Shown here piece by piece: positions 1 to 64,000 of a stretch of DNA of 64,000 bases; positions within the stretch are counted from its first letter, which is position 1, and each line of letters begins with the position of its first letter. The stretch is taken from the sequence record PZ452583.1. One strand, given 5' to 3'. A program made the position numbers and the translations under genes. Below the pieces are notes generated by a model that was not told the origin of the DNA, made no database searches, and saw only the letters and a program-made list of their open reading frames with translations. The stretch is from a phage.

Positions 1-88
1 CTACTGTCGATTTTGACCCACGCATCAAGGCGATAAACCATGGAAGCATGTATATAATAATAGCCAACACGCCTGAAACTAAAACCAT
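1..88 (-). CDS. Hypothetical membrane protein, N-terminal fragment (gene continues past window start); possibly the imm-position gene
   Basis: Reverse complement has ATG at 88..86 and stays open to the window edge; encoded N-terminus MVLVSGVLAIIIYMLPWFIALMRGSKSTV is strongly hydrophobic. Identity not established. Confidence 0.3.
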   Translation of the reverse strand, partial: MVLVSGVLAIIIYMLPWFIALMRGSKSTV

Positions 89-125
89 AAAAATTGAACC
101 TGCTACTAAAGTTTCCGTGTTTTCC

Positions 126-506
126 TCACTTAGTCAAATTTTTTACGCATGAATTATAAGAATTCACTACATACTCCATCGGAGCATTTTTACCAGTACG
201 CCATTGGTAATTATTAGCCCAATTAGCCCAAAGCTCGGCGCAGTAGTTTTCAATTTTTTCTTCGCGTGTAATTACATCCGAATTACGATATGCTTGAGCA
301 GATTCATCTGGACGAATAGCTTCGTCAAAATTCGCCTGCATTTGTTCGACTGTTTGCTTTGGAGCTTCTTTATAACACTTGACATTAGGATTATAAAACT
401 TGCTTGAACAGTTTACAATTTTTCCTACATCAGACTGATTTACTACCGGTCCTTGAGCCACACAACCAGTAAGACCTAATGCAATAACCAAAATAGCGAT
501 TTTCAT
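126..506 (-). CDS. Putative lipoprotein (signal peptide with lipobox LTGC)
   Basis: ORF track 126 aa; N-terminus MKIAILVIALGLTGC; ATG at 506..504 preceded by AGAGGAAA Shine-Dalgarno. Confidence 0.6.
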   Translation of the reverse strand: MKIAILVIALGLTGCVAQGPVVNQSDVGKIVNCSSKFYNPNVKCYKEAPKQTVEQMQANFDEAIRPDESAQAYRNSDVITREEKIENYCAELWANWANNYQWRTGKNAPMEYVVNSYNSCVKNLTK

Positions 507-518
507 AATAATTTCCTC

Positions 519-770
519 TTAAAACTTAACAAATAACTTTAAAGCATCTTCAGTTTTAATTCCTTTTCTTACACCCATAACAGAAATTGGCTGTGACTGA
601 AATTTTCCTTTACCATTATAAATTTCTAATCCAGTAACCATTCCATTTTGTTCTATAATACCGTAAGTGTTACCTTCATTTTCAAATTCTTTAACTTTAA
701 AGAGTTTATTAGCTTTTTCTGCGTTAACAACTTTTAAATTTTGAATAAAATTAGTTTGAATATTTTTCAT
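519..770 (-). CDS. Hypothetical protein (83 aa, hydrophilic)
   Basis: ORF track 519..953 reads through an upstream promoter; supported start is the internal ATG at 770..768 (MKNIQTNF...) preceded by GGAGG. Confidence 0.55.
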   Translation of the reverse strand: MKNIQTNFIQNLKVVNAEKANKLFKVKEFENEGNTYGIIEQNGMVTGLEIYNGKGKFQSQPISVMGVRKGIKTEDALKLFVKF

Positions 771-798
771 TTTGTGTTCCTCCGTAGTTGATAGTTGT

Positions 799-828
799 AT
801 AGTACCATGGAAGAACAGTCTTGTAAAC
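799..828 (-). promoter_or_regulatory. T4 early-promoter-like element (GTTTAC -35-like, 18-nt spacer, TACTAT -10-like)
   Basis: Minus strand reads GTTTACAAGACTGTTCTTCCATGGTACTAT followed by GGAGG and the ATG at 770; one copy of a reiterated element. Confidence 0.45.
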
Positions 829-910
829 AGTTTTGTGAAAAAATTTTTAATGAATTCAAAGGGTCCAGAATCATCTATTTTTCCTAAGTATAGATTTATA
901 TTACTTGTAT

Positions 911-932
911 GAAAAAGGGACCCGGAGGTCCC
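911..932 (-). terminator. Intrinsic terminator-like hairpin downstream of gene 43
   Basis: Minus-strand GGGACCUCCGGGUCCC hairpin followed by UUUUU, immediately after the gene 43 stop (946). Confidence 0.5.
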
Positions 933-945
933 TAGATTTATTCTA

Positions 946-3642
946 TCAGCCAAACAGGAAGTCTAACGAAGCTTTTTCTTCATAGTCCATACCAGCCGAT
1001 TCACACATGCCTGCAAGCGGTTTAACAAACGATTTTTGGAACAAAGTTGAGTAGTCAATCCAAGACAGTACGTCAGAACGAATTTCTTTTGGAAGTTCTG
1101 TGCCCGACGGCCAAGCAATGCACTTGTCACCAAATGGATTTCCTTCACGCAATGGAAGAACCATTACTTTATTTCCATCCAAAATTGGAGCTACACCTAA
1201 ACCGCTAACAGCTCGACGATAAGTTAGCACCCCACGAATATGGAACGGGCATTTAAATCCTGGCCAACCTTTATCATCATATTTCGCTATATCGTTCGCA
1301 GTTTTTACTTCAGCAATAACTTTATAGTCAAGTTGACGATATTCTTTCTCGAAGTTCTTGTAATATTCTTGGACAGACTCTTCACCTTCCTGAAGAATAC
1401 GACGAATACTTTCTTCGAGAGCTTCTTGGACCGCTTTAGGCGTTGAACTCTGCTGAGTTTCCATACCCATGATTTTTAGATGCGGTTCAGCAAATCGCTT
1501 ATCTTCCATATCATAAACGTTCAGAGCATAACGCTTTTTCGCTTTCCAAAATCCACCGACGCCCTTTGAACCAAGTGGAGGGCAAGAAATAGCTTCACGG
1601 TCCATATGCATCAGATGCTCGCGGTTATTCATATAATCACATAACTCACGATATGCAACATCAATCATAGGTTCCATCTTTTTCTTACCGAACTGATTCA
1701 TAAATTCAACCAAATCGTTCTGCTCTTTGAATCGGTCAAGACCAACTTTTTCAATAACTTTATCTACACAAACATATACCGAATCAGTATCACCTGCTGC
1801 AATGAAATCTTCGCCATTAGTTCCGCATACTTTATTCAGATATTCATTAATTTTACGAGCAATCCACTGAATACCAACTTGGCCGAAAATTGTGATAGCA
1901 GTAGCATTTCGCAAATCATAGTAGCGGAAATGAATATTACCAAGAGCACCGTAAAGGCTGTTAATAAGAATTTTACGGTTCAGCTGATTTGTATTAGCAA
2001 GTGTAGCTGCTTTTTCACATTCTTCAATCAAACTATTGAGAACAGATTCAGTATAATTCGATAGTTCATTTAAGAAATCATCACTGAACTTAACATATCG
2101 TTCAACTTCAGGTTTAGTTGAACAAGACCCTGCGCCTTTCATAATAATCTTTTTAATAGCTTCGGCATTCATTTCTTCAGCGAACATTTTCTTTTTCCAG
2201 TCTTTACGCTGGAAAAATACTTTAGCGATTTCCTTTGGAATGATACCTTCTTGATGCTTATCGTACATCCATCCATTCGGAGAACAAGAATATTCATCAC
2301 TCGGTTTAGGAGCTGTTCCTGTGATATATTCATGAATTGGATGAACTTTAAACTGACCACGAATAGTCTCAGGACTAATGTTAACCTGACGAATAATGCT
2401 CGGATACAGAGACGTCAAGTCAAAACTCATAATATATCGACGAGCAATTGGTTTAGGTTCAAACACAAATGCACCCGGAAAACTCTGTTTAACATGCGAA
2501 CCTTGTTGAGGAATAACCTTATGTTCACCTTTCAATGAGTTAAAAATAATGGCATCCCAGGTTTTAATAGGACTCATTACACCAGAAAAAGGCATTTTAG
2601 CGTAATAAGACATACTTAAAACTAGATCGATAAACCCGCGAATTTTATCAATTGCTTGAACTGATTCTACGTCAATGATGTTATAACTAATGTATCGTTG
2701 ATGATTAGTCTCACGAAGTTTATTAATAGGACCGTCGTATGGTAATTTACCTTTTTTGGTTTCATGCTGAGCAACTGATTCCAAAGAGAATGACGGCAAA
2801 TTAGTAAATGCGAATTTCTTATACAAATCTAAATAATCAAGAATAGATACGCCATCAATAGAATAAATTTCTTTGCTACCGTACATATTTTGGATAAGTT
2901 TAGATTTTACTCGACCGATTGGAGAGAAGCGTTTCATACTACGTTCACCGAGAACCATTTTAACGCGATTCATGATATACGGAACGTCAAATCCCTCAAT
3001 ATTCCAACCAGTAAAAATAGCAGGTCGTTTCTGTTCCCAAAGATTAATATATTCCATGAGCATATCACGCTCATTATCGAATGGCATATAAATTACTCGG
3101 TCAAGAATTTCTTGAGGAACTTCATCACCACCTTCACAGTCAAGCTTAGCAGCTAACTTTGCATCCCATTTTGATACTGAACCGTACATTGAATTCAAAA
3201 GGTCGAAAACATAAAAACGATCATCAATTGAATCGTAATGAGTGATAGCATCAATTTCATATTCAGCTTTCATTGGGTCAGGAAATTTATCACCAGTAAC
3301 CTCAATGTCACAGTTAGCTACACGAACAAATTTTCGGTCATAAACAATTTCTGAACCGTATGTATCACTGATATAAGCGAGTTTAAAATCGTTCATACCG
3401 AGAGCTTCGAGACCGATGTCTTCCATTCGTTTCATCCAATCTCGAGCATCTTTCATTGATGGAAATTTTTGAGGAGCGCAGTTTTTACCATAGATGTCTT
3501 TGTACTTTGACTCTTCCTTACAATGCCTAAACATAGTTGGAAGATATTCTACTTCACGAGTACGTTCATTTCCATTTTCATCAATATAACGCTCAACAAT
3601 GTTATTTCCGACTGTTTCAATAGAGATATAAAATTCTTTCAT
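946..3642 (-). CDS. 43: DNA polymerase gp43 (family B, with 3'-5' exonuclease)
   Basis: ORF track 898 aa; N-terminus MKEFYISIETVGNNIVERYIDENG as in T4 gp43; exonuclease DIE motif and polymerase GDTDS motif present; T4 size (898 aa). Confidence 0.97.
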   Translation of the reverse strand: MKEFYISIETVGNNIVERYIDENGNERTREVEYLPTMFRHCKEESKYKDIYGKNCAPQKFPSMKDARDWMKRMEDIGLEALGMNDFKLAYISDTYGSEIVYDRKFVRVANCDIEVTGDKFPDPMKAEYEIDAITHYDSIDDRFYVFDLLNSMYGSVSKWDAKLAAKLDCEGGDEVPQEILDRVIYMPFDNERDMLMEYINLWEQKRPAIFTGWNIEGFDVPYIMNRVKMVLGERSMKRFSPIGRVKSKLIQNMYGSKEIYSIDGVSILDYLDLYKKFAFTNLPSFSLESVAQHETKKGKLPYDGPINKLRETNHQRYISYNIIDVESVQAIDKIRGFIDLVLSMSYYAKMPFSGVMSPIKTWDAIIFNSLKGEHKVIPQQGSHVKQSFPGAFVFEPKPIARRYIMSFDLTSLYPSIIRQVNISPETIRGQFKVHPIHEYITGTAPKPSDEYSCSPNGWMYDKHQEGIIPKEIAKVFFQRKDWKKKMFAEEMNAEAIKKIIMKGAGSCSTKPEVERYVKFSDDFLNELSNYTESVLNSLIEECEKAATLANTNQLNRKILINSLYGALGNIHFRYYDLRNATAITIFGQVGIQWIARKINEYLNKVCGTNGEDFIAAGDTDSVYVCVDKVIEKVGLDRFKEQNDLVEFMNQFGKKKMEPMIDVAYRELCDYMNNREHLMHMDREAISCPPLGSKGVGGFWKAKKRYALNVYDMEDKRFAEPHLKIMGMETQQSSTPKAVQEALEESIRRILQEGEESVQEYYKNFEKEYRQLDYKVIAEVKTANDIAKYDDKGWPGFKCPFHIRGVLTYRRAVSGLGVAPILDGNKVMVLPLREGNPFGDKCIAWPSGTELPKEIRSDVLSWIDYSTLFQKSFVKPLAGMCESAGMDYEEKASLDFLFG

Positions 3643-3680
3643 AGATATTCCTTAGTTTATAGCCCGAGTTATTAGGCTCT
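3643..3680 (-). promoter_or_regulatory. Gene 43 translational operator (RNA hairpin plus Shine-Dalgarno, autoregulation site)
   Basis: Minus strand reads AGAGCCUAAUAACUCGGGCUAUAAACUAAGGAAUAUCUAUG directly upstream of the gene 43 AUG, matching the T4 gp43 operator as recalled. Confidence 0.6.
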
Positions 3681-3722
3681 TGATATATTATACTCCAAAT
3701 AAGGGGCCGAAGCCCCTTTGCT

Positions 3723-3959
3723 TTAAATTTCTATTGTACGACGCGATATAACGGACTTGCCATCTGTATTTGTGGTTTTGATAATCGCATGAAATGCGCG
3801 TTGGCGTGGGTAAACTAATCGTTGGAATTCTTTTTGGAATTCTATTTGTTTATCTTCCGGGAGGTCAAAAACCAGTTGGGTAGAAGACAGACCATATGTT
3901 TGTTTTAGATTTTCGAATATTAGAAAAGCTTCGGTAAACTGAATCTCTGATTGTGTCAT
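3723..3959 (-). CDS. Hypothetical small protein between regA and gene 43
   Basis: ORF track 3723..4010 overlaps regA; supported start is ATG 3959..3957 (MTQSEIQF...) with AAGGT Shine-Dalgarno; followed by a C(UUCG)G hairpin at 3702..3715. Confidence 0.4.
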   Translation of the reverse strand: MTQSEIQFTEAFLIFENLKQTYGLSSTQLVFDLPEDKQIEFQKEFQRLVYPRQRAFHAIIKTTNTDGKSVISRRTIEI

Positions 3960-3969
3960 ATAATTTACC

Positions 3970-4338
3970 TTAATTACCAATCGTATATTTAGGAACGAGT
4001 TTCCATTCATGTTTTTGTTTAAAAGAAATAACTCGGAAGTTATTAGTTAAATCTTTCATAAAAGTTCTTTGACCAGGAACGATTTCAATCAATCCCCAAT
4101 CTTCTAACAACCATGCAATCGAATCACGACGAACTTCATCTTCTTCTGTCATTTCAACTTGACGACCATCCATACGAAGCATTTCTTTAAAATGAACGAT
4201 ATAGTATAGTCCTTTTTTCTGAAGAATATGACAGGACTGATACAGAACTTTATCTTTATTATTAGCAATTCCCATACGAGTCAAAGTTTCTTTTACTTTC
4301 AGAAAATCTTCAGGTTTTTTAAGAGTAATTTCAATCAT
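3970..4338 (-). CDS. regA: RegA translational repressor
   Basis: ORF track 122 aa (T4 RegA size), N-terminus MIEITLKKPEDFLKVKETL; located between genes 62 and 43 as in T4. Confidence 0.9.
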   Translation of the reverse strand: MIEITLKKPEDFLKVKETLTRMGIANNKDKVLYQSCHILQKKGLYYIVHFKEMLRMDGRQVEMTEEDEVRRDSIAWLLEDWGLIEIVPGQRTFMKDLTNNFRVISFKQKHEWKLVPKYTIGN

Positions 4339-4339
4339 T

Positions 4340-4903
4340 TTACCATTCCAATGCTAGTTTTTTGAGTTGTTTCTGTTCTTTTACGTTCTTAGTCACTTCT
4401 TTCAAAAAATCATCCGTGACTAAACCTTTTAGTTCTTTTAATACTAAAGGAAGTTTTCCATTTTTAGTAAGAATTGATTTATAGTTAATTGCATCATTTG
4501 TATTAACTTGATACCGCTTAGCAATTAACTTAATAATCAATACTTCGGTGGAATCTTCAACTAGTTTTGCCCATTTACCATATCTTTTACCACGAGGAAC
4601 TGCAGCCATTAGATAATTAAAATGAGCTTCATCACTTAAGCCTGATCCAATTAAATTCATAGCATATACAGCTGGCATGCACTCTGGAAATTGTGATAAT
4701 GCATTTTCAACCATGAATTTTGAATAATCTTTTTGAGCAATAGAGCATTTAGTTTTATTATTAATAGCTCCAATTATTTCAAAAAATTCATTTTCAGCTT
4801 TTTCTTTAAAAGTATCAGCAGCAGATTGGACAGCTGTCCAATCTTTAGAATACCAAGCAACTTGATGCTCGTTTAATTGAATATCATCTTCAAATAAGCT
4901 CAT
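4340..4903 (-). CDS. 62: Clamp loader small subunit gp62
   Basis: ORF track 187 aa (T4 gp62 size); position between 44 and regA. Confidence 0.9.
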
Positions 4904-4904
4904 A

Positions 4905-5864
4905 TCACTTCCACTGCATTTCGCATGCTAATTGAATGAAAAGATAAGCTAGATGCAATTCAGTATTAGCTGCAATACCATGATACTGATTATTTTCGCC
5001 GACAATTTCGTACATACGAATAATACTTTGTGGAGTTACACGTGAATAGATTTCTTCGGCAAGTTTACCCACGAACCACGAATAATCGGCTGCATATTTT
5101 GGTGCTAAAGCTCTGAGTTGTTTAACATCTTTATTTTTGAGAGACTCAAGAACATCATCAATAGCACCACGATCGTTAGTAACCAGTGATAAAATACCAG
5201 CATCCAAAACACCTTTAGATGAATAACTATCGAGCTCGCCAATAGTTTTACGAAAATCAGGAAAATTCTTTTTAACCAAAGCTGCTACAACTTTCATATC
5301 AGCTATAGCAATACCTTCATGTTTACAGATTTCAGTCAATCGACGAATCATCTGCTTCATCATTTCAATTTTATCTTCATCGGTCGGTTGACCGAACGTA
5401 ATAACTCGGCAGCGTGACTGAAGTGGTTTAATAATACCATCAATATTGTTAGCAGTAATAATAATACTACAGTTTGAACTATAAGCTTCCATAAAGGAAC
5501 GAAGATGTCGCTGAGATTCTGCTAAACCTGAACGGTCAAATTCATCAATAACGATTACTTTTTGACGACCATCAAATGAAGCGGCGCTGGCAAAATTAGT
5601 CAAAGGACCACGAACGAAATCAATTTTACAATCTGAACCATTCACAAACATCATATCAGCATTTACATCATGACACAATGCTTTTGCTACAGTTGTTTTA
5701 CCTGTTCCTGGAGAAGGAGAATGAAGAATAATATGTGGAATCTTACCTTTACTTGTAATAGATTTAAAGGTTTCTTTATCAAAGGCGGGAAGAATACATT
5801 CATCGATAGTAGATGGACGATATTTCTGTTCAAGAATGTGTTCTTTTTCATTTACGGTAATCAT
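4905..5864 (-). CDS. 44: Clamp loader ATPase gp44
   Basis: Track ORF begins at a TTG; supported start is ATG 5864..5862 ([17 protein letters not shown], 319 aa) after GAGGAAA; Walker A GTGKT. Confidence 0.92.
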
Positions 5865-5915
5865 AATTTCCTCATTCAAGTTTTAGTGTAAATTATAAAG
5901 GGCCGAAGCCCTCTA

Positions 5916-6602
5916 TTAAAAATCGTGGGTAGAATCAGCTTCAAGAGCTACTACATAATTCGCATGTTCACCTTCAAATTTAGCAGCACCTTGTTTACCT
6001 TTTGCCCAGAGCAGAAGTTTATAATTTCCTGGTTGCATTTTCATATTTGCCATATTGATAATGAAATTAAATGTATTTTCACCATCATAATCACCAAGAG
6101 TCAAAGAATATTTAACACGGGTCAGAGCAGAATCTTCTACTTTATTAAAACCGTTAATTACGATTTTACCTTCTTTTACCGTGATAGCAATTGTATCAAT
6201 TTGCAGACCACGAGATACACGCAACAGTTGTTGAAGGTCTTCAGCTTTAATTTCAGTAACAACAGATGCTACCGGGAATGGAATTGGTTTATTAGGAGCA
6301 ACTACTGTACTCGGATCGGCTGCTGGCCAAAAAATTGTTGAACGGGCATCAGCAATTTTAATATTTCCATCTTCTGACTGGGAAATTTCTGCATCATCAT
6401 TAACTAGAGACAGAATACCAAGAAAACCGTTTAAATCGTAAATTGCTACATCAAAATCAATAACGTCAGAAATATTTGCTTCCGCATAAGTTGTACCATT
6501 AACTGCGCGAGTCATAATAAATTGACCGGATTTAAGCATAATACCGGAGTTAATAGTAGCGAAATTTTTAAGCAGAGCAGTAGTATCTTTAGACAGTTTC
6601 AT
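5916..6602 (-). CDS. 45: Sliding clamp gp45
   Basis: ORF track 228 aa (T4 gp45 size); T4 synteny. Confidence 0.92.
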   Translation of the reverse strand: MKLSKDTTALLKNFATINSGIMLKSGQFIMTRAVNGTTYAEANISDVIDFDVAIYDLNGFLGILSLVNDDAEISQSEDGNIKIADARSTIFWPAADPSTVVAPNKPIPFPVASVVTEIKAEDLQQLLRVSRGLQIDTIAITVKEGKIVINGFNKVEDSALTRVKYSLTLGDYDGENTFNFIINMANMKMQPGNYKLLLWAKGKQGAAKFEGEHANYVVALEADSTHDF

Positions 6603-6657
6603 GTAATTTCCTTCAATTCAAATGAGATTTAATTTTATAACTAATTTAATAAAGCAA

Positions 6658-7047
6658 TTAACGATTAAAATCAGCCGCAATTGTTTCCGCAACAATTTGA
6701 GCAGCAACAATTAGACGTTCATCTGCATTACCACAATAATCATCTTCAAGGCGTTCACCACATGAAGTCATAATAAATTTAGCACCGGCGTTTAGGGATT
6801 CTGTAGTATGTTTGCGCATTAGTTCAATCCATTTATTACTTACTTCACGATCGATAGCTTCATAATACGCATGACGAGCAGGTGCAGATTTAATTTTGTT
6901 CTGAATAACTTCCATTGCGTTATCAGAAAGAGACAAAACCCATGCGCGACGAATTTTATTTTGGTTTTGCGGATTTGAGTCAGAACGCACGTGTTTTGGC
7001 TGAATATCTTTTACATCAACAGTATAATTCACAGTAATTTTAGTCAT
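6658..7047 (-). CDS. rpbA: RNA polymerase-binding protein RpbA
   Basis: ORF track 129 aa, position immediately upstream (in transcription) of gene 45 as in T4. Confidence 0.7.
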
Positions 7048-7056
7048 AATACACCT

Positions 7057-7245
7057 TTAGTCATAATAATCAGTAACAGTCCAAGCTTCATTTCTATTGG
7101 ACATTATTTTTGTATATTCTGCTTTAAATGCATTCCTAAGCATAGATTCAGTAACTATATGCTCTTCATTAGAAAAATTATTTCTCAGAATATATCGTTT
7201 TATTTCAGGAAAAGTTAATAAATGCTGTCCAGTTGAATATTCCAT
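7057..7245 (-). CDS. Hypothetical protein (T4 45.2 position)
   Basis: ORF track 62 aa; ATG 7245 preceded by GGAGGAAAA. Confidence 0.6.
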   Translation of the reverse strand: MEYSTGQHLLTFPEIKRYILRNNFSNEEHIVTESMLRNAFKAEYTKIMSNRNEAWTVTDYYD

Positions 7246-7300
7246 GTTTTTCCTCCATAGAGATTATACTCTAATAAATTAAAGCATAATCTCTTATAAA

Positions 7301-8983
7301 TTAAACCATTACAGTAAATCGACCAACTTTCTTCATTTGAAGATGCTGACCGTATGCTTGTGGGTCATGGTCTCTATGCGAAATAACAAAAACATTAGTA
7401 TTTTTTAAACTATCTAAAATAGTTGAAATAGCTTTTACACCTTCAACGTCGGTCGCTGAATCAAAAACTTCATCAAGAATTAGTGTGTTTATTTTAACAC
7501 CTGAAACTTTTTCAGCAATATCACGCCAAGTAAATAAAAGAGCAATATCAATTCGCGCTTTTTCACCTTGACTGAATGAAGCATAACTAAAATCTTCACG
7601 ACCACGGGATTTAATTGTCTCATTAAATTCTTCATCTAATGTAAACACATAATCCGCTTCCATTATTTTAAGATAATGGTTAATCTGCTTATTAAATAAT
7701 GGAATGTACTTTTTAATAATAGCACCTTTAATACCAGAATCTTTGAGCATATCAGTCAAAATTCCTCGGTGGTATTTTTCCATTACTAAATTAGTTTTTG
7801 TCTTAACAATTTTATCAAGTTCTTCTTGAAGCAGTGCTATTTCATCAGCATGGTCAATAAACTCAGAAGATGCTTTTTCTATAGCTGCTTTAACTTTTTT
7901 AGCTTTATCTACTGTCGTGATTAGAGATTGCTTTTTATTGCGAATATCATTTGCCAACGACTGCTGGGTTTTAATATTATCTCGGTATTCATCAACAAGA
8001 ACTTTTAAATTATCACGGTGTGTTGAAAGCTGTTCAAACGAATGCGTGCATTCAGAAACTTTATCTTTAATTTTAGAAACAACTTTATCACCGGAACTCA
8101 ATTGTGACAAACAGGTTGGACATAATCCACCTTCGTGATACATATTAATGACTTTATTATACGAGTCAATTTTTGATTTAATTAAAACTGCTTCTTGACC
8201 GATTTTATTAAATGCATCAGTCGGGTCTTCGTCTAAAACAATATTAACTAATCTTTCATTAGCTTCTTCTATTTCCGATTTTAGCGTTCTAGCTTCTTTT
8301 GCCAAATCATCATACATATTTTGCAGACGAGTAAGATTGTCACCCGTTAATTTTTTCTGGCGTTCAACGTTATCATTATATATTTTAATTTGTTGGATAA
8401 TACTATCTTTTTTAACATCAAGCACTTGGTTTTGTGAATTTAATTCACGTATTAGTGCTTTATTAAGCTTATCCATTTCAGCTAATGTTCCTACCTCAAG
8501 CAGGTCTTCCACAAGCTTTCTTCGTGCAGGGGTCGACAAACCCATGAAAGGGGTATACCCTGCTGTACCAAGGACAACAATCTGCTTGAAACTGGCATAT
8601 GACATTCCGATAAGCTGTTCAAATTCTGCTTGGAAATCTTTACTGCTGGCAGATTCATTAAGACGTGTACCGTTAACGGTGATTTCGAAAACGTTTGGTT
8701 TTTGTCCTCTTTTGATATAGTACTTTTTCTCATCATATTCCATCCACAGTTCAACTAAAAGTTCTTTCTTATTTGTGCTGTTTATTAATTGACCTTTCTT
8801 TACATCACGAAATGGTTTGCCAAAAAGCCCAAATGTGATGGCTTCTAACATAGTAGACTTACCACCGCCATTTCGGCCAGTAATAAGAGTTTTTTGAACC
8901 TTATCTAATTGAATGTCAATAGGATTTCCACCTACTGACATTATATTTTGATACCTAACTCGGTTTAATTTAAAATTCTTCAC
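7301..8983 (-). CDS. 46: Recombination endonuclease subunit gp46 (Rad50/SbcC-like ATPase)
   Basis: ORF track 560 aa (T4 size); Walker A GRNGGGKST; apparent GTG start overlapping the upstream stop. Confidence 0.9.
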   Translation of the reverse strand: MKNFKLNRVRYQNIMSVGGNPIDIQLDKVQKTLITGRNGGGKSTMLEAITFGLFGKPFRDVKKGQLINSTNKKELLVELWMEYDEKKYYIKRGQKPNVFEITVNGTRLNESASSKDFQAEFEQLIGMSYASFKQIVVLGTAGYTPFMGLSTPARRKLVEDLLEVGTLAEMDKLNKALIRELNSQNQVLDVKKDSIIQQIKIYNDNVERQKKLTGDNLTRLQNMYDDLAKEARTLKSEIEEANERLVNIVLDEDPTDAFNKIGQEAVLIKSKIDSYNKVINMYHEGGLCPTCLSQLSSGDKVVSKIKDKVSECTHSFEQLSTHRDNLKVLVDEYRDNIKTQQSLANDIRNKKQSLITTVDKAKKVKAAIEKASSEFIDHADEIALLQEELDKIVKTKTNLVMEKYHRGILTDMLKDSGIKGAIIKKYIPLFNKQINHYLKIMEADYVFTLDEEFNETIKSRGREDFSYASFSQGEKARIDIALLFTWRDIAEKVSGVKINTLILDEVFDSATDVEGVKAISTILDSLKNTNVFVISHRDHDPQAYGQHLQMKKVGRFTVMV

Positions 8984-9243
8984 AAAAGATTCCTTTTAAT
9001 GTATCTTTTAGACCATTCTATCATATCATCATAATCTAAAAAGTATTCATCAAATTCAGCCATGCAAACAACACCTTGTGCTGCTTTTGATGTGATATAA
9101 ATTATTCCAACATATCTAGAATCTTCTTCGGTATAATCAATATTTGCTATGAATTCATCATTAATGTCAAATGTCGAAAACTTCACAGTATGCATCCTTA
9201 ATACAAGATACAGCCATATCTTGTAATGATTTAGGTGTGTCAT
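8980..9243 (-). CDS. Hypothetical protein (T4 46.1 position)
   Basis: ORF track 87 aa; overlaps neighbour, start uncertain. Confidence 0.45.
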   Translation of the reverse strand: MTHLNHYKIWLYLVLRMHTVKFSTFDINDEFIANIDYTEEDSRYVGIIYITSKAAQGVVCMAEFDEYFLDYDDMIEWSKRYIKRNLL

Positions 9244-9430
9244 TATCTAAAATGTTGAAGTTAAAAGATACAGCCCAGTCAGTGCAGACCGTAACCTTTT
9301 TAATACAATTATCTTCAACCTCTAACGGTTCAAACCAATATTCAATAATTTCTTTATGACCAATATCATCTTTTACTTCGCATTCAAAATGCTGACTCAT
9401 CATAACATTTTTAAATTCATCAAAAGTCAT
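9167..9430 (-). CDS. Hypothetical protein (T4 46.2 position)
   Basis: ORF track 87 aa, co-directional between 47 and 46. Confidence 0.5.
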   Translation of the reverse strand: MTFDEFKNVMMSQHFECEVKDDIGHKEIIEYWFEPLEVEDNCIKKVTVCTDWAVSFNFNILDNDTPKSLQDMAVSCIKDAYCEVFDI

Positions 9431-10446
9431 TGTGTTGCCTCTACATATAGCTGGTTTGCATATTGAATAAGTGCTTCACGGTCAGAATCAGTGATGTCTG
9501 GAATTGCATTAATGTATTCTTCCATCAACGTCTGAAGAGATTGAACTTCAACTTCTTCACTGTCATCTGACTCGACAGAGTTATCAATCTTTGACACAAC
9601 TCGTAATGAATGCACAACTTTTTCTAGTTCAGATTCGAACTTCGTCAGATTTTTGTCTACTTCAGTTACTATAACACGTACTGATAGATTTGTAAAATCT
9701 TTATAGTCAATTTTTCCTTTAAATGGATAATGAATTCTACGATGCCAGGTAGTATTGTTTGGAATAAATTCCATTCGTTCTGTTTCTGTATCAAACATCC
9801 AGAACCCACGAGGGTCATTCTCGTCACCTGCAGTTAGTGTCCATGGTGTCCCAATATATCTGACGTTAGCAGCCTCAGAGATAGTATGGAAGTGACCAGA
9901 CCACACTTCTTTATAAGTCTTAAGGAAATCAGGTTCAAGACCATGAGATTTCATTCCTTTATAAAAATAAAATCCGTTCAGTTCCCAGTGACCAACGCAA
10001 AAAGAAGCAGATGAAGTTTTGATGTGTTCAAGAATTTCACCAGTATTTTCTTCACACATCCAAGGAATTAAATCAATTAAACATCCGTCAAAATCTACTG
10101 TAGTAGGCTTATCATATACTTTAACATTAGGATATTTAGCCAAAAGCTCAGTAGAGGCATTTGGATGCATTACATTTTTGTAGTGGAGATCGTGATTTCC
10201 TACAATAGTATGTAATGTGATTCCAGCATCATCAAGCATTTGAACTATTTCGCGAGCGAACTCCATAGTTTTATGCGTGATTGCTTTTCGCACATCAAAA
10301 ATATCGCCGTATTGAATCCATGTAGTAATTCCATTTTTCTTAGAATATTCTATTGCTTGTTTAATTCCATCAATTTGAATACCGCGAATCCACTCATCAT
10401 CAGCTTTAACGCCTAAATGCCAATCACCTAAATTTAAAATTTTCAT
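9427..10446 (-). CDS. 47: Recombination nuclease subunit gp47 (Mre11-like phosphoesterase)
   Basis: ORF track 339 aa (T4 size); phosphoesterase motifs GDWHLG and GNHD. Confidence 0.92.
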   Translation of the reverse strand: MKILNLGDWHLGVKADDEWIRGIQIDGIKQAIEYSKKNGITTWIQYGDIFDVRKAITHKTMEFAREIVQMLDDAGITLHTIVGNHDLHYKNVMHPNASTELLAKYPNVKVYDKPTTVDFDGCLIDLIPWMCEENTGEILEHIKTSSASFCVGHWELNGFYFYKGMKSHGLEPDFLKTYKEVWSGHFHTISEAANVRYIGTPWTLTAGDENDPRGFWMFDTETERMEFIPNNTTWHRRIHYPFKGKIDYKDFTNLSVRVIVTEVDKNLTKFESELEKVVHSLRVVSKIDNSVESDDSEEVEVQSLQTLMEEYINAIPDITDSDREALIQYANQLYVEATQ

Positions 10447-10622
10447 ATATCAAGAACCGTCATTGAAATGCAAAATAAAATTATTGAAATAAACCCATCT
10501 GGTGTGCTAAAGAACCCAATCCAACATGCTCTAGTGAATAGATAAAATGCAAGAAAAAGTATCACATATCCAAGAAATATCATTATATCAAACTCCGTAT
10601 AAAGCTAAAGGGCCGAAGCCCT

Positions 10623-11825
10623 TTATTTTGTAATAATGTCAAACTGTTCTTTAAAGCAGAAGCTTGAATCTTGATGCTGATACAAAAATTCATAAGCTTT
10701 TTCGCGTTCACGGTCATAAAGAGTTCGGTCAGATGACAGTTCTTTAATACGCTCGAATGTTGATTCCATGTCATTTTCATCAAACCAAATGATACCGCTA
10801 TCATGCGAGGTCAAAGGAGTATTATCAACACGGAATTTTAAATTTTCGCCAGTAGATTTCCAAAATACCGGAATTGTTCCACATGCACCAAGCTCGAGAT
10901 GAGTATATTCTAAAGAACGTTGTAGATATTTTTTGTCCAACTTACTCAGCTGATAACCAAAACCGGATTTACTCATGCGTTCAAGCATTTCGCTATTTAC
11001 ATAACGGTCAAGAATTTGCGTTGGCAAATTAGGAGCAATTTTAATTTGGTCTACTTGATGAAGACGATAATACTCGTATGGAATTCCTTTTTCTTTAATA
11101 GGAATGAACGCTGGAGAACGTTCCAGACCTTCCATAATAGTACTTAGTCCTGCAGGTTTAAGATGTTTTTCATGAAAATCAAACATCTGATAAAAACCTT
11201 TCCATGTAGTCGTACGACCAATCCAACGGTTGATATTCATGTTAATTTCAGAAACATCTTTCCAGTAGGTTGACCGAACCTTCGCAATATCCATAGGAGG
11301 CTGAAAGTTATATACTGTCGGTGCTTCTTCAATATCATCAAACAGAGAAACTGTTTCAGGATACCATTCTTTCATCAGAACTTTATTAAAATCACCATTA
11401 TCAGAATGGCTAAAAATAACATCAGCTCGACGAACAGTTTCTTCTAATCCCAAATTTCGGCGCAAAGAAAGAGAAGAATGGTCATGTTGATAAACTACAA
11501 CACGAACAGAAGGTTTAATGTTATCAATAATTTTTTTATAGTTATTAATAGTGTCTTCTTCAACCGAAGTAGCAGGAACTGAATTGATAATTAGAATATC
11601 ACAATCATTTACCAGCTTAAGTGTTTTATCATATTCTTTTGCCAATAAAACCGGAATTGAAAATGATTTATAATCATGCGCGCAATTACGAGTAAATGAT
11701 TTATCTTTAGCATAAACCAAAGTTACTTCATGACCATTTTTAATAAACCAATCACGTTGCTCGAGTGAGAATTTTGTTACACCACAACCTTCAAGACCTC
11801 GAGCCATAAAAATACATACTTTCAT
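10623..11825 (-). CDS. a-gt: DNA alpha-glucosyltransferase
   Basis: ORF track 400 aa; N-terminus MKVCIFMARGLEGCGVTKFSLEQRDWFIKNGHEVTLVYAKDKSF closely matches T4 alpha-gt as recalled. Confidence 0.92.
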   Translation of the reverse strand: MKVCIFMARGLEGCGVTKFSLEQRDWFIKNGHEVTLVYAKDKSFTRNCAHDYKSFSIPVLLAKEYDKTLKLVNDCDILIINSVPATSVEEDTINNYKKIIDNIKPSVRVVVYQHDHSSLSLRRNLGLEETVRRADVIFSHSDNGDFNKVLMKEWYPETVSLFDDIEEAPTVYNFQPPMDIAKVRSTYWKDVSEINMNINRWIGRTTTWKGFYQMFDFHEKHLKPAGLSTIMEGLERSPAFIPIKEKGIPYEYYRLHQVDQIKIAPNLPTQILDRYVNSEMLERMSKSGFGYQLSKLDKKYLQRSLEYTHLELGACGTIPVFWKSTGENLKFRVDNTPLTSHDSGIIWFDENDMESTFERIKELSSDRTLYDREREKAYEFLYQHQDSSFCFKEQFDIITK

Positions 11826-12068
11826 TTAATATCCTCTTTGTTTTGGTTTATTTTACCAAAAATTTATAAAGCAATATAGGAGCCGAAGCTCCTATCCACA
11901 TAATACGCCATACAGAGGCTCATTAGAACTTTTAAATTTTATGCGCTTATATTTTATAGTTCCTTCTGCTTTAGCTTTATCATGAGACTCTTTAAAGAGT
12001 CTCATGATTTCCTCTTTAGAGGAACGAATTTTATTATAATCTATTTCAGAAGTCTGGGTGTTCATCTT

Positions 12069-12275
12069 TCATAACTGCCACCATTTTTTGACTTGATAAG
12101 AATCAACCCACACTTTCATATTAGGGTCTGCTCTTACAATAGGAGGATTAACTTCTTTAATTGAACTATCATGGTATTCTTTTTCAGAAATTTTCACACA
12201 AAGATGACCATTCAAAGATTCAGTAAATCCTGCATTAATTTTAAGACGCTTGAATTTTACGTGTGTAAGCATCAA
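12069..12275 (-). CDS. Hypothetical protein
   Basis: ORF track 68 aa; co-directional early-gene array between 55 and a-gt. Confidence 0.45.
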   Translation of the reverse strand: MMLTHVKFKRLKINAGFTESLNGHLCVKISEKEYHDSSIKEVNPPIVRADPNMKVWVDSYQVKKWWQL

Positions 12276-12558
12276 TCATATCCTCAATTTGCGATCTAGT
12301 AGTCTTCCAAAGAATACTGATGAGTTCATCGTTATATGGCTGTTTTAGAATATCCCGACTTTTCTTGATAGCATATTCGTATTGAGCAAAATTATTGTTT
12401 TCAGCTGCGATCTGAGCGTGCTTATAAAGACGATTCAGTTCGCGTTTGTTTTTAGACAATAACTTATTTGCTTTTCTTTCTGCTTCAAGACGGTTCTTTT
12501 CTTCAATAGAAGAAATAAGCTTTTCCACTTCATCATTAATTTCGGGTTTATCAGTCAT
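12241..12558 (-). CDS. Hypothetical protein (charged, helical)
   Basis: ORF track 105 aa. Confidence 0.55.
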   Translation of the reverse strand: MTDKPEINDEVEKLISSIEEKNRLEAERKANKLLSKNKRELNRLYKHAQIAAENNNFAQYEYAIKKSRDILKQPYNDELISILWKTTRSQIEDMIDAYTRKIQAS

Positions 12559-12559
12559 A

Positions 12560-12778
12560 TTATTTCTCTAATATAAAATAAAAATCATCATCTGTTAAAT
12601 GATACCTGTAATTTAATTCTACACCATTAGATTTAAAAGCGGTATCATACGGATTTTCTGGATCAATATCAATGTCAAGAGCTAAAACTTCCCTGAGATA
12701 CATTTTAAGTAAATAGGGAATAGCTTCAACTTCAGGTATTTCTTCCAAGAATCCGGAGAGGTTAATCGTTAGCCTCAT
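12560..12778 (-). CDS. Hypothetical protein
   Basis: ORF track 72 aa. Confidence 0.5.
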
Positions 12779-13319
12779 ATAAAAAATCCAAACTAGGAGA
12801 ATCGTCTACAACACTTTTCTTTTCAGCCCCCGGTGTTCTATAGGTTGATTCTTCGTAATGCGTCATTTTATCGTAGATGTCTTGAATAAAAGTTTCATCT
12901 ACTAACGCAACCATATCGTCGTCACGACTGTCATAGACATTGTGAACGAAGTAACTATATTTCTTTGCAACTTCCTTACGTTCTTTTTTAATACGCTGGA
13001 CGAATGCATTAAAACAAGCTTGAGTTATATATGCATGTGGGTTTTTATATTTCGTTTCATCAAAATTATGAAGCCCCTTAATAGAAGCTTCTATACCATC
13101 TGCAATCATTTCTTGTTTCCAAGACTGGGTGTATCCTGAAAAGTTGAAACGTTTAGATAAGCCTTCTGCAATAAGCATAATGGCTAATCCGATAGTATCA
13201 TTCTGACGAACTACTTTATTTGGGTCTTTATTATTTGCTAATTCTGTTTTCCAATCAATAATAGCTTGTAAAAGCTCTTTATTGTTTACGTAATTATATT
13301 TAGGCTTAGTTTCTGACAT
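12762..13319 (-). CDS. 55: Late-transcription sigma factor gp55
   Basis: ORF track 187 aa; supported start is ATG 13319..13317 ([17 protein letters not shown], 185 aa as in T4) after AAGAGGTGAA. Confidence 0.88.
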
Positions 13320-13397
13320 TTTCACCTCTTAGCTCAATTCATAGATCTATTATATCATAATATTTGAAGATCTATCTTAAAGCATAGAGGATATCAG

Positions 13398-13667
13398 TTA
13401 TCTAAGTAAACAGTATGCTTGGAACACTTTCTCCATCATCTTTTTAAATTCATGAATATCTATATAATGACTAGTTAAATCAGCATGATATAAAAAGTCT
13501 AAAAACTTTTCATGTGTGCTAACATATTCACTTTCATTTAATTCAGAAACATGACTTTCCCAATATCCAACACCAGTCTTATTTGGGAAAAATGAAATTT
13601 TCATGTATTGGTCAACATAGAAAATGCCATAATTTTCAATAGTAATAGAAATATTAATAAATTTCAT
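13398..13667 (-). CDS. Hypothetical protein
   Basis: ORF track 89 aa. Confidence 0.5.
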   Translation of the reverse strand: MKFINISITIENYGIFYVDQYMKISFFPNKTGVGYWESHVSELNESEYVSTHEKFLDFLYHADLTSHYIDIHEFKKMMEKVFQAYCLLR

Positions 13668-13879
13668 ACATTCATCAACTTAGCCGCTTCAAGAGCTGCA
13701 TCTAGTGAATCAAATTGGTCAACATATTCAATCAATTCGCCATAATTGGCATATAACCACCATTGGCTAAATTCATACTCAAGGATGAATCCGTTTCCTT
13801 CAATTTGAGTTAAACCAATGCCATTTGTATTTACTTCATACCCAGCAAGACGTAAATCGTTAATAAGAGCTTCGTTCAT
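13664..13879 (-). CDS. Hypothetical protein (acidic)
   Basis: ORF track 71 aa; start/stop overlap with neighbours. Confidence 0.5.
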   Translation of the reverse strand: MNEALINDLRLAGYEVNTNGIGLTQIEGNGFILEYEFSQWWLYANYGELIEYVDQFDSLDAALEAAKLMNV

Positions 13880-13881
13880 AA

Positions 13882-14208
13882 TTATACCTTAGTAATTTTC
13901 AGGTCTGCAAATTTTTTCTTGCGTTGATTTTTCATACGACGAATAGTTTTATCGGAAATTTCATGCTTTTGATAAGCTTTAGATTCTACGCCAAAAGCTT
14001 TAACATCAAATTCTGACAAGATATATTGAACCAACAATTCACGGACAGTATTGCGTCCAATCTTCTGATCATTCTGTTTCATCGTCTGATGAAGCTCTTT
14101 TTCCCATTTATCCAAAATTTGAGGAGTTACAATATCGCCTTTTTCTAGCAAAGAAACTACTTTATCATATGCGTAAGAATTGATGGCGTTTTTAATTTGA
14201 ATAGTCAT
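13882..14208 (-). CDS. Hypothetical protein (basic C-terminus)
   Basis: ORF track 108 aa. Confidence 0.55.
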   Translation of the reverse strand: MTIQIKNAINSYAYDKVVSLLEKGDIVTPQILDKWEKELHQTMKQNDQKIGRNTVRELLVQYILSEFDVKAFGVESKAYQKHEISDKTIRRMKNQRKKKFADLKITKV

Positions 14209-14259
14209 ACATTATCCTCAATTGCATTAAAATTTTATTATCCAAAAGGGCCGAAGCCC

Positions 14260-14460
14260 TTAGCTAAACTTTTTGGCACCCTTCCAGCCTTCGTACATCA
14301 TTGCGGCTGATATTAATATTGCTCCTGAGCAACTTGAATATTTGTGATTCCAAAACCAGTTTAGAAAAACTTCATCATCAATACCTTGGGCTATCATATT
14401 TTCAAAGAACTGACGACGAGCTTCGGCAATTCGTTGTGATAATTTAGATTCAGGATTCAT
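14260..14460 (-). CDS. Hypothetical protein
   Basis: ORF track 66 aa; stop overlapped by a C(UUCG)G hairpin at 14246..14261. Confidence 0.5.
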   Translation of the reverse strand: MNPESKLSQRIAEARRQFFENMIAQGIDDEVFLNWFWNHKYSSCSGAILISAAMMYEGWKGAKKFS

Positions 14461-14592
14461 TTAAATTTTCCAGTTACCATTTTCATCAATAAATTTAATC
14501 CAGTCATTTACTGACCACTTAGTTGTATCGCCTTTTGGAGTAACATTTAAAGTGTATAACCCCTGCTTAAAAAGCATTCGTTTAATATTCAT
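14461..14592 (-). CDS. Hypothetical small protein (43 aa)
   Basis: Track ORF 14461..14676 overlaps the upstream gene; internal ATG 14592..14590 is preceded by GAGGAAAAT. Confidence 0.35.
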   Translation of the reverse strand: MNIKRMLFKQGLYTLNVTPKGDTTKWSVNDWIKFIDENGNWKI

Positions 14593-14599
14593 ATTTTCC

Positions 14600-14893
14600 T
14601 CAGCTGTAACGATAACATTCGTTTGATTTGCGCTTAGCAACTCGTTGAGATGTATTATAATCAAAATCATCGTCAATGTAAACTGATTTTTTCAACTTTC
14701 TTACTTCACCACGCAGTTGACGATTCAATTCATTCTTAACCTCTGAATCAACACCTCGCATACGTCGCCATTTATCTGAACGAAAAATGTTTTCAACCAT
14801 ATCTTTATGACTTACCCCATCAGGAGCTTTACGCTTTCCGAAATAGTCATAATCACGAACTTTCAAGTCTTTACGACGATACGTTTTACCCAT
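14600..14893 (-). CDS. Hypothetical basic protein
   Basis: Track ORF 14600..14938; supported start ATG 14893..14891 (MGKTYRRKDL) after AAGGAAA; Lys/Arg-rich. Confidence 0.5.
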   Translation of the reverse strand: MGKTYRRKDLKVRDYDYFGKRKAPDGVSHKDMVENIFRSDKWRRMRGVDSEVKNELNRQLRGEVRKLKKSVYIDDDFDYNTSQRVAKRKSNECYRYS

Positions 14894-15068
14894 GGAGTTT
14901 AATTTCCTTAGCAACTGAACTAAATACAGCACGATCACAAATCATGTGTTTATGTAACTTAAGTATAAGATAATAAACATCATAACCATTTACGTAAGTA
15001 ACACGAACAACATTACCATTAATAAAATAATATTGTCCCTTTTTAATTTCTTTATCAACCACAACCAT
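14886..15068 (-). CDS. Hypothetical protein
   Basis: ORF track 60 aa; ATG 15068 after GAGGA; early-promoter-like element upstream at about 15090..15128. Confidence 0.5.
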   Translation of the reverse strand: MVVVDKEIKKGQYYFINGNVVRVTYVNGYDVYYLILKLHKHMICDRAVFSSVAKEIKLHG

Positions 15069-15226
15069 ATCAAATCCTCAAAGGCAATTCATATGTTAAT
15101 AATACCACGGTTTGAACTTGTTGTAAACAACTTTGTGAAAATTATTTTAGGGAATGATAAGAAGGGAACGATAGCTTAGAATGGTAATATACAGAATGTA
15201 AGAAAGAAAGGCCCAGAAGGCCCGTC

Positions 15227-15550
15227 TTAGTCTTCTATGATATCTCTATCATATCCAAGTGAAATGAGAGTTTCTTTGAAGTGTTTAATGTTCTTTTGTC
15301 TAGAATCATTAATGAAAATGACTGGATAACGAATGTTAAGAGATGTGAATCCAGCGCGTTTAGCAAGAGATACAATCAGCGGACGATCATACTCAATCTT
15401 ACCATTATTTGTAAGAACTTTATAGAAAGTAAAAGGAGCATTGAGCTCCTTTAGAAGTTTTGTAACTGATTGACATCCAGGACAACGACCAACTTCATCT
15501 GGAATTCCGTAGACTTCAATCTTATTCTTTAAGTTCGAGTTTTGTTCCAC
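15227..15550 (-). CDS. nrdH: Glutaredoxin-like protein (CPGC active site), NrdH-like
   Basis: ORF track 15227..15679; CxxC motif GRCPGCQ; start uncertain (candidate GTG at 15550 just after the upstream stop); T4 nrdH position. Confidence 0.5.
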   Translation of the reverse strand: MEQNSNLKNKIEVYGIPDEVGRCPGCQSVTKLLKELNAPFTFYKVLTNNGKIEYDRPLIVSLAKRAGFTSLNIRYPVIFINDSRQKNIKHFKETLISLGYDRDIIED

Positions 15551-15833
15551 GAGAAATAATTCCTTGGTAAGCCCAATAAGGAGGATTAACAGAATCCTCA
15601 CCAGAGTTTTCTTCAGGAAAATAAACCTGGATAACGAAGCCGGATTCATCAAAGGTGAAATAAGTAGTAGGCAGTTCACCTAACAAATCGGCACGAGCGT
15701 TGATTTCTTCGAGGTCTTGTTCACGTCCAGCCCAGAAGCTTGGGTTCAGACTACATTCATAGAAATAATAGTCATTACCGAACATATCAAAACCATTCCA
15801 ACTCTCTACTACATACCGCTCAAAACTAATCAT
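15522..15833 (-). CDS. Hypothetical protein
   Basis: ORF track 103 aa. Confidence 0.5.
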   Translation of the reverse strand: MISFERYVVESWNGFDMFGNDYYFYECSLNPSFWAGREQDLEEINARADLLGELPTTYFTFDESGFVIQVYFPEENSGEDSVNPPYWAYQGIISRGTKLELKE

Positions 15834-15835
15834 AA

Positions 15836-16051
15836 TTAAGCCTTTTTATCAAGAACAGCATTCAGCTTGTTAGTAATTTTATCCAGACGCTTATTGAACT
15901 CACTAGAAGATAAGCCCTTTTCTGGAGAAATTAAACTAATCACGAAAAATATAGCAATAAAAGGAATAAGGAAAATAGCTCCAACTGCCATAAACAGAAA
16001 GAATGTTACAGTTGTAAGAAAATCAGCTAAACCTTTACGAAATTTATACAT
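15836..16051 (-). CDS. Hypothetical membrane protein
   Basis: ORF track 71 aa; hydrophobic stretch FLFMAVGAIFLIPFIAIFFVISLI. Confidence 0.55.
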   Translation of the reverse strand: MYKFRKGLADFLTTVTFFLFMAVGAIFLIPFIAIFFVISLISPEKGLSSSEFNKRLDKITNKLNAVLDKKA

Positions 16052-16165
16052 ATTTACCCTTAATTAATTAACCAAGCATTGATAAGCACTAAACTATATT
16101 GCGAATAAAATTCTGGACCAAAATGAAAAATCATATCATTTATAGTATCCATAATGTAATTCAAT

Positions 16166-16636
16166 TTAATCATGTGTCCACACCCCATCGGTATTTGACC
16201 AAAGTCGCTGATTATCTGATCCTCGCCACAGCTTTTTGGTCGGAAGATTTTTCTCATACTTCCCATCAATAATAACATCAACATATTTAAGCATTTCTAG
16301 TTGTTTAATATCTTCAAACTTATATCCTGTCCACAACCAAATGCTTTTATTGGGATAAAGATTTTTAATAGTTTGAACCACAGAGTGAATCACGTCTCTG
16401 TTATCAGGATAAAGAGGGTCACCTCCGGTTATAGTTAATCCTTCTATATAATCATTATTCAAACATTCAATCAATTGTTCTAGTGTTTCACCAGTGAATG
16501 GAATACCATTTCTAGCATTCCATGTTGATTTATTATAACACCCTTCGCATTTATGCAAACAACCTGTAACGAAAAGAACGACCCTGCATCCAGGGCCATT
16601 CACAAAATCACAGGGATAAAATCTATCATAATTCAT
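16166..16636 (-). CDS. nrdG: Anaerobic ribonucleotide reductase activating protein (radical SAM)
   Basis: ORF track 156 aa (T4 size); CxxxCxxC motif CLHKCEGC. Confidence 0.9.
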   Translation of the reverse strand: MNYDRFYPCDFVNGPGCRVVLFVTGCLHKCEGCYNKSTWNARNGIPFTGETLEQLIECLNNDYIEGLTITGGDPLYPDNRDVIHSVVQTIKNLYPNKSIWLWTGYKFEDIKQLEMLKYVDVIIDGKYEKNLPTKKLWRGSDNQRLWSNTDGVWTHD

Positions 16637-18450
16637 TGGTGTTTAACCCTATGCATGATTTCTTTATTTTTACCGAGATTAAATCCGCGCTCGTTCGGAT
16701 TTCCCAAATAACCACATGTTCTTCTTATGGTATTCATCTTTTTAGGATCAGTTTCTCCACAAATAGAACAAACAAATCCGTTTTCAGTAGGAGTCATTTC
16801 ATGGGTACTTCCGCATGTAAAACACTTATCTACTGGCATGTTAACACCAAAATAATCTAAATGTTGTGCAGCATAATCCCACACGGCCTCAAGACCTTTT
16901 AAGTTATTTTTCATATCAGGAAGTTCAACATAAGAAATGTGACCACCTGTCGCAATGAAATGATATGGTGCTTCACGAGAAATCTTTTCAAACGGAGTAA
17001 CATTTTCTTCTACTGAAACGTGGAAACTGTTAGTGTACCAGCCTTTATCAGTAACATCCTTTACACTTCCATATTTTTCGGTATCAAGTTTACAGAAGCG
17101 ATAACACAAGTTTTCAGCAGGAGTAGAATACAAACTAAAAGCAAATCCGGTTCTTTCAGTCCATTGTTTAAGATGAGTATTCATTTTAGTTAAAATTTCT
17201 TGTCCAATATCACGACCGACAAGAATATTCAATTCGTGAATACCAATGTATCCTAGAGACACTGAACTTCTACCGTTTTTAAATAACTCAATTATGTCGC
17301 CATCAGGTTTAAGACGAACCCCGAATGCACCTTCTTGGTAAAGAATAGGAGCAACAGTTGCTTTAACTCCTTTTAAGGAACTAATTCTACACATCAAAGC
17401 TTCAAAACATAAATCCATTCGTTCATTGAACAATTCAACAAATTTCTGTTCATTGAATTGTGTTCCAATATAAGAATCTAACGCGATGCGAGGAAGATTC
17501 AATGTTACAACACCAAGATTATTACGTCCATCAAGAATTTCATTGCCAGTCGAATCTTTCCATACGCTCAAGAAACTACGGCAACCCATCGGAGAAACAG
17601 GAACAGATGAACCAGTGATAGCTTTATTGTTCTTAGCTGAAATAATATCAGGATACATCCTTTTGCTTGCACACTCTAGAGCAAGCTGCTTAATATCATA
17701 GTTCGGATCATCTTTATAAAGATTAACACCTTCTTCGACGAACATAACAAGCTTAGGGAAAATAGGAGTTATCCCATCACGACCGAGACCTTTAATACGA
17801 TTTTTCAGAATTGCTTTCTGAATCATTCGTTCAGTCCAGTCAGTTCCCGTACCAAATGTAATTGTTACAAAAGGAGTCTGTCCGTTTGAACTAAAGAGAG
17901 TATTTACTTCATATTCATACGCTTGGAATGCATCGTATACATCTTTTTCTGTTTTAGATTGAGCATAATTTAACGCATCAGCGATTTGCCATTTTTCTGC
18001 ATCCTCAATATGTTTTGCATAGGTGCGTTTAACATAAGGAGAAAGTACTTTATCTACATTAGCAAAAGTCGTTCCGCCATATTGATGGGAAGCAACTTGC
18101 GCAGTAATTTGTGCCATAATTGCAGTAGCAACACCGATTGATTTAGGAGTTTCAATCTGCGCATTACCAAGCTTAAATCCTTTCTCAAGCATTCCTTTTA
18201 AATCTACTAAACAACAATTAGTAAATGGAAGAGCAGGGGAATAATCAATATCGTGGAAATGGATAATTCCGCTTTCATGCGCTTTCATAATAAAAGACGG
18301 GACCATATTTTTGGCAATGTGTTTAGACACAATACCAGCCATAAGGTCCCGTTGAGTTGGAAAAACACGAGAATCTTTATTAGCATTCTCGTTTAAAAGG
18401 TCTTTATTAGTTTTATGAATCAATCCTTCAATTTCTTTTTCAATTGTCAT
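16633..18450 (-). CDS. nrdD: Anaerobic ribonucleoside-triphosphate reductase (glycyl radical enzyme), uninterrupted
   Basis: ORF track 605 aa continuous; C-terminal glycyl-radical motif RRTCGYLG. Confidence 0.95.
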   Translation of the reverse strand: MTIEKEIEGLIHKTNKDLLNENANKDSRVFPTQRDLMAGIVSKHIAKNMVPSFIMKAHESGIIHFHDIDYSPALPFTNCCLVDLKGMLEKGFKLGNAQIETPKSIGVATAIMAQITAQVASHQYGGTTFANVDKVLSPYVKRTYAKHIEDAEKWQIADALNYAQSKTEKDVYDAFQAYEYEVNTLFSSNGQTPFVTITFGTGTDWTERMIQKAILKNRIKGLGRDGITPIFPKLVMFVEEGVNLYKDDPNYDIKQLALECASKRMYPDIISAKNNKAITGSSVPVSPMGCRSFLSVWKDSTGNEILDGRNNLGVVTLNLPRIALDSYIGTQFNEQKFVELFNERMDLCFEALMCRISSLKGVKATVAPILYQEGAFGVRLKPDGDIIELFKNGRSSVSLGYIGIHELNILVGRDIGQEILTKMNTHLKQWTERTGFAFSLYSTPAENLCYRFCKLDTEKYGSVKDVTDKGWYTNSFHVSVEENVTPFEKISREAPYHFIATGGHISYVELPDMKNNLKGLEAVWDYAAQHLDYFGVNMPVDKCFTCGSTHEMTPTENGFVCSICGETDPKKMNTIRRTCGYLGNPNERGFNLGKNKEIMHRVKHQ

Positions 18451-18920
18451 TTTAAACTCTTTCTAAGCTGCTTCTTAAATGAAGCTATTAATTGTGTTTT
18501 AGTGTCAGATTCATTATATTCAAATCCTCTTTGAAGCATCTCAGCCATCATTTCCTCTTTTCCTAAACGAGAAAATTCCTTTGATTTATCTCCAACAAAG
18601 TTAGGGTGAATATTATTTTGGGTGTAATCGGATTTTAAATAAGTAAGTAAATTTTCTAACCATTCAAGATAATCAACACCTTGCCCCTTTAAGCCAGAAC
18701 GATTAAATTTATGTTTCATTTGACCTTCTGCGGCATTGCAGAGATTACAAAGCAATCCACGTACCTTTCCTGCTTTTGGTCCATTTAATTCATGGTCATG
18801 ATCAAGATGATTAGCTTGAACATCAGGATTTAGTTCTCGTTGGCAAATTAAACATTTACCATTTTGTGCATCATAAAATTTCTGTTTTTCTTCTTTATAT
18901 AATTTGCCAGTCAATAACAT
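18447..18920 (-). CDS. 49: Endonuclease VII (Holliday junction resolvase) gp49
   Basis: ORF track 157 aa (T4 size); Cys-rich zinc site CLICQ...CNLCN. Confidence 0.9.
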   Translation of the reverse strand: MLLTGKLYKEEKQKFYDAQNGKCLICQRELNPDVQANHLDHDHELNGPKAGKVRGLLCNLCNAAEGQMKHKFNRSGLKGQGVDYLEWLENLLTYLKSDYTQNNIHPNFVGDKSKEFSRLGKEEMMAEMLQRGFEYNESDTKTQLIASFKKQLRKSLK

Positions 18921-18961
18921 AATAAACCCTTACCTTAAATAGATAAGGGTATTTATTATTT

Positions 18962-19447
18962 TCAAGTATTGTAAAACACTTGATTCAATCGCTTATATTG
19001 CCGAATCTTTTGGTCAGAAAAAGAAATTTGGGTTTCAAGCCATTCAATATATTCTGCCGCAGCTTGCATCAAATTTCCTTCATAGCCATCGTTATTTTCT
19101 TGTGCAGCTAATTTAGCTAATGCATATGAAATACGTTCACCTTGAAAATCGGCTTTAGGCTTCTGAACAACTTGATTAGTTCTATCTACAACTTCTTCAA
19201 TTTCGCCATTTTCTACTGATTCAGTATTCCACAAGCACCAATACGTAATTGGCTTATCGTAGATGTTAATAATCTTTCCATCAGAAAGTTCAATTTCAAT
19301 AATTCCAGTATCAGGCTCTATATCATCTTCACATTCTTTTGCAAGTTCACGAACTTTAAAGACAGTACCTGCACTAAGTTCCGGCCAGTAATTACACAGC
19401 CCTGTATCAGCACGATTAATTCTAAACCACTTATCTACTGTAATCAT
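18962..19447 (-). CDS. pin: Protease inhibitor Pin (T4 pin position)
   Basis: Track ORF 18962..19465; supported start ATG 19447..19445 (MITVDKWF, 161 aa); follows gene 49 as in T4. Confidence 0.65.
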   Translation of the reverse strand: MITVDKWFRINRADTGLCNYWPELSAGTVFKVRELAKECEDDIEPDTGIIEIELSDGKIINIYDKPITYWCLWNTESVENGEIEEVVDRTNQVVQKPKADFQGERISYALAKLAAQENNDGYEGNLMQAAAEYIEWLETQISFSDQKIRQYKRLNQVFYNT

Positions 19448-19570
19448 GTCCCATCTCCATATCAATTAAGTCATTTATCGTTGGTTCATTATATATTGTT
19501 TCTTCATCAGTGTAAACCGGTTCTTCCGGCTCTGGCTCTACAGTTTCCCATCTAGCCGCCCACCAAGGTT

Positions 19571-19891
19571 TTATAGCGTAATCCATTCTCGTACTGTCTG
19601 AGTTACTACACGTTCACGGGGCTCGACTAGTTCAACAGTCGGAACTGCATAATACCAATCAGAATGATAAGAACCTGACCGAGATTCATTTACAGCCACA
19701 TGTACATTATGTTTTGGACTAAAGTAAACACACTGACGATATTGACATTTACCATCTTGCACCCAGTCTTCTATTTCGACAGGTTTAAGATAATCGGAAA
19801 AATCGAAATCATAGTTTTCCGAAAATGCATCATGGTCTTCAATGATTTCGCTCAGAACTGCATCAACATCTAATTTATTTTCAATAGTCAT
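19571..19891 (-). CDS. Hypothetical protein
   Basis: ORF track 106 aa. Confidence 0.55.
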   Translation of the reverse strand: MTIENKLDVDAVLSEIIEDHDAFSENYDFDFSDYLKPVEIEDWVQDGKCQYRQCVYFSPKHNVHVAVNESRSGSYHSDWYYAVPTVELVEPRERVVTQTVREWITL

Positions 19892-19901
19892 TTTTCACCA
19901 A

Positions 19902-20072
19902 TTAATTTCGCAATTTATTAAGTTCTTCATCATCAATCCAGGATTCTAGTCCTGATGGCAGGTCACATTCAATTTCCCAAAGAAGTTCTTCAATTTTCTG
20001 AAGACGATCTAGTTCTTCGGCTGGAATAGTAACCATTGACGGAGCTCGTGATACATTAATATCGTAAATCAT
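19902..20072 (-). CDS. Hypothetical small acidic protein (56 aa), below ORF-track threshold
   Basis: Reverse-complement reading gives ATG...MIYDINVSRAPSMVTIPAEELDRLQKIEELLWEIECDLPSGLESWIDDEELNKLRN-stop, filling an otherwise empty gap. Confidence 0.3.
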   Translation of the reverse strand: MIYDINVSRAPSMVTIPAEELDRLQKIEELLWEIECDLPSGLESWIDDEELNKLRN

Positions 20073-20074
20073 AT

Positions 20075-20290
20075 TTACCCCAATTTAACCATACAATCGC
20101 CGTATTTCCACTTAGAAATAGACTTTTCACCATTAGAATAATAAACTTCGAGTTTAGCACGATTATTTTTAATTTGAATAACCTTGGCTGTCATCAAAGT
20201 TCCATACCCATAATAAACTGCAACTTCATCACCTACATATACCGCGCTTCCGCGGTAATCATGAATATAGTCATTTCCTTCGAGCATCAT
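20075..20290 (-). CDS. Hypothetical protein
   Basis: ORF track 71 aa. Confidence 0.5.
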   Translation of the reverse strand: MMLEGNDYIHDYRGSAVYVGDEVAVYYGYGTLMTAKVIQIKNNRAKLEVYYSNGEKSISKWKYGDCMVKLG

Positions 20291-20550
20291 TTAAAATATT
20301 CTCGCAGCTGGTCAAATCCACCAATATGACTTCCATCAGGAGCAAATACCTGGGGCATTGTCAAGCCGATTTGAGTATCACGACCTAGTTTAGTCAGAAG
20401 CTCAGCGATTTTCTCATCATCAAAAACACCTTTTTCCGGCATAATGTTGATAAATTCAAACGGCTGTTTCTTCACGGTCAAAAGACGTTTTGCATTATCG
20501 CAATACACACATTTATGAATGTTGCTATCATAACCATATACTTTAAACAT
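20287..20550 (-). CDS. nrdC: Thioredoxin/glutaredoxin NrdC
   Basis: ORF track 87 aa; sequence MFKVYGYDSNIHKCVYCDNAKRLL with CVYC active site matches T4 thioredoxin as recalled. Confidence 0.92.
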   Translation of the reverse strand: MFKVYGYDSNIHKCVYCDNAKRLLTVKKQPFEFINIMPEKGVFDDEKIAELLTKLGRDTQIGLTMPQVFAPDGSHIGGFDQLREYFK

Positions 20551-20551
20551 A

Positions 20552-20794
20552 TTATTCCTTAATTCCTAGTACTTGTTTAAAAGTCTCGTCGTAATCAAGA
20601 CTTTGGCCCGTTTGTTCTTTATGTTTGTATATAATATCACTTACTTCTGATAGCATATTTTTATATGAACGAGTTAAAGCAGATTTAAGCACGCTGTATC
20701 TATCAGGAAATTTACCATGTTCATTATAATAAGCTATTGCTAATTCACGGACTGCCTTTTCAGCAGCCTCCATATATTCTTTACGCTTGGTCAT
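20552..20794 (-). CDS. Hypothetical protein (T4 nrdC.1 position)
   Basis: ORF track 80 aa. Confidence 0.55.
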
Positions 20795-20796
20795 TT

Positions 20797-21186
20797 TTAA
20801 TCCAAAATATTATTAGGCATTGGTTGAACACTCACAAGTTCTTTAAAGAACTCAGTAGAGTCAGGCAATTTAACCATTTCCGGAGCATGCTTACTGAATT
20901 TATGTTTACATTGACGGCATTTATATTCAAGCTCTGGTTTACGCCAGTTAATCAATTGAACTTGTTCAGTACCGCATTCAGGGCAATTAGGAACGTTTTT
21001 AGAAGCTCTTTCACGTCGTTCAACCATAGCCATAATAGCATCCCATGCTGGAGGTTTAAAATCTAAATCGTCGCAGCCGTGAATCTTTCCACGCATTTCC
21101 ATATCATCTTCCTCACCAGCCATAATAATTTTAATTAAACTAGAATTACTTGAAGCTGCAATGTCTTCTAATAAACGCTTTTTCAT
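20797..21186 (-). CDS. Hypothetical zinc-ribbon protein
   Basis: ORF track 129 aa; CPECG...x17...CRQC motif. Confidence 0.55.
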
Positions 21187-22112
21187 TTCAATACCTCAAT
21201 AGCATTACGTAAACCATTTGCTTTTGCATTAAGAGCTTTTAACAATTTGGTGTGTTCTGCAATTTGGGCTTCAACTTCAATCAAACGGGCATTGAGATAT
21301 TCACGTTCTTCACTCAGATTATCAACCTTTTCTACTTTAGGCTCTTTTACAACTGTCTTATATGTATTAGGGTTCTTCAGTTTAATTAGAATGCGTGAAC
21401 TGTATAACATTGAACCATTATCTTCGGTTTCGTCATACATTTCCACTACGTCCATAATTTTTAACATCATGCGGAGTTTATAAGACAACGAACGAATAGT
21501 TTTGTTGTGCTTATTAATTTCTTTAGCTGTCATGGTGCCAAGATTACGTGAGTAATAATAAGGAACCTGGATATTAATTAATACTGATGAACCACCTGGC
21601 TTGTGTGTTACTTCATCAGCAATAACCCAGTCCTTAACATGAACTGTATTTGTACGGTCATCGCCCGCGGTAAATAGTTTGCGAGCATGCTTAAAAAGCA
21701 TATTCACTTGGTCATTGAATTGACAAGCAAATTTATCAGCAAATTTAGTTTCAGGAATGGTAGAAAACCAATCAGCCAAATGAGTCTTTTTAACATCATT
21801 AACAATAGTAAATTCAACCAAATCGGTTATAGATGTCTCAGATTTAATGAAGCTCGGCTTCATAAAGTTTTTAATGTTCTCATGAGCTACAGTAGAAGAT
21901 AACATACGAGAACGTTTAAACCATTCAAGCAAATTGCCTAACGAATGAGAATAAGCGTTTTGAGTATCTTTACAGATATGATTTTCCTGACCAACATATT
22001 GAAGGAAATCACGAAGAATATTATTGATTACTGCTCTGTGCCCGATCTGATAATTACGGTGTTTAGTAATAAGACTGTCAAAATAATCAATATAATGTTT
22101 ACGAGTTTTCAT
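21183..22112 (-). CDS. Hypothetical protein with C-terminal coiled coil
   Basis: ORF track 309 aa; C-terminal heptad-like [39 protein letters not shown]. Confidence 0.6.
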   Translation of the reverse strand: MKTRKHYIDYFDSLITKHRNYQIGHRAVINNILRDFLQYVGQENHICKDTQNAYSHSLGNLLEWFKRSRMLSSTVAHENIKNFMKPSFIKSETSITDLVEFTIVNDVKKTHLADWFSTIPETKFADKFACQFNDQVNMLFKHARKLFTAGDDRTNTVHVKDWVIADEVTHKPGGSSVLINIQVPYYYSRNLGTMTAKEINKHNKTIRSLSYKLRMMLKIMDVVEMYDETEDNGSMLYSSRILIKLKNPNTYKTVVKEPKVEKVDNLSEEREYLNARLIEVEAQIAEHTKLLKALNAKANGLRNAIEVLK

Positions 22113-22164
22113 ATTCTTCTCACTTGGTTAATGGTTTATACTCCGAGCCATCCTTGGCTTTAAA

Positions 22165-23166
22165 TTACTTAATTAACTGTAAAGCTTGTTCAAGACGATC
22201 AAGACGATTAACAGATTCTTCCCAAATCCTTTTAGCCTGCTCATATTCTTTCTGCGCTTTATTAGAAATTTCTAGAACTTCTTTATAAGCTTTTTCTAGT
22301 GCAATAACTTCTGGACGAATTTCTACCGGTTCAGGTGAATCGTCAAGATTATCCATTAGTTCCTCAAGGGTAGTTTCTTCTTTAGAAGTATTCACAATTT
22401 CCTCACATTTTTGTTGATAAATTTCTTTATCAGTAGGTGAATAAGCACATTTCACTTCACGAAGACTAATTACAATTTTATATCCTTCCCATCCGCATAT
22501 ATTCTTAAAAGGATATGTATGAATATTTTCTACTGTTTCCATACAAAGTAGTGCAGTCTCTAATTGTCGAGTTATATCACTAGCAATTGAGAAAAATTTA
22601 TTAATATTCTTTTGGTTAGCGTTTGGTGTAAAAAATCCATAATTCACAAAAATAGCTACTTTATTTTCATCAAGCTCATATTCTTTTACGATAATCATAT
22701 CAGAAGCCAAAGGATGAATTTGACGATAATCGCCATAACATAATTTAGAAGCTGATTTTAGAATTTGTCCTTTGAAAAGTCTGAAATTACTAATCCAACG
22801 ACGAGTAAAAATATTCTCAGGGTCTTCTTTATTATTAAGATGATAAGAATTAACATCACCGAACCAATTATATCCTACTACATCTTTAGTTCGTTTAATT
22901 TCTTTCCCAAATTTACTAAGAATATCTCTGTTGACTAAGTATGAAAGAAGACGAGACCCTTTAAAGGTTTTCTTAATGTCATCTTTATCTGTACGACTAG
23001 AAATTTCACGAACTTCATGAATAAATTTGCCGGAAGAAACAATACTTGCATTAGTATTATTGAGCCATTGATTGATAATAGAAATCACACTATTCTTACT
23101 AGACATAGGTTTAACTTTATCATCAATAACGCTGTTGAACGATTTAATATATTCGTTGCGAGTCAT
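22165..23166 (-). CDS. Hypothetical protein with C-terminal coiled coil
   Basis: Track ORF 22165..23217; supported start ATG 23166..23164 (MTRNEYIKSF) after GAGGAG, with an early-promoter-like element upstream. Confidence 0.6.
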   Translation of the reverse strand: MTRNEYIKSFNSVIDDKVKPMSSKNSVISIINQWLNNTNASIVSSGKFIHEVREISSRTDKDDIKKTFKGSRLLSYLVNRDILSKFGKEIKRTKDVVGYNWFGDVNSYHLNNKEDPENIFTRRWISNFRLFKGQILKSASKLCYGDYRQIHPLASDMIIVKEYELDENKVAIFVNYGFFTPNANQKNINKFFSIASDITRQLETALLCMETVENIHTYPFKNICGWEGYKIVISLREVKCAYSPTDKEIYQQKCEEIVNTSKEETTLEELMDNLDDSPEPVEIRPEVIALEKAYKEVLEISNKAQKEYEQAKRIWEESVNRLDRLEQALQLIK

Positions 23167-23223
23167 ATTAATCTCCTCAGTAGAAAGTAAGAACATTATA
23201 CCACATCCTTGTGGCAAAGTAAA

Positions 23224-24228
23224 CTAGTTCAGTGCATTTAGTGCATTGTTCAATTTAGAACGTTGCTTCGTGAGATTTTTTACTTTTTCTTGAGCTTTTT
23301 CTAGCATCTTTTCAGCTTCTAACACTTCATTAGTTGCTTTAACGAGTTCATCATCTACTGCCTTAAGGGACTTCTCAATCGCATCCGCGTGCCATTTTTC
23401 AACAGGTTTAAGACTCGGATTTTCAACAGGAAGAAAATTCACTTTATTGAATTTCCATGCATCTTTATTACCTGAACTATACATCCAAAATTTAGGATCG
23501 TTTGATGAGTAATTAGTTTGGGGTTCAGGTTTTTTCTCTTGTGTAACTTCGTCCTTTCTCAAAAAATCATATTTAAATGAAACGATCATATCAAGTTCAT
23601 ATGTTGTCGTATCTAATTTAAATCGTTCGAAATGCTGCGAAATCTTAGATTGAACAGCATCAACAACATCCATATACTTAAATGCTTCTGTCAACTGTGA
23701 TTTAAGGCATTCACAAATTGAAAGAGAATTTTTTGTATTAGGTTTAAAGCTAATTCGTGCAGTTCTATTATTTTCTTTTAACGGTCTTACTTCCATCTGA
23801 AGAGTATAACCATCAAATTTCAGATTCTTTAAGTTAATATCAGAACCTTTTAATCGACTAGCCGTAGACAAAATTTGCTTTAATTGTTTACGGAATAGAG
23901 CAATAAATCTCCATTCAAGACGATAATGATTTGGATTAAAAAATCCTGTTGATAAATCAACCTTACTCTGACCAACGCCTTGAACAAATAGAGGATTTTT
24001 ATAATCAATAGTTTTACAGAAATCGGTGAGCTGCTCACGAGCAGTCATTTGAGTAATATACCCTGCTTCATTAAAATGACGTAACCATTCACTGCTATTC
24101 ATATACTTAAAGTGAATATCACGATTAACTTTATCAGGGTCTAAATTATTTTGGCACAAAAATGTCATAACATTACGGGTATAGCTGGCATTACGAACCA
24201 TATCTTCAATTTGAGAACGAGTTTTCAT
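23224..24228 (-). CDS. Hypothetical protein with C-terminal coiled coil
   Basis: ORF track 334 aa. Confidence 0.6.
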   Translation of the reverse strand: MKTRSQIEDMVRNASYTRNVMTFLCQNNLDPDKVNRDIHFKYMNSSEWLRHFNEAGYITQMTAREQLTDFCKTIDYKNPLFVQGVGQSKVDLSTGFFNPNHYRLEWRFIALFRKQLKQILSTASRLKGSDINLKNLKFDGYTLQMEVRPLKENNRTARISFKPNTKNSLSICECLKSQLTEAFKYMDVVDAVQSKISQHFERFKLDTTTYELDMIVSFKYDFLRKDEVTQEKKPEPQTNYSSNDPKFWMYSSGNKDAWKFNKVNFLPVENPSLKPVEKWHADAIEKSLKAVDDELVKATNEVLEAEKMLEKAQEKVKNLTKQRSKLNNALNALN

Positions 24229-24236
24229 AGTGTTCC

Positions 24237-25145
24237 TTAAGATTTAAGTAAATCAACAATTTTAATTAATTTTTCACGCTCAGATTTAGCTTTACTACTC
24301 AATCCAGATAGTCTGAAAATTTCATCGTCATACTGTTGAATAGAAATATTCAGCTCTTCAATTTGCTTATTAAAATAATCAATTTGTTCAGAATGTTTTT
24401 CGTTACTACGAACTGGTACAGGTTTTGTAGGAAATTTAGTTAAACTGGATTCATCCGGGCGATAAATTAAAATGCAATTTGAACCAATCGAGCATTTAGC
24501 ACCAGATGAATATTCTAACGTTCCAGCTTCTTTTAAAACTTCAAAAGCTAAACAGAGATGATGCCCCATATTAACATAATCAGTAGAGCGAGCTCTGATA
24601 TAATAATCATCGCCGCGAATACTAAATTTAAAGCATTTAAGGTCTTCTGTATTATTGGTCTTAAAAATCATTTGTTTATCTAGACCTTTAGCTAATCGAG
24701 CGCCTAATGCTAATAATCGTCGTTGATTTTCCCACAAATCTGCGATCATTTGGTCAAATGATAATTTCGGCATTAGTCGACCGTAAAGATCATAGCCTTT
24801 ATTATAATTGCGAAGAATTTCACTTGCATTAATACGAGACAATGCTCCAATTTTATTAAGGGCTTTCATAATGCGATTAGATAAACCCATTCCAGACCCG
24901 TTTGTTCGCTGTAAATGTTTTTCTAATCCAAATCCAATATCAACTTTAAACTTATCTAAAATTTCTGCATGAACATCTCTGTCAATAACATTCAAATCCA
25001 AAGTTGGGTTAAATCTATGAAAAAATTTATCTGGCTCTCCACGACGAAGTACAGTCCATTCATTCAATTTTTTATTAACTAAAGATTTAATTACTGCATT
25101 GACATTATTAATTACTACTGACATATTTTCCTCACTCAATTTCAA
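24237..25145 (-). CDS. Hypothetical protein with C-terminal coiled coil
   Basis: ORF track 302 aa. Confidence 0.6.
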   Translation of the reverse strand: MKLSEENMSVVINNVNAVIKSLVNKKLNEWTVLRRGEPDKFFHRFNPTLDLNVIDRDVHAEILDKFKVDIGFGLEKHLQRTNGSGMGLSNRIMKALNKIGALSRINASEILRNYNKGYDLYGRLMPKLSFDQMIADLWENQRRLLALGARLAKGLDKQMIFKTNNTEDLKCFKFSIRGDDYYIRARSTDYVNMGHHLCLAFEVLKEAGTLEYSSGAKCSIGSNCILIYRPDESSLTKFPTKPVPVRSNEKHSEQIDYFNKQIEELNISIQQYDDEIFRLSGLSSKAKSEREKLIKIVDLLKS

Positions 25146-25539
25146 TTTTACTAAATACGCAGAATATGATGGAAAAGACTATATAAGCACCGCATACAGA
25201 TTGAACTAATACCATTCCAAAGAACCAAACAATATTATCAAACAATGTCTGTTTTACGTCGAAAGGACGTAAACTTACAGTAATATTATCGCCTTTTTCT
25301 ATTGATGAATACATCTCTGGGGAAATATATTCGCTAAATCTATAACCGTCTTTGAGTTCATATACGGCAATAAACGATAAACTAGACCCCTTTCCTTGAG
25401 TTCCTGTAAGGGTATTAACTACAGTAACATCATAATCTTTATAATGCATATAATCATTAATTGCGTAATAACCATATGCAACTACTACGCATAAACAACA
25501 TATCAATAAATTCAATCTTTTAATTATCAACTGTTTCAT
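25132..25539 (-). CDS. Hypothetical membrane protein
   Basis: ORF track 135 aa; hydrophobic N- and C-terminal segments. Confidence 0.55.
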   Translation of the reverse strand: MKQLIIKRLNLLICCLCVVVAYGYYAINDYMHYKDYDVTVVNTLTGTQGKGSSLSFIAVYELKDGYRFSEYISPEMYSSIEKGDNITVSLRPFDVKQTLFDNIVWFFGMVLVQSVCGAYIVFSIIFCVFSKIEIE

Positions 25540-25594
25540 AATAATCTCAATTAAAAGGGCTTAGAACCATTATACCATCCTTGGTATAAAGCGG

Positions 25595-26122
25595 TTATGC
25601 GAGTACCGTCTTTAACCGTTCTTCAAACTTCCGAAGAGTATTCTGGCGTTCAGCTCTTTGCTTTTTGTAAGTTTCAATACGCTCTGAAATGAGAGTGTAT
25701 CGTTCATTTACTGATTCTTTCATAAAATCAGGAATTTCACGAGAAGCTTTAATCTCGTCAAATTTATCAATAACAGCTTGCTCTTCAGCAATTAAGTTAT
25801 CATACATCAAAATATCTTTCTTGATGAACTCAATATCTTCTTGAGTTACACGAGATAATTTAGATGCTTTATCCTTTTTGTACTGTTCGTTAGTATCACG
25901 AGACCAGTGTAATGTACGATTTTTATTCGTATTCTTGTAAATTTCTACAATACCAATCTCATCGATAATAACGATCCAATTCCAACGGGATTTGTAAATT
26001 TGTCCTCCATCAACCGTGATTTCACCACCGATTGAGACATCATTAAAGAACTTGCTTTGAGCTTCAGATTTAAATTTACCATCATTGTAGTTTACCAAGT
26101 TGAAAATATCTTTAGCATTCAT
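25595..26122 (-). CDS. Hypothetical protein
   Basis: Track ORF 25595..26182 reads through a promoter; supported start ATG 26122..26120 (MNAKDIF) after GGAGG. Confidence 0.55.
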   Translation of the reverse strand: MNAKDIFNLVNYNDGKFKSEAQSKFFNDVSIGGEITVDGGQIYKSRWNWIVIIDEIGIVEIYKNTNKNRTLHWSRDTNEQYKKDKASKLSRVTQEDIEFIKKDILMYDNLIAEEQAVIDKFDEIKASREIPDFMKESVNERYTLISERIETYKKQRAERQNTLRKFEERLKTVLA

Positions 26123-26150
26123 TTTCTGTTCCTCCGTAGTTGATAGTTGT

Positions 26151-26180
26151 ATAATACCACAGAGGAACAGTCTTGTAAAC
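26151..26180 (-). promoter_or_regulatory. T4 early-promoter-like element
   Basis: Minus strand GTTTACAAGACTGTTCCTCTGTGGTATTAT then GGAGG and ATG at 26122. Confidence 0.45.
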
Positions 26181-26182
26181 AA

Positions 26183-26497
26183 CTAAAAGAAACTTCTTTC
26201 ACAATTTTTTCCACTGAACCAAGCGCTCACTGCTTTCTTAGTCTCAGGAGCAGTGTTATCCATAAACCATTCAAAGGCAGCCTTTTTATGATTCTGGAGG
26301 GCTTCTCGGGCTTTAATCTGCTCACGGTCTATTAACACTAACATATGAGCCTTTCTTGTCACCAAGGGCTTCTTATGATTTTTTGAATACTCCCAATCAT
26401 TTGTCCAACGCATTGTCGTTGCGAACTGATGAACCGCGTCTTTAATTTTAGTTTCATAAATTTCACGAGCTTTTGAGTATAACATCTTTACCTCCAT
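26183..26497 (-). CDS. Hypothetical protein
   Basis: ORF track 104 aa. Confidence 0.55.
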   Translation of the reverse strand: MEVKMLYSKAREIYETKIKDAVHQFATTMRWTNDWEYSKNHKKPLVTRKAHMLVLIDREQIKAREALQNHKKAAFEWFMDNTAPETKKAVSAWFSGKNCERSFF

Positions 26498-26586
26498 TTA
26501 CTAGTTTAATTCTAGTCATCTTTTTAATGGCAGTCCATATAATCTATTTCTGAACTGCCTTTTTGTCTTAGAAGTCCTCTTATGAA

Positions 26587-27555
26587 TTATTTCAGAAGAG
26601 TAACCTCAGCGATTTCTTCCCAACCGTTTTTGTCGGTCATAATAAAGTCAGCAAGATAAAGCGCAGTACGCAGTGAAACATTGCGTAAACGATTAACATT
26701 GACTTTCATCCATGATAATGCTTTATAAGTTTCTTCATCAGAAAGACCGCGCTTTTGCATCATGTCAGTTGAAAGAATAACATCTTCAACCCTGACCATA
26801 ATTTCTTCATTAGTGTGAACACCCAAATCCAAATAAACTGAGCGGGACACTAATGCTTGTAAATGTGGAGCAAGTTTAGTACCACGGTCTAATTCGCGGT
26901 CAATGTCAACGTTTGTGATAAAAACAATCGTTCCTTTAAATTCAAACTCACGCTCAATGCCTTTTTCTTCTAAGTAAGAAGATGCGGTGCTCCAGCAGAC
27001 TTTACGGGTCTCTCCGGTGTCCAGAGCAGCTTTCAGAAGATTAAGAATGTCCATATCAGAGAAAACATCCACATCATCAATCAAAAGGACAGAATTCTCT
27101 TCACGATTATTCCAAAGCTGTTCATAAAGACCGATACCAGAGATTTTACCATTAATGCTTTTATATTCAATGTATCCAATATCATTTGCTTTATTTAAAG
27201 CTTTATCTAAAGAATATGTTTTACCTATACCTGCCGCGCCAGAGATAATTAATGAACGAATATTTCCATTAATAATACCATTCGTCATCATTCCCATAAC
27301 ATTAAATCTTTTATTAATGCGGGTTTTCATATCTTCATATGATTCTTTAACTTCTTCAACTTTTACACCATCATATGAAATGTCTGATTTGTAAACCCAA
27401 ACACCGCGACGTTTACCATCAATTTCAACAAAAACTTTACCATCTCCTTGTGCATCTACCGGAGCATTATCTGGGAACCATTCACCTAAGAGCTCAAAAG
27501 TTCCAGAGATTTCTTTACCGAAGTAGATACCCTTATTGATAGTTACAGTTTTCAT
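26587..27555 (-). CDS. Predicted P-loop ATPase (AAA-like)
   Basis: Track ORF 26587..27621; supported start ATG 27555..27553 (MKTVTINKG) after GGAGAA; Walker A GAAGIGKT, Walker B-like LLIDDVD. Confidence 0.65.
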   Translation of the reverse strand: MKTVTINKGIYFGKEISGTFELLGEWFPDNAPVDAQGDGKVFVEIDGKRRGVWVYKSDISYDGVKVEEVKESYEDMKTRINKRFNVMGMMTNGIINGNIRSLIISGAAGIGKTYSLDKALNKANDIGYIEYKSINGKISGIGLYEQLWNNREENSVLLIDDVDVFSDMDILNLLKAALDTGETRKVCWSTASSYLEEKGIEREFEFKGTIVFITNVDIDRELDRGTKLAPHLQALVSRSVYLDLGVHTNEEIMVRVEDVILSTDMMQKRGLSDEETYKALSWMKVNVNRLRNVSLRTALYLADFIMTDKNGWEEIAEVTLLK

Positions 27556-27589
27556 TTTATTCTCCAAATCCGTATCAGTTGATAGTTGT

Positions 27590-27619
27590 ATAGTACCATA
27601 AAGCTTTATGCTTGTAAAC
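27590..27619 (-). promoter_or_regulatory. T4 early-promoter-like element
   Basis: Minus strand GTTTAC, 18-nt spacer, TACTAT, upstream of the ATPase gene start. Confidence 0.45.
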
Positions 27620-27640
27620 AACTTTGTGAAAAATTTTTGA

Positions 27641-27667
27641 AATAAAAAAGGGAGCCCGAAGGCTCCC
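27641..27667 (-). terminator. Intrinsic terminator (C(UUCG)G-type hairpin plus U-tract)
   Basis: Minus strand GGGAGCCUUCGGGCUCCC followed by UUUUUUAUUU, just downstream of the 27670..28683 gene. Confidence 0.6.
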
Positions 27668-27669
27668 TA

Positions 27670-28683
27670 TCATTTATAATAACTTCGATGGTTTTCAAGA
27701 TAGACCTTCTCAAGGAAGTCATCCCAGAAACCCATGTCTACTGTTTTAGGCATACCATTCTTAGAAGCGTCAGTAGATGCTGCTTCTACTTGATCGACCA
27801 CATCTTCCAAAAACTCTTGAACTGTTTTAAATGGATGTTTACCCAACTTCACGTCGAGAATAAATGGAGCATCTTGGAGTGGATAAACCAAGTCACCAGT
27901 TTTGTAAATTTCCAATAGTTGAAGTCCACCACGACAAGCATGACTCAGAGCTTTCCAGTCAATACCTTCATTGGCTTCGGCCTTACGAGCACGTTCACCA
28001 TATTCAGCATCTAATTTGTTCAGTGACTGCTTAAGCTCAATAAGAGAAAGCGTTGTCTGATATTTACGACCCAACACAGTGTAGAACGTTTGTGGGCCTG
28101 TTTTCTCATGATTATGGAACACCCATTCACAGAATTCGTTTTCTGGAAGACGATGCTTAATATCTTCAACTTTAGTGCGACGCTGCTTAATGGAACCGTC
28201 TTCTTGGTAATCAACCCATTGCTCAGGGATTTGATTAACTACTTTCAATACATCACGTAATGCAGCCAAACGAGAACCCTTGACACCGTATTTAGAAGCT
28301 TGCTTGCGGACATATCCTAAATATGATTTCATGTTAGTCGTATAAAAACGAGAACGGTTGTCTTGAATAAACTTCCACACATCAGGCAAATCTGATTTAA
28401 CTACTAGTTCAGGTGGAGTGTGAAGCATATCTAATGCTACGGTTTCACCATCTGCTGCTAATTTAAAGAAATATTTAAGACTGTATAGTTCATGGTCAAT
28501 ATCATCTTTAGTGTTTTTAGATGATGTGTTGTTAGTGTTTTTACTCATGTGCTCTTTGACATTTCCGATAAGAATATCGCGAGCAGGAGGAACAAAGATT
28601 TCTTTAAAATCTACATCAGATTCTGGGGTAGAAGTTCCATAAAGATGACTACCAAAATAGCTTTTCATTACTGTTTTCATCAT
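27670..28683 (-). CDS. Predicted nucleotidyltransferase-fold protein
   Basis: ORF track 337 aa; N-terminal GS-x10-DVD pattern (YFGSHLYGTSTPESDVDF) typical of Pol-beta-type nucleotidyltransferases. Confidence 0.55.
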   Translation of the reverse strand: MMKTVMKSYFGSHLYGTSTPESDVDFKEIFVPPARDILIGNVKEHMSKNTNNTSSKNTKDDIDHELYSLKYFFKLAADGETVALDMLHTPPELVVKSDLPDVWKFIQDNRSRFYTTNMKSYLGYVRKQASKYGVKGSRLAALRDVLKVVNQIPEQWVDYQEDGSIKQRRTKVEDIKHRLPENEFCEWVFHNHEKTGPQTFYTVLGRKYQTTLSLIELKQSLNKLDAEYGERARKAEANEGIDWKALSHACRGGLQLLEIYKTGDLVYPLQDAPFILDVKLGKHPFKTVQEFLEDVVDQVEAASTDASKNGMPKTVDMGFWDDFLEKVYLENHRSYYK

Positions 28684-29141
28684 TCAGCCTTATATTCAAT
28701 AACAGGACATACTTTAGCTTTACGAGCTTTTAAAAATTCAACGATAACCGATTTCTTGGGTTGAATAGGAGGTAAACCTTTATACGCCCTATCAATATTT
28801 TCTACGTGTAAAGCATAATCCTTTTTCCATTTATAATCTTTATATTTTTCACGCAAATGTGCAGGAATAACAAATGAACCGATAATAAGTAAAACAACCA
28901 AAAGCGCAAGTATAAATGCTGATGGAAGCAAAGTCCATAAACTACCAAAAATAAGCCAACGTTGTAGGCTTTCTGCACAAATAATTGTTAGCCCTACGAG
29001 TATAGCACATCCAAAAATAGAAACGAAAAATGTAGGAATGGCAATAGACCAAAAATATGCGCATAGTGTCTTAGGTCGTTGCCATTCATCGTTAAACAAT
29101 TTGAATAATTTATAGTGCCAAGAGTTTTCATTAATAATCAT
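28680..29141 (-). CDS. Hypothetical membrane protein
   Basis: ORF track 153 aa; multiple hydrophobic segments. Confidence 0.55.
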   Translation of the reverse strand: MIINENSWHYKLFKLFNDEWQRPKTLCAYFWSIAIPTFFVSIFGCAILVGLTIICAESLQRWLIFGSLWTLLPSAFILALLVVLLIIGSFVIPAHLREKYKDYKWKKDYALHVENIDRAYKGLPPIQPKKSVIVEFLKARKAKVCPVIEYKAE

Positions 29142-29143
29142 AA

Positions 29144-29665
29144 TTATCCTCTCATTGAAGGCGTAACAGTTGTTAAATACTTAATCATAGCTTCAGCTTC
29201 TGATTTTGATAATGAAATTTCTCCATTGTTTTGACGAATAGAAATAAAATCCGGATGACGGTCACCACCAGCTTTTAAAACACACATATAAGTATCAACT
29301 TCATCTTCAATATTTGAAATGATTGAAGCAGTTCCACATGAATGCGGTTTTTGATAAATCAATGCAGCTTTTCTTCCGCCATTTGACTGTTCATAAACTT
29401 TTAATACATCAAACAAATCACTTCTTTTATCAATAGCTAAAATGTTATTTTCATCTTCAATGTTAAATCCTTCGGATACTTCATAAAGTGTCACCCATAA
29501 ATCGCCAATATCAATAACAGCGTTCACTTTTCCATGACTTTCAAGAGCATGACAAATTTTCTTGATTTCGTCATAACTCATTTTAATAATATCATCTCCT
29601 TGAATAAGAAAGATGTCATTTTTAAATTCAACACGAATTAAACCACTTCCACTTGAAATAAACAT
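29144..29665 (-). CDS. Hypothetical protein (paralog-like to 29672..30226)
   Basis: ORF track 173 aa; C-terminus EAEAMIKYLTTVTPSM resembles the neighbour's EAIALKTYLDSVIPTM. Confidence 0.55.
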   Translation of the reverse strand: MFISSGSGLIRVEFKNDIFLIQGDDIIKMSYDEIKKICHALESHGKVNAVIDIGDLWVTLYEVSEGFNIEDENNILAIDKRSDLFDVLKVYEQSNGGRKAALIYQKPHSCGTASIISNIEDEVDTYMCVLKAGGDRHPDFISIRQNNGEISLSKSEAEAMIKYLTTVTPSMRG

Positions 29666-29671
29666 ATTTCC

Positions 29672-30226
29672 TCACTTTGAAATCATAGTTGGAATGACAG
29701 AATCAAGATAAGTCTTTAGCGCAATAGCTTCGTCTTTGGTAAATGTGACAATATGTGCTCGAGAATCATCATTTTGGCGAACAAGTACGACATCGCCATC
29801 TTCATAAGAAGTCTTGACATCCAAAGTCGTAGTATAATTTGCAGCTACTGGATTAATAATGTTAGCACCGCGATCTTTAGCCCATTGAAGTTTAGCCTTT
29901 TCAGGTGTTTCGACTGTTTCAGATTCCAAGAATTCTTTCACCTTGGCAACGAATGTTGCCCAATTGTTAATAGAAAGACACATAAATTCAGTTTCAATAT
30001 TACCGCCGTAAAGGCCACGATAAAAACGAACTTGGAGGTCGTCTGTAATATTAGTTACACCGGTAACTCCTGAGGGAGCATAAGATAAAATCGCAGCCAG
30101 TTCCATAGGAAGAATAGTAATACTATCGTCTTCCTGCGTCAGAACGTATACATTACCGCGTTTTTCGATAACTAGGTCACCGAACAAATCAGTTGTTTCA
30201 ATTACAGCTTTCATATTATTTACCAA
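29672..30226 (-). CDS. Hypothetical protein (paralog-like to 29144..29665)
   Basis: ORF track 184 aa. Confidence 0.55.
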   Translation of the reverse strand: MVNNMKAVIETTDLFGDLVIEKRGNVYVLTQEDDSITILPMELAAILSYAPSGVTGVTNITDDLQVRFYRGLYGGNIETEFMCLSINNWATFVAKVKEFLESETVETPEKAKLQWAKDRGANIINPVAANYTTTLDVKTSYEDGDVVLVRQNDDSRAHIVTFTKDEAIALKTYLDSVIPTMISK

Positions 30227-30401
30227 TTAAAGTTTCAATATAAGAATCGAGATTTACTTTAGCTTCTTCCATAAGAGTTTTGTATTTAATCTTGTTGGCA
30301 TGTCCGGAAAAAGCTGATTCATCAATAATTGTTGATGTATGAACAGCTTTACTATACGTCTCAATTAATTCTCTTAATTTAAAAGCCTGCTCACTTGTCA
30401 T
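30216..30401 (-). CDS. Hypothetical protein
   Basis: ORF track 61 aa; ATG overlaps the stop of an upstream small ORF. Confidence 0.45.
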   Translation of the reverse strand: MTSEQAFKLRELIETYSKAVHTSTIIDESAFSGHANKIKYKTLMEEAKVNLDSYIETLIGK

Positions 30402-30505
30402 TACATACTCCTCTGAATCATATCAATAATGTTATTCACCAAATTATAAGTAAACATTGGGTAATTATATTGAATCATTACATACACAACAAACAAAACT
30501 TTCAT
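30401..30505 (-). CDS. Hypothetical small hydrophobic peptide (34 aa), below ORF-track threshold
   Basis: Reverse complement reads GGAGAAGAGA-ATG...MKVLFVVYVMIQYNYPMFTYNLVNNIIDMIQRSM-stop, stop overlapping the next ATG; early-promoter-like element upstream at about 30510..30550. Confidence 0.3.
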   Translation of the reverse strand: MKVLFVVYVMIQYNYPMFTYNLVNNIIDMIQRSM

Positions 30506-30728
30506 TCTCTTCTCCTTGACAGTTGACAAGATTACTATACCATAACCTTGCCAACTTGTAAACCGTTAAATGTTGTTTTCAATAAAATTTTGAAGCTTTG
30601 TGTGAGCATCAACCATGATTTTCATTTCTTCCTTTGCGAAAGCTGTACCTCTTTCCCGAGAAGAACACTCATAGTCAGAAACTGCATTAGCATATTCTTC
30701 AATTAGTTTCATTAAAAACATCTGCTTT

Positions 30729-30923
30729 TCAGTTTTCATTATTCCACCTAATCATTTCAAGATATTGAACTAACTTAGCTTTAGATTTGTCCAAATCCTT
30801 TTTAGCTGCTTCTATACCGTCGTATGAATATCCTTCACAATGCTCAACTGCTAATTGGTATGAATCTATTTCAATATCATGCGCTAATTTAATGATTTTT
30901 TCAAACTGTTCGCGTGTTAGCAT
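30729..30923 (-). CDS. Hypothetical protein
   Basis: ORF track 64 aa. Confidence 0.45.
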   Translation of the reverse strand: MLTREQFEKIIKLAHDIEIDSYQLAVEHCEGYSYDGIEAAKKDLDKSKAKLVQYLEMIRWNNEN

Positions 30924-30925
30924 AA

Positions 30926-31129
30926 TTAAACTCTCGTATTATGATCGATAATTTCATCAAGAAACATATCTAACGCTTCTAAAGCATTATCAACTTTAGC
31001 TTCAAGTTCATCAATGCCTTTATTTGCAATGCCTGACGAAAACCAAGCAAAGTCACTAAGTTCCTCGTCTGCTTTACGAATTAAAGCTACCAATTCCTTA
31101 ATTTTATCCGCTTGTTCGATACTAATCAT
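30926..31129 (-). CDS. Hypothetical protein
   Basis: Track ORF 30926..31165; supported start ATG 31129..31127 ([11 protein letters not shown]) overlapping the upstream stop. Confidence 0.45.
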   Translation of the reverse strand: MISIEQADKIKELVALIRKADEELSDFAWFSSGIANKGIDELEAKVDNALEALDMFLDEIIDHNTRV

Positions 31130-31317
31130 TATTCCACCACATATGAAAGAGAGAATATTGCACACGCCATGTGAGTTGCAACTTCATCACACATATTATA
31201 ACGTTTCTTAAGAAGTTCTACAAGTTCTTCACTAGTAACTTCATCCATGTCGACGAAAAAATCACCATTAATGATGACGTAGATATTTCCTTCTTGATTA
31301 AGTGCTTCAATTTTCAT
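31129..31317 (-). CDS. Hypothetical protein
   Basis: Track ORF 31129..31362; supported start ATG 31317..31315 ([10 protein letters not shown]) after GAGGAGAA; early-promoter-like element upstream at about 31330..31372. Confidence 0.45.
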
Positions 31318-31384
31318 GATGTTCTCCTCTTTATCCGATGGTTGTATAGTATCACAGCTCAAATGGAAAGTAAACCGGTAAAAT

Positions 31385-31408
31385 GAAAAAAGTCTCCCGA
31401 AGGAGACT
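31385..31408 (-). terminator. Intrinsic terminator (C(UUCG)G-type hairpin plus U-tract)
   Basis: Minus strand AGUCUCCUUCGGGAGACU followed by UUUUUUCAUUUU, downstream of the 31413..31799 gene. Confidence 0.55.
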
Positions 31409-31412
31409 AACG

Positions 31413-31799
31413 TTATTCGAGGGAAAGAAGATATTTACTCTGGTAAAACATTCCAGTAATATCATCTATCGTGCTTTGAATGGCTGGAGGCATTTCTTTG
31501 TAAATGCTGTTAGATTGGTCTAGTATGCGATCAATCATTTTAATTGTGTCGGTAGGAAGTTTACTGGCATCTGGAATTGAAGGTGTGTATTTTCTACCAG
31601 AATACCCCAAATATTGCTCACCAAATTTATCAATCAAATCTGGCAACTCGGAGAAAATAAAATCGTATGCTTTGTGTCTAGCATAACTTTTAGTTTCAAA
31701 ATGTGCAGAATGAAAATAAGTTTGTGCAGCCATTAATAAACCTAAGTATTCATCTGCCTTTGAAGGTTTTCCACTTTGTGAAAAGTCGCTGAATTTCAT
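31413..31799 (-). CDS. Hypothetical protein (T4 rI.-1 position)
   Basis: ORF track 128 aa; immediately downstream of rI. Confidence 0.55.
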
Positions 31800-32089
31800 T
31801 CAGTCTCCAATTTAATGTTCATAATTCTAGCGTATGATTGTGCCATCTCCGCGCATCGCTCTATACATTCAAAATCAGAAGAGCACGGGTCATTTTTATA
31901 GGTCGTTCTCATAAAACTATAGAATTGTTCAGACGATTCTACGCTTTTATTTTCAAAAAGCATATAAACGTGCCTAATACCAGATTCCATAAATTTATCA
32001 AAATGAGGATCGACATTCGCTTCAATCGATGGAGATAAAACAAATGACAATCCTAGCATGGCAAATAGTGCCGTTGCTTTTAAGGCCAT
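31796..32089 (-). CDS. rI: Lysis-inhibition regulator rI (periplasmic/membrane)
   Basis: ORF track 97 aa; sequence MALKATALFAMLGLSFVLSPSIEANVDPHFDKFMESGIRHVYML matches T4 RI as recalled. Confidence 0.88.
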   Translation of the reverse strand: MALKATALFAMLGLSFVLSPSIEANVDPHFDKFMESGIRHVYMLFENKSVESSEQFYSFMRTTYKNDPCSSDFECIERCAEMAQSYARIMNIKLETE

Positions 32090-32101
32090 AAAGGCCTCCT
32101 A

Positions 32102-32314
32102 TCATTTTTGTCCTGTATTTACTTTATGCCGGTGCACGGCCTTAACTTTATCAAGGTATTTTTCAAAATTTCGCAATCTAGTATAGTCTGCCGGAGATTG
32201 GTTGAGCGATACTTCTCGACGCAAAGCTGAAATGATATTTCCAACTTCCCTACGAATTTCATCTAATTGAAGCACAGTAAGATTGCGAAGTTGCTTTTCA
32301 GTTAATTGTAGCAT
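32102..32314 (-). CDS. Hypothetical protein (T4 rI.1 position)
   Basis: ORF track 70 aa. Confidence 0.5.
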
Positions 32315-32356
32315 ATATACCCCTTTAGTTAGATAAACCTATTTATAACTTTTGCA

Positions 32357-32938
32357 CTAACCAAGCTTTTTAGTTAATTCATTCCAATGTTTTCTGCACA
32401 AAGAAACATAAATTTCATCACCAATACAGATTTGATTACCTTCTTTAACTGGTGTTCCATCTTCCATTAATCGAGCTGTCATAATCGCTTTTTTGCCGCA
32501 ATGACAAACTGCCTTTAGTTCAATAAGTTTATCTGCAATCGCTAAAAGTTCTTTAGAACCTTCAAACAATTTTCCAGCGAAATCAGTCCTTAATCCATAA
32601 GCCATAACAGGAACATTATATGTATCAACAATTCGGCTTAATTGGTGCACCTGTTCAGTTTTTAAAAACTGAGCTTCATCTACAAATACGCAATGAATAT
32701 CTTTTTGTGCTTCAGCCCATTTATAGAACTCGAAAATATCCATATCATCTGTAATAATATTCGCTTCCTGTTTAATTCCAATGCGAGAAACAACTTCACA
32801 GACAGAATCGCGAGTATCAATAGCAGGCTTAAGAACTAATACACTCATTCCACGTTCTTTATAATTATGTGCAGCAGTCAAAAGAGAAGCAGATTTTCCA
32901 GCATTCATTGCTGCATAAGTAAAAATTAAACTCGCCAT
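32357..32938 (-). CDS. tk: Thymidine kinase
   Basis: ORF track 193 aa (T4 size); P-loop MNAGKSASLL; C-terminal zinc-site cysteines. Confidence 0.92.
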   Translation of the reverse strand: MASLIFTYAAMNAGKSASLLTAAHNYKERGMSVLVLKPAIDTRDSVCEVVSRIGIKQEANIITDDMDIFEFYKWAEAQKDIHCVFVDEAQFLKTEQVHQLSRIVDTYNVPVMAYGLRTDFAGKLFEGSKELLAIADKLIELKAVCHCGKKAIMTARLMEDGTPVKEGNQICIGDEIYVSLCRKHWNELTKKLG

Positions 32939-32947
32939 ATCACCTTC

Positions 32948-33133
32948 TTAAAGCGTATTCACATAAGCTATTAATTCATTTTCTTTCTTATCAAACCGAT
33001 CAGCAAATTCTTCCTGCTGTTCGGGAGATAGCGGGCCGTATTCATCATAAAAGGTGTTTGCTTCTGCATGCTCATCTAGAAGTTCATGGATAAGCTCAAA
33101 CAATTTATCTTTTTGTTCTTTGCTTAGGCTCAC
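32948..33133 (-). CDS. Hypothetical protein
   Basis: ORF track 61 aa, acidic. Confidence 0.5.
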   Translation of the reverse strand: MSLSKEQKDKLFELIHELLDEHAEANTFYDEYGPLSPEQQEEFADRFDKKENELIAYVNTL

Positions 33134-33302
33134 AGTATGTCAATCCCCAAAAGTTTTAAAATGACTCGTTTCTGATTCATAACCGCTACGATTGAATGAC
33201 CGTTGGGGTCTTTTTGACCCGATCCAATTATAAATCCTTTTTGTGCAGAAAGTTCAATCAAAACATCAAGTTCACGTAATAATTGATATTTTAAATCATC
33301 AT

Positions 33303-33509
33303 TCATTTTGGTTTACCTTCTTTAACGAAATCAGGATAAGGATAAAATCCCGAATAAAATCCTTCACCTTTATGATTGATGCATCCTTTATTAGAACAAT
33401 AGCACCAATAATCGAAATCACAAGCCATTTCATCATTACATAAAGCAAAAACAACAGGCCACTTACACTTTTCACAGTGGGCATTTTTAAGAATACTAGT
33501 TTGGCTCAT
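33303..33509 (-). CDS. Hypothetical Cys-rich protein
   Basis: Track ORF 33303..33530; supported start ATG 33509..33507 in an ATGA overlap with the upstream stop; multiple Cys pairs (CEKC, CYC). Confidence 0.45.
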   Translation of the reverse strand: MSQTSILKNAHCEKCKWPVVFALCNDEMACDFDYWCYCSNKGCINHKGEGFYSGFYPYPDFVKEGKPK

Positions 33510-33718
33510 AACCATGTAACCTTTAAGCAATATTCTTCTACATGTTGTTTACGACCTTTCTTATCAATAAAGGTATATTCAACGAATGTTCCAATGTAGT
33601 CTTTATCTACATCATGTGGACTATTAATTGGACATTTAGTACGGCAAATGCGTTCCCATTGACGAATAATTACTGCTTTGTTTTTAGGATCAAACGGATG
33701 CGGGTAATGTACTTTCAT
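33506..33718 (-). CDS. Hypothetical protein
   Basis: ORF track 70 aa. Confidence 0.45.
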   Translation of the reverse strand: MKVHYPHPFDPKNKAVIIRQWERICRTKCPINSPHDVDKDYIGTFVEYTFIDKKGRKQHVEEYCLKVTWL

Positions 33719-34169
33719 AATCCACCACTATTAAATCAATATCAGGAGTAAACATGTCGATTAATTTAGAAACCTTATCCCAATCGCCGCCAGCAATACC
33801 ACAACCTATGCGTGGAATGTAAATTACCGGTTTAAACAAAAGGGTTTCTGCCTGTAGATTTAATTCTATCATGCAGTTTACTAAAGCACCATAATCAAGA
33901 TTAGGACCTGGTTCGTATTGCGTATACAAGTTATAACATATGCCAAAACCATTAGGTTTATGTTTAAAAACAATAGACATATCGCCTAATTTATCACGAG
34001 AACCGTACTCAGTAGTGGTTTTATCTATTTCTAAAATTTTGGGATAGGCTCTTGCTAATTGACCCGCTACACCTGAACCCATAGTATGAAAACAATTGCA
34101 CCCGTGCGCAATAATATTACCTTGAAGAAATAGGGCGACAATATCGCCCTTGATATATTTTACAATCAT
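33690..34169 (-). CDS. Macrodomain-like protein (predicted ADP-ribose binding/hydrolase)
   Basis: ORF track 159 aa; N-terminal KGDIVAL...GNIIAHGCNCFHTMGSGVAGQLA and C-terminal IPRIGCGIAGGDW resemble macrodomain signature regions. Confidence 0.55.
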   Translation of the reverse strand: MIVKYIKGDIVALFLQGNIIAHGCNCFHTMGSGVAGQLARAYPKILEIDKTTTEYGSRDKLGDMSIVFKHKPNGFGICYNLYTQYEPGPNLDYGALVNCMIELNLQAETLLFKPVIYIPRIGCGIAGGDWDKVSKLIDMFTPDIDLIVVDYESTLPASV

Positions 34170-34507
34170 CTAGTACTCAATCCTCGATTATAAGAATCTA
34201 CCAAACGGTCAACCATTGAATGACAAGCGGCTTTATCTTTCTCCTCCGCAACTGAACATTCTAAGGTATTCCACTTTTTAGCATATCGTTTTAACAGTGT
34301 ATCATTTTTGTATCTGCTTGATTTATCTCTTTCTCCGTCTTTATATGCATATATTAATTTCTGCGCAAATTCAGCTTGGCATGCTTTATTTTTCCCGCAA
34401 TAATCCGCTGCAGTACGGTTTACATACTCTCTAATTTCAGTATATGATGTATCTGCTAACGCAGAAAATGAAATTAATCCTATACATAAAACCAAAATTT
34501 TAGTCAT
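34166..34507 (-). CDS. Hypothetical exported protein (signal peptide), T4 vs position
   Basis: ORF track 113 aa; N-terminus MTKILVLCIGLISFSALADTSY is a typical Sec signal peptide. Confidence 0.55.
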   Translation of the reverse strand: MTKILVLCIGLISFSALADTSYTEIREYVNRTAADYCGKNKACQAEFAQKLIYAYKDGERDKSSRYKNDTLLKRYAKKWNTLECSVAEEKDKAACHSMVDRLVDSYNRGLSTR

Positions 34508-35045
34508 TTACTATTTCCAAAAGTTTATTATTTTTAAGGTAATTAGCCTTTTCTAGGACTTCAGAAGCATATTTAGAACCTGCTTTAACATTCCATCCCG
34601 AATTATAAGAGGATATTGCTTTTCTTATATCGCCCTTATGTATATTTAACCAATAAGAAAGTTCAATGTACGCCCAGGAAGCTGAATTGGACCGTTTATT
34701 CAACATTCTTTTTATTTCAGCATCGGTCATATTATAACCAAGTTCCTTAACTCTTGCTCGCATAGTAGGCAAATAATTTTGGAACATTCCATAAGCGTGA
34801 TGCTTTGGTTTAGATTTTAAATTAACTCCGCCAGAGCTTTCTTGCCATAAAATAGCAGCCATTATATGACCTAATCCGCTCTTGTGGATATTTTTGTGTG
34901 TTTTATATTTTCCATCCTTAGAAAATTGTTCCCCGAATTGATACGCGTAACGCATGTTATCGAGTTGGACATTACTGAAAGTATGCTCGGAGCTATGTGC
35001 CATCATTGAAATGGCCAATAGACCAGCGAGTAGTGCTTTTCTCAT
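34500..35045 (-). CDS. Predicted periplasmic lytic transglycosylase (SLT-like)
   Basis: ORF track 181 aa; signal peptide MRKALLAGLLAISMMAHS; SLT-like motifs ILWQESSGG, YGMFQ, SSYNSG. Confidence 0.6.
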   Translation of the reverse strand: MRKALLAGLLAISMMAHSSEHTFSNVQLDNMRYAYQFGEQFSKDGKYKTHKNIHKSGLGHIMAAILWQESSGGVNLKSKPKHHAYGMFQNYLPTMRARVKELGYNMTDAEIKRMLNKRSNSASWAYIELSYWLNIHKGDIRKAISSYNSGWNVKAGSKYASEVLEKANYLKNNKLLEIVND

Positions 35046-35052
35046 GCTTACC

Positions 35053-35514
35053 TCATTGAGTTTTAATTACTGCTTTAGAAGCCTTTCCTGGTAAACGACG
35101 ACTGTTGATAATTGCCATCCTGCATTGAAGTGACGGGTTTTTGAACTTCTCATTAGGCTTACAAACCGTAAATCCAAGCCAAAGATTTCCATCTGTGATT
35201 TCTAAACGTCCAGGACGATATTCAACCCCATCAATAAAATCCTCGTCAATGTCAGGACGCGGAGGCATACTCAGGAATTCATTAACTTCTAAAACATGGT
35301 CTTTTATTTTATGGAATAATTCAAAAACATATGTCTCATCAATCTCCCGTTGAATTGCACGATCAAGAAGATGCTGAGAATATTTTAGATGAAACGATGA
35401 GACCCCTGCTGCTTTTGATGCCTCACGAATCTCATTGTTAATTTGACGAAACTCCGACTCAAAGTGACGACGAAGCTTATTTCGACGGATAAAAACTTCT
35501 GTATTGATAGTCAT
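35053..35514 (-). CDS. regB: RegB site-specific endoribonuclease
   Basis: ORF track 153 aa (T4 size); T4 synteny (between the vs region and denV). Confidence 0.8.
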   Translation of the reverse strand: MTINTEVFIRRNKLRRHFESEFRQINNEIREASKAAGVSSFHLKYSQHLLDRAIQREIDETYVFELFHKIKDHVLEVNEFLSMPPRPDIDEDFIDGVEYRPGRLEITDGNLWLGFTVCKPNEKFKNPSLQCRMAIINSRRLPGKASKAVIKTQ

Positions 35515-35541
35515 GTTATTCTCCTCTTAACTGATAGAAAA

Positions 35542-35571
35542 ATTATACCACAGTCAAGAGGAAAAGTAAAC
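35542..35571 (-). promoter_or_regulatory. T4 early-promoter-like element upstream of regB
   Basis: Minus strand GTTTAC, 18-nt spacer, TATAAT, then GAGGAG and the regB ATG. Confidence 0.5.
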
Positions 35572-35573
35572 AG

Positions 35574-35852
35574 TTATTCTTTAAATCTAATCAATTTATT
35601 CATAGACTTTGAAACTTCTGCACGAACCTCATGTAAGTTTTTAAGCTGTTCAAGACGCTGCTCATAGTAAGCAATTTCATCTTCTTCGAGACAGTCCTGT
35701 GAATCTTCTTTAAGATAACGTGCATAGTCCTGAAAAGCTTTACGGACTACTTCCTGGAAGTCATCAAGACTTTGAATTTTCTTAGGAGCGGCAGATACAC
35801 GACGAGGTGCAGTATAATACTCATAACCAAACCCTGCACTTAATTGAGCCAT
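35574..35852 (-). CDS. Hypothetical protein
   Basis: Track ORF 35574..35894; supported start ATG 35852..35850 overlapping the upstream stop. Confidence 0.5.
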
Positions 35853-36118
35853 TAGTATTTTTCCTCTGGTTGGAACACTGCACGACAAGCCCACATACTG
35901 GCTTCTTTGAGTTTCGTTTTAGCAATAGTTAACTGATCGAGGCTTTCAGCATAATTCTTCGCGAGTTCATCATCTTCACAATTATCTAGTGCTTCCCAGA
36001 ATTCATCGTATAAAGCGTCAAAGATAAGTCCTAAACGAACTTCAGCGTCTTTAATAGCATTCACTTTACCGATTTTCTCTTCAGTATGCGGCTTATAACC
36101 TTTAATGTCTTCAATCAT
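35852..36118 (-). CDS. Hypothetical protein
   Basis: Track ORF 35852..36154; supported start ATG 36118..36116 ([15 protein letters not shown]). Confidence 0.5.
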
Positions 36119-36332
36119 ATTTGACTTCCTCACCAGTACATAAATCATATTCAACTAAACGAATAGGTTCATGAATGCCATATCCTTGAACAGAAATTTC
36201 TGTCGTAGGATAAATTCCATCAATATCACCCATATTCCAGGCTTCATTAAATTGCTGTTCGCCTGAATTACTAAACCACTCGGCGAAAGCATTTAGCACA
36301 TCTTTAGAACCTTCAATAATTATCTTTGCCAT
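36111..36332 (-). CDS. Hypothetical protein
   Basis: ORF track 73 aa. Confidence 0.5.
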   Translation of the reverse strand: MAKIIIEGSKDVLNAFAEWFSNSGEQQFNEAWNMGDIDGIYPTTEISVQGYGIHEPIRLVEYDLCTGEEVKYD

Positions 36333-36694
36333 TACAAACTCTCAGTAAAGGTACGAGCAATAACGTCGCGCTGCTGTTCCGGAGTCAGAGAGTTAAAGCG
36401 AACTGCATAACCTGATACACGGATGGTCAGCTGCGGATATTTTTCCGGATGCTTAACTGCATCTTCCAGAGTTTCACGACGCAGAACGTTAACGTTCAGG
36501 TGTTGACCACCTTCAATTTTAACTGTAGGCTGTTGCTCAATTTCAATTTCACGGGCATGCAAACCATAGAAAATTTCTGGGTCTACAAAAGAGTCCTCTT
36601 TAAAGGTTTTAGAGACAATAATTCGTGCTTGAATACCATCTTCAAAATAAATAGTACCTTTATGTGTGCCTTCAAGAATTTGATATGCTTTCAT
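36332..36694 (-). CDS. Autonomous glycyl-radical cofactor-like protein (GrcA/YfiD-like)
   Basis: ORF track 120 aa; glycyl-radical signature RVSGYAVRF near the C-terminus; size and layout as for a PFL C-terminal domain homolog. Confidence 0.75.
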
Positions 36695-36701
36695 ATAAAC
36701 C

Positions 36702-37031
36702 TCAATTAGAAAATAAATTTATCCAAGATTGTTCTTTAATTAAAAATGGCTCAGAATCATATGCCATTAAACTTTGGGTGATTAGTCCTTTAAAAGGCCC
36801 ATCAATAAATTCCATGGTAAAATATGGAATTTTATTCATTAGCCGTGCATTAGGAGCAGTACACAAAACTCTGCATCCTTTGAATACGCCTTTTTGTAAT
36901 TTGTATTGCTTGGGATAAAATTCGCTCAAAATGTTATTATTTGCTAAAATTTCAAAATGATTCACCAATTTATTTTTAATAGTTTTTGGCGAAAAATAAA
37001 GATATTCGAAAAGCTGAGTGTCTGTCATCAT
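36702..37031 (-). CDS. Hypothetical protein
   Basis: Track ORF 36702..37082; supported start ATG 37031..37029 ([13 protein letters not shown]). Confidence 0.5.
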
Positions 37032-37624
37032 TGCATTCCGATTACGAAAAACTGTGGACGAGTAATACCACCAATGCAACATTTACTATTGCAGCAGTGT
37101 TGCACAGTTTCAATATGAATATCGTAAATTTTATCCATATCAGGAGATTTAACAGGCTCATCAATTATATACAAAATTCGTGAAAGCGATAAACCTCTGA
37201 ACTTGCTACCTCTATTACCAATAAAACTGCGCACAGAATCAGTAAATAAACGAAAACGTATATCATCATTAGAATAACGCGAAAATTCCTTTTTAATGTT
37301 ATTTGCAGAAATTTTAGCGTAAGCTGAAGTATTAGATAGAACAATAACTGTTCCGCCATCATACAGCCAATTAGCAGCAAAGTTAGTCACAGCAATTGAT
37401 TTACCGGATTGACGTCCACCATCTATACGAAGTGTACAGTACTGTTTAAGTAATTCTTCAAATGGCGGGATATATTCGTTTTTACAAATTTCTTCTACTC
37501 TAGCATCAGAATGGTGTGTAAAAGCATTCATCAGGGATAGATACGGGCCAGTTAAAAATGTTCTCATATTTTCTCTCTTAATTTTTGGGCCATTCCATGG
37601 CACATGAGTTGTCCATTCCTGCAT
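37028..37624 (-). CDS. Predicted P-loop NTPase
   Basis: ORF track 198 aa; Walker A-like GGRQSGKS; start ambiguous (ATG 37624 or 37567). Confidence 0.5.
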   Translation of the reverse strand: MQEWTTHVPWNGPKIKRENMRTFLTGPYLSLMNAFTHHSDARVEEICKNEYIPPFEELLKQYCTLRIDGGRQSGKSIAVTNFAANWLYDGGTVIVLSNTSAYAKISANNIKKEFSRYSNDDIRFRLFTDSVRSFIGNRGSKFRGLSLSRILYIIDEPVKSPDMDKIYDIHIETVQHCCNSKCCIGGITRPQFFVIGMQ

Positions 37625-37702
37625 TACCCATTACCGCGCTTTGGCTCGACCTTATCACAGGTTGGCGGGAATACCTCAAATGAGGTCCAGGCTGTTCCCA
37701 TA

Positions 37703-38176
37703 TTATTTGAACGATTTAACGTACTGAATAGAACCCTTACTATTCACAAAGGCAATTTTACCATTTTTATTATACATGGTAGCAGTACGCTGATAACCAT
37801 AGGTTTGTTTACCAGATTGATAACCAACTAATGCAAAATTATCTTCACCCATTTTATTCTGTTTAGCGCGAATGCGTTCATGACCATGTGCCATAAGAAC
37901 CTTAGCATCACCAGTTGCAATGGATCGACGAGTTTTTTCATCTTCAACTGTATTAACAAAGTCGTCAAATGAATCAAATTTAGCATGAGATTTATTATAC
38001 AGTTTTCCATCTACTGCATAATTATATCCTTGTACATCCATCTCAACTTCTGTACCATCATCCAATACAGCAGTGATTTTTTGACCTTTTTTAAATTTCA
38101 AAAGATCAGTAAAAGATTCAGCAATAATTTGAGAATTAATAGCTGCTTCAGTAATAAATTCTTGATATGTTTTCAT
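37703..38176 (-). CDS. Internal-protein-like (capsid-targeting sequence) protein
   Basis: ORF track 157 aa; N-terminus MKTYQEFITEA nearly identical to the T4 IPIII capsid-targeting sequence MKTYQEFIAE, with an I-T-E gp21-type cleavage motif; AAAGGAAA Shine-Dalgarno. Confidence 0.65.
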   Translation of the reverse strand: MKTYQEFITEAAINSQIIAESFTDLLKFKKGQKITAVLDDGTEVEMDVQGYNYAVDGKLYNKSHAKFDSFDDFVNTVEDEKTRRSIATGDAKVLMAHGHERIRAKQNKMGEDNFALVGYQSGKQTYGYQRTATMYNKNGKIAFVNSKGSIQYVKSFK

Positions 38177-38185
38177 GGGTTTCCT

Positions 38186-38602
38186 TTAAATGTAAATATT
38201 TTTACCGTAATACTTATACCAATGTGGTTTCATTAAAATTTTTTCATCAAGTCGTTGTTGACTCAATTTAATAGCTGATTTGCATGGATTATAATCATTT
38301 TTCCATTCTACTGGAATATCGCTGATGTCAGGAACTTCAGTATCTTTTATACTGAACCCGCGTTTTAAGCATTCCGTTATAATGTCTAATTGACGCTTTC
38401 GCAAAAATTCTAACTTATCGTAAAAGAACGTAACATGACCAGAACCTAAAATAAACTCGGAAGATATTTTAAAATCTTTAACGCGCTTACCGTTTGCCAC
38501 ATGCTTACGAACTATACCAAAAACACGCGGCAATTCACGGTATTCTGCGATTAAATGTTGATCAGCAAGTTCAGATACTAAAGTCAAATTAATACGAGTC
38601 AT
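38186..38602 (-). CDS. denV: Endonuclease V (pyrimidine-dimer DNA glycosylase)
   Basis: ORF track 138 aa; N-terminus [29 protein letters not shown] matches T4 endo V as recalled. Confidence 0.92.
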
Positions 38603-38627
38603 TTTATCCCTCCAATTAACTGTGAAT

Positions 38628-38657
38628 ATACTATCACAATTCTAGGAGAAAGTAAAC
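38628..38657 (-). promoter_or_regulatory. T4 early-promoter-like element upstream of denV
   Basis: Minus strand GTTTAC, 18-nt spacer, TAGTAT, then GGAGGG and the denV ATG. Confidence 0.45.
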
Positions 38658-38661
38658 AACT

Positions 38662-39630
<969 letters not shown>

Positions 39631-39634
<4 letters not shown>

Positions 39635-40119
39635 TTTAATTTCCTGCATTCAGTGATAAAGTTATTTAAATTTTGAGTATATTTCTTTTCATCAAAAATC
39701 TTTTGCTGTCTGCGTAACCGCCATGGCATTTCAATGAACACGCACCATATCCCAGATAATATTGCTGCTGTAAAAATATTAACAAGTATGGTTAAAAGAA
39801 TCCAATCTCCTATTCTGTCCATTGGATTTTTTATAAAAAAGTAAAATACGAATGATGTCACAGGAAGACTAATAATATACCACAGAATCATAATTTTATC
39901 TGTGAACCAATCAGCGTTCGTTAACTTAGCGCGACCATTATGAATACATACGAACTTATCATCTGTTATAGTAGATGGCTTAGCTGCTTGATATCCCATT
40001 CTAAACTCCCTAATTAACATTTTTTTCATATCTTCGGAACAGCCACTCCAGTCAACTCTATCAACTGAAATGCCATCATCCCCATCATCTAAATCATACC
40101 AGCGAGTTTTTAAAATCAT
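39631..40119 (-). CDS. Hypothetical membrane protein
   Basis: ORF track 162 aa; two or more hydrophobic helices. Confidence 0.55.
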
Positions 40120-40490
40120 TTAATTTTCCTACAATCACTCACAAACTCTTCCATTGATTCTTTTTCAATATAAGACATGTAGCTATTATATTCCTTTAAT
40201 TGTATTTTGTAATCCTTTTTTCTTTGCCAATTTATTTTAAAATTATCATAATGAAAATATAACATTGTACCAAAGAATGAAAATAATGAAATCGCTATAG
40301 TATAATGAAGTTCACTCCAAACTTCTATTATATCTATTATACCGCTGACGTTACTACGGATGTTTAAAATAAAACAGTCAATTAACAATCCAATAAGACT
40401 ACCTGCAAGAGCTGCAAATGCTGATACGGCAAGAATTAATAGTGCCTCTGGAAACGAATATTTAACTTTATTTAGTTTTGGCTTTTGCAT
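40116..40490 (-). CDS. Hypothetical membrane protein
   Basis: ORF track 124 aa. Confidence 0.55.
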   Translation of the reverse strand: MQKPKLNKVKYSFPEALLILAVSAFAALAGSLIGLLIDCFILNIRSNVSGIIDIIEVWSELHYTIAISLFSFFGTMLYFHYDNFKINWQRKKDYKIQLKEYNSYMSYIEKESMEEFVSDCRKIK

Positions 40491-40864
40491 CGTGATTCCT
40501 TAACAAATTTCATAATTTCATCAAATTCATACGCAGCAAGTTTAAGCTGGTGTTCATTTTTAATCTTTTTACACTGAGCTTTCCATTCGCGTACGCGTTT
40601 ACGATAATGTCTTCCTTGATACCAGTATCCTACCCAATTTATAGGTACTAATAAAAATGGAACTACTAATGGAAGAATTAATACTAACAGAAATATTACG
40701 CCAGATTCAATATCAGTCATAAAGTCTATAATCATTCCAACAATCAATAGAATTACAAATGATATAGCTGTCACAGGACCTATTAATACATCAGTAGAAA
40801 TTAGCTGGCGCTTTAATTCATACTTTAAGGGTTTACTTGGAAGATACATTGATGGCTTTGACAT
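40472..40864 (-). CDS. Hypothetical membrane protein
   Basis: ORF track 130 aa. Confidence 0.55.
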   Translation of the reverse strand: MSKPSMYLPSKPLKYELKRQLISTDVLIGPVTAISFVILLIVGMIIDFMTDIESGVIFLLVLILPLVVPFLLVPINWVGYWYQGRHYRKRVREWKAQCKKIKNEHQLKLAAYEFDEIMKFVKESRCKSQN

Positions 40865-41441
40865 ATTCTCTGCATTCCTTCACAAATTTTTCTAGTAATA
40901 AATCGCTTTCAAAATTGGGATTTTCTACGAATTTATCAAAAAGATCATCAACAATAGTTAAGATATTCTTTTTACTAAGAATACGTTTATTTTCATGCTT
41001 CGTTTCAGAATCAACTATAAGAGTAAAGAAATATTTCTTGCCCTGAAATTTTACAGTAGTATCAATATAAAATAAATTTGACTTTTGTAAATTACGTTTA
41101 AACCGTGCATCACTTAAACTATAAACGCCAAGATAATCATAATCGTCGTTTAAATAACAGACCGTCCATTCAGGAGAAACAAAATCAGTAAATTCAACGT
41201 CAAAATCGCATGTTAATAAATGAATTGATTCAATACTGTTAATAAGTATTCCAGGACGTATTAAAGACTTTTTACCTCTAGAAAATCCTCTAGAAAGACT
41301 TTCATCAGTTTCATATGAAGAACCCCAATAATAATTACGTCCTTCTGCCATACGTTTAAGAGCATTTAATAATTGATCTGGAACATCAACCTGTCTTTGG
41401 AACTCTTCAAACATTGAATTGAAATCACTTTGCATTTTCAT
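40833..41441 (-). CDS. Hypothetical protein
   Basis: ORF track 202 aa. Confidence 0.55.
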   Translation of the reverse strand: MKMQSDFNSMFEEFQRQVDVPDQLLNALKRMAEGRNYYWGSSYETDESLSRGFSRGKKSLIRPGILINSIESIHLLTCDFDVEFTDFVSPEWTVCYLNDDYDYLGVYSLSDARFKRNLQKSNLFYIDTTVKFQGKKYFFTLIVDSETKHENKRILSKKNILTIVDDLFDKFVENPNFESDLLLEKFVKECREYVKAINVSSK

Positions 41442-41482
41442 TCCTACTTACTCCAAGTAATAGGGGCCGAAGCCCCTTATCA

Positions 41483-42076
41483 TTATTTCAGAGAATTAAT
41501 ATATTCCTGAACATCGGCAGAGGTAGTTTCAACCCCAGAAATATTGCCATTAAAGGTTTCAACTCGGGCAAGAGTATCTTCAATATCAACCTTAGTCAGC
41601 GCTGCAATTTCAACTACATCATCAGCAGTACTAATTCCGAGGGCATTCGCAGCACGAGTTTCACGGATATATTCCAATTTAACTGCAAGTTCTTGGCGAG
41701 CATCATCTAACTCAACTACTTTCTTGGCAATTTCAATTCGCATTTCAGCATAACCATCAGCTTTAGTAGTCAACTGCTCAGCTGTTCGACGATATAGTAA
41801 ACCGAGTTTAGCATGCATTGTTACATCTTGACCTTCAGAAAGAAGCTTGCGAATTTCACGCTCTTTTGATTCGGCCTGCTTATTCTTTTCGACAATAAGT
41901 TCACGAATACGCTTTTCTTCATTAATAGATTTAACAGAAGCAGTTTTTAGATCTTTAATCTTATCAAGTAGTTTTGCTGCCGCAGCAGTATACTGTTCTT
42001 CAACAGATAGATTTTTAGCCATAGCAGAACCAAGTTTAGTGCGAATAAACTCAACAATTTTCTTCAGCATGTTCAT
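41483..42076 (-). CDS. Hypothetical coiled-coil protein
   Basis: ORF track 197 aa; long charged heptad-like regions. Confidence 0.55.
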
Positions 42077-42150
42077 AGCATTTCCTTTAGTTAATTAAGG
42101 GTTTTATAATCCGTGGGAGTATTATACTCTACTCCCAAGAGTTTGTAAAC

Positions 42151-42483
42151 TTATTCTTCGTCCAATTCATCAATAAATTTATCGATACTACTATTAATAG
42201 ACTCATCAATGATTAACAAAGCATCATCATCCATAATATTAATATTTTCTAAAGCATCAATATAAGCTTGATTGACTGTAGACCATGCCCTTTGAAAATA
42301 TGGGGCTTCATCATCAGGACTGAACCAACGCACACCTTCAAAGATACGTTTGGCATAATCTAACACCCATTGTACAGGCATGTTTTGAGAGCGTTCATTA
42401 AACTCTTCAAAGTCCTTAGATTCAAAAAGCTCTTCAGGATAATAATTTCTATTACAAAAAGCTTTACTAAAGTTGCGTTTCAT
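42151..42483 (-). CDS. Hypothetical protein
   Basis: ORF track 110 aa. Confidence 0.5.
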   Translation of the reverse strand: MKRNFSKAFCNRNYYPEELFESKDFEEFNERSQNMPVQWVLDYAKRIFEGVRWFSPDDEAPYFQRAWSTVNQAYIDALENINIMDDDALLIIDESINSSIDKFIDELDEE

Positions 42484-42539
42484 AATGTTCTCCTCAAAGT
42501 TATAGGCTCATAATATCTCAATCATGAGCCTGTGTAAAC

Positions 42540-42803
42540 TTATTTCATATTATTGAAATATTCTTCAGCAATTTCATCATTATCATGATAAACTTTAGAA
42601 GACAGTTTAACATAACTTTCAGCAGTGAACATGTTAATCACAACCTTTACAGTATACCACTGACCGTCTTCATTACCCATTACTGCGTAAGTTTCAAACA
42701 TCGGATGATCAGGACCGATAACTTTAATATCATTCACTGTACGACCAAAATCTTCTGAAACACATTTCATAAAGAAGTTGAACAGTTCACCATAATTATC
42801 CAT
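42540..42803 (-). CDS. Hypothetical protein
   Basis: Track ORF 42540..42938 reads through a promoter; supported start ATG 42803..42801 (MDNYGELFNF) after GGAGA. Confidence 0.5.
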   Translation of the reverse strand: MDNYGELFNFFMKCVSEDFGRTVNDIKVIGPDHPMFETYAVMGNEDGQWYTVKVVINMFTAESYVKLSSKVYHDNDEIAEEYFNNMK

Positions 42804-42846
42804 TTCATTCTCCAAGTTGTTTTCTGTATCAGTAGTTGATAGTTGT

Positions 42847-42876
42847 ATAGTACCATGGAAGGACAAGGATGTAAAC
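42847..42876 (-). promoter_or_regulatory. T4 early-promoter-like element
   Basis: Minus strand GTTTAC, 18-nt spacer, TACTAT. Confidence 0.45.
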
Positions 42877-43010
42877 CGTTTTGTGAAAAAAATTTTTAAA
42901 AAGTTTTGGGGAATTCTAGGGCAGGGAGGGGAAATCAAAGGATAGGATAATATATTATAAAGGGTAGAAACTAAATGATGTCTAGAGAGGCCTGGAAAGG
43001 CCTAGATACC

Positions 43011-43038
43011 AAAAAGCCCCAACCTTTCGGCTAGGGCT
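43011..43038 (-). terminator. Intrinsic terminator (long stem, GAAA tetraloop, U5), copy A
   Basis: Minus strand AGCCCUAGCCGAAAGGUUGGGGCUUUUU immediately downstream of the 43046..43519 gene. Confidence 0.6.
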
Positions 43039-43045
43039 AAGAATG

Positions 43046-43519
43046 TTATTTGATTTGTTTAGCAGACCAAATGCGGTCTTTAATAATTTTTTGGATGTCT
43101 TCAACATACTCAAGAGAGTGAGCATGTGGGTTATCTTTGAAACTATAAGCACGAGCTAGCTTTTGGCCTTCAGTTTTGATTACTAAAAGCTCTTTAAGGA
43201 TAGCTTCATATTTGGAGATAATTCCTTTAACAATATTTTTCTCTTGTGCGACTTTAGGATCTGCTTTAGGAGCAGGTTTACCTGAAGCCTTTGCAAAAGC
43301 AGCGCCAGTAGCAACTAAACTTTTCCAGGCCATACTAACAGCATTCCCCGTAAATCCTTCTGCTTTCATGTCGCGAGCAAATTGGAATCGTGATTCATCA
43401 GAAGCATCTTTATAGGAATATTTACCCGCTGCAATGGCTGCTTTTGCGACAGCTTGAATTTCGGTGCTAGACGCTTCATTTAACACCGCTTCATTTAAAA
43501 ATTGAGCATATGATTTCAT
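43046..43519 (-). CDS. Internal-protein-like (capsid-targeting sequence) protein, late-promoter driven
   Basis: ORF track 157 aa; N-terminus MKSYAQFLNEA fits the CTS pattern; TATAAATA late-promoter octamer on the minus strand at plus 43556..43563. Confidence 0.6.
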   Translation of the reverse strand: MKSYAQFLNEAVLNEASSTEIQAVAKAAIAAGKYSYKDASDESRFQFARDMKAEGFTGNAVSMAWKSLVATGAAFAKASGKPAPKADPKVAQEKNIVKGIISKYEAILKELLVIKTEGQKLARAYSFKDNPHAHSLEYVEDIQKIIKDRIWSAKQIK

Positions 43520-43555
43520 CTTATTTCCTGTTTTAATTTGTAGATTTAATATACT

Positions 43556-43563
43556 TATTTATA
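43556..43563 (-). promoter_or_regulatory. Late-promoter octamer TATAAATA upstream of the internal-protein-like gene
   Basis: Plus-strand tatttata at 43556..43563, about 37 nt upstream of the ATG at 43519. Confidence 0.5.
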
Positions 43564-43565
43564 CT

Positions 43566-43593
43566 AAAAAGCCCCAACCTTTCGGCTGGGGCT
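43566..43593 (-). terminator. Intrinsic terminator (long stem, GAAA tetraloop, U5), copy B
   Basis: Minus strand AGCCCCAGCCGAAAGGUUGGGGCUUUUU; near-identical to copy A at 43011..43038. Confidence 0.6.
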
Positions 43594-43904
43594 AAGCCTT
43601 GCGGCAACCTTGTCGGGGTTCCACCTGCTAAGGCAAGTGTTTGTACGAAACGCCGGGATTCGAACCCGGTTATCAAGCAGTTGACGCTACTCAATATTTT
43701 TAAAAGGCCATATCTCGACCATATCCGAACGTTCCGTCAAAAACGCTACTCGGCTTACGGCAAAGATATTTCCTCGAATCGATAATTCGGTGCGCCGTTT
43801 CTGCTGTGATATAAGGGGACATTAACAAAACATAAAGATTTATTAATGCCAGTCCTTAAACAGGGAACATCAGTCCGACGACTTACCGGTAGCGACCCGG
43901 TTTC
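43594..43904 (-). ncRNA. Candidate structured non-coding RNA region downstream of the tRNA operon (contains a tRNA-like T-arm)
   Basis: About 310 nt with no ORF of 60 aa or more on either strand, between the 43905..44255 gene and terminator copy B; minus strand contains CCGGGUUCGAAUCCCGG (plus 43651..43667). No acceptor stem or CCA found, so not a canonical tRNA. Confidence 0.25.
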
Positions 43905-44255
43905 TTAATATTCTTTTAAAGCATCAATCTGTTCACGGCGTTTACGCCATAAATCAATTGCTTCATACGCAGATTCAGCATTTCGAATTAGCCGGCATTT
44001 ATGTAAAGACTTATGATTTTGATATTGTGTAGATAATGGAATTGTATCTAAAAGGTCTTTACGATCAAAGTATTCGTAACCATCTAAACCAAATGAACGA
44101 TTTTTGAGAAATTGCCAATGGCCAAATTCATTTTCAACATAAACATAATCTGCATGCTGATAAAGTAAATTAATTACACGTTCAGAAATAACAGTATCAT
44201 TATGATTAAAATAGAATGTTAAATCATGAACTACTAAATAAACATTACCTTTCAT
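43905..44255 (-). CDS. Hypothetical protein
   Basis: ORF track 116 aa; ATG 44255 preceded by GAGGAAAA, 18 nt downstream of tRNA-Arg. Confidence 0.55.
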   Translation of the reverse strand: MKGNVYLVVHDLTFYFNHNDTVISERVINLLYQHADYVYVENEFGHWQFLKNRSFGLDGYEYFDRKDLLDTIPLSTQYQNHKSLHKCRLIRNAESAYEAIDLWRKRREQIDALKEY

Positions 44256-44273
44256 ATTTTCCTCACTTATAAT

Positions 44274-44349
44274 TGGTCGAGGCAGTAGGGATCGAACCTA
44301 CGACCTAGGACTTAGAAGGTCCTTGCTCTTCCTTCTGAGCTATGCCCCG
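44274..44349 (-). tRNA. tRNA-Arg (anticodon UCU)
   Basis: Hand-folded cloverleaf from reverse complement: T-arm GUAGG-UUCGAUC-CCUAC, anticodon loop CUUCUAA, encoded CCA. Confidence 0.8.
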
Positions 44350-44353
44350 TAAT

Positions 44354-44429
44354 TGGGGTGACCGATGGGAGTCGAACCCATGACTACGAGAATCACAATC
44401 TCGAGTTCTACCAACTGAACTACGGCCAC
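44354..44429 (-). tRNA. tRNA-His (anticodon GUG)
   Basis: Hand-folded: acceptor GUGGCCG/CGGUCAC, D-stem GUUC/GAAC, anticodon stem CGAGA/UCUCG with loop UUGUGAU, T-arm AUGGG-UUCGACU-CCCAU, discriminator C, CCA; no encoded G-1. Confidence 0.65.
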
Positions 44430-44543
44430 ATTAATATCTACTCCAACAATCATGATGTCTTCACACGAAATTAAGAGAAGAGTGATCAGTTAAACCCTTA
44501 TAATCGCGTCAAGTAGATATTAATGTGACAGTTGTCACAAATT

Positions 44544-44618
44544 TGGCGGACGTGATAGGATTCGAACCTATAACCAATCGCTTAACAGGCGATCGCTCTG
44601 CCATTGAGCTACACATCC
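44544..44618 (-). tRNA. tRNA-Asn (anticodon GUU)
   Basis: Hand-folded: acceptor GGAUGUG/CACGUCC, anticodon stem AUCGC/GCGAU with loop CUGUUAA, T-loop UUCGAAU, CCA. Confidence 0.7.
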
Positions 44619-44622
44619 AAAT

Positions 44623-44709
44623 TGGTGGGGAGTGGTGGAGTCGAACCACCCGAGTCGCAATGACAATGAATTTACAGTCCACACCGCTACCTCTACGGGA
44701 TAACTCCCC
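44623..44709 (-). tRNA. tRNA-Tyr (anticodon GUA), type II with long variable arm
   Basis: Hand-folded: acceptor GGGGAGU/ACUCCCC, anticodon loop CUGUAAA, variable arm hairpin, T-arm GGUGG-UUCGACU-CCACC, CCA; anticodon stem has two G-U pairs. Confidence 0.6.
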
Positions 44710-44721
44710 TAATTCATAATT

Positions 44722-44796
44722 TGGTGGCCCTGGGTGGAATTGAACCACCATCTGGCGATTATGAGTCGCTTGCTTGAACCTTCCAGCTACAGGGCC
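44722..44796 (-). tRNA. tRNA with CAU anticodon (Ile by analogy to T4 tRNA-Ile; Met by anticodon alone)
   Basis: Hand-folded: acceptor GGCCCUG/CAGGGCC, anticodon loop CUCAUAA, T-arm GGUGG-UUCAAUU-CCACC, CCA. Confidence 0.7.
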
Positions 44797-44797
44797 T

Positions 44798-44873
44798 TGG
44801 TGCTGATTGACGGAATCGAACCGCCGACCTTCTCATTACAAGTGAGTTGCTCTACCTACTGAGCTAAATCAGC
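44798..44873 (-). tRNA. tRNA-Thr (anticodon UGU)
   Basis: Hand-folded: acceptor GCUGAUU/AAUCAGC, D-stem GCUC/GAGC, anticodon loop CUUGUAA, T-loop UUCGAUU, CCA. Confidence 0.75.
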
Positions 44874-44878
44874 AAAAC

Positions 44879-44968
44879 TGGCGGAGGCGATAGGATTTGA
44901 ACCTATGAGTCGCCGGAGCGACTGCCGGTTTTCAAGACCGGTGCATTAAACCACTCTGCCACGCCTCC
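44879..44968 (-). tRNA. tRNA-Ser (anticodon UGA), type II
   Basis: Hand-folded: acceptor GGAGGCG/CGCCUCC, anticodon stem CCGGU/ACCGG with loop CUUGAAA, long variable arm, T-loop UUCAAAU, CCA. Confidence 0.75.
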
Positions 44969-44970
44969 AG

Positions 44971-45044
44971 TCTCCATACAAGGATTTGAACCTTGGACCT
45001 CCTGATCCCAAATCAGGCGCTCTACCAAACTGAGCTACACGGAG
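44971..45044 (-). tRNA. tRNA-Pro (anticodon UGG), CCA not encoded
   Basis: Hand-folded: anticodon stem CCUGA/UCAGG with loop UUUGGGA, T-arm CAAGG-UUCAAAU-CCUUG; 3' end abuts tRNA-Ser (Pro-Ser dimeric arrangement as in T4). Confidence 0.75.
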
Positions 45045-45054
45045 TAAATTAAAT

Positions 45055-45128
<74 letters not shown>

Positions 45129-45133
45129 AAATT

Positions 45134-45220
45134 TGGTGCGAGAAGTGGGACTCGAACCCACAAGGAAATCATTCCGCAGCATTTTAAGTGCTGTGCCTTT
45201 ACCAATTTGACCATTCTCGC
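45134..45220 (-). tRNA. tRNA-Leu (anticodon UAA), type II
   Basis: Hand-folded: acceptor GCGAGAA/UUCUCGC, anticodon stem CAGCA/UGCUG with loop CUUAAAA, long variable arm, T-arm GUGGG-UUCGAGU-CCCAC, CCA. Confidence 0.75.
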
Positions 45221-45226
45221 GTTATA

Positions 45227-45835
45227 TTATTTATTACGTGAAAAAGACTGTTCTATCAATTCTGGACACTTTCGTTCTATCCATTTTCTAGCTTTTTGTG
45301 GGCTTATACCTATTATTTTAGCAGCTTTACTAACCCATCCAAATTTAGAATAATCGATTTTAACTAATTCTTCGTAAATTTCATTAGTTAAAATCTTTTC
45401 ATTAATATTTACCAGTAAATGATATAATTTGTTATCATTAGCAATTTTAATGAATCTTTTATAGTTTCCGCCTTTACTTAAACCTAATGAAGTAATTGCA
45501 GATGATATAGTAGCCGAATTTAATAATGCGTTTAAAATTTCTTCATCACTAACATTATAACGCTTTTTATTATTTTTAATATTTTTACCAGCAAAAGTAT
45601 CAGTTTGCGAATGACAGTTTGGACATAATAATCTTAAATTTGATTTAAGATGATTTTTGTTATTTCCATCAATATGGTCTAATTGCAGAACAATATGCTT
45701 ATTTTGCCATTTTGAAATTTTACAAATTGCACACTCATATGGAAAAATATTTTCTTTTATTATTTTGTCTTTCAGCTTTCCTGTACTAAAATTTGGATGT
45801 TTTCCTTCAAAAATTTCAGCTAATTTAGTATCCAT
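45227..45835 (-). CDS. HNH homing-endonuclease-like protein (free-standing, adjacent to tRNA array)
   Basis: Track ORF 45227..45859 (TTG); supported start ATG 45835..45833 (MDTKLAEIF); HNH core LDHIDGNNKNHLKSNLRLLCPNCH with paired Cys (CAIC...CPNC). Confidence 0.7.
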   Translation of the reverse strand: MDTKLAEIFEGKHPNFSTGKLKDKIIKENIFPYECAICKISKWQNKHIVLQLDHIDGNNKNHLKSNLRLLCPNCHSQTDTFAGKNIKNNKKRYNVSDEEILNALLNSATISSAITSLGLSKGGNYKRFIKIANDNKLYHLLVNINEKILTNEIYEELVKIDYSKFGWVSKAAKIIGISPQKARKWIERKCPELIEQSFSRNK

Positions 45836-45934
45836 AATATGATTCCCAATTATTAACAAAGGCTCTCAAATAAGAACCCTTGATGATAGAGGGTATTAAT
45901 CAGTGCGGTATGAGTTAATAATAACAAATAATTC

Positions 45935-46450
45935 TTAAAGCAAATCAACCATTTTAACAGTCGGCAAAACAATTTCTTCTTCGATATAAGCAAATTCTAC
46001 ATGTTCAACTACACGCAAGAAATCATATTCATAGTATTCAGAAGCATGACCAAGAATATCAATGAGGCCTTCAGATATCTTATTACCATTCACAAAGAAT
46101 AAATCAAATACACGTTCTTCATCTTCTTCGGATTTATTACCAAGGTCAACTTCTATATCAAAGACCTTTTTAATGAATTCTGGATAAAGTTGGTCTGAGA
46201 ACAGTCCTTCAACCAAATATTCATATATAAAAAGCTCTTGCTCGCTGAACAACCCATTACCACAATAACGGTCAGCTTTAGTGCTAGAATGACGACTCTT
46301 AAACTTCTTCAAAAGATATTTAAATTGTTGGAGCTCATGCTCTTCTACGCCAAACAGTGTTTTGGTTTTATAGTTATCACCATCATTTTCCCAGGTAGTG
46401 ACATCAATTACGTAACCCTTAGGAATTGTGCTGCCTAAACGAATATTCAT
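45935..46450 (-). CDS. Hypothetical protein
   Basis: ORF track 171 aa. Confidence 0.55.
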   Translation of the reverse strand: MNIRLGSTIPKGYVIDVTTWENDGDNYKTKTLFGVEEHELQQFKYLLKKFKSRHSSTKADRYCGNGLFSEQELFIYEYLVEGLFSDQLYPEFIKKVFDIEVDLGNKSEEDEERVFDLFFVNGNKISEGLIDILGHASEYYEYDFLRVVEHVEFAYIEEEIVLPTVKMVDLL

Positions 46451-46746
46451 TTGCTCACCATATTAATGTAAGTATATTCAATACATTCAAGACCCAAAGG
46501 ATTCTTGAAAATATCATATTCAAGAGGACCTTTTTCTGTTTCAATAAAGAAATCAAAATTTACTGTATTAAATTTACGGTCTTCCTTCACTAATTTAACT
46601 TGAGAAGATGAACGGTCAACATAAACCTTTTCAACTTCAAAACACGTTAAAACGCCATAATCATCAATCAAGGCTTTAGCCGCGTCTTGATCATATTTAT
46701 ATCCATTTTCAATGGATGATACTTTTGCATAAAGAATCATTATCAC
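46447..46746 (-). CDS. Hypothetical protein
   Basis: ORF track 99 aa. Confidence 0.5.
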   Translation of the reverse strand: MIMILYAKVSSIENGYKYDQDAAKALIDDYGVLTCFEVEKVYVDRSSSQVKLVKEDRKFNTVNFDFFIETEKGPLEYDIFKNPLGLECIEYTYINMVSK

Positions 46747-47123
46747 ACTCCGTAGTCTATCTTGACCAATCTACCTTTGTAGTAGCCAAAGTTCTTTGGA
46801 AAGGCATCATACTCAAAGAAATCACGGTCAAGCGTTCTACATTCATCACCATCAACATCATTATAGAGCTTTTGCAAATCAGATTTAAAAAGCTCCTTAT
46901 CCTCAACTGGCTCTGCTTTGTGCATCACAACCATGAGACCAAATCTGTTTGAGTATGCTATTGGGCATAGGTGCTTGTTATCATACCCCTTCCACTGACC
47001 TTCTGTAAGATTGCTGAGCATACCCTGCACGAAGTATTTCCATGTCTTGGGGATAGGGAACTTAATAGCATACTTACGTGTTAGTAGTACCCATCTGGTT
47101 CCACCCGATTTAATTAATTTCAT
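46743..47123 (-). CDS. Hypothetical protein
   Basis: ORF track 126 aa. Confidence 0.5.
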   Translation of the reverse strand: MKLIKSGGTRWVLLTRKYAIKFPIPKTWKYFVQGMLSNLTEGQWKGYDNKHLCPIAYSNRFGLMVVMHKAEPVEDKELFKSDLQKLYNDVDGDECRTLDRDFFEYDAFPKNFGYYKGRLVKIDYGV

Positions 47124-47197
47124 AGTCTCAGCTACCTCAATATTAATTTAAGCAATATCATTCCTATAAGGTAGTACTTTAGCATAAAGAATCATTG

Positions 47198-47608
47198 TCA
47201 GCCTCTATCAACGATAGCATGAGTATGGGCATTTACGATTTGCCACCAGTCGAAACGATTGGAACCATAATCTGGTTTATTTTCATTTTCTTTAATGATA
47301 TCACGCAGCTTATCTTCTGTTTCAGCATACGCAATTAAATCATCATATCCACCGCAAGGATAATAATTATCACCTGCGAATAAAAGAAAATTTACCTTAG
47401 ATGGATTTACGTAATAATGGTCTTTAGGATATTTAGTTCCTCTCCAATCAGTTACTTCAACATAACGGTAAGAAAATCCATTTTTACTTTCAATCCAACT
47501 CCACGCTTCAAAAGGAGTATTAAAAACTTTATCAGGTATTAAATTACCTTCAAAATGAGAAGGATTTGCATAATCCCCGGCATAAACATAATATTCGTTA
47601 ATACTCAT
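47198..47608 (-). CDS. Hypothetical protein
   Basis: ORF track 136 aa. Confidence 0.55.
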   Translation of the reverse strand: MSINEYYVYAGDYANPSHFEGNLIPDKVFNTPFEAWSWIESKNGFSYRYVEVTDWRGTKYPKDHYYVNPSKVNFLLFAGDNYYPCGGYDDLIAYAETEDKLRDIIKENENKPDYGSNRFDWWQIVNAHTHAIVDRG

Positions 47609-47794
47609 TTATTCACCTTTAGAAATTTTATCCATAACGATAGCGATTAAACCAATTAAAAATGCTACTACAAGCGAAAACACATTTTCTGCTGTAGTTA
47701 ATAATCCGCATATAAATCCAACAAACATTGAAAAACTAAAAGCGGAAGCAGAAATTGCAATAGCAACATTTCGAATTAATTCACAACGTTTCAT
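47609..47794 (-). CDS. Hypothetical small membrane protein
   Basis: Track ORF 47609..47854 reads through a promoter; supported start ATG 47794..47792 (MKRCELIRN) after GAGGAG; hydrophobic helix FSMFVGFICGLL...VVAFLIGLIAIV. Confidence 0.5.
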   Translation of the reverse strand: MKRCELIRNVAIAISASAFSFSMFVGFICGLLTTAENVFSLVVAFLIGLIAIVMDKISKGE

Positions 47795-47822
47795 TTTATT
47801 CTCCTCAGTAGTTGATAGGGTA

Positions 47823-47852
47823 ATAGTATCACTACTAAAACCCCGTGTAAAC
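47823..47852 (-). promoter_or_regulatory. T4 early-promoter-like element
   Basis: Minus strand GTTTAC, 18-nt spacer, TACTAT. Confidence 0.45.
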
Positions 47853-47864
47853 AACTTTGTGAAA

Positions 47865-48122
47865 TTATTTTAAATCTTCTAATCGTTTCTTCATCTTAGA
47901 ACCATTTTTAGCGATTTCTCCTGCGTCAGAGCATAATGCTAAAAGTGCTTTAACTTTAGTTTGGTCTCCTTTAAAAGACGAAGGATCGACTGCAGCAGCA
48001 AGTTCTTTAATACGAGAGAAAAGACGCTCAGCTTCAGCTAAAGCCATTCCAAGCTTTACTTCCATACCATGAGAAGATTCAGTGATAATAGTTTCTGTAG
48101 CAAACTCTTTATAAGTTTTCAT
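47865..48122 (-). CDS. Internal-protein-like (capsid-targeting sequence) protein at the T4 ipI position
   Basis: ORF track 85 aa; N-terminus MKTYKEFATETIITE fits the CTS pattern; immediately downstream (in transcription) of 57B as ipI is in T4. Confidence 0.6.
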   Translation of the reverse strand: MKTYKEFATETIITESSHGMEVKLGMALAEAERLFSRIKELAAAVDPSSFKGDQTKVKALLALCSDAGEIAKNGSKMKKRLEDLK

Positions 48123-48153
48123 TTTATTTTTCCTAATTAATTTTGATGAGGTA

Positions 48154-48183
48154 ATAGTATCACTACCTCATCAGTGTGTAAAC
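48154..48183 (-). promoter_or_regulatory. T4 early-promoter-like element upstream of the ipI-position gene
   Basis: Minus strand GTTTAC, 18-nt spacer, TACTAT. Confidence 0.45.
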
Positions 48184-48195
48184 AACTTTGTGAAA

Positions 48196-48892
<697 letters not shown>

Positions 48893-48893
<1 letters not shown>

Positions 48894-49618
48894 TATAGTA
48901 CCTTTAGTGTATTTTTAATTTTAGAAAAAAGTTCTTCAAGAGAACCATCGTTTGTAATTACTAAATCGCCATCACGAATTGGCAATCCAGCTTCTGTAAT
49001 ATGTGTATCATTGGATTTTTGACCAGGACGAACTACATGAATTACTGTAGCACCCATCGCCCTAGCCGCATCCATTTCATGATCTTGACGAGTATCAGGA
49101 ACGATATAATAATCATAACCTGAGTTAAATTTATCAAGATAATCTAAAGCAAATAATTTTACCCAGTACATGCGGTCGAAGTTATTAACAATCAAATCCG
49201 TACCTAGGGCTTGCATCAGACGACGGACTGACCATTGATCTTCAATATTATTTATAACGTCAATAATCTTGTTAAATGCTACGGAATTAACTGATTCTTG
49301 TCCTTCGTCATCAAAAACAAACACACCTTTAATCGGGCTTTTACCATTAAGATAGCAAAATGCTTGTTCCATAATCGTGATTACTTCTAATTTAGTCAGA
49401 TTTAAATTAGTCTCACGATCATAGTCAATTCCTTCAAACTCTTTACGAGTTAAGCAAGGATAGTCAGTGTTTGCTGCAAATACTCCCCATGCATAAGCCA
49501 ATGCATCCTTAATAGGACCAGCAAGTTGGTATTTAACTGCAGAATAATTGCTCATGATAAAATCAGCAGTAGTATCTTTTCCACTACGCTTTACACCGCT
49601 TAAAAAGATTAGTTTCAT
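48893..49618 (-). CDS. 1: Deoxynucleoside monophosphate kinase gp1
   Basis: Track ORF 48893..49657; supported start ATG 49618..49616 (MKLIFLSGVKRSGKDT, 241 aa) after GAGGAGAAAC; P-loop GVKRSGKDT. Confidence 0.9.
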
Positions 49619-49667
49619 GTGTTTCTCCTCAAATTTAATTAAGATTATAACACACAAAACTGAAGCA

Positions 49668-50198
49668 TTAAACTTCTGCTATAATTTTTCCATCTTTTTC
49701 TACTTGAAAATAGGTGTAAGGAATCGTTGCAGTACATACTAAAGCCGGGTCTGAATCTTCCGTATAGCTAAATTCTACTTCAGATAGGTCAGAAACCCAA
49801 GGCTTATAAAAATTTATTGACATCACGATTTCAGTTTTGCTATTATCTAAGATGTAAAGCGTAATGTACTCAGGACCTGTTTTTTGGGCAGTATTTTCAC
49901 CTGTAAGATAGTTGCTAGTTCCTAGCATCCATTCATACATTCCTATCCACGACTTAAGTTCTTCATCAACTATAAATCTCACAATGAGTGGATCATACTC
50001 AAATGTAACACCTGGACGTTGTGCTCGACCCAGTCCAAACGGCCCAGTCACGGTATCAGTAACAGGTATTCTAATTCCTGGAATAGGAACTGACTGAGCA
50101 TTTAAAGTAAAAGCAGATGTAGTATTACTATGTGGTATTGATACTACAAAGTTAGTTGTATTTGCTTGGTTAAAAATTTGTTGCAGAGCTTGCGACAT
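49668..50198 (-). CDS. 3: Tail completion/sheath stabilizer gp3
   Basis: Track ORF 49668..50279; supported start ATG 50198..50196 (MSQALQQIFNQ, 176 aa) after GAGGAA. Confidence 0.8.
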   Translation of the reverse strand: MSQALQQIFNQANTTNFVVSIPHSNTTSAFTLNAQSVPIPGIRIPVTDTVTGPFGLGRAQRPGVTFEYDPLIVRFIVDEELKSWIGMYEWMLGTSNYLTGENTAQKTGPEYITLYILDNSKTEIVMSINFYKPWVSDLSEVEFSYTEDSDPALVCTATIPYTYFQVEKDGKIIAEV

Positions 50199-50304
50199 AT
50201 ATTCCTCATAATGCTTTATAACTGTTGGTGGTATAATGGGTCTAAGTCCCTTCCATTCAATTCCATTTAGAACAAACAACAGAAAAGAATGGAAGATAAT
50301 AGAA

Positions 50305-51129
50305 TTAGATATTTGACCAGACTTTGTTTGCAGAGAAACGTTTTCCTTTTGAAACGAACTGCTGAAGTGGCATCAACACAACGTTCGCCCAGTCTTTCGG
50401 GGCGATTTCAACAAGACTACCCATAATATTACCGGGTATATATGCCTTAATCATTTGGTCTGCACCCCTAAATCCTTTCACTTGACTCCAATCAATTTTT
50501 AATTTCGTTTTATTAGTAATAGTAGGTGTATTTGAATATTGCTTTAAAAGCTCTTCTAGAAATTGCTGACGAGCTTTAGGTGGAATATAGTGCAAGTTCA
50601 ATCCGTACATTAAATTATGCTTACCTAAACCAAGGTAAATTATCAAAGGAAATTTATCCCAGTAAGGAAGAGTTTCCTTGTGTTTAGCATCATAAGCAAA
50701 AGCATATATTCGTCCCGGCTGCGGGCGAACAACTTTATGTCCTTTTACTTGCTTAATAGTTTCAGCAAACCATTTTCTGGTTTTATTATTAATTGCTGCG
50801 CCTTCATTACGAATTTTATCGCGCAATGTTTGTCTGAATGAATTTATCATAAGCAGTTGTCTTTCTTGCTTATTGAGCTTATTCATTGGTTTTGATTCAA
50901 GCTTTTGAATCTTTTCAGCCGTTTTAATTCCTGAAGCATATTTTGACATTGCCGAAGTAAACGTAGAGTATTTGATTCCTCTTTCTTCAGCAAATTGTTT
51001 TCCTGTCATTCCTTTTGCTTTGGCCTTTTTATATTCAAGACCTATCTGAATCCATTTCTTTTCGTTTAATGATTGCTTAACCTTTGGAACTTGGGGAGTG
51101 CTTTCATTAATTATTTGAAAAATAGCCAT
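50305..51129 (-). CDS. 2: DNA end-protector protein gp2
   Basis: ORF track 274 aa (T4 size); start overlaps the gene 4 stop. Confidence 0.88.
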
Positions 51130-51581
51130 TATGCCCCCTTAAAGCCAAGAGCTCGTAATCCATCTTCTGTTAGAATTCTAAATTTTATTCCACGCTTTTC
51201 AGCTAAAGATTGTGCTGCTTTCCATTTGTCAGTGTTCACAGACCAGGTATAAATTTCATTCATAAATCTTTTCTTCGCTGCGGTTGTTAGATGTGCTGGT
51301 TTAACTGGTGGTTGTGTTTCTTTTTTAGGTTTTATTTCAATAAAAAATTCTTGTCCAGAAGAATCTTTCATCCAAATATCCATGAAGTATCTACGTTTTT
51401 TCCCTTCTGCATTACAAAAATAAGGAATTACTGCTGTTTCACTACCCCATGCAATAATTTCTGGATTTTTATCTAACCATTCAAAAAAGAATTTTTCCCA
51501 ATTTGATCTATACGTAATTTTTTTAGGGTCACCTCTATACTTTGATATATTTTTAGGAACCCATTTTCCAGAATATGCCAT
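51129..51581 (-). CDS. 4: Head completion protein gp4
   Basis: ORF track 150 aa (T4 size); divergent from gene 53. Confidence 0.88.
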
Positions 51582-51592
51582 TGGATTCTCCT

Positions 51593-51600
51593 TATAAATA
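51593..51600 (+). promoter_or_regulatory. Late-promoter octamer TATAAATA for gene 53
   Basis: tataaata at 51593..51600, 28 nt upstream of the gene 53 ATG. Confidence 0.6.
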
Positions 51601-51607
51601 GATAATA

Positions 51608-51615
51608 TATTTATA
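51608..51615 (-). promoter_or_regulatory. Late-promoter octamer TATAAATA for gene 4 (divergent)
   Basis: Plus-strand tatttata at 51608..51615, about 27 nt upstream of the gene 4 ATG. Confidence 0.55.
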
Positions 51616-51628
51616 AACAGGAGGGCCC

Positions 51629-52219
51629 ATGCTCTTTACATTTTTTGATCCGATTGAATATGCGGCCAAAACGGTGAATAAAAACGCGCCGACTATTCCT
51701 ATGACAGATATTTTTAGAAACTATAAAGACTATTTTAAACGCGCTCTTGCGGGATACCGCTTACGTACTTATTATATTAAAGGTTCACCACGCCCGGAAG
51801 AATTAGCAAATACTATATATGGAAATCCACAGTTGTATTGGGTTTTATTGATGTGTAATGATAATTATGACCCGTATTATGGATGGATTACTTCACAAGA
51901 AGCTGCTTATCAAGCATCTATACAAAAATACAAAAACGTAGGTGGAGACCAAATAGTATATCATGTGAATGAAAACGGTGAAAAATTTTATAATTTAGTA
52001 TCATACGATGATAATCCATATGTTTGGTATGATAAAGGCGATAAAGCTAAAAAATATCCTCAATATGAAGGAGCGCTTGCTGCGGTCGATACGTATGAAG
52101 CTGCTGTTCTTGAAAATGAAAAACTTCGTCAAATAAAAATAATAGCAAAATCAGACATCAATTCATTTATGAACGACCTTATACGTATAATGGAGAAATC
52201 TTATGGAAATGATAAGTAA
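51629..52219 (+). CDS. 53: Baseplate wedge protein gp53
   Basis: ORF track 196 aa (T4 size); GGAGGG Shine-Dalgarno; late promoter upstream. Confidence 0.9.
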   Translation: MLFTFFDPIEYAAKTVNKNAPTIPMTDIFRNYKDYFKRALAGYRLRTYYIKGSPRPEELANTIYGNPQLYWVLLMCNDNYDPYYGWITSQEAAYQASIQKYKNVGGDQIVYHVNENGEKFYNLVSYDDNPYVWYDKGDKAKKYPQYEGALAAVDTYEAAVLENEKLRQIKIIAKSDINSFMNDLIRIMEKSYGNDK

Positions 52220-53930
52220 TAACCTTAATTGGTTTGTTGGTGTTGTTGAAGATAGAATGGACCCATTAAAATTAGGTCGTGTTCGTGTTCGTGTTGTTGG
52301 TCTGCATCCACCTCAAAGAGCACAAGGTGATGTAATGGGTATTCCAACTGAAAAATTACCGTGGATGTCAGTTATTCAACCTATAACTTCTGCAGCAATG
52401 TCAGGAATTGGAGGTTCTGTTACTGGACCAGTAGAAGGAACTAGAGTTTATGGTCATTTTTTAGACAAATGGAAAACTAACGGAATTGTCCTTGGCACGT
52501 ATGGTGGAATAGTTCGCGAAAAACCGAATAGACTTGAAGGATTTTCTGATCCAACTGGACAATATCCTAGACGTTTAGGAAATGATACTAACGTACTAAA
52601 CCAAGGCGGTGATGTAGGATATGATTCCTCTTCTAATGTTATTCAAGATAGTAACTTAGACACTGCAATAAATCCTGATGATAGACCACTATCAGAGATT
52701 CCAACTGATGATAATCCAAACATGTCAATGGCTGAAATGCTTCGCCGTGATGAAGGATTAAGACTAAAAGTTTATTGGGATACTGAAGGATATCCGACAA
52801 TTGGTATTGGTCATCTTATCATGAAGCAGCCAGTTCGTGATATGGCTCAAATTAATAAAGTTTTATCAAAACAAGTTGGTCGTGAAATTACAGGAAATCC
52901 AGGTTCTATTACAATGGAAGAAGCGACGACTTTATTTGAGCGTGATTTGGCTGATATGCAACGTGATATTAAATCACATTCTAAAGTAGGACCAGTCTGG
53001 CAAGCTGTCAACCGTTCTCGCCAAATGGCATTAGAAAATATGGCATTTCAGATGGGTGTTGGCGGCGTAGCTAAATTTAACACAATGTTAACTGCTATGT
53101 TAGCAGGAGATTGGGAAAAAGCATATAAAGCCGGTCGTGATTCATTGTGGTATCAACAAACAAAAGGCCGTGCATCCCGTGTTACCATGATTATTCTTAC
53201 GGGAAATTTGGAATCATATGGTGTTGAAGTGAAAACTCCGGCTAGGTCTTTATCGGCAATGGCTGCGACTGTAGCTAAATCTTCTGATCCAGCTGATCCT
53301 CCTATTCCAAATGACTCAAGAATTTTGTTCAAAGAACCAGTTTCTTCATATAAAGGCGAATATCCTTATGTGCATACAATGGAAACTGAAAGTGGACATA
53401 TTCAGGAATTTGATGATACCCCTGGGCAAGAACGATACAGATTAGTTCATCCAACTGGAACTTATGAAGAAGTATCACCGTCAGGAAGAAGAACAAGAAA
53501 AACTGTTGATAATTTGTATGATATAACCAACGCTGATGGTAATTTTTTGGTAGCCGGTGATAAAAAGACTAACGTCGGTGGATCAGAAATTTATTACAAC
53601 ATGGATAATCGTCTTCACCAGATAGATGGAAGCAATACAATATTTGTACGTGGCGATGAAACTAAGACGGTTGAAGGTAATGGAACTATCCTAGTTAAAG
53701 GTAATGTTACTATTGTAGTTGAAGGTAATGCTGACATTACAGTTAAAGGAGATGCTACCACTTTAGTTGAAGGTAATCAAACTAACACAGTAAATGGAAA
53801 TCTTTCTTGGAAAGTTGCTGGGACAGTTGATTGGGACGTTGGTGGTGATTGGACAGAAAAAATGGCATCTATGAGTTCTATTTCATCTGGTCAATACACA
53901 ATTGATGGATCGAGGATTGACATTGGCTAA
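52203..53930 (+). CDS. 5: Baseplate hub/central spike with lysozyme domain gp5
   Basis: ORF track 575 aa (T4 size); internal lysozyme domain MAEMLRRDEGLRLKVYWDTEGYPTIGIGHL; C-terminal VxGxxxxxV beta-helix repeats. Confidence 0.95.
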   Translation: MEMISNNLNWFVGVVEDRMDPLKLGRVRVRVVGLHPPQRAQGDVMGIPTEKLPWMSVIQPITSAAMSGIGGSVTGPVEGTRVYGHFLDKWKTNGIVLGTYGGIVREKPNRLEGFSDPTGQYPRRLGNDTNVLNQGGDVGYDSSSNVIQDSNLDTAINPDDRPLSEIPTDDNPNMSMAEMLRRDEGLRLKVYWDTEGYPTIGIGHLIMKQPVRDMAQINKVLSKQVGREITGNPGSITMEEATTLFERDLADMQRDIKSHSKVGPVWQAVNRSRQMALENMAFQMGVGGVAKFNTMLTAMLAGDWEKAYKAGRDSLWYQQTKGRASRVTMIILTGNLESYGVEVKTPARSLSAMAATVAKSSDPADPPIPNDSRILFKEPVSSYKGEYPYVHTMETESGHIQEFDDTPGQERYRLVHPTGTYEEVSPSGRRTRKTVDNLYDITNADGNFLVAGDKKTNVGGSEIYYNMDNRLHQIDGSNTIFVRGDETKTVEGNGTILVKGNVTIVVEGNADITVKGDATTLVEGNQTNTVNGNLSWKVAGTVDWDVGGDWTEKMASMSSISSGQYTIDGSRIDIG

Positions 53931-53964
53931 TATACTTCCAATGAGCGCTGATTTAGGAGAATCC

Positions 53965-54459
53965 ATGGAAGGTTCTTCTATCGACGTCACCTTTACCGCT
54001 CAATTAGAAACAGGTGAAACGTTAGTATCTATAAATATAACTAGTTACGAAGAAACTCCTGGGGTTTTAGTAGAAGAAAATCGCTTATACGGAACATATG
54101 AATCTGTGTTTGGATTTGGAAATGACGCGTTGAAATATCGTTTAGGTGATGAATTTAAAACTGCTGCTTCATGGGAAGAACTTCCTACTGATTCTGACAC
54201 TCAGTTGTATTTGTGGAAAGCTCCTAAAAACCTCCAGAAGACATTCACTTACGAAGTAACATTAATATATGACTACCAAGAACAAAGTGAATCTGGAGGT
54301 TCTGGCAGTAATTCTAGGTCATCTTCTGATACTACTGAACCAACGGATCCTCCTGCTCCAATAAGAAAAACTCTCGTTAAAAATTATACTAAAACTATAG
54401 TTGGAAATTGGAGTCGTTGGGCTAATAAATTGAGAAGCTATGTGTATGAGAGGCCATAA
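53965..54459 (+). CDS. Hypothetical protein (T4 5.1 position)
   Basis: Track ORF 53902..54459; best-supported start ATG 53965 after AGGAGAA; start uncertain. Confidence 0.5.
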
Positions 54460-54753
54460 ATGTCAGGATTAAGTTATGATAAGTGTGTTACTGCTGGCCA
54501 TGAAGCGTGGCCTCCAACAGTTGTGAATGCTACACAAAGTAAAGTATTCACTGGAGGAATTGCTGTTCTAGTAGCAGGCGATCCAATTACAGAACATACA
54601 GAAATTAAAAAGCCATATGAAACACATGGCGGAGTGACACAACCTAGAACTTCTAAGGTATATGTCACAGGAAAGAAAGCTGTTCAAATGGCTGATCCAA
54701 TATCATGCGGTGATACTGTGGCTCAGGCATCATCTAAAGTATTCATTAAATAG
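54460..54753 (+). CDS. 5.4: PAAR-repeat spike-tip protein gp5.4
   Basis: ORF track 97 aa (T4 gp5.4 size); ATG overlaps the upstream stop. Confidence 0.8.
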
Positions 54754-54761
54754 GATTTAAA

Positions 54762-56744
54762 ATGGCAAATACCCCTGTAAATTATCAATTAACAAGAACA
54801 GCAAATGCTATTCCCGAGATATTCGTCGGGGGTACGTTTGCTGAAATAAAACAAAACCTCATTGAATGGCTTAATGGCCAAAATGAATTTTTGGATTATG
54901 ATTTTGAAGGCTCAAGATTAAACGTTCTGTGTGACCTTTTGGCTTATAATACGCTGTACATTCAGCAGTTTGGTAATGCTGCTGTGTATGAAAGCTTTAT
55001 GCGTACTGCTAACTTACGAAGTTCAGTTGTTCAAGCTGCACAAGATAACGGATATTTACCTACTTCAAAATCCGCTGCGCAGACCGAAATTATGTTAACA
55101 TGCACCGACGCATTGAATAGGAATTACATTACTATTCCTCGCGGAACTCGCTTTTTAGCATATGCAAAAGATACTTCTGTTAATCCATATAACTTCGTTT
55201 CTACCGAAGACGTTATTGCTATTCGTGATAAAAATAACCAATATTTTCCACGTTTAAAATTGGCCCAGGGACGTATAGTAAGAACTGAAATCATTTATGA
55301 TAAATTAACACCTATTATCATTTATGATAAAAATATTGATAGAAACCAGGTTAAATTATATGTTGATGGAGCGGAATGGATTAACTGGACGAGAAAGTCA
55401 ATGGTTCATGCTGGTTCAACATCAACGATTTACTATATGCGTGAAACTATTGATGGAAACACTGAATTCTATTTTGGCGAAGGTGAAATTTCTGTTAATG
55501 CTTCTGAAGGAGCTTTGACCGCTAATTATATCGGAGGTCTTAAACCTACCCAGAACTCTACGATTGTTATTGAGTACATCAGTACTAACGGTGCAGATGC
55601 GAATGGCGCAGTCGGATTTTCATATGCAGATACATTAACAAATATAACTGTCATCAATATTAATGAAAATCCAAACGACGACCCAGATTTTGTCGGAGCA
55701 GATGGCGGCGGTGATCCAGAAGATATTGAACGTATTCGCGAATTGGGTACTATTAAACGCGAAACTCAGCAACGATGCGTAACTGCGACTGACTACGATA
55801 CATTCGTTTCAGAGAGATTTGGTTCTATTATTCAAGCTGTTCAGACTTTCACTGATTCTACTAAACCTGGGTATGCATTTATTGCTGCTAAACCTAAATC
55901 AGGTCTGTATTTAACTACTGTGCAACGTGAAGATATTAAAAATTATCTCAAAGACTATAATTTAGCTCCTATTACGCCATCAATTATTTCTCCTAATTAT
56001 CTTTTTATTAAGACTAATTTAAAAGTCACATATGCTTTAAATAAGCTGCAAGAATCCGAACAGTGGCTCGAAGGTCAAATAATTGATAAAATTGATCGTT
56101 ATTATACCGAAGATGTAGAAATTTTCAACTCGTCTTTTGCCAAGTCTAAGATGTTGACATATGTAGATGATGCAGATCATTCTATCATTGGTTCATCAGC
56201 GACAATTCAAATTGTTCGTGAAGTACAAAACTTCTATAAAACGCCTGAAGCGGGTATTAAATACAATAATCAAATAAAAGATCGTTCTATGGAATCTAAT
56301 ACGTTTTCATTTAATTCTGGACGAAAGGTTGTAAATCCTGATACTGGTTTAGAAGAAGATGTATTATACGATGTTCGTATAGTATCAACAGACCGAGATT
56401 CTAAAGGAATTGGTAAAGTTATTATTGGTCCATTTGCTTCTGGCGATGTTACAGAAAATGAAAACATTCAGCCGTATACAGGCAACGATTTTAACAAATT
56501 AGCAAATTCTGATGGACGCGACAAATACTATGTTATCGGTGAAATAAATTATCCAGCTGACATGATTTATTGGAATATCGCTAAAATTAATTTAACATCT
56601 GAAAAATTTGAAGTTCAGACTATTGAATTATATTCTGACCCAACCGATGATGTTATCTTTACTCGCGATGGTTCACTGATTGTATTTGAAAATGACTTAC
56701 GTCCACAATACTTAACTATCGATTTGGAGCCTATATCACAATGA
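54762..56744 (+). CDS. 6: Baseplate wedge protein gp6
   Basis: ORF track 660 aa (T4 size); T4 synteny. Confidence 0.93.
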   Translation: MANTPVNYQLTRTANAIPEIFVGGTFAEIKQNLIEWLNGQNEFLDYDFEGSRLNVLCDLLAYNTLYIQQFGNAAVYESFMRTANLRSSVVQAAQDNGYLPTSKSAAQTEIMLTCTDALNRNYITIPRGTRFLAYAKDTSVNPYNFVSTEDVIAIRDKNNQYFPRLKLAQGRIVRTEIIYDKLTPIIIYDKNIDRNQVKLYVDGAEWINWTRKSMVHAGSTSTIYYMRETIDGNTEFYFGEGEISVNASEGALTANYIGGLKPTQNSTIVIEYISTNGADANGAVGFSYADTLTNITVININENPNDDPDFVGADGGGDPEDIERIRELGTIKRETQQRCVTATDYDTFVSERFGSIIQAVQTFTDSTKPGYAFIAAKPKSGLYLTTVQREDIKNYLKDYNLAPITPSIISPNYLFIKTNLKVTYALNKLQESEQWLEGQIIDKIDRYYTEDVEIFNSSFAKSKMLTYVDDADHSIIGSSATIQIVREVQNFYKTPEAGIKYNNQIKDRSMESNTFSFNSGRKVVNPDTGLEEDVLYDVRIVSTDRDSKGIGKVIIGPFASGDVTENENIQPYTGNDFNKLANSDGRDKYYVIGEINYPADMIYWNIAKINLTSEKFEVQTIELYSDPTDDVIFTRDGSLIVFENDLRPQYLTIDLEPISQ

Positions 56745-59700
56745 CAGTAAAAGCACCTTCAGTCACTAGTCTCAGAATTTCCAAGTTATCCGCAAATCAG
56801 GTGCAAGTACGCTGGGATGACGTTGGTGCTAATTTCTACTATTTTGTAGAAATCGCTGAGACAAAAACAAACTCGGGGGAAAATCTCCCGAGTAATCAAT
56901 ACAGATGGATTAACTTAGGATATACTGCAAATAACAGCTTCTTTTTTGATGATGCTGATCCATTGACATCATATATTATCAGAGTAGCTACAGCTGCGCA
57001 AGATTTTGAGCAGTCTGATTGGATTTATACTGAAGAGTTTGAAACTTTTGCTACGAATGCTTACACATTTCAAAACATGATTGAAATGCAATTAGCCAAT
57101 AAATTCATTCAGGAAAAATTTACTCTTAATAATTCTGATTATGTTAATTTTAATAATGACACTATAATGGCTGCATTGATGAATGAATCATTTCAATTCA
57201 GCCCATCGTATGTTGATGTCTCATCAATCAGTAATTTTATTATTGGTGAAAATGAGTATCATGAAATACAAGGTTCTATTCAGCAAGTATGTAAGGATAT
57301 TAACCGAGTTTATTTGATGGAATCAGAAGGAATTCTATATCTTTTTGAGCGCTATCAACCTGTAGTTAAAGTATCCAATGATAAAGGACAAACCTGGAAA
57401 GCTGTAAAGCTCTTCAATGACCGTGTAGGATATCCTCTATCTAAGACAATATATTACCAATCTGCGAACACAACATACGTTCTAGGATACGACAAGATTT
57501 TCTATGGCCGCAAATCTACTGATGTTAGATGGTCAGCCGATGATGTCAGATTTAGTTCTCAGGATATAACATTTGCTAAACTTGGCGACCAACTTCATTT
57601 AGGATTTGATGTAGAAATTTTTGCCACTTACGCGACTTTGCCAGCGAATGTATACCGCATTGCAGAAGCTATTACTTGCACCGATGATTACATTTACGTT
57701 GTCGCCAGAGACAAAGTTAGATACATAAAAACGAGTAATGCACCTATAGATTCTGATCCATTATCTCCAACATATTCGGAAAGACTTTTTGAACCTGATA
57801 CTATGACTATAACCGGAAATCCTAAAGCGGTATGCTATAAAATGGATTCTATCGGTGATAAAGTTTTTGCTCTTATTATTGGTGAAGTTGAAACATTAAA
57901 TGCTAATCCTAGAACATCAAAAATAATTGATTCCGCTGATAAAGGAATATATGTTTTAAATCATGACGAAAAAACATGGAAAAGAGTTTTTGGTAATACC
58001 GAAGAAGAAAGAAGACGTATTCAACCCGGATATGCGAATATGTCAACTGATGGTAAATTAGTTTCTCTGTCTTCGAGTAATTTTAAATTTTTAAGTGATA
58101 ATGTTGTTAATGACCCTGAAACTGCAGCAAAATATCAGTTAATTGGTGCTGTCAAATATGAATTTCCTCGTGAATGGCTAGCTGATAAGCATTATCATAT
58201 GATGGCATTTATAGCGGATGAAAAATCTGATTGGGAGACTTTTACTCCTCAACCAATGAAATACTACGCAGAACCGTTCTTTAACTGGTCTAAAAAATCT
58301 AACACACGCTGTTGGATAAACAACTCCGATAGGGTTGTAGTAGTTTATGCTGATTTAAAATACACTAAAGTTATAGAAAATATTCCGGAAACATCACCAG
58401 ATAGATTAGTTCATGAATACTGGGATGATGGCGATTGTACTATAGTAATGCCAAATGTTAAATTCACTGGATTTAAAAAATATGCATCTGGGATGCTTTT
58501 CTATAAAGCCTCTGGTGAAATAATTTCTTACTATGATTTTAACTATCGTGTGAGAGATACAGTAGAAATTATTTGGAAGCCAACTGAAGTATTTTTAAAA
58601 GCATTTTTACAAAACCAAGAGCGTGAAACTCCTTGGTCACCAGAAGAAGAACGTGGATTAGCTGACCCTGATTTAAGACCATTAATTGGCACAATGATGC
58701 CTGATTCTTATTTGTTACAAGATTCTAATTTTGAGGCATTTTGTGAAGCATATATTCAATATCTTTCTGACGGATATGGAACTCAGTATAACAATTTACG
58801 AAATTTAATTCGTAACCAATATCCACGAGAAGAGCATGCGTGGGAATATTTGTGGTCAGAGATATATAAAAGAAACATTTATTTAAATGCTGACAAACGT
58901 GATGCTGTTGCAAGATTTTTCGAATCACGTAGCTATGATTTTTATTCTACTAAAGGAATTGAAGCATCATACAAATTTCTTTTTAAAGTTCTTTATAATG
59001 AAGAAGTCGAAATTGAAATTGAATCGGGAGCAGGTACTGAATATGATGTAATCATTCAATCTGATTCTCTTACAGAAGATTTAGTAGGACAAACGATTTA
59101 TACAGCTACAGGAAGATGTAATGTTACTTATATAGAAAGAAGCTATTCTAATGGTAAATTGCAATGGACCGTAACTATTCATAATCTTTTGGGACGATTA
59201 ATTGCTGGCCAAGAAGTTAAAGCAGAAAGACTTCCTAGTTTTGAAGGCGAAATTATTCGTGGGGTTAAAGGAAAGGATTTGCTTCAAAATAATATAGACT
59301 ATATTAATAGAAGTCGATCATATTATGTAATGAAAATTAAATCCAATTTACCTTCTTCTCGTTGGAAATCTGACGTTATTCGTTTTGTTCATCCAGTAGG
59401 ATTTGGATTTATAGCAATTACCCTTTTAACGATGTTTATTAATGTCGGTTTAACTCTTAAACACACAGAGACAATAATTAATAAATATAAAAACTACAAA
59501 TGGGATTCTGGATTGCCTACTGAATATGCTGATAGAGTAGCTAAATTAACTCCTACCGGTGAAATTGAACACGATTCAGTAACAGGCGAAGCAATTTATG
59601 AGCCTGGCCCAATGGCTGGTGTAGAATATCCTCTTCCTGATGACTATAATGCTGAAAATAATAATTCAATATTTCAAGGTCAATTGCCGTCTGAACGACG

Positions 59701-59839
59701 TAAATTAATGAGTCCTTTATTTGATGCATCTGGAACAACATTTGCGCAATTTAGAGATTTAGTTAATAAACGTCTAAAAGATAATATAGGAAATCCAAGA
59801 GACCCTGAAAATCCAACACAGGTTAAAATAGATGAATGA
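56741..59839 (+). CDS. 7: Baseplate wedge protein gp7
   Basis: ORF track 1032 aa (T4 size); ATGA start/stop overlap with gene 6. Confidence 0.93.
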   Translation: MTVKAPSVTSLRISKLSANQVQVRWDDVGANFYYFVEIAETKTNSGENLPSNQYRWINLGYTANNSFFFDDADPLTSYIIRVATAAQDFEQSDWIYTEEFETFATNAYTFQNMIEMQLANKFIQEKFTLNNSDYVNFNNDTIMAALMNESFQFSPSYVDVSSISNFIIGENEYHEIQGSIQQVCKDINRVYLMESEGILYLFERYQPVVKVSNDKGQTWKAVKLFNDRVGYPLSKTIYYQSANTTYVLGYDKIFYGRKSTDVRWSADDVRFSSQDITFAKLGDQLHLGFDVEIFATYATLPANVYRIAEAITCTDDYIYVVARDKVRYIKTSNAPIDSDPLSPTYSERLFEPDTMTITGNPKAVCYKMDSIGDKVFALIIGEVETLNANPRTSKIIDSADKGIYVLNHDEKTWKRVFGNTEEERRRIQPGYANMSTDGKLVSLSSSNFKFLSDNVVNDPETAAKYQLIGAVKYEFPREWLADKHYHMMAFIADEKSDWETFTPQPMKYYAEPFFNWSKKSNTRCWINNSDRVVVVYADLKYTKVIENIPETSPDRLVHEYWDDGDCTIVMPNVKFTGFKKYASGMLFYKASGEIISYYDFNYRVRDTVEIIWKPTEVFLKAFLQNQERETPWSPEEERGLADPDLRPLIGTMMPDSYLLQDSNFEAFCEAYIQYLSDGYGTQYNNLRNLIRNQYPREEHAWEYLWSEIYKRNIYLNADKRDAVARFFESRSYDFYSTKGIEASYKFLFKVLYNEEVEIEIESGAGTEYDVIIQSDSLTEDLVGQTIYTATGRCNVTYIERSYSNGKLQWTVTIHNLLGRLIAGQEVKAERLPSFEGEIIRGVKGKDLLQNNIDYINRSRSYYVMKIKSNLPSSRWKSDVIRFVHPVGFGFIAITLLTMFINVGLTLKHTETIINKYKNYKWDSGLPTEYADRVAKLTPTGEIEHDSVTGEAIYEPGPMAGVEYPLPDDYNAENNNSIFQGQLPSERRKLMSPLFDASGTTFAQFRDLVNKRLKDNIGNPRDPENPTQVKIDE

Positions 59840-60836
59840 TTCAAGTGTTATCTATCGTGCGATAGTTACTTCAAAATTTAGAACAGAAAAAATGTTGAAT
59901 TTTTATAATTCAATTGGAAGTGGTCCGGATAAAAACACTATCTTTATCACATTTGGAAGATCAGAACCGTGGTCATCAAATGAAAATGAGGTGGGCTTTG
60001 CCCCACCTTATCCTACCGATTCTGTATTAGGTGTAACTGACATGTGGACTCATATGATGGGAACAGTAAAAGTTCTTCCATCAATGCTTGATGCTGTTAT
60101 TCCTCGCAGAGATTGGGGAGATACTAGATATCCGGATCCATACACATTTAGAATTAACGATATTGTAGTGTGTAACTCAGCTCCTTACAACGCTACTGAA
60201 TCAGGCGCAGGCTGGTTAGTATATCGTTGTTTAGATGTTCCTGATACCGGAATGTGTTCAATCGCATCTTTAACTGATAAGGATGAATGCCTTAAGTTAG
60301 GTGGAAAATGGACTCCTTCTGCTAGGTCAATGACTCCTCCTGAAGGTCGAGGAGATGCTGAAGGAACAATTGAACCTGGGGACGGGTATGTGTGGGAATA
60401 TCTATTTGAGATTCCGCCTGATGTATCTATAAATAGATGTACGAATGAATATATCGTGGTTCCTTGGCCTGAGGAATTAAAAGAAGACCCGACTAGATGG
60501 GGATATGAAGATAATCTCACTTGGCAACAAGATGATTTTGGATTAATTTACCGTGTTAAGGCAAATACTATCCGTTTTAAAGCATATTTAGATTCAGTTT
60601 ATTTTCCTGAAGCTGCATTGCCAGGAAATAAAGGATTTAGACAAATATCAATAATCACGAATCCTCTTGAAGCTAAAGCTCATCCAAATGACCCAAACGT
60701 TAAAGCTGAAAAGGATTATTATGATCCGGAAGATTTAATGAGGCATTCGGGCGAAATGATTTATATGGAAAATAGGCCACCTATTATTATGGCAATGGAT
60801 CAGACAGAAGAAATCAATATTCTGTTTACATTTTAA
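59832..60836 (+). CDS. 8: Baseplate wedge protein gp8
   Basis: ORF track 334 aa (T4 size). Confidence 0.93.
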   Translation: MNDSSVIYRAIVTSKFRTEKMLNFYNSIGSGPDKNTIFITFGRSEPWSSNENEVGFAPPYPTDSVLGVTDMWTHMMGTVKVLPSMLDAVIPRRDWGDTRYPDPYTFRINDIVVCNSAPYNATESGAGWLVYRCLDVPDTGMCSIASLTDKDECLKLGGKWTPSARSMTPPEGRGDAEGTIEPGDGYVWEYLFEIPPDVSINRCTNEYIVVPWPEELKEDPTRWGYEDNLTWQQDDFGLIYRVKANTIRFKAYLDSVYFPEAALPGNKGFRQISIITNPLEAKAHPNDPNVKAEKDYYDPEDLMRHSGEMIYMENRPPIIMAMDQTEEINILFTF

Positions 60837-60841
60837 ATTAA

Positions 60842-60865
60842 GGGAGCCCATGGGCTCCCTTTTTC
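60842..60865 (+). terminator. Intrinsic terminator after gene 8
   Basis: Palindrome GGGAGCCCATGGGCTCCC followed by TTTTTCTTT. Confidence 0.55.
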
Positions 60866-60867
60866 TT

Positions 60868-60875
60868 TATAAATA
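60868..60875 (+). promoter_or_regulatory. Late-promoter octamer TATAAATA for gene 9
   Basis: tataaata 24 nt upstream of the gene 9 ATG; AAGGAAA Shine-Dalgarno between. Confidence 0.6.
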
Positions 60876-60899
60876 CTATAAACTCATAAGGAAACCGCT

Positions 60900-61766
60900 A
60901 TGTTCATTCAAGAACCAAAGAAATTGATTGATACCGGCGAAATTGGTAACGCTTCTACTGGTGATATCTTATTCGACGGTGGTAATAAAATTAATAGTGA
61001 TTTTAACGCAATTTATAATGCGTTTGGCGATCAACGTAAAATGGCAGTAGCAAATGGCACCGGAGCAGATGGTCAAATTATCCATGCTACTGGATATTAT
61101 CAAAAACACTCTATTGCAGAGTATGCAACTCCAGTAAAAGTTGGCACTAGGCATGATATTGATACCTCTACTGTAGGTGTTAAAGTTATCATTGAAAGAG
61201 GCGAACTCGGCGATTGTGTTGAATTCATTAATTCTAACGGATCAATATCAGTTACTAATCCTTTGACAATTCAAGCTATTGATTCAATTAAAGGTGTTTC
61301 AGGTAATTTAGTAGTAACTAGCCCATATAGTAAAGTTACTTTACGCTGTATTTCATCTGATAATTCTACGTCGGTTTGGAATTATTCTATTGAAAGTATG
61401 TTTGGACAAAAGGAATCACCAGCTGAAGGTACATGGAATATTTCTACATCTGGATCAGTTGATATTCCACTATTTCATCGCACTGAATACAATATGGCTA
61501 AATTACTAGTTACATGCCAATCGGTAGATGGAAGAAAAATTAAAACAGCAGAAATAAATATTCTTGTGGATACTGTCAATTCAGAGGTAATTTCTTCTGA
61601 ATATGCTGTCATGCGAGTTGGGAATGAAACCGAAGAAGACGAAATCGCTAATATTGCATTTAGTATTAAAGAAAATTACGTAACGGCGACTATAAGTTCT
61701 TCAACTGTCGGTATGAGAGCAGCAGTTAAAGTTATCGCTACGCAGAAAATCGGGGTGGCTCAATAA
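60900..61766 (+). CDS. 9: Baseplate protein gp9 (long tail fiber socket)
   Basis: ORF track 288 aa (T4 size). Confidence 0.92.
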   Translation: MFIQEPKKLIDTGEIGNASTGDILFDGGNKINSDFNAIYNAFGDQRKMAVANGTGADGQIIHATGYYQKHSIAEYATPVKVGTRHDIDTSTVGVKVIIERGELGDCVEFINSNGSISVTNPLTIQAIDSIKGVSGNLVVTSPYSKVTLRCISSDNSTSVWNYSIESMFGQKESPAEGTWNISTSGSVDIPLFHRTEYNMAKLLVTCQSVDGRKIKTAEINILVDTVNSEVISSEYAVMRVGNETEEDEIANIAFSIKENYVTATISSSTVGMRAAVKVIATQKIGVAQ

Positions 61767-63574
61767 TGAAACAAAATATTAATATCGGTAATGTTGTAGA
61801 TGATGGTACCGGTGACTACCTGCGTAAAGGTGGTATAAAAATAAATGAAAACTTTGATGAGCTTTATTATGAACTCGGTGATGGTGATGTTCCATATTCA
61901 GCCGGTGCCTGGAAAACTTATAATGCTTCATCAGGACAAACATTAACAGCAGAATGGGGAAAATCATACGCTATTAATACATCTTCTGGAAGAGTGACTA
62001 TAAATCTTCCAAAGGGCACAGTTAATGATTACAACAAGGTAATTAGAGCTAGAGACGTATTTGCTACATGGAACGTCAACCCAGTTACACTAGTAGCTGC
62101 TTCCGGAGATACGATTAAAGGGTCTGCAGTACCAGTTGAAATTAATGTTCAATTCAGCGATTTAGAACTAGTGTATTGTGCCCCAGGACGTTGGGAATAT
62201 GTCAAAAATAAACAAATTGACAAAATTACCAGTTCAGACATTAGTAATGTAGCTCGTAAAGAATTTTTAGTCGAAGTCCAAGGACAAACAGACTTTTTAG
62301 ATGTTTTCCGTGGAACCAGTTATAATGTAAATAACATCAGAGTAAAACATCGTGGTAACGAATTGTATTATGGCGATGTGTTTAGCGAAAACAGTGATTT
62401 TGGCTCTCCAGGTGAAAATGAAGGAGAACTGGTTCCTCTTGATGGATTTAATATTCGATTAAGACAGCCTTGTAATATTGGTGACACTGTTCAAATTGAA
62501 ACATTTATGGATGGTGTATCGCAGTGGAGAAGTTCATATACAAGACGTCAAATTAGATTGTTAGATTCAAAATTAACGTCAAAAACTTCTTTAGAAGGAA
62601 GCATTTACGTTACTGATTTATCAACAATGAAATCAATTCCATTTTCTGCTTTTGGATTAATTCCAGGAGAACCTATTAATCCTAACTCTCTTGAGGTTCG
62701 TTTTAACGGGATTTTGCAGGAATTGGCTGGCACAGTTGGAATGCCATTATTTCATTGTGTTGGTGCCGATTCAGACGATGAAGTAGAATGCTCTGTTTTA
62801 GGTGGAACTTGGGAACAATCTCATACCGATTATTCAGTTGAAACTGATGAAAACGGCATACCGGAAATTTTACATTTCGATAGAGTATTTGAGCATGGTG
62901 ACATTATCAATATCACCTGGTTTAATAATGATTTGGGTACATTATTAACAAAAGATGAGATTATTGATGAAACTGATAATCTCTATGTATCGCAAGGACC
63001 AGGGGTAGATATTTCAGGTGATGTAAATTTAACAGACTTCGATAAAATTGGTTGGCCAAATGTAGAAGCAGTTCAATCTTATCAACGCGAATTTAATGCT
63101 GTTTCAAATATCTTTGATACGATTTATCCTATTGGAACTATATATGAAAACGCTGTTAATCCAAACAACCCTGTTACATATATGGGATTCGGCTCATGGA
63201 AATTATTTGGGCAAGGAAAAGTTTTAGTTGGATGGAATGAAGATATTTCGGATCCGAATTTTGCTCTAAATAACAACGATTTAGATTCTGGCGGAAATCC
63301 TTCGCATACTGCAGGTGGAACAGGTGGTTCTACTTCTGTTACATTGGAAAATGCTAATCTTCCTGCAACTGAAACAGATGAAGAAGTTCTAATAGTTGAT
63401 GAAAATGGATCAGTCATTGTTGGTGGGTGTCAATACGATCCAGATGAATCCGGTCCAATTTACACTAAATACCGTGAAGCTAAAGCATCTACTAACTCTA
63501 CTCACACTCCGCCAACATCAATAACTAACATTCAACCATATATTACAGTTTATCGTTGGATAAGGATTGCATAA
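61766..63574 (+). CDS. 10: Baseplate wedge/short-tail-fiber attachment protein gp10
   Basis: ORF track 602 aa (T4 size). Confidence 0.92.
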
Positions 63575-64000
63575 TGAGTTTACTTAATAATAAAGCGGGA
63601 GTTATTTCCCGCTTAGCCGATTTTCTTGGTTTTAGACCTAAAGCTGGTAATATAGATGTAATGAATCGTCAATCAGTTGGGTCAGTGACAATTTCTCAAT
63701 TAGCGAAAGGATTCTATGAACCAAACGTAGAATCAGCTATTAATGATGTTCATAATTTTTCTATAAAAGACATTGGTACAATTATTACTAATAAAACTGG
63801 TGTTTCTCCTGAGGGTGTTTCTCAAACTGATTATTGGGCATTTTCTGGAACTGTAACAGACGATTCTCTTCCTCCGGGTTCTCCTGTCACAGTATTAGTA
63901 TTTGGTCTTCCAGTTTCAGCAACAACTGGAATGACGGCAATTGAGTTTGTTGCAAAAGTTCGTGTTGCCCTTCAAGAAGCTATTGCGTCATTTACTGCTA
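63574..64000 (+). CDS. 11: Baseplate wedge protein gp11, N-terminal part (runs off window end)
   Basis: ATG at 63574 overlapping the gene 10 stop; reading frame open to the window end ([20 protein letters not shown]...). Confidence 0.8.

Follow-up and report, generated by a model that had tools for sequence, protein, structure and literature searches.

[quoted passage not shown] 2014 (PMC4122927). The regB promoter was described in a review as a typical early promoter (PMC3014915). T4-like phages also contain PeSL (promoter-early stem-loop) cassettes, which Arbiol et al. 2010 (PMC2839356) and Comeau et al. 2014 (PMC4122927) describe as an early promoter with a stem-loop between the −35 and −10 elements or over the −10. 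In the PeSL model, the stem-loop serves to terminate or attenuate transcription arriving from upstream, and mini-circles arise via recombination between flanking PeSLs. At the T4 genes e, soc, 49, and I-TevI, a hairpin hides the Shine–Dalgarno (SD) sequence when the transcript is a long read-through; the DNA coding for the hairpin contains a promoter whose own transcripts are without the 5′ arm and translatable (reviewed in PMC3014915).

The window analysed here, 64,000 nt of the phage record PZ452583.1, is a segment of a Tequatrovirus (T4-like phage) with ~97 per cent identity to T4 from 26.5 kb to ~89 kb. Its minus-strand repeat is well known: it is the strong early promoter of T4-like phages, present in fifteen copies. 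The preliminary description, which reported this repeat, was correct in its core, yet the finding is ordinary. It missed a second layer, consisting of an inverted repeat around the −10 and a link to cassette shuffling, and this combination of element and hairpin is the published PeSL cassette and is already known. We put the probability at about 92 per cent, for the explanation as a whole, that the elements are T4-like early promoters and that most copies are composite PeSL-type cassettes (Table 1).

A search of the whole window for GTTTAC-N18-TAYWAT, for which 0.10 matches would be expected, gave fourteen exact ones; all of them lie on the minus strand, and none of 100 dinucleotide shuffles gave as many. 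With N17 or N19 between GTTTAC and TAYWAT there were no matches in the window, so that only a single register occurs. A weight matrix covering −56 to +1 found sixteen sites above a cut-off of 12 bits (fifteen at 28–48 bits and the sixteenth at 17.7), compared with 0.23 sites in Markov shuffles; every one is on the minus strand, and the plus strand has no site. These counts bear out the claim of at least twelve minus-strand copies. The eight coordinates given as examples were also right: seven are exact matches, and 38628..38657 keeps this geometry but has a TAGTAT −10. The range assigned to the repeat, 799 to 48183, would have to run to 49673 to take in every weight-matrix hit, but the extra site there is a middle promoter.

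Table 1. Promoter sites in the window. Bits are weight-matrix scores, z is the folding z-score, and Kha5h and L005–L008 are genomes compared with this one.
Feature	Position	Strand	Bits	Core	Gene context	T4 position	Structure and boundaries
Early promoter core (−36..−7)	799..828	-	48.0	exact match, GTTTACA-N17-TACTAT with TGG	upstream of imm.1 in T4; here drives extra 83-aa ORF (770..519), then imm.1	27080	hairpin z −3.45, SD within 3′ arm; T4 synteny breaks 18 nt past −10
Early-promoter-like site	14654..14683	-	28.4	exact match	inside 3′ end of gene 55.5 ortholog (ORF 14938..14600), upstream of 55.4	41261	no hairpin, z −0.93
Early promoter	15099..15128	-	44.6	exact N18 match	upstream of 55.6 ortholog	41706	terminator-like hairpin ~75 nt upstream
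Early promoter	23195..23224	-	32.0		upstream of nrdC.4 ortholog; first base is last base of upstream stop codon	50973	hairpins z −2.32
Early promoter	26151..26180	-	45.8		upstream of nrdC.8 ortholog	53943	14-bp hairpin, spacer paired with SD GGAGG; −23.2 kcal/mol, z −5.60
Early promoter	27590..27619	-	45.9		upstream of nrdC.10 ortholog		no core hairpin, z +1.02; intrinsic terminator 27668..27649 directly upstream; L006, L007 breakpoints 40–54 nt into element
Early promoter	30534..30563	-	30.4		upstream of mobD.2 ortholog (34 aa)	57990	15-bp hairpin around −10, z −4.84
Early promoter	31346..31375	-	37.4		upstream of mobD.5 ortholog	58780	intrinsic terminator 31408..31391 directly upstream
regB early promoter	35542..35571	-	34.4	GTTTACT-N17-TATAAT with TGG	regB	62797	
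Early promoter	38628..38657	-	35.6	−10 TAGTAT	drives denV here, ipIII in T4		hairpin takes in SD, z −3.83; breakpoints −1/−16 from G at −36 vs Kha5h, L007; +44/+54 vs T4, L008
Early promoter	42121..42150	-	31.2		upstream of e.6 ortholog; adjoins upstream TAA stop		hairpin around −10, z −2.46; cassette boundary vs Kha5h, L005, L007
Early promoter	42510..42539	-	28.2		upstream of e.7 ortholog; adjoins upstream TAA stop		11-bp hairpin around −10, z −4.42; Kha5h alignment ends exactly at G of GTTTAC
Early promoter	42847..42876	-	46.1		upstream of e.8 ortholog	70696	no core hairpin, z +0.63; terminator 43038..43015 located 139 nt upstream
Early promoter	47823..47852	-	45.4		upstream of trna.4 ortholog		downstream boundary of variable ipI cassette; T4, Kha5h alignments resume 18 nt upstream of G
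Early promoter	48154..48183	-	41.9		upstream of ipI-type gene (85 aa, T4 ipI variant)	73939	13-bp hairpin around −10, z −4.68
P1 ortholog, MotA-dependent middle promoter	49644..49673	-	17.7	GTTTAATGCTTCA-N11-TATAAT	upstream of gene 1 (dNMP kinase)	75429	

At all fifteen early-type sites GTTTAC is followed by A or T; the G is at −36 and GTTTAC occupies −36 to −31, while the sigma-70 −35 hexamer is TTTACW at −35 to −30. The optimum spacer for sigma-70 is 17 nt. An independent sigma-70 scan reads the sites as TTTACA or TTTACT plus 17 nt plus the −10. The spacer had been described as 1 nt over this optimum, but the conserved G lies outside the −35 hexamer and the real spacer is 17 nt; the apparent 18-nt spacing arose because the count began one base too far upstream. 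Nor is there a spacer shorter by 3 nt near 15090..15128, where 15099..15128 is a standard GTTTAC-AACAAGTTCAAACCGTGG-TATTAT and TGGTAT was probably taken as the −10. Thirteen of the sixteen weight-matrix sites have an extended −10 (TGn, with TG at −15/−14), thirteen have A at +1, and all sixteen have A at −40. The UP region is A-rich, with an A+T content over −60 to −40 of 62–90 per cent across the sixteen sites. The predicted start is an A, 7 nt past the −10 (CTATCAA), which would leave a leader of ~18–37 nt with a GGAG-type SD. As had been claimed, the element is followed by an SD, with SD and ATG 25–44 nt past the −10 at fifteen intergenic sites; the exception is the site ending at 14683 (61 nt). 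This is the weakest case, being intragenic, without TGn, and with C at +1, and it may be weak or non-functional.

All sites lie on the early-gene strand and are oriented toward the downstream genes, and T4 carries the same element at all sixteen positions. We ran the suggested comparison with the published T4 early-promoter consensus: the elements match, and every site, regB included, has a T4 ortholog, both of which support a T4-type early promoter. The likeness takes in the −35, the −10, the 17-nt spacer, TGn, an A-rich −40 to −44, and A at +1, as well as genomic position and orientation upstream of early genes, and we found no substantial difference. TACTAT or TATTAT is commoner as the −10 here than TATAAT, though this is already within the published TAYWAT, and the small ORFs driven by some promoters here differ from those in T4 or are additional to them.

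Most copies carry a hairpin in which the 5′ arm is the spacer and the loop contains the −10 box; in some, the SD forms part of the 3′ arm. The folding z-score is −2.3 or lower at nine of the sixteen sites; because six of the sixteen have no significant hairpin by this score, it is not obligatory. The cognate spacer/downstream duplex has an energy of −11.75 kcal/mol versus −7.3 kcal/mol for non-cognate pairs (0 of 20000 permutations were as low), and across thirty-four non-redundant promoters, other genera included, the values are −10.4 and −6.3. At the copies ending at 828, 26180, 35571, and 38657, the SD is inside the predicted helix and the 5′ arm is upstream of the internal start. At regB, the hairpin formed by the spacer with the SD has 18 bp (−22.4 kcal/mol, z −5.48). 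CTCC in the spacer pairs with GGAG in the SD in twenty-four of thirty-two distinct regB upstream regions, and across lineages the helix has compensatory changes at inward positions 2, 4, and 5 (CG/GC/TA, AT/TA/GC, and GC/AT). Since they lack a U-tract, the hairpins are not canonical intrinsic terminators. Of the five intergenic promoters that lack a core hairpin, four have a canonical terminator upstream, and among the ten that have a core hairpin, nine have no such terminator (one-sided Fisher ~0.017, computed by hand and post hoc on fifteen sites).

These cassettes resemble the PeSLs of the two papers in having a stem-loop that lies between the −35 and −10 or extends over the −10, then an SD and start codon, and in placing promoters at insertion, deletion, or replacement boundaries in hyperplastic regions. 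They differ in that about one-third of the promoters in the window lack a core stem-loop, with a separate terminator lying upstream instead, and in the pairing of spacer and SD, of which there is no mention in the accessible portions of PMC2839356 and PMC4122927. An SD-hiding helix over an internal promoter, predicted here from sequence, is shared with e, soc, 49, and I-TevI. In those genes the internal promoter is late (gp55, TATAAATA) and delays translation to late infection, whereas here it is of the early sigma-70 type and its spacer is the 5′ arm.

Synteny with eight related genomes is broken at 108 points, of which twenty-two fall within −66 to +40 of a promoter, against 4.3 expected, counting breakpoints that are not independent events because they are common to related genomes. 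Six promoter copies are synteny boundaries, and in Kha5h the e.7 cassette has been swapped exactly between two GTTTAC boxes. The other eighty-six breakpoints lie elsewhere, many at the presence or absence of homing-endonuclease genes.

Enrichment of breakpoints would also be expected if the elements were dispersed repeats, recombinational or mobile (MITE-like), that were conserved by spread and whose likeness to promoters was incidental. Some copies are similar over 60–90 nt, and particular sequences recur: TACTATACAACTATCAACTAC is common to the copies ending at 828, 26180, 27619, and 42876, and AAAATAATTTCACAAAGTTGTTTACA to those ending at 15128, 47852, and 48183. However, the positions that never vary coincide exactly with the sigma-70 contacts while the spacer is free to vary, the elements always point the same way as the downstream genes with SD and ATG always following, and they have neither terminal inverted repeats nor target duplications. 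The T4 orthologs include the regB promoter, typical early according to PMC3014915. A recombination role fits within the PeSL promoter model, and we regard mobile repeats as very unlikely. Chance matches in AT-rich DNA would agree with a generic sigma-70 consensus scan, in which the 93 sites found did not differ significantly from 79.7 in shuffles; the number of hits to the full element, with one spacing and on one strand, refutes this explanation, whose probability is practically nil. Another class to weigh is that of MotA/AsiA-dependent middle promoters. In T4 these have a MotA box, (a/t)(a/t)(a/t)TGCTTtA, centred near −30 in place of the −35 element. One site, 49644..49673, is of this kind: it reaches only 17.7 bits by the weight matrix, and its TGCTT box and match to T4 P1 led us to reject it as an early promoter. 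From the position of its T4 ortholog the predicted +1 is therefore T4 75393, which is the mapped P1 start (PMC2988021 Table 1); this one site with a published start checks the geometry. None of the fifteen other sites has TGCTT in the −35 region, where GTTTAC stands instead, and none of the predicted starts of their T4 orthologs is in the published middle-promoter start table (PMC2988021), making middle promoters an extremely improbable reading of the elements.

The preliminary description had also noted that ORFs of the track read through the element, and we found eight cases. The ORF at 519..953 has 144 aa, compared with 83 aa from the real start, and 25595..26182, which crosses the element at 26151..26180, has 195 aa rather than 175 aa. 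Called and real lengths are 344 and 322 aa for the ORF at 27621, 132 and 87 aa at 42938, and 81 and 61 aa at 47854; further cases begin at 23217, 31362, and 49657. The peptide HGTIQLSTTEE was said to recur but has exactly one occurrence, at 809, with four variants elsewhere (HGTIQLSTTDT, YGTIQLSTDTD, CGIIQLSTTEE, and SDTITLSTTEE). Could the longer ORFs be true genes whose products have a conserved leader in common at the N terminus (…FTKLFT…GTIQLSTTEE)? Five copies do have an open frame between promoter and ATG, with similar peptides, and in all five the distance from the −10 to the ATG is 1 mod 3. Yet the extensions begin at TTG or ATG without an SD and upstream of the predicted transcription start (in three ORFs the start codon is the TTG inside gTTGTTTAC), and a strong SD and ATG lie downstream in every case. 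There are stops or no ORF at the copies ending at 48183, 42539, 42150, 38657, 35571, and 15128, it is the nucleotide sequence that is conserved, also at promoter positions that are non-coding, and the T4 and Kha5h annotations place gene starts at the downstream ATG. We thus consider true leader peptides highly implausible and agree that first-start ORF calling produced the extensions as artefacts: the caller takes a TTG or ATG that precedes the true start of transcription where the frame is open through the promoter.

If the elements are early promoters, unmodified host sigma-70 RNA polymerase would transcribe from them during the first minutes after infection by the PZ452583.1 phage. The inverted repeat sets the spacer, as 5′ arm, against the sequence just past the −10, as 3′ arm, so that the full hairpin would form only in RNA read through from upstream. 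In such RNA it would most likely attenuate or terminate transcription, and where the 3′ arm holds the SD (regB, nrdC.8, denV, and the 83-aa ORF) it would also block translation of the downstream gene. Transcripts begun at the promoter itself would have no 5′ arm. Given the 60–90 nt common to copies, we propose that the cassettes also act as homologous recombination sites, at which phages would exchange small early genes.

The repeated element is real and strongly non-random. The window contains 14 exact matches to GTTTAC-N18-TAYWAT, on the minus strand only, against 0.10 expected, and it has no match to GTTTAC with N17 or N19 to TAYWAT. Seven of the eight coordinates listed in the preliminary description are among these exact matches, and the remaining one, 38628..38657, shares their geometry but has TAGTAT at the -10. 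The clear intergenic copies were used to build a weight matrix, which was iterated until it converged; above a threshold of 12 bits it identified sixteen sites on the minus strand (fifteen at 28-48 bits and the last at 17.7) and no plus-strand site, and Markov shuffles gave 0.23. Sites are named here by the minus-strand coordinate of the G at -36. Fifteen are intergenic and have a Shine-Dalgarno (SD) sequence of the GGAG/GAGG type and the ATG of a real ORF 25-44 nt to their 3' side; site 14683 is intragenic, and its ATG lies 61 nt downstream. The tally is fifteen early-type sites (one of them, the intragenic one, doubtful) and one middle promoter. A generic sigma-70 consensus scan returned 93 sites in the window and 80 in shuffles; it is uninformative alone in AT-rich DNA, where significance is reached only by the phage-specific pattern.

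What repeats here is the T4 early promoter, already known, in a form that is also known, the promoter-early stem-loop (PeSL). The preliminary description was right to read it as an early promoter: it matches the published T4/PST consensus TTTACW-N17-TAYWAT (PMC4122927), and sequence comparison places the same element at all sixteen orthologous positions in T4. The T4 GenBank record contains no promoter features and that of the relative Kha5h annotates terminators only, so orthology was shown by sequence; a search for T4 5'-end sequencing data found none. An A at -40 and an A/T-rich stretch from -60 to -40 are present at every site (16/16), while TG at -15/-14 and an A at the predicted +1 each occur at 13/16; the start region around that A resembles CTATCAA. 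The sites thus have the 'UP/-35/TGn/-10' layout reported for early promoters of T4 (PMC2988021). Since GTTTAC occupies -36..-31 in the T4 literature (PMC1524935), the -35 hexamer is TTTACW (-35..-30), which leaves a spacer of 17 nt; the generic sigma-70 scan, an independent one, also reads the sites as TTTACA or TTTACT, 17 nt and a -10. The 18-nt spacer, previously considered 1 nt longer than optimal, is therefore an effect of register. A copy with a shorter spacer had also been placed at 15090..15128, but 15099..15128 has the standard N18 spacing, and the supposed 3-nt shortfall would arise if TGGTAT were taken as its -10. The window teaches nothing new about early promoters as such.

The site upstream of gene 1 carries a MotA box, and its T4 ortholog predicts a +1 at 75393, which is the published P1 start (PMC2988021 Table 1). 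It is therefore a MotA-dependent middle promoter, and it anchors experimentally the rule by which +1 is placed 7 nt beyond the -10. That table of middle promoters lists none of the other fifteen predicted T4 starts.

ORFs had been called from the first ATG, GTG or TTG, and some do translate through the element, as had been proposed; three start at the TTG of 'gTTGTTTAC'. These N-terminal extensions are not coding, since their starts precede the predicted transcription start and have no SD, stops occur in other copies of the same DNA, and the T4 and Kha5h annotations begin at the downstream ATG. The peptide HGTIQLSTTEE, which was said to recur, is exact only once, with related strings in four other copies. 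Recognizing the elements corrects at least eight over-long ORFs, fixes gene starts in the window, and defines the early transcription units of a T4-like phage.

Hundreds of Tequatrovirus genomes, about 800 records, match the window at 95-98% identity (megablast of 26000-34000 and 26000-49800), and blastn shows it to be colinear with T4 (AF158101) from T4 26.5 kb onward at ~92-98% identity. Minus-strand genes up to ~51 kb correspond to the T4 early/middle region, from imm.1 to gene 4; beyond this point are late baseplate genes on the plus strand, in agreement with GC skew. Judging from blastn alignment gaps and the T4 annotation, the T4 homing-endonuclease genes mobB, mobC and mobD and the nrdD intron with I-TevII are absent or replaced. 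A 103-aa ORF missing from T4 and Kha5h sits in a 325-bp insertion and has no associated early promoter. The early-promoter element is likewise absent from a 95-aa and an 89-aa ORF that are extra relative to T4; the Kha5h ORF at the position matching the latter is annotated as similar to RB69ORF072c.

Coordinates of promoters, ORFs, terminators and alignment gaps in the window
Feature	Coordinates (strand)	Description
P1 ortholog	49644..49673 (-)	GTTTAATGCTTCA-N11-TATAAT, upstream of gene 1; lowest weight-matrix score
T4 genes downstream of orthologous sites		imm.1, 55.4, 55.6, nrdC.4, nrdC.8, nrdC.10, mobD.2, mobD.5, regB, ipIII, e.6, e.7, e.8, trna.4, ipI, gene 1
ORFs through the element	519..953; 25595..26182	144 aa; 195 aa
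Further read-through ORFs	at 27621, 42938, 47854, 23217, 31362, 49657	
83-aa ORF	519..770 (-)	MKNIQTNFIQNLKVV...; between imm.1 early promoter and imm.1
95-aa ORF	3723..4010 (-)	between gene 43 and regA
89-aa ORF	13398..13667 (-)	between gene 55 and 55.1
103-aa ORF	15522..15833 (-)	MISFERYVVESWNGF...; between nrdH and 55.8 orthologs
157-aa ORF	43519..43046	between the repeated terminators
e.7 cassette	42151..42540	
Repeated terminator hairpin	43015..43038; 43570..43593 (-)	AGCCCYAGCCGAAAGGTTGGGGCT + T-run
Terminators upstream of promoters without core hairpin	27668..27649; 31408..31391	others upstream of 15128 and of 42876
Homing-endonuclease gaps vs T4	about 11816/11841, 16616/16636, 17912/17915, 28684..30390	alignment gaps

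The data make it clear that the promoters have a second role, as recombination joints at which small early genes are swapped, following the PeSL model. Alignment to T4, Kha5h and five IMG/VR relatives gave 108 breakpoints, of which 22 fall within -66..+40 of a promoter compared with 4.3 expected under uniform placement; because genomes share the events, this count overstates independence. Six different promoters are breakpoint boundaries. In Kha5h, the e.7 cassette is replaced exactly between two GTTTAC boxes and an extra ORF is inserted at -1/-16 of the 38657 promoter. The near-identical promoters 48183 and 47852 of the window bound the variable ipI gene. The 83-aa ORF is absent from T4, which has only 20 bp at that place. 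Its junction falls within the shared TACTATACAACTATCAACTAC segment. The leader of the ORF (ACGGAGGAACACAAAATG) matches the T4 nrdC.8 promoter's leader exactly, which suggests that the ORF was inserted by recombination within the shared promoter segment. The window presents the same picture as the modular PeSL shuffling already described for T4/PST, RB49/phi1 and KVP40/nt-1. This role of the promoters matters for the engineering of T4-like phages: an insert between PeSLs is tolerated and brings its own expression signals.

One IMG/VR contig (3300045988_128797, 8664..9440) has three tandem early-promoter cassettes within ~750 bp at the nrdC.10 promoter position, each with its own hairpin and small ORF, and is an example of accretion at a PeSL. 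Elsewhere in the window, the same strong terminator hairpin occurs twice and flanks a 157-aa ORF that is absent from T4 at this place. The N-terminus of this ORF, MKSYAQFLNEA, is similar to the sequence that targets T4 internal proteins to the capsid. The arrangement suggests that cassettes were shuffled here between terminators, not promoters.

Folds of -36..+25 scored against dinucleotide shuffles gave z <= -2.3 at nine of the sixteen sites, with a tenth (49673) at -1.97. In these core hairpins the spacer is the 5' arm, TGn and the -10 lie in the loop, and the 3' arm begins directly after the -10; the SD is inside the 3' arm at 828, 26180, 35571 and 38657. In a composition-matched control, each spacer was paired either with the downstream segment of its own promoter or with those of other promoters. 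The mean energy was -11.75 kcal/mol for cognate and -7.3 for non-cognate pairs, and none of 20000 permutations reached so low a value; in a set of 34 non-redundant promoters that included IMG/VR contigs of other genera, the values were -10.4 and -6.3. The spacer is selected to pair with downstream sequence, which is also relevant to engineering T4-like phages. Only RNA reading through from upstream can contain the full hairpin, since its 5' arm precedes +1.

A common protein-binding palindrome around the -10 is rejected, since the arm sequences differ between promoters while complementarity is kept. Nor are the core hairpins canonical intrinsic terminators, as they have no U-tract. Of the five intergenic promoters that lack a core hairpin, four have a canonical terminator upstream; of the ten that have a core hairpin, nine have no such terminator, and these usually adjoin the upstream stop codon (one-sided Fisher ~0.017, a post hoc value calculated by hand). 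The pattern is consistent with the attenuator/terminator role that has been proposed for the stem-loops of PeSLs (PMC2839356), a function that the hairpins here would share.

Pairing between spacer and SD is best supported at regB. CTCC in the spacer pairs with GGAG of the SD in twenty-four of thirty-two distinct regB upstream regions, at RegB identities down to 54%, and the cognate run is 4.6 bp versus 1.65 bp for non-cognate pairs. The helix is kept with different sequences in three lineages. In the twenty-four regions it runs further inward, with two-sided changes at position 2 (CG/GC/TA), position 4 (AT/TA/GC) and position 5 (GC/AT). This covariation supports selection for the helix. In one lineage (contigs L020-L022, RegB 77% identical), the regB spacer is 1 nt shorter (TTTACT, 16 nt, TACTAT), so the fixed-spacing weight matrix missed the promoter; it still has the SD-pairing hairpin.

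One possibility, to which we give a probability of roughly 0.3, is that the spacer of some early promoters both sets the -35/-10 distance and serves as an anti-SD arm. The candidates are regB across several genera, and nrdC.8, denV and the 83-aa ORF in the window. The downstream gene would then be translated only from transcripts of its own early promoter, which is shut off after 2-3 min; in read-through polycistronic RNA the gene would be silent, with its GGAG shielded from RegB cleavage. Similar SD pairing forms the translational gate of T4 e, soc, 49 and I-TevI (PMC3014915), though the promoter is late in those genes and early in the window, where a gating function would be comparable. The conserved spacer-SD pairing is the sole part of this analysis that may go beyond the literature consulted. 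If the proposal is true, nuclease synthesis from regB would be confined to a brief pulse.

Follow-up and report, generated by a model that had tools for sequence, protein, structure and literature searches.

The window analysed here, a 64,000-nt stretch of phage DNA (PZ452583.1), belongs to the genus Tequatrovirus, with about 99% identity to phages MLF4 and RB18 by megablast. Positions 28600-30500 matched 506 phage records, of which the top ones were Escherichia phage MLF4 and RB18-like Tequatrovirus, at 99% over the full query. Both open reading frames of the original prediction were confirmed on the minus strand, adjacent and co-oriented, inside a tightly packed same-strand block that comprises mobD.2, a DUF7438 gene, mobD.1, the gene of a 173-aa paralog, a membrane-protein gene and nrdC.11 (Table 1). 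The synteny is identical to that of RB18, where the order in the direction of transcription, all on one strand, is mobD.2, a 61-aa gene, mobD.1, RB32ORF097c, RB32ORF096c and nrdC.11.

While the location first given for the two frames holds, as does the length of 173 aa, the 184 aa assigned to the upstream protein does not. Its start is most likely the ATG at 30214, which gives 180 aa; this codon lies 1 nt past the TAA of the preceding DUF7438 gene, is the annotated start in RB18 and agrees with the N-termini of all homologs. The TTG at 30226 lies inside the DUF7438 gene and is an unlikely start. The similarity in length and composition noted for the pair is retained after this correction (173 versus 180 aa, pI 4.9 versus 4.6).

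Table 1. Features of the mobD.1 locus, listed in the direction of transcription
Feature	Position	Strand	Basis
Sigma-70/early-type promoter-like site, TTTACA-17-TATAGT with TG, 5' of mobD.2	30534..30562	-	Consensus match
MobD.1 ortholog, 180 aa + stop, RB18/'class A' allele	29672..30214	-	T4_y05I_N + T4_y05I_C
MobD.1 N-terminal domain, residues 1-103, net charge -9	29906..30214	-	
MobD.1 C-terminal domain, residues 104-180, third repeat	29675..29905	-	PF24448; AF2 pLDDT 56-82
Approximate recombination joint inside mobD.1	29807..29807	.	Megablast coverage boundary, dS shift
Motif DEAIALKTYLDSVIPTM, C-terminal helix of repeat III, MobD.1	29684..29734	-	Translation; model helix 160-177
Second paralog, 173 aa + stop, RB32ORF097c ortholog	29144..29665	-	T4_y05I_N + T4_y05I_C
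PUR/Whirly-like N-domain of the 173-aa paralog, residues 1-98, net charge -8	29372..29665	-	
C-terminal domain of the 173-aa paralog, third repeat	29147..29371	-	PF24448 E 7e-23; AF2 low confidence, pLDDT 40-73
Motif SEAEAMIKYLTTVTPSM, C-terminal helix of repeat III, 173-aa paralog	29153..29203	-	Translation; model helix 154-171
153-aa membrane protein, RB32ORF096c family	28680..29141	-	phrog_944 'membrane protein', synteny, alignment
Intrinsic-terminator-like hairpin, 8 bp, 6 GC, then T-run, just past nrdC.11	27649..27668	-	Consensus match

The promoter-like site upstream of mobD.2 is the best-scoring minus-strand site between 26 and 33 kb, a region in which the total of such sites is no higher than in shuffled sequence. 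At the other end of the block, a rho-independent terminator is annotated in phage wV7 at the place equivalent to the terminator-like hairpin, which is a strong one. The genes between the two sites are 0-6 nt apart or overlap, and this layout fits a single putative early transcription unit that would contain both paralogs, with candidate ends at 30562 and 27649.

Homology and predicted architecture of the two proteins

The two proteins had been described as a paralog-like tandem pair, and their pairwise alignment bears this out over the full length: BLASTP aligns residues 8-171 of the 173-aa protein with residues 12-177 of MobD.1 at 28% identity and 46% positives (E 1e-7). We compared Smith-Waterman scores with those of 2000 shuffles. 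The full-length score had a z of 11.6 and was matched by none of the shuffles (0/2000); without the last 20-22 residues z was 5.5, again matched by 0/2000, and for the N-domains alone it was 4.6, a score matched by one of the 2000 shuffles. Both proteins carry T4_y05I_N (PF24449, gathering score 24.9), with 118.5 bits (E 2e-34) for the 173-aa protein and 112.8 bits (E 1e-32) for MobD.1, followed in the identical order by T4_y05I_C (PF24448, gathering score 27 bits), with 81.2 bits (E 7e-23, residues 102-171) and 63.3 bits (E 2.8e-17, residues 108-177), respectively. Significant similarity thus extends well past the last 15 residues, and a chance similarity limited to the tail is ruled out by BLASTP, the shuffle controls and Pfam. 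Both proteins also match phrog_1502 (E 1e-67). No match in NCBIfam or PADLOC was obtained for the pair or for three neighbours, and a six-frame search of the 64 kb window with the family HMM found no third paralog, only these two frames matching.

The similar protein ends that first drew attention to the pair translate exactly as quoted, and 8 of their 17 residues are identical. In MobD.1, the helix with DEAIALKTYLDSVIPTM carries the family-invariant K/E/A/Y/L columns, and the family signature on the repeat III helix reads K-x-E-A-x-x-[LM]-x-x-Y-L-x-x-V-x-P-[ST]-M. Stand-alone C-domain proteins of other Straboviridae (65-89 aa) all end in [TS]-K-x-E-A-x-A-L-V-x-Y-L-N-S-V-I-P-[ST]-M, so the motif is a signature of the whole family and is not peculiar to the pair in the window.

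The MobD.1/y05I family is small, phage-only and restricted to Tevenvirinae. Only 24 clusters reached E<=1e-3 when 1.84 billion representative proteins were searched exhaustively with a profile, and Tblastn matches were restricted to T4-like phages. The slot of the family is the nrdC.11-rI early region in the window, T4, ime09, FP43, VR7, KpV477 and SEA1. T4 MobD.1 (UniProt Y05I_BPT4) has the same two Pfam domains in the same order and the same length, and the upstream gene of the window is its positional ortholog; the window protein is only about 48% identical to it, has a different N-terminal allele and is nearer to the Mosigvirus type (66-76%). The 173-aa paralog is absent from T4, which has mobD in its place.

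The gene pair is already catalogued, both in public records and in curated Pfam families. In the GenBank record of RB14, RB32ORF097c bears the note 'similar to mobD.1' and that on RB32ORF096c is 'replaces mobD', RB51 too carries a gene 'similar to mobD.1', and the ime09 record names the pair mobD.1 and mobD.1a; this is the same gene pair, 93-100% identical and found in about 434 Tequatrovirus records, with no substantive difference from ours. Some records call the genes 'molybdopterin-guanine dinucleotide biosynthesis protein MobD', 'integrase' or 'prohead core protein', labels for which the family searches gave no support. Our literature search found no functional study of MobD.1/y05I: 'mobD.1' appeared only in the table of a single review, among the insertion sites of homing endonucleases, and 'y05I' returned irrelevant results only. 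In a study of T4 genome reduction, nrdC.11-mobD.3 is listed as a removable fragment (PMC9825161), from which it follows that T4 mobD.1 is dispensable in the laboratory.

AlphaFold2 models built from a 24-sequence alignment reached mean pLDDT values of 75 and 79, with about 85-93 in the N-domains and 40-82 in the C-domains. The N-domain of MobD.1 is predicted to consist of two beta-beta-beta-beta-alpha repeats, which is a PUR/Whirly-like (type I PC4-like) arrangement, and the C-domain is modelled as five strands and one long helix that bears the shared motif. Repeat I and the C-domain are related by hhalign (E 3.6e-6, score 29.7), where a column-shuffle null gave 8.2 +/- 1.8 with a maximum of 15.6 and 0/150 shuffles reached 29.7; against the stand-alone C-domain proteins alone, repeat I gave E 5.6e-6. 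In both, [LI]-[TR]-Q is followed by an acidic turn, a strand and then a helix. By hhalign, repeat II resembled neither repeat I nor repeat III in sequence, and its inclusion among three putatively related repeats is based on fold, not on sequence. The architecture, as modelled, is a two-repeat (I+II) Pur-alpha/Whirly-like type I domain plus a single third repeat, and it has one of the features that define the PC4-like/PUR/Whirly fold superfamily (PMC7549692).

Neither protein matched the PurA, Whirly or PC4 families of Pfam at E<=1, a sequence search of solved structures returned only an insignificant match (CsoS1D, E 0.58), and a BFVD fold search returned family members only, with no functional lead. 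Pur-alpha is described as the only known protein with type I and type II PC4-like domains, and it dimerises via repeat III (PMC7549692). The likeness of the MobD.1 family to eukaryotic Pur-alpha (PURA), with three repeats of which I and II pair intramolecularly and III dimerises, lies here in predicted fold and layout only; the sequences differ, with 5-12% identity and no Pfam PurA match, and the N-domain is acidic where that of Pur-alpha is basic.

Slot contents, allele exchange and age of the pair

By Tblastn, the 173-aa paralog matched 482 phage records, about 434 of them at 89-100% amino-acid identity, and the remaining matches are cross-matches to single-copy homologs in other genera. MobD.1 homologs were found in 733 records, with 74 at 90% identity or more, 152 at 60-80% (mostly the Mosigvirus type) and 507 below 60% (the T4 type, at about 48%). 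Presence and absence across T-even genomes shows that the contents of the slot differ among phages. Both genes are found in the window, RB18, T6, ime09, wV7 and others. MobD.1 alone is followed by the membrane-protein gene in Mosigvirus FP43 and LF82-3 and in Gaprivervirus VR7, and by mobD in T4. A divergent gene of the 173-aa type stands alone in L024, and a hybrid gene stands alone in L021-L023. The conserved downstream partner of y05I-family genes, in five Tevenvirinae genera, is the 153-aa membrane protein family. Stand-alone single-repeat genes of 65-89 aa occupy the same slot, directly 5' of a homologous membrane protein of 150-167 aa, and they too form tandem pairs there: in Gelderlandvirus SEA1 both members of the pair are C-domain genes, of which the second is diverged (hhalign E 1.8e-7), and in Jiaodavirus KpV477 a C-domain gene comes after a DUF7189 gene that is related to repeat I (E 1e-4).

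Variation at the locus consists of exchange of old alleles, replacement by a homing-endonuclease gene in T4 and an in-register hybrid gene. The exchange is marked by the joint inside mobD.1, where megablast coverage breaks at query position 663-664 in most records. On its 3' side, the last 45 or so mobD.1 codons and the whole 173-aa gene are about 95% conserved across Tequatrovirus, and on its 5' side the mobD.1 sequence is allele-specific. When the window allele is compared with the T4 type, the first 140 or so codons are saturated in dS (1.3 to >2) and the last 48 aligned codons have a dS of 0.2-0.4. The Mosigvirus alleles are closer to the window mobD.1 throughout, with dS of 0.35-0.6 and 66-76% amino-acid identity. 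In T4, a relic of the 173-aa gene, comprising its Shine-Dalgarno sequence, ATG and first six codons (MFISSG), lies directly 3' of mobD.1 and is followed by the mobD cassette. The relic indicates that T4 is the derived state, in which the mobD homing endonuclease replaced the 173-aa and membrane-protein genes; mobD at 95% identity or more is present in about 47 records, versus about 434 with the 173-aa gene. The hybrid gene P0011 matches T4-type mobD.1 at about 97-100% over nt 1-388 and the 173-aa gene over nt 378-540, with a clean in-register crossover at about ten shared bases, and contigs from several samples carry it with no other family gene in the slot. This hybrid confirms that the homology of the two genes is in register and shows that the N-domain and the C-domain can be exchanged as modules. 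Apparent variation in T2 was set aside: the 'escape mutant' record PV648364, with both paralogs frameshifted, was treated as containing sequencing errors, given that neighbouring genes are broken too, and a 55.6% 'T2 variant' of the 173-aa protein was an artefact of out-of-frame translation.

The original prediction regarded the pair as the product of a local duplication and as a signature of genes under diversifying selection. We examined this with orthologs taken from GenBank phage records, 13 of the 173-aa gene and 17 of mobD.1, as an IMG/VR locus scan yielded only 6 loci. Gene-average dN/dS, calculated pairwise by the Nei-Gojobori method, for which positive selection at a few sites would escape the averages, was 0.18 for the 173-aa gene as a ratio of means (median 0.15) and about 0.22-0.36 for MobD.1 (0.23-0.30 within allele classes and 0.36 across all classes). 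The highest value was 0.88, in one 35-codon segment. Both genes are under purifying selection. In neighbour-joining trees of each domain, the 173-aa lineage falls outside all MobD.1 alleles, and the 173-aa protein is 22-34% identical to these alleles, 28% to its neighbour and 29% to the homolog of Gaprivervirus VR7. The distance between the paralogs is therefore no smaller than their distance to homologs of other genera, which makes their split ancient.

An account in which a local duplication was recent and the copies then diverged fast in an arms race, under diversifying selection, would be in keeping with two adjacent genes of the same orientation, with a plastic region of non-essential early genes and with at least three deep allele classes in the MobD.1 slot of genomes that are otherwise about 95% identical. 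However, we judge this account very improbable. The dN/dS values of 0.15-0.35 in the tested classes and segments largely refute it at the gene-average level, the 173-aa paralog hardly varies, with 89% identity or more in about 434 records, and homologs of other genera are equally near to each paralog; the saturated dS between MobD.1 classes speaks of old alleles shuffled by recombination, not of fast adaptive change. The selection signature thus falls away, and of the duplication claim there remains what adjacency makes plausible, since the old split would fit acquisition of a distant member as well. Such an acquisition could have taken place by horizontal transfer of the second copy together with the membrane-protein gene, into a recombination hot spot beside mobD.1. 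The 173-aa branch lies outside the MobD.1 alleles and is about as deep as the Gaprivervirus/Dhakavirus-type homologs, and other genera have a single y05I-family gene directly 5' of the same membrane-protein gene, so that this module would be the conserved unit and mobD.1 the extra gene in Tequatrovirus. Exchange in the slot is also seen directly, in the mobD replacement, the hybrid gene and the slot with the 173-aa type alone. Nevertheless, the nearest possible donor found is only 40-56% identical to the 173-aa protein, and tandem pairs recur in other genera, which fits repeated local duplication equally well, and we consider transfer a possible but rather unlikely origin.

Functional interpretation

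The reading that we favour, and hold to be probable, is that the tandem pair consists of two members of the MobD.1/y05I family that diverged in the distant past, are built of three repeats, maintained by purifying selection and subject to module exchange, with an inferred role as dimeric, acidic accessory proteins. By analogy with repeat III of Pur-alpha and with single-repeat PC4-like proteins, the C-terminal repeat would pair with a second C-terminal repeat, and the proteins would thus work as dimers, either homo- or heteromeric. Dimerisation through this repeat is suggested by the way in which members of the fold family commonly build one domain out of two single repeats, by the tandem pairs recurring in the slot and by the C-domain being modelled with less confidence although it is the more conserved domain. 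An obligate heterodimer of the two paralogs was rejected, given that each type occurs alone (MobD.1 in T4, Mosigvirus and Gaprivervirus; the 173-aa type in L024). The acidic N-domains would engage a protein partner or mimic nucleic acid, in a non-essential early accessory role.

Charge bears on the choice between these modes and the binding of nucleic acid. The pI is 4.6-4.9 for the whole proteins and 4.2-4.6 for the N-domains, and the net charge of the N-domain lies between -3 and -13 in 21 family members. Along the N-domain there are 10 conserved acidic columns versus one basic column, which is placed on a helix and not on the sheet, together with 4 conserved aromatic columns, and a sequence-level proxy detected no basic/aromatic sheet surface for single-stranded nucleic acid in the N-domains. 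Uniformly acidic N-domains favour partner binding or nucleic-acid mimicry over classical nucleic-acid binding. From sequence and analogy, we thus put forward, tentatively and with low confidence, that these may be dimeric, acidic early accessory proteins that bind a partner or mimic nucleic acid.

Against this stands a classical role, in which the proteins would be single-stranded DNA- or RNA-binding regulators like Pur-alpha, Whirly, MRP1/MRP2 or ChmC, whose dimers or hetero-oligomers bind, unwind or chaperone nucleic acid early in infection. Pfam labels the family 'putative transcription factor', a label that comes from the usual single-stranded nucleic-acid binding of the fold; the best fold matches are all nucleic-acid binders, and a review stresses the nucleic-acid-binding surfaces that PC4-like domains share (PMC7549692). 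ChmC, a phage protein with the Whirly fold, binds RNA, the paralogs MRP1 and MRP2 form heterotetramers, and the C-domain of the MobD.1 family has four conserved basic columns. However, Whirly, MRP1/MRP2 and ChmC bind via conserved Lys/Arg patches on the sheet, which the MobD.1 family lacks. The negative N-domain charge in all 21 members, the excess of conserved acidic columns, the low pI of the whole proteins, the acidic-rich composition of the stand-alone C-domain homologs too and the failure to match the PurA, Whirly and PC4 families all count against the classical role, which we regard as doubtful. The fold itself is compatible with other uses. SsgA-like proteins (SsgB, PDB 3cm1) are actinomycete cell-division trimers with no sequence relationship to the MobD.1 family. 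In these proteins, the same fold serves protein recruitment. The surface of SsgB is said to be electronegative in its structure paper of 2009.

A more specific version of the acidic reading, which we consider improbable, is that the family is a second protein type, after Pur-alpha, with type I and dimerising type II PC4-like domains, in which the N-domain would be an acidic mimic or decoy and homo- and heterodimers of the two paralogs would sequester a host nucleic-acid-binding factor. If this were true, the target might be a defence or RNA/DNA-processing protein, perhaps engaged together with the conserved downstream membrane protein, and the deep N-domain allele classes would mirror different host targets.

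The significance of the pair is small, as it belongs to a catalogued, non-essential family, and the diversifying-selection flag should be dropped. For annotation, the upstream protein should be given as 180 aa, not 184, and the molybdopterin-biosynthesis, 'integrase' and 'prohead core protein' labels are unsupported. What our analysis adds is modest: the start-codon correction, the three-repeat acidic reading, the allele-exchange joint, the T4 relic and the in-register hybrid. The locus serves as a worked example of accessory locus variation in T4-like phages, with an allele swap defined by its joint, a homing-endonuclease cassette with a relic and a paralog hybrid. The structural hypothesis, in which the signature helix would mediate dimerisation of proteins that have three Pur-alpha-like repeats and an acidic N-domain, may provide a starting point for the function of this orphan T4 early family.

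Replacement and recombination of the tandem paralogs

In T4 (NC_000866), a remnant of the 173-aa paralog, consisting of a ribosome-binding site, an ATG and six codons (MFISSG), adjoins mobD.1 on its downstream side at about 2952-3025 of the T4 comparison locus (L002) and aligns with window positions 29647-29671; the cassette of the HNH homing endonuclease gene mobD starts right after it. This six-codon relic shows that in T4 mobD took the place of two genes, that of the 173-aa paralog and that of the 153-aa membrane protein. Among the records counted, mobD (at least 95% identity) was found in only about 47, against about 434 for the 173-aa gene.

A further arrangement was observed in three Logan metagenome contigs (L021-L023), where the sole MobD.1-family (y05I-family) gene of the slot is an in-register hybrid (3001-3540 in L021). 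Its 5' portion, comprising the N-domain and the start of the C-domain, is T4-type mobD.1, the remainder of the C-domain is that of the 173-aa paralog, and the joint falls within about 10 nt common to both parents. This gene looks like the product of an unequal crossover between the tandem paralogs.

Broken copies were found in two individual records. In the T2 'escape mutant' PV648364.1 (L005, 1940-3481), frameshifts interrupt both paralogs, but these are probably sequencing errors, since neighbouring genes are frameshifted too. The mobD.1 gene of RB14 (L018, 931-1494) is split into two pieces of 137 and 52 aa, and represents either a pseudogene or an error.

Tandem arrays in the surrounding region and in other genera

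In other genera, including those of SEA1 and KpV477, the same slot holds tandem pairs of single-repeat genes. The DUF7189 protein of KpV477 shows a weak relationship to both repeat I and the C-domain of the y05I family. DUF7189 may be a further member of this repeat superfamily.

Directly upstream of the pair, the window contains another tandem array of paralogs (30216-31132, minus strand). All four of its small proteins (57-67 aa) match Pfam DUF7438 (PF24219), and the genes correspond to mobD.2a, mobD.3, mobD.4 and a 61-aa gene.

Features flanking the pair or occupying its slot in other phages
Feature	Record	Position	Strand	Also in
nrdC.11 and nrdC.10, downstream of the pair	window	26587-28683	minus	
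Membrane protein	window	28680-29141	minus	L004, L007, L008, L025, L026
DUF7438 paralog	window	30216..30401	minus	
DUF7438 paralog	window	30566..30739	minus	
DUF7438 paralog	window	30729..30923	minus	
DUF7438 paralog	window	about 30926..31129	minus	
Two y05I_C-like genes (78 and 76 aa)	Salmonella phage SEA1 (L026)	2501-2957		
63-aa DUF7189 gene, then y05I_C gene	Klebsiella phage KpV477 (L025)	2314-2725		

Public-record labels

In public phage records under four of the hits to the window region, and in T6 (AP018814), the names given to MobD.1-family genes include 'molybdopterin-guanine dinucleotide biosynthesis protein MobD', 'integrase and recombinase' and 'prohead core protein', and the adjacent 61-aa DUF7438 gene is called 'helicase loader' or 'kilA anti-repressor'. 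Family searches of these genes supported none of the labels, which look like propagated misannotations.

Downstream neighbours

Downstream of the pair, nrdC.11 has a match to RlaP, a nucleotidyltransferase family in Pfam (E 4e-11), and nrdC.10 gave nothing beyond weak AAA/STAND-NTPase matches under the Pfam cut-offs. In five genera (Tequatrovirus, Mosigvirus, Gaprivervirus, Jiaodavirus and Gelderlandvirus), the next gene downstream of the one or more y05I-family genes encodes the membrane protein (150-167 aa), whose N-terminus, xINxxSWH...P..LC.YFW, is invariant across them; no Pfam family matched it. This conserved pairing suggests a functional link between the y05I-family gene and the membrane-protein gene.

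Follow-up and report, generated by a model that had tools for sequence, protein, structure and literature searches.

The tk.3–regB block and its macrodomain gene

The window (the whole stretch of phage DNA analysed, 64,000 nucleotides of sequence record PZ452583.1) carries a 159-codon ORF with an ATG start on the minus strand, taken from the ORF list of the window. The ORF and the features that belong to it are collected in Table 1. T4 proteins were placed on the window by tblastn searching, which gave the order tk.3–macrodomain gene–vs–vs.1–regB, as in T4. Amino acid identity to T4 is 96 % for tk.3, 57 % for tk.4, 97 % for vs, 100 % for vs.1 and 99 % for regB. Because it lies between tk.3 and vs and on the same strand as in T4, the macrodomain gene is the positional ortholog of T4 tk.4. 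In annotated relatives tk is followed by small ORFs, the macrodomain gene, vs, vs.1 (SLT domain) and regB, all on a single strand, and the surrounding 2.1 kb are 99 % identical to many Tequatrovirus genomes. The window protein shares its N terminus, MIVKYIKGD, with the Tk.4 proteins of T4 and T2 (GDI being residues 8–10 of the window protein), and the DNA at the junction of vs and the macrodomain gene is the same in the window, T4 and T2. The overlap of the vs stop with the macrodomain start at this junction suggests that the two genes may be translationally coupled in a polycistronic unit.

Table 1. Features of the macrodomain locus; positions are those of the window.
Feature	Position	Strand	Basis
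Macrodomain CDS, positional ortholog of T4 tk.4 (adfM)	33690..34169	-	ORF list, Pfam Macro, synteny, 57 % amino acid identity to T4 Tk.4
Motif 1, AHGCNCFHTMGSGVAGQ; His22, Asn25, Gly31-x-Gly33 loop	34059..34109	-	Translation and alignment columns
NLYTQY segment with Gln84	33915..33932	-	Translation, HMM alignment to TARG1 and BT1257, L-INS-i alignment
Motif 2, PRIGCGIAGGDW; second glycine-rich (diphosphate-binding) loop	33780..33815	-	Translation and alignments
ATGA overlap of vs stop and macrodomain start	34166..34169	-	Direct sequence reading
Putative allele-replacement cassette	33700..34140		Sole T4-divergent stretch of the tk.3–regB block; identity per 30-base block, amino acid identity per gene
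T4 tk.3 match	33509..33718		tblastn
T4 tk.4 match	33705..34169		tblastn
T4 vs match	34169..34507		tblastn

The genes of the tk–vs–regB block are densely packed on the same strand. A sigma-70-like site with an extended −10 was found upstream of regB (35542–35570). A promoter scan returned 22 consensus sites, with 23.6 expected from shuffled sequence, so such sites are not enriched. The assignment of the gene to an early region, made in the earlier note, therefore agrees with the T4 map position in the tk–vs–regB block and draws little from the promoter sites, which do not exceed the shuffled expectation. Neither an ADP-ribosyltransferase gene nor a darT gene adjoins the macrodomain gene among the window ORFs or in the annotated relatives; it is flanked by vs and tk.3.

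At its 3′ end the macrodomain gene shares 29 bases (33690–33718) with the beginning of tk.3, which is read in another frame; in T4 the overlap is four bases. The C-terminal tail of the window allele is four residues longer than that of T4 and is modelled with low confidence. Within macrodomain codons 7–13 there is a perfect 8 bp GC-rich hairpin (AGGGCGATATTGTCGCCCT) followed by a T-rich run (34132–34150), which was flagged on both strands by a terminator scan. T4 and T2 have the identical hairpin, which belongs to the conserved flank 5′ of the allele cassette described below; it may be a mere effect of the KGDIVAL codons, or else an RNA structure or a recombination flank.

Family membership and fold

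Profile, fold and motifs all identify the protein as a macrodomain, with matches well beyond what chance would give. The Pfam Macro profile PF01661 matched residues 22–136 over positions 2–117 of its 118 (E=6e-8; 33.1 bits, gathering score 22), and PHROG 335 was matched at E=1.8e-71. A large protein collection contained 794 homologs at E≤1e-3, and the family had matches in 2774 (about 2770) of 50,697 phage records. An AlphaFold2 model built with 59 homologs (mean pLDDT 93.6, pTM 0.88) has the alternating strand–helix pattern of macrodomains and the three-layer α/β/α macro fold, in which two glycine-rich loops line the ADP-ribose cleft. The earlier note had recognised the macrodomain from two hallmark regions of the 159-residue protein and had named a profile match and a fold prediction as checks; both regions (AHGCNCFHTMGSGVAGQ and PRIGCGIAGGDW) were found, and the profile score and the confident macro fold with its cleft loops uphold the assignment.

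The model was compared with the PDB by using Foldseek, in which TARG1–ADP-ribose complexes came first (E 3e-10, TM 0.73–0.82), followed by Bacteroides BT1257, yeast Poa1p and DarG. The figures listed in the structural comparison were 18.2 for BT1257, 17.6 for M. tuberculosis DarG, 17.3 for Poa1p, 17.0 for T. africanus DarTG and 16.8 for TARG1, and 13.7 for the next macrodomain class (coronavirus nsp3). The nearest structural neighbours are thus those of the ALC1-like class (TARG1/DarG/SCO6735/Poa1p), clearly apart from the MacroD, viral and PARG classes, and the predicted fold places the window protein in the ALC1-like class. Members of this class have been described as sharing a unifying activity, the reversal of thymidine-linked ADP-ribosylation (PMC9411070).

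Active site

Conservation was scored in a family sample of 59 members that reached down to 40 % identity and included T4 Tk.4. Residue roles in the window protein were assigned from an HMM alignment and a 66-sequence L-INS-i alignment, which were relied on because they match one another as well as the structure-based alignment in the literature; a default MAFFT alignment put the Gln segment of BT1257 in the wrong place and was not used. The residue numbering of SCO6735 was verified on the 5E3B sequence.

His22, Asn25, Gly33 and Gln84 are invariant in all 59 family members. In both alignments the Gln84 column holds the catalytic Lys of TARG1 (K84), DarG (K80 in T. aquaticus) and PhiKZ gp104 (FPTK motif), and it holds Gln85 in SCO6735 and a Gln in BT1257. 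His22 and Asn25 align to His24 and Asn27 of SCO6735, so that the signature of the SCO6735/BT1257 subclass, Gln with the equivalents of His24 and Asn27, is present as Q84, H22 and N25. The PRIGCGIAGGDW loop has the PRIGCGLAGGxW form of SCO6735 and BT1257, not the PPLGxGNGGL form of DarG. Streptomyces coelicolor SCO6735 (5E3B) and BT1257 (2FG1/2AFC) are about 27 % identical to the window protein and differ from it in being cellular, not phage, proteins, and in having a mobile loop after the Gln segment that is five to six residues longer; such a loop, about five residues longer than in TARG1 and DarG, is said to be typical of their subclass, and the Tk.4 family has the short form. Lys34 and Lys89 of SCO6735, which were mutated as part of an electropositive DNA-binding surface (PMC9411070), are absent from the Tk.4 family and replaced by Ser32 and Gly88 in the window protein.

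The Lys-dependent enzymes differ at these positions. In human TARG1/OARD1, His32 corresponds to His22, whereas the catalytic dyad Lys84/Asp125 is replaced by Gln84 and Ala126. DarG (5M3I, 5M31, 7OMU) has its catalytic Lys in FPTKKHWR, an Asn in place of His22 and the PPLGxGNGGL loop, none of which is found in the window protein. DarG also has a C-terminal DarT-binding domain and an adjoining darT, whereas the window protein is a lone 159-residue macrodomain with neither. The NCBIfam DarG model NF048014 scored 27.7 bits against a cut-off of 250, and only the macrodomain part of its 338 positions was matched. The window protein was therefore rejected as a true DarG homolog, as the score was far below the cut-off and the Lys, the C-terminal domain and a darT neighbour are absent.

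SCO6735 has neither the Lys nor the Asp residue and yet outpaces both DarG and TARG1 in cleaving thymidine-linked ADP-ribose from DNA; it saves E. coli from DarT, its activity is lost in Q85A, and a water-mediated mechanism has been proposed for it (PMC9411070). Since the Gln, His and Asn columns are as in SCO6735, which is active without Lys and Asp, the chemistry of the Tk.4 family is most likely of the Gln type, independent of Lys, as in SCO6735, and not of the Lys-dependent DarG/TARG1 type.

A free-standing eraser of this type is also encoded on the chromosome of Pelagimonas phthalicica (P0089; L004 4001–4459), where a homolog of about 40 % identity stands alone among unrelated genes. No DarT-like toxin adjoins it at this locus, as for SCO6735, and the homolog thus points to free-standing cellular erasers of this type outside Actinobacteria and Bacteroidetes. 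A second homolog (P0094) lies on phage-like contigs, beside RNR and dUTPase genes. An origin of the phage gene in a bacterial DarT operon was considered and set aside, there being no toxin–antitoxin context at these two loci.

Allele cassette

In the DNA alignment of the window to T4, the stretch from about 34140 to 33700 has 9–26 identical bases per 30-base block. In the flank on one side, vs together with the opening 30 bases of the macrodomain gene, 26–30 of 30 are identical; on the other side, in tk.3, 28–30 of 30 are. Identity between the window and T4 Tk.4 proteins falls from about 77 % over residues 1–60 to about 34 % over residues 121–155, with the catalytic loops kept. The proteins are alike in being single macrodomains (159 residues in the window, 155 in T4) with H22, N25, Q84 and the glycine loops in common; at 57 % identity, 43 % of positions differ.

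Three allele classes were found at the locus. The window type (at least 90 % identity) occurs in 313 phage records, RB10 among them, and is the most frequent allele at the locus in the phage database; Dhakavirus genomes are about 90 % identical to it in DNA. The T4 type (at least 90 % identity) occurs in 224 phage records, and a third class, 80–90 % identical to T4, in 159. The sharp boundaries and the exchange of alleles mark tk.4 as an apparent recombinational allele cassette, that is, a putative hotspot of allele swapping.

The window allele was also sought in a phage known to resist DarTG2. T2 was checked, and its Tk.4 is 100 % identical to that of T4; both of these phages, reported as DarTG2-resistant, carry the T4-type and not the window-type protein, so that T2 lends the window allele no indirect support.

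Function of the macrodomain protein

An ‘A1pp phosphatase motif’ has been noted for T4 tk.4 since early T4 annotations (PMC1524935). DarTG blocks phage by ADP-ribosylation of DNA, and the countermeasures of T-even phages are layered, with AdfA, AdfN and now AdfM (Tk.4). T2 and T4 remained DarTG2-resistant without AdfN and AdfA, and a further factor was predicted (PMC11825919). In a T4 transposon-sequencing screen on a DarTG2 host, tk.4 was the single significant hit, with its transposon reads reduced only when DarTG2 was present; a clean knockout made T4 sensitive to DarTG2, and tk.4 was given the new name adfM, for anti-DarT factor Macrodomain (bioRxiv 10.1101/2025.11.20.689424). The same work proposed (‘it seems likely’), on the grounds that its structure resembles that of M. 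tuberculosis DarG, that T4 AdfM removes ADP-ribose from DNA (bioRxiv 10.1101/2025.11.20.689424). Reading the gene as an eraser of the DarT modification is therefore already published for the T4 ortholog. The suggestion in the earlier note that the protein could reverse ADP-ribosylation imposed by a host DarT is thus borne out by the knockout, in which the tested allele was that of T4, 57 % identical to the window's.

We consider it likely that the window gene encodes an orphan, antitoxin-like macrodomain hydrolase that erases DarT2-made thymidine ADP-ribose from phage DNA. The protein would be produced before replication from the tk–regB transcription block. Host DarT2 would place ADP-ribose on thymidine in TNTC motifs of single-stranded phage DNA, and the macrodomain would bind the ADP-ribose and hydrolyse the bond, restoring replicable DNA and with it resistance to DarTG2. 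Catalysis would be water-mediated, with Gln placing the substrate alongside His and Asn, as in SCO6735. We infer that the T4 protein acts enzymatically on DNA by this Gln-type mechanism and that the window allele, 57 % identical to it, does the same. The absence of a neighbouring ADP-ribosyltransferase gene is consistent with an orphan eraser.

Protection need not be purely enzymatic, because catalytically dead SCO6735 still inhibits DarT by binding. In vitro, inhibition of DarT is seen with each of the dead variants SCO6735 Q85A, DarG K80A and TARG1 K84A, and is strongest with that of SCO6735 (PMC9411070). Protection mainly by binding would involve hardly any turnover or none, the protein either inhibiting DarT2 stoichiometrically or shielding the modified DNA. 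It would draw on the finding with the dead variants and on the sharp allele replacement, as would be expected were the protein in contact with a host protein that varies. The window protein, however, is a single 159-residue macrodomain without the C-terminal DarT-binding domain of DarG, and the family-invariant residues lie in the catalytic loops and not on a variable surface, which argues for selection on catalysis; we regard protection mainly by binding as quite improbable.

Poa1p, a phosphatase that acts on the free metabolite ADP-ribose-1′′-phosphate, is among the closest characterised relatives. Its His23 and Ser30 align in motif 1 to the conserved His22 and Thr29 of the window protein, and Asn23 of PhiKZ AdfM aligns to Asn25 in the same motif; the C-terminal halves of Poa1p and the window protein align poorly (9.9 bits). 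These likenesses, together with the classical ‘A1pp phosphatase’ annotation of tk.4, would suit a small-molecule hydrolase: a Poa1p-like ADP-ribose-1′′-phosphate phosphatase, an O-acetyl-ADP-ribose deacetylase or a degrader of NAD-derived immune signals, for which the effect on DarTG2 would be secondary or a second activity. To our knowledge, though, T4-like phages have no pathway that produces ADP-ribose-1′′-phosphate. No phenotype other than one specific to DarTG2, a modifier of DNA, has been reported for the T4 ortholog, and the H/N/Q signature is that of SCO6735, which prefers DNA. Hydrolysis of a small molecule and erasure from DNA are also compatible with each other. We judge a function of the first kind in place of the second to be unlikely.

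Three ADP-ribosyltransferases (Alt, ModA and ModB) are encoded by T-even phages, and a macrodomain might edit the phage's own ADP-ribosylation, including RNAylation, or remove ADP-ribose from RNA, for example against mRNA ADP-ribosylation by CmdTAC. Enzymes of the TARG1 class do take several types of substrate: those of SCO6735 and TARG1 are Asp/Glu-linked ADP-ribose (esters) and thymidine-linked ADP-ribose on DNA (PMC9411070). Alt and the Mod enzymes, in contrast, modify arginine, a linkage not reported for the SCO6735/TARG1 class (PMC9411070), and depletion of tk.4 was specific to the presence of DarTG2 (bioRxiv 10.1101/2025.11.20.689424). CmdTAC is described as a robust defence against T-even phages (PMC11618068), and yet T4 has tk.4. 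The idea, also raised in the earlier note, that the protein tunes the phage's own Alt/ModA/ModB arginine ADP-ribosylation thus runs against both the DarTG2-only depletion and the thymidine–DNA and Asp/Glu linkages on which the characterised relatives act (PMC9411070). Of the three alternatives to DNA erasure, a role in ADP-ribosylation by the phage itself or in that of RNA is the least likely and in our opinion highly improbable.

The name AdfM has also been given to PhiKZ gp104, which strips DarT2-made ADP-ribose from a TNTC oligonucleotide in vitro and counteracts DarT2 toxicity (Cell Rep 2026, PMC13309987). Like the window protein, it is an orphan phage macrodomain that counters DarTG2 and has the conserved Asn (N23). 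Unlike the window protein, it is DarG-like, with its Lys in FPTKDNWRNPS, is about 20 % identical to both the window protein and T4-type AdfM, and is imported into the phage nucleus. By their sequences, T4-type and PhiKZ AdfM fall into different branches of the class, although they have one name in common, and they were probably recruited independently.

Identified as AdfM, a gene that had long gone unassigned as an ‘A1pp phosphatase’ is accounted for, and the phage of the window is predicted to resist DarTG2. The comparisons made here add, at the level of sequence, an SCO6735-type Gln site in T-even AdfM in place of the DarG Lys, by which the two published ‘AdfM’ proteins would be different enzymes, as well as a sharply bounded window allele, the commonest at an apparently allele-swapping locus, and a probable origin independent of PhiKZ AdfM. 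A further reading, which we hold to be doubtful, is that the window, T4 and third allele classes are functionally distinct variants kept by an arms race and not by neutral drift, with Tk.4-type AdfM a lysine-less, Gln-dependent DNA–thymidine ADP-ribose hydrolase recruited independently of the DarG-like PhiKZ AdfM. If so, the classes could differ in the range of DarT2 families countered, in sensitivity to host countermeasures or in substrate linkage.

Other differences from T4 in the window

T4 tk.1 and tk.2 are not conserved 3′ of tk.3 (window 32948–33530). An ORF at 32948–33133 is only 52 % identical to Tk.2, and Tk.1 was unmatched. Two other small ORFs take the place of tk.1 and tk.2, one of 58 codons (33130–33306) and one encoding a Cys-rich, zinc-ribbon-like protein of 70–75 residues (33303–33530); none of the small ORFs in 32948–33530 had an NCBIfam match. 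The stretch 32948–33530 is a second replaced block beside the macrodomain cassette.

The vs.5 ortholog (36111–36332) has 73 residues compared with 58 in T4, and the vs.8 ortholog (37028–37624) has 198 compared with 219. Both gave split tblastn matches in different frames, and their ends therefore differ from T4. A 157-codon ORF (37703–38176) separates vs.8 from denV, whereas in T4 no gene stands between the two; its product has an N terminus weakly similar (33 %) to that of T4 internal protein IPII and may be a variant internal (capsid-injected) protein. The adjacent denV (38186–38602) is only 78 % identical to T4, and its neighbours are 94–99 % identical.

What the first reader, a model, noticed from the sequence alone, without database searches (positions are those of the whole stretch)
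34166..35045. Two exported early proteins, one a lytic-transglycosylase-like enzyme, separate from lysozyme e and gp5
ORF 34500..35045 has a Sec signal peptide and SLT-like motifs (ESSGG, GMFQ, SYNSG); the adjacent 113-aa ORF also has a signal peptide, which is unexpected for the T4 vs-position product, described as a cytoplasmic valyl-tRNA synthetase modifier. The window therefore encodes three murein-active domains. A periplasmic transglycosylase made early could act in superinfection exclusion or cell-wall remodelling rather than lysis.
Basis: partly seen in the sequence, partly recalled or inferred. Interest (0 to 1): 0.45.

Follow-up and report, generated by a model that had tools for sequence, protein, structure and literature searches.

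The report
T4 vs.1–vs exported murein-enzyme gene pair
These two ORFs are the known phage T4 genes vs.1 and vs: vs.1 encodes a predicted exported cell-wall-cutting enzyme (already suggested in the literature), and its tightly linked neighbour Vs, labelled for decades as a cytoplasmic valyl-tRNA-synthetase modifier, carries every sequence hallmark of an exported protein.

Summary
The window is a T4-type phage (99.8% identical to phage TH09).

**Vs.1 (34500-35045, minus strand).** It is 100% identical to T4 Vs.1.
- It passes the Pfam SLT threshold.
- The ES, GxxQ and YNxG motifs are invariant in 46 unique homologues.
- E69 aligns with the catalytic E37 of T7 gp16.
- The SLT similarity was already published (Nolan 2006, citing Miller 2003), so this part is known.

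**Vs (34166-34507, minus strand).** It is T4 Vs. The mature part is identical; there is a 2-residue deletion in the signal peptide.
- Across about 90 family members the N-terminus is always signal-peptide-like.
- In CC31-type phages it is a lipobox.
- The mature four-helix protein always keeps four cysteines.
- In 54 of 55 loci vs starts -8 to +3 nt from the vs.1 stop.
- The family occurs only in T4-like phages.

**Public T4 data.** RNA is early and protein middle for both. Both are non-essential but carry a fitness cost when disrupted; vs most strongly in minimal medium.

**Best reading.** This is an early, translationally coupled periplasmic pair: a lytic transglycosylase plus a small partner protein. 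Export and enzyme activity are predicted, not shown. The conflict with the ValRS-modifier label is real and unresolved.

The parts
34500..35045 (-). vs.1 CDS (181 aa): predicted Sec-exported family-1 (SLT/GH23) lytic transglycosylase
34992..35045 (-). Vs.1 signal peptide, residues 1-18 (MRKALLAGLLAISMMAHS|S)
   Evidence: Heuristic n/h/c-region analysis. pLDDT is below 55 for residues 1-20 against above 90 for the rest. All 46 unique homologues keep M-K/R-K, a hydrophobic core and a small-x-small site, although the sequence itself varies.
34839..34841 (-). Codon of Glu69, the predicted catalytic acid (the E-S motif in WQESSGG)
   Evidence: E69 is invariant in 42 homologues and in 46 unique homologues. 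hhalign places it on T7 gp16 E37 (WTES), with YGMFQ on LGMMQ and SYNSG on AYNQG. That E37 is gp16's catalytic residue comes from my memory of Moak & Molineux, not from a tool.
34166..34507 (-). vs CDS (113 aa): a small predicted exported four-helix protein, annotated as 'valyl-tRNA synthetase modifier'
34454..34507 (-). Vs signal peptide, residues 1-18 (MTKILVLCIGLISFSALA|DTS). It is 2 residues shorter than in T4.
   Evidence: pLDDT is below 50 for residues 1-18. All 45 unique full-length family members from loci have the same architecture, and CC31-type members have the lipobox ALSG|C. In the large protein collection 45 of 48 full-length members are signal-peptide-like; the other 3 look like truncated gene calls.
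34223..34399 (-). Span holding the four conserved Cys codons of mature Vs: C37 (34397-34399), C43 (34379-34381), C84 (34256-34258), C95 (34223-34225). These are two predicted loop-closing disulfides.
   Evidence: All 45 unique locus proteins, and 45 of 48 database proteins, have exactly four Cys after residue 25. The spacing is C-x5/6-C ... C-x8/10-C. The cysteines sit at the helix1-helix2 and helix3-helix4 turns. That they form disulfides is an inference.
34500..34507 (-). 8-nt overlap of the vs.1 stop with the vs start (AAATGACTAA). The Shine-Dalgarno sequence for vs is weak, so translational coupling is likely.
   Evidence: Read directly from the sequence. In 54 of 55 loci the gap is -8 to +3 nt. 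All 17 loci found from the Vs side have a gap of -4 to +2.
35542..35570 (-). T4-early-type promoter (GTTTACT-17-TGgTATAAT) upstream of regB. It probably drives the regB-vs.1-vs-tk.4 unit.
   Evidence: The promoter scan gives 10 of 12 matches with an extended -10. The sequence was read. No minus-strand terminator-like site lies between regB and vs. T4 vs and vs.1 RNAs are classed as early.
35053..35514 (-). regB (endoribonuclease), the upstream neighbour in the same transcription unit
   Evidence: Pfam REGB_T4 at 5.9e-69.
33690..34169 (-). tk.4 (macro-domain protein, AdfM). Its start overlaps the vs stop (ATGA).
   Evidence: Pfam Macro at 6e-8. T4 tk.4 was named adfM, an anti-DarTG2 factor, in preprint 10.1101/2025.11.20.689424.

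Best explanation
The finding is the T4 gene pair vs.1-vs. It lies inside the early regB-vs.1-vs-tk.4 transcription unit.

Vs.1:
- It is made as a precursor with a cleavable Sec signal peptide and released into the periplasm as a protein of about 18.8 kDa.
- It is a single-domain family-1 (SLT/GH23) lytic transglycosylase.
- Glu69 is predicted to act as the single catalytic acid, cutting the MurNAc-GlcNAc bond of host murein to leave 1,6-anhydro-MurNAc ends.

Vs:
- It is translated from a start codon that overlaps the vs.1 stop, and it is exported as well.
- Export is by signal peptidase I in T4 and as a lipoprotein in CC31-type phages.
- It becomes an 11-kDa four-helix protein stapled by two disulfides.
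- It most likely works in the periplasm together with Vs.1, as a partner or regulator.

Joint role: the pair modifies the sacculus in a limited, non-lytic way from the early-to-middle period. It is dispensable but improves phage fitness, most clearly in minimal medium. It is distinct from entry (the gp5 lysozyme) and from lysis (holin t plus lysozyme e).

Shown here by computation:
- identity to T4 genes;
- the SLT profile, fold and motifs;
- conserved export signals;
- the conserved four Cys;
- the near-invariant adjacency of the two genes.

Taken from public data: expression timing and mutant fitness.

Inferred, not shown:
- actual export and processing;
- lytic-transglycosylase chemistry;
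- the disulfides;
- a physical or functional Vs-Vs.1 interaction;
- the physiological role.
For: Identity:
- Vs.1 is 100% identical to T4, and Vs is 99% identical with an identical mature part.

Enzyme (Vs.1):
- Pfam SLT matches above its gathering score.
- Foldseek's top hits are MltD, a GH23 chitinase and Slt70.
- E69, S71, G86, Q89, N90, Y147, N148, G150 and Y159 are invariant in 46 unique homologues.
- The motifs align in register with T7 gp16.

Export:
- n/h/c-region analysis supports a signal peptide in both proteins.
- The rule has low background, and rI serves as a positive control.
- Signal features are conserved while the sequence and length of the N-terminus drift.
- CC31-type Vs carries a lipobox.
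- The only differences between this Vs and T4 Vs are in the signal peptide.
- Four Cys are conserved in mature Vs.

Coupling:
- The stop and start codons overlap by 8 nt.
- 54 of 55 loci found from the Vs.1 side, and 17 of 17 from the Vs side, have vs directly after vs.1. These include Acinetobacter and Pseudomonas T4-like phages.

Expression:
- There is an early-type promoter upstream of regB.
- T4 omics classify both genes as 'early RNA, middle protein'.

Fitness (HIDEN-SEQ supplement):
- Both genes are non-essential.
- In the LB control, insertions give 26.6 (vs) and 22.6 (vs.1) reads per site. The neighbours give 178.6 (regB), 289.6 (tk.4) and 652 (vs.3).
- LB versus M9: vs log2FC -2.19 (adjusted p 0); vs.1 log2FC -0.87 (p 0.0055, adjusted 0.155).
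- The authors argue against widespread polar effects.
Against: - Nothing here demonstrates export, cleavage, muralytic activity or a Vs-Vs.1 contact.
- SignalP was not available, so signal peptides were judged by heuristics and conservation.
- Vs.1-like exported enzymes occur without Vs in Ackermannviridae, Felixounavirus and one Aeromonas phage. In a Slopekvirus the two genes are 1.2 kb apart. Vs is therefore not obligatory for the enzyme.
- Two loci have a truncated vs next to an intact vs.1.
- The classical literature assigns gene vs to a factor that binds cytoplasmic ValRS, cited in PMC8076793. I recall, but could not check, that it also has in-vivo effects on valS-ts hosts.
- The read-density argument comes from a preprint. 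Read density can also reflect transposon site bias or local polarity.
Confidence: 0.6

Rival explanations
1. The annotation is right. Vs is the 'tau' polypeptide that binds host valyl-tRNA synthetase in the cytoplasm. Its hydrophobic N-terminus is either not used for export or is used only partly. Its position next to vs.1 is mere synteny.
For: - There is a long-standing functional label: Muller & Marchin 1975 and 1977, as cited in PMC8076793.
- The vs deletion has a defect specifically in minimal medium, which fits a role in translation.
- Mature Vs is 11.0 kDa. I recall tau being reported at about 10 kDa, so the ORF's size fits.
Against: - The signal-peptide architecture is conserved in 45 of 45 and 45 of 48 family members, and a lipoprotein variant exists. 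That only makes sense for an exported protein.
- Four cysteines are conserved in disulfide-like pairs.
- No internal start codon could give a leaderless form (first internal Met is M98).
- Coupling to an exported enzyme is invariant across phages of Escherichia, Enterobacter, Serratia, Acinetobacter and Pseudomonas.
- N-terminally His-tagged Vs was insoluble when expressed in E. coli.
- The original T4 sequence record lists the ORF only as 'ORF 60.9', without a vs label. I could not find the experimental basis of the later assignment.
- If tau really is about 10-11 kDa, that matches the signal-peptide-cleaved form, which would be extracytoplasmic.
Confidence: 0.2
2. Vs.1 is an auxiliary secreted endolysin. 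It contributes to lysis or lysis timing, in the manner of signal-peptide or SAR endolysins, and Vs keeps it inactive until lysis.
For: - It has a muralytic fold with an export signal.
- PHROG gives weak hits to 'endolysin' and 'lytic tail protein' families.
- Felixounavirus homologues are annotated as 'putative lysin' and lie near rIIA/rIIB and a spanin.
- rI lies 2 kb downstream in T4-like genomes.
Against: - It has early RNA and middle protein, unlike late lysis genes.
- It is not next to holin t or to e.
- Holin t received no transposon insertions in the T4 screen, while vs.1 is non-essential.
- Infected cells do not lyse while Vs.1 accumulates.
Confidence: 0.12
3. The pair protects the infected cell from later-arriving phages. 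This would be superinfection exclusion or resistance to lysis from without, and would work by altering murein or by neutralising incoming tail lysozymes, analogous to Spackle.
For: - Both are early, periplasmic, small and non-essential, as is T4 Spackle, which inhibits the gp5 lysozyme (PMC7677548).
- The fitness cost appears in mixed-population competition assays, where superinfection occurs.
Against: - From my own knowledge, the known exclusion phenotypes of T4 are accounted for by imm and sp.
- A minimal-medium-specific plaque defect is not an obvious consequence of lost exclusion.
Confidence: 0.1
4. Vs.1 is a catalytically dead murein-binding protein that has kept the SLT fold only as a binding module.
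For: - The sequence profile match is marginal (25.1 bits).
- A family profile finds no solved lytic transglycosylase by sequence.
Against: - The catalytic Glu and all three family-1 motifs are invariant across 46 unique homologues down to about 40% identity.
- They align in register with T7 gp16.
Confidence: 0.05

Closest known systems
Phage T4 genes vs.1 (NP_049725, UniProt P13311) and vs (NP_049724, P13310)
   Same: The proteins are identical or nearly so (100% and 99%). The order regB-vs.1-vs-tk.4 and the overlapping stop and start codons are the same.
   Different: This phage's Vs has a 2-residue deletion and one substitution, all inside the signal peptide. Nothing else differs.
Bacterial family-1 lytic transglycosylases (E. 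coli Slt70, MltC, MltE; P. aeruginosa MltF, Slt, MltD); Pfam SLT, CAZy GH23
   Different: Vs.1 is a minimal single domain of 163 mature residues, without the superhelical, LysM or lipid-anchor modules. It is encoded by a virulent phage and made early. Sequence identity is only 13-19%. A family profile does not reach any solved lytic transglycosylase by sequence.
Virion-borne phage lytic transglycosylases (T7 gp16 N-terminal domain, phiKZ gp144)
   Different: Those enzymes are packaged in the particle, lack signal peptides and act from outside at entry. Vs.1 has a Sec signal and is synthesised inside the infected cell. In T4 the entry enzyme is the gp5 lysozyme (GH24).
T4 Spackle (gp61.3), the periplasmic inhibitor of the gp5 lysozyme
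   Same: Like Vs, it is a small, early, signal-peptide-bearing, helical, non-essential periplasmic T4 protein that deals with a murein glycosidase (PMC7677548, PMC7650644).
   Different: No fold or sequence similarity was detected. The Spackle gene is not adjacent to its target's gene, whereas vs is translationally coupled to vs.1. No inhibitory activity of Vs is known.
Specialised lytic transglycosylases with a protein partner (for example EtgA-EscI of the type III secretion system)
   Different: No secretion machine is known to be assembled by T4 in the infected cell. Vs is unrelated to EscI. The partner relationship is an inference.
Signal-peptide and SAR endolysins (for example P1 Lyz, phage 21 R, fOg44 Lys44)
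   Same: Both are phage muralytic enzymes exported by the host Sec system.
   Different: Those are late lysis genes controlled by holins or pinholins. vs.1 is early, lies in a non-lysis operon, and is non-essential while t and e carry out lysis.

Membership tests
Family-1 lytic transglycosylase (Pfam SLT PF01464 / CAZy GH23) | Profile match above the curated threshold | tested here: met
   25.1 bits against a gathering score of 21.3, E 1.4e-5, residues 61-154. The margin is small. Nolan 2006 found E 0.012-0.74 for six orthologues.
Family-1 lytic transglycosylase (Pfam SLT PF01464 / CAZy GH23) | Goose-type-lysozyme-like all-helical catalytic fold | tested here: met
Family-1 lytic transglycosylase (Pfam SLT PF01464 / CAZy GH23) | Catalytic Glu in an E-S motif, plus the G-L/M-x-Q and A/S-Y-N-x-G motifs | tested here: met
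   E69-S70, G86-M-F-Q89 and S146-Y-N-S-G150 are present. E69, G86, Q89, Y147, N148 and G150 are invariant in 46 unique homologues. They align in register with T7 gp16 WTE37S / LGMMQ / AYNQG (hhalign E 0.19, so the register is suggestive and the score is not).
Family-1 lytic transglycosylase (Pfam SLT PF01464 / CAZy GH23) | Non-hydrolytic cleavage giving 1,6-anhydro-MurNAc, which distinguishes these enzymes from g-type lysozyme hydrolases in the same fold | not testable with these tools
   No conserved acidic residue lies between E69 and Q89, which fits a single-acid transglycosylase. E128 is also invariant and its role is unknown. Muropeptide analysis is needed.
Sec / signal peptidase I secretory proteins (both Vs.1 and Vs) | Tripartite signal: a positive n-region, a hydrophobic h-region of about 10-15 residues, and small residues at -3 and -1 | tested here: met
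   Heuristic analysis. Only 5 of 178 window ORFs pass the rule, including the known exported rI. SignalP was not available.
Sec / signal peptidase I secretory proteins (both Vs.1 and Vs) | The signal is conserved as a physicochemical pattern across divergent homologues while its sequence and length drift | tested here: met
   Vs: 45 of 45 unique locus proteins and 45 of 48 database proteins, with indels concentrated in the N-terminus and a lipobox variant in CC31-type phages. Vs.1: all 46 unique homologues.
Sec / signal peptidase I secretory proteins (both Vs.1 and Vs) | Demonstrated translocation and cleavage | not testable with these tools
   This needs fractionation, reporter fusions, or a search for the semi-tryptic N-terminal peptide (for example DTSYTEIR for Vs) in T4 proteome data.
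T4 Vs family (PHROG 1256; Pfam PF26829 as precomputed) labelled 'valyl-tRNA synthetase modifier' | Sequence membership | tested here: met
   99% identical to T4 Vs. phrog_1256 at 5.2e-40. All database relatives carry PF26829.
T4 Vs family (PHROG 1256; Pfam PF26829 as precomputed) labelled 'valyl-tRNA synthetase modifier' | Cytoplasmic residence, as required to bind ValRS in vivo | tested here: not met
   By prediction only. The evidence is a conserved export signal, a lipoprotein variant, four conserved Cys, and no internal start codon for a leaderless form.
T4 Vs family (PHROG 1256; Pfam PF26829 as precomputed) labelled 'valyl-tRNA synthetase modifier' | Binding to and modification of valyl-tRNA synthetase by this ORF's product | not testable with these tools
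   The papers by Marchin and co-workers and the Miller 2003 review are not held in the library. The 1986 sequence record names the ORF only as 'ORF 60.9'.
Periplasmic protein inhibitors or partners of murein glycosidases (Spackle, Ivy, PliG, Tsi3) | Fold or sequence relationship to a known inhibitor | tested here: not met
Periplasmic protein inhibitors or partners of murein glycosidases (Spackle, Ivy, PliG, Tsi3) | Small exported protein genetically linked to the enzyme | tested here: met
   vs directly follows vs.1 in 54 of 55 and 17 of 17 loci. Binding and inhibition were not tested.
Exported (signal-peptide / SAR) endolysins | Late expression within a holin-controlled lysis module | tested here: not met
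   RNA is early and protein middle. The gene sits in the regB-tk.4 operon, 3.6 kb from e, and is non-essential.

The most novel reading that the evidence does not exclude
The ORF that every T4-like genome annotates as 'valyl-tRNA synthetase modifier' in fact encodes a periplasmic (in some phages lipid-anchored) disulfide-bonded partner of the exported lytic transglycosylase Vs.1.

Under this reading there are two possibilities:
- The classical vs/tau function was assigned to the wrong ORF.
- The tau-ValRS complex forms only when the compartments are mixed on cell breakage.

The vs.1-vs cassette would then be an uncharacterised early cell-wall-remodelling module of T4-like phages. Its loss would explain the minimal-medium defect recently ascribed to ValRS modification.
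Probability: 0.4. Interest if true: 0.65.

Novelty: already known. Interest (0 to 1): 0.42.

Why it matters
**What is ordinary.** As a genome feature this is ordinary. The two ORFs are T4 genes sequenced in 1986. The SLT-like nature of vs.1 has been noted since 2003-2006 and appears in some GenBank annotations.

**What is worth attention.** Three things came out of the comparison:
- Vs.1 is a well-conserved third murein enzyme of T4-like phages. It is predicted to be exported, it is found in about 2,000 phage records, and it has never been characterised. Reviews still speak of only two T4 lysozymes, e and gp5.
- The Vs family has a universally conserved export signal and four conserved cysteines.
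- vs is almost always fused end-to-start to vs.1.

The second and third points are hard to reconcile with the 'valyl-tRNA synthetase modifier' label, which is propagated to every T4-like genome, including Acinetobacter and Pseudomonas phages.

**Why it is timely.** A 2025 transposon screen made vs the strongest minimal-medium fitness gene of T4 and interpreted that through ValRS. A few simple experiments could therefore either rescue or overturn a 60-year-old assignment. They could also define a new envelope function.

Tried and rejected
- **Sequence search of Vs.1 and Vs against PDB chains.** No hits. A Vs.1 family profile against PDB gave only sub-threshold noise. The link to lytic transglycosylases therefore rests on Pfam, fold and motifs.
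- **NCBIfam and PADLOC.** No hits for either protein, so there is no evidence of a defence or anti-defence family.
- **Profile search of 1.84 billion representatives for Vs.** 8 relatives. A wider profile in the 5.8-billion collection gave 46 proteins, all phage. One is labelled A. baumannii but sits on a 169-kb contig, which is presumably phage. I rejected a bacterial origin or wider family.
- **Vs as a lipoprotein in this window.** 'LVLC' at residues 5-8 is not a lipobox, because Leu is at -1, and C8 is not conserved. Rejected for T4-type Vs. The lipobox is real only in CC31-type Vs.
- **An internal start giving a cytoplasmic Vs.** No Met lies between residues 2 and 97. Rejected.
- **Vs as a strict antitoxin-like immunity protein for Vs.1.** This is weakened by vs.1 insertions themselves being costly and by two loci with a truncated vs and an intact vs.1. 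It is not excluded.
- **Primary literature on vs/tau and the Miller 2003 review.** I tried to read them, but they are not held. Searches for 'valyl-tRNA synthetase modifier' with 'signal peptide', and for vs.1 with 'peptidoglycan', found nothing.
- **Scan for Vs loci with the full 24-sequence alignment.** It failed because the alignment was too divergent. A sub-alignment worked.
- **Predicted-structure limits.** Model coordinates are not returned, so Cys-Cys distances were not measured.
Full report
**What is there**

The window is a T4-type phage. Bases 33600-35600 are 99.8% identical to Escherichia phage TH09 and at least 95% identical to about 500 Tequatrovirus records.

On the minus strand the gene order is as follows:
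- regB: 35053-35514
- vs.1: 34500-35045
- vs: 34166-34507
- tk.4: 33690-34169

This is the same order as in T4. The 181-aa ORF is 100% identical to T4 Vs.1. The 113-aa ORF is T4 Vs with a two-residue deletion and one substitution, all inside the N-terminal hydrophobic segment, so the mature parts are identical.

**Check of the observation**

- Both N-termini have the classical tripartite signal-peptide layout. Vs.1 reads MRK / ALLAGLLAISMMA / AHS|S. Vs reads MTK / ILVLCIGLISFS / ALA|D.
- No SignalP was available, so I wrote a stringent rule and ran it on all 178 ORFs of at least 60 aa in the window.
- The rule returns five ORFs: Vs, Vs.1, rI (a known exported T4 protein, which serves as a positive control), a lipobox ORF at 126-506, and one spurious antisense ORF.
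- Lysozyme e (38662-39156) and gp5 with its lysozyme domain (52203-53930) are in the window. Vs.1 is unrelated to e in sequence.
- The statement 'three murein-active domains' therefore holds.

**Vs.1 is an SLT/GH23-type enzyme**

- Pfam SLT matches above its curated threshold (25.1 against 21.3 bits). PHROGs places the protein in a family of unknown function, with weak hits to lytic tail proteins and endolysins.
- No solved structure is reachable by sequence.
- An AlphaFold model built on 42 homologues is confident (pLDDT 88, with only residues 1-20 low).
- In 46 unique homologues down to about 40% identity, E69, S71, G86, Q89, N90, Y147, N148, G150 and Y159 are invariant.
- A profile alignment to the T7 gp16 N-terminus is weak in score but in register for all three motifs. 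It puts E69 on gp16 E37, which I recall as the gp16 catalytic residue.
- Whether the chemistry is transglycosylase or hydrolase cannot be decided here. The lack of a conserved second acid between E69 and Q89 favours a transglycosylase.

**This part is not new**

Nolan et al. 2006 list vs.1 as a conserved ORF with marginal SLT similarity in six T4-like genomes, and say this corroborates earlier PSI-BLAST matches to lysozyme. Several GenBank records already call the protein 'transglycosylase SLT domain-containing protein'. I found no experimental study of it. A 2020 paper on Spackle still opens with T4 having two lysozyme genes, e and 5.

**Vs**

- Sequence searches find only T4-like phage proteins. 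There are six clusters by word search and eight representatives among 1.84 billion proteins. A broader profile finds 46 clusters, all of 95-118 aa and all carrying the precomputed Pfam PF26829.
- The model is a four-helix protein: helices 16-37, 41-61, 68-84 and 89-110, pLDDT above 90 from residue 20 on and below 50 for residues 1-18.
- Three features are conserved throughout the family:
  1. Every full-length member has a basic, acid-free n-region, an 11-20 residue hydrophobic core and a small-x-small site. This holds for 45 of 45 unique proteins from loci and 45 of 48 from the large collection. The other three look like gene calls started at an internal Met. Sequence and length drift freely in this segment.
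  2. The Enterobacter CC31 / Cronobacter Pet-CM3-4 group has replaced the signal peptidase I site by a canonical lipobox, ALSG|C. Swapping one export signal for another is expected only for a protein whose place of work is outside the cytoplasm.
  3. The mature part always holds exactly four cysteines, spaced C-x5/6-C ... C-x8/10-C. They sit at the two helix-hairpin turns. This is the pattern of two loop-closing disulfides.
- There is no internal start codon that could yield a leaderless form.
- A structural-genomics study found N-terminally His-tagged Vs insoluble in E. coli. That is compatible with this picture but is weak evidence.

**The two genes form a cassette**

- Here the vs start overlaps the vs.1 stop by 8 nt and has only a weak Shine-Dalgarno sequence, whereas vs.1 has GAGG.
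- I retrieved 51 viral loci through Vs.1 motifs and added GenBank loci.
- With HMMs of both families, 54 of 55 loci have a Vs-family ORF starting -8 to +3 nt from the vs.1 stop. Two of these are truncated.
- The set includes Acinetobacter and Pseudomonas T4-like phages, where Vs is only 20-27% identical to T4 Vs.
- Loci retrieved from the Vs side give 17 of 17, though they are mostly the same genomes.
- The sample is biased towards closer relatives. Exported Vs.1-like proteins also occur without Vs in Ackermannviridae, Felixounavirus and an Aeromonas phage. In a Slopekvirus the two genes are 1.2 kb apart.
- Vs.1 is therefore the older and wider element (about 2,046 phage records by tblastn). 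Vs is a partner added within the T4-like (Straboviridae) phages.

**Expression and phenotype, from public T4 data**

- A T4-early-type promoter (GTTTACT-17-TGgTATAAT) precedes regB. No minus-strand terminator-like site separates regB, vs.1 and vs.
- The T4 dual-omics study classes both genes as early RNA and middle protein, so both proteins are made.
- In the HIDEN-SEQ preprint both genes are non-essential: 30 of 32 TA sites were hit in vs and 46 of 52 in vs.1.
- After competition in LB, insertions in vs and vs.1 are about ten-fold rarer per site (26.6 and 22.6) than in the flanking regB (178.6), tk.4 (289.6) or vs.3 (652).
- In M9 glucose, vs is the most depleted T4 gene (log2FC -2.19, adjusted p 0). 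vs.1 moves the same way (-0.87, p 0.0055, not significant after correction).
- A clean vs deletion plaques poorly on M9.
- The authors see little polarity in their system. The shared cost suggests a shared pathway but does not prove it.

**Most likely mechanism**

This is an early, translationally coupled periplasmic pair. Vs.1 cuts glycan strands of the host sacculus at a low, non-lytic level. Vs acts with it or on it. The larger defect of vs than of vs.1 in minimal medium would fit a restraining role for Vs. The similar costs in LB would fit an obligate partnership. I cannot choose between these.

My probability estimates:
- About 0.9 that both proteins are exported.
- About 0.85 that Vs.1 is an active SLT-type enzyme.
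- About 0.5 that Vs works through Vs.1.

The physiological purpose is open. Candidates are wall remodelling for cell enlargement or turnover, protection against later phages, and lysis timing.

**The conflict with the annotation**

- The classical vs product ('tau') is described as binding ValRS. I recall, but could not check, in-vivo effects on valS-ts hosts.
- I could not read the primary papers or the Miller 2003 review.
- The 1986 sequence record lists the ORF only as 'ORF 60.9', so the basis for the assignment is unknown to me.
- Mature Vs would be 11.0 kDa against 12.9 kDa for the precursor. I recall a size of about 10 kDa for tau. If this ORF is tau, that size would match the processed, and therefore exported, form.
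- There are three possibilities: the ORF was mis-assigned; a fraction acts in the cytoplasm; or the complex forms after cell breakage.
- No paper in the searchable library mentions a signal peptide in Vs.

**Verdict**

As a feature it is already known: these are exact T4 genes, and the SLT similarity is published. The residual interest is that the export signature of Vs and the vs.1-vs cassette contradict a widely propagated functional label. They also point to an uncharacterised third murein enzyme system in T4-like phages, which can be tested with simple experiments.

Noticed in passing
window 126-506 (-): This 126-aa ORF has a canonical lipoprotein signal (MKIAILVIALGLTG|C). It belongs to phrog_1754, of unknown function. 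It is another predicted exported protein of this phage.
   Followed up: partly
window 34132-34150 (both strands), inside the 5' end of tk.4, 16 nt after the vs stop: A GC-rich hairpin (AGGGCGATATTGTCGCCCT) scores as terminator-like on both strands. It could attenuate transcription or stabilise the mRNA between vs and tk.4. It lies within coding sequence.
   Followed up: no
window 33690-34169 (-), tk.4: This macro-domain protein (Pfam Macro) is annotated 'phosphatase' in RefSeq. A 2025 preprint shows that T4 tk.4 is required against the DarTG2 defence system and renames it adfM. The operon therefore mixes an RNase, two envelope proteins and an anti-defence enzyme.
   Followed up: partly
L057:2453-3070 (Salmonella phage STP55), plus hits H9-H12 and the names given for P0014 and P0044: Vs.1 homologues are mis-annotated as 'RegB site-specific RNA endonuclease' or 'Endoribonuclease' in several GenBank and UniRef records. 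The label was evidently transferred from the neighbouring regB gene.
   Followed up: partly
L004:3875-4297 (Aeromonas phage 60AhydR15PP): This phage has vs.1 but no Vs-family gene. A non-homologous 140-aa protein with a clear signal peptide (MKKLVLASILSISFSAFA|N) sits just upstream of the macro-domain gene, in the position that vs occupies in T4. It may be a functional replacement.
   Followed up: no
L021:3541-3798 (the 155,101-bp contig matches Escherichia phage vB_EcoM_005) and L039:3691-3876: The vs gene is truncated or frameshifted (85 aa and 61 aa) while the adjacent vs.1 is intact. This is either sequencing error or natural loss of Vs with the enzyme retained.
   Followed up: no
window 35516-35570 (-): The regB leader has a near-consensus T4 early promoter. 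Its Shine-Dalgarno sequence, GAGGAG, contains GGAG, the RegB cleavage motif, which fits the known autoregulation of regB. The vs.1 Shine-Dalgarno sequence (GAGG) and the vs ribosome-binding site lack GGAG.
   Followed up: no
L001 (T4 RefSeq NC_000866, 58-68 kb): Some RefSeq product names look like name-driven errors. mobD.4 is called 'molybdopterin-guanine dinucleotide biosynthesis protein MobD', and rI.-1 is called 'starvation-inducible transcriptional regulator'.
   Followed up: no
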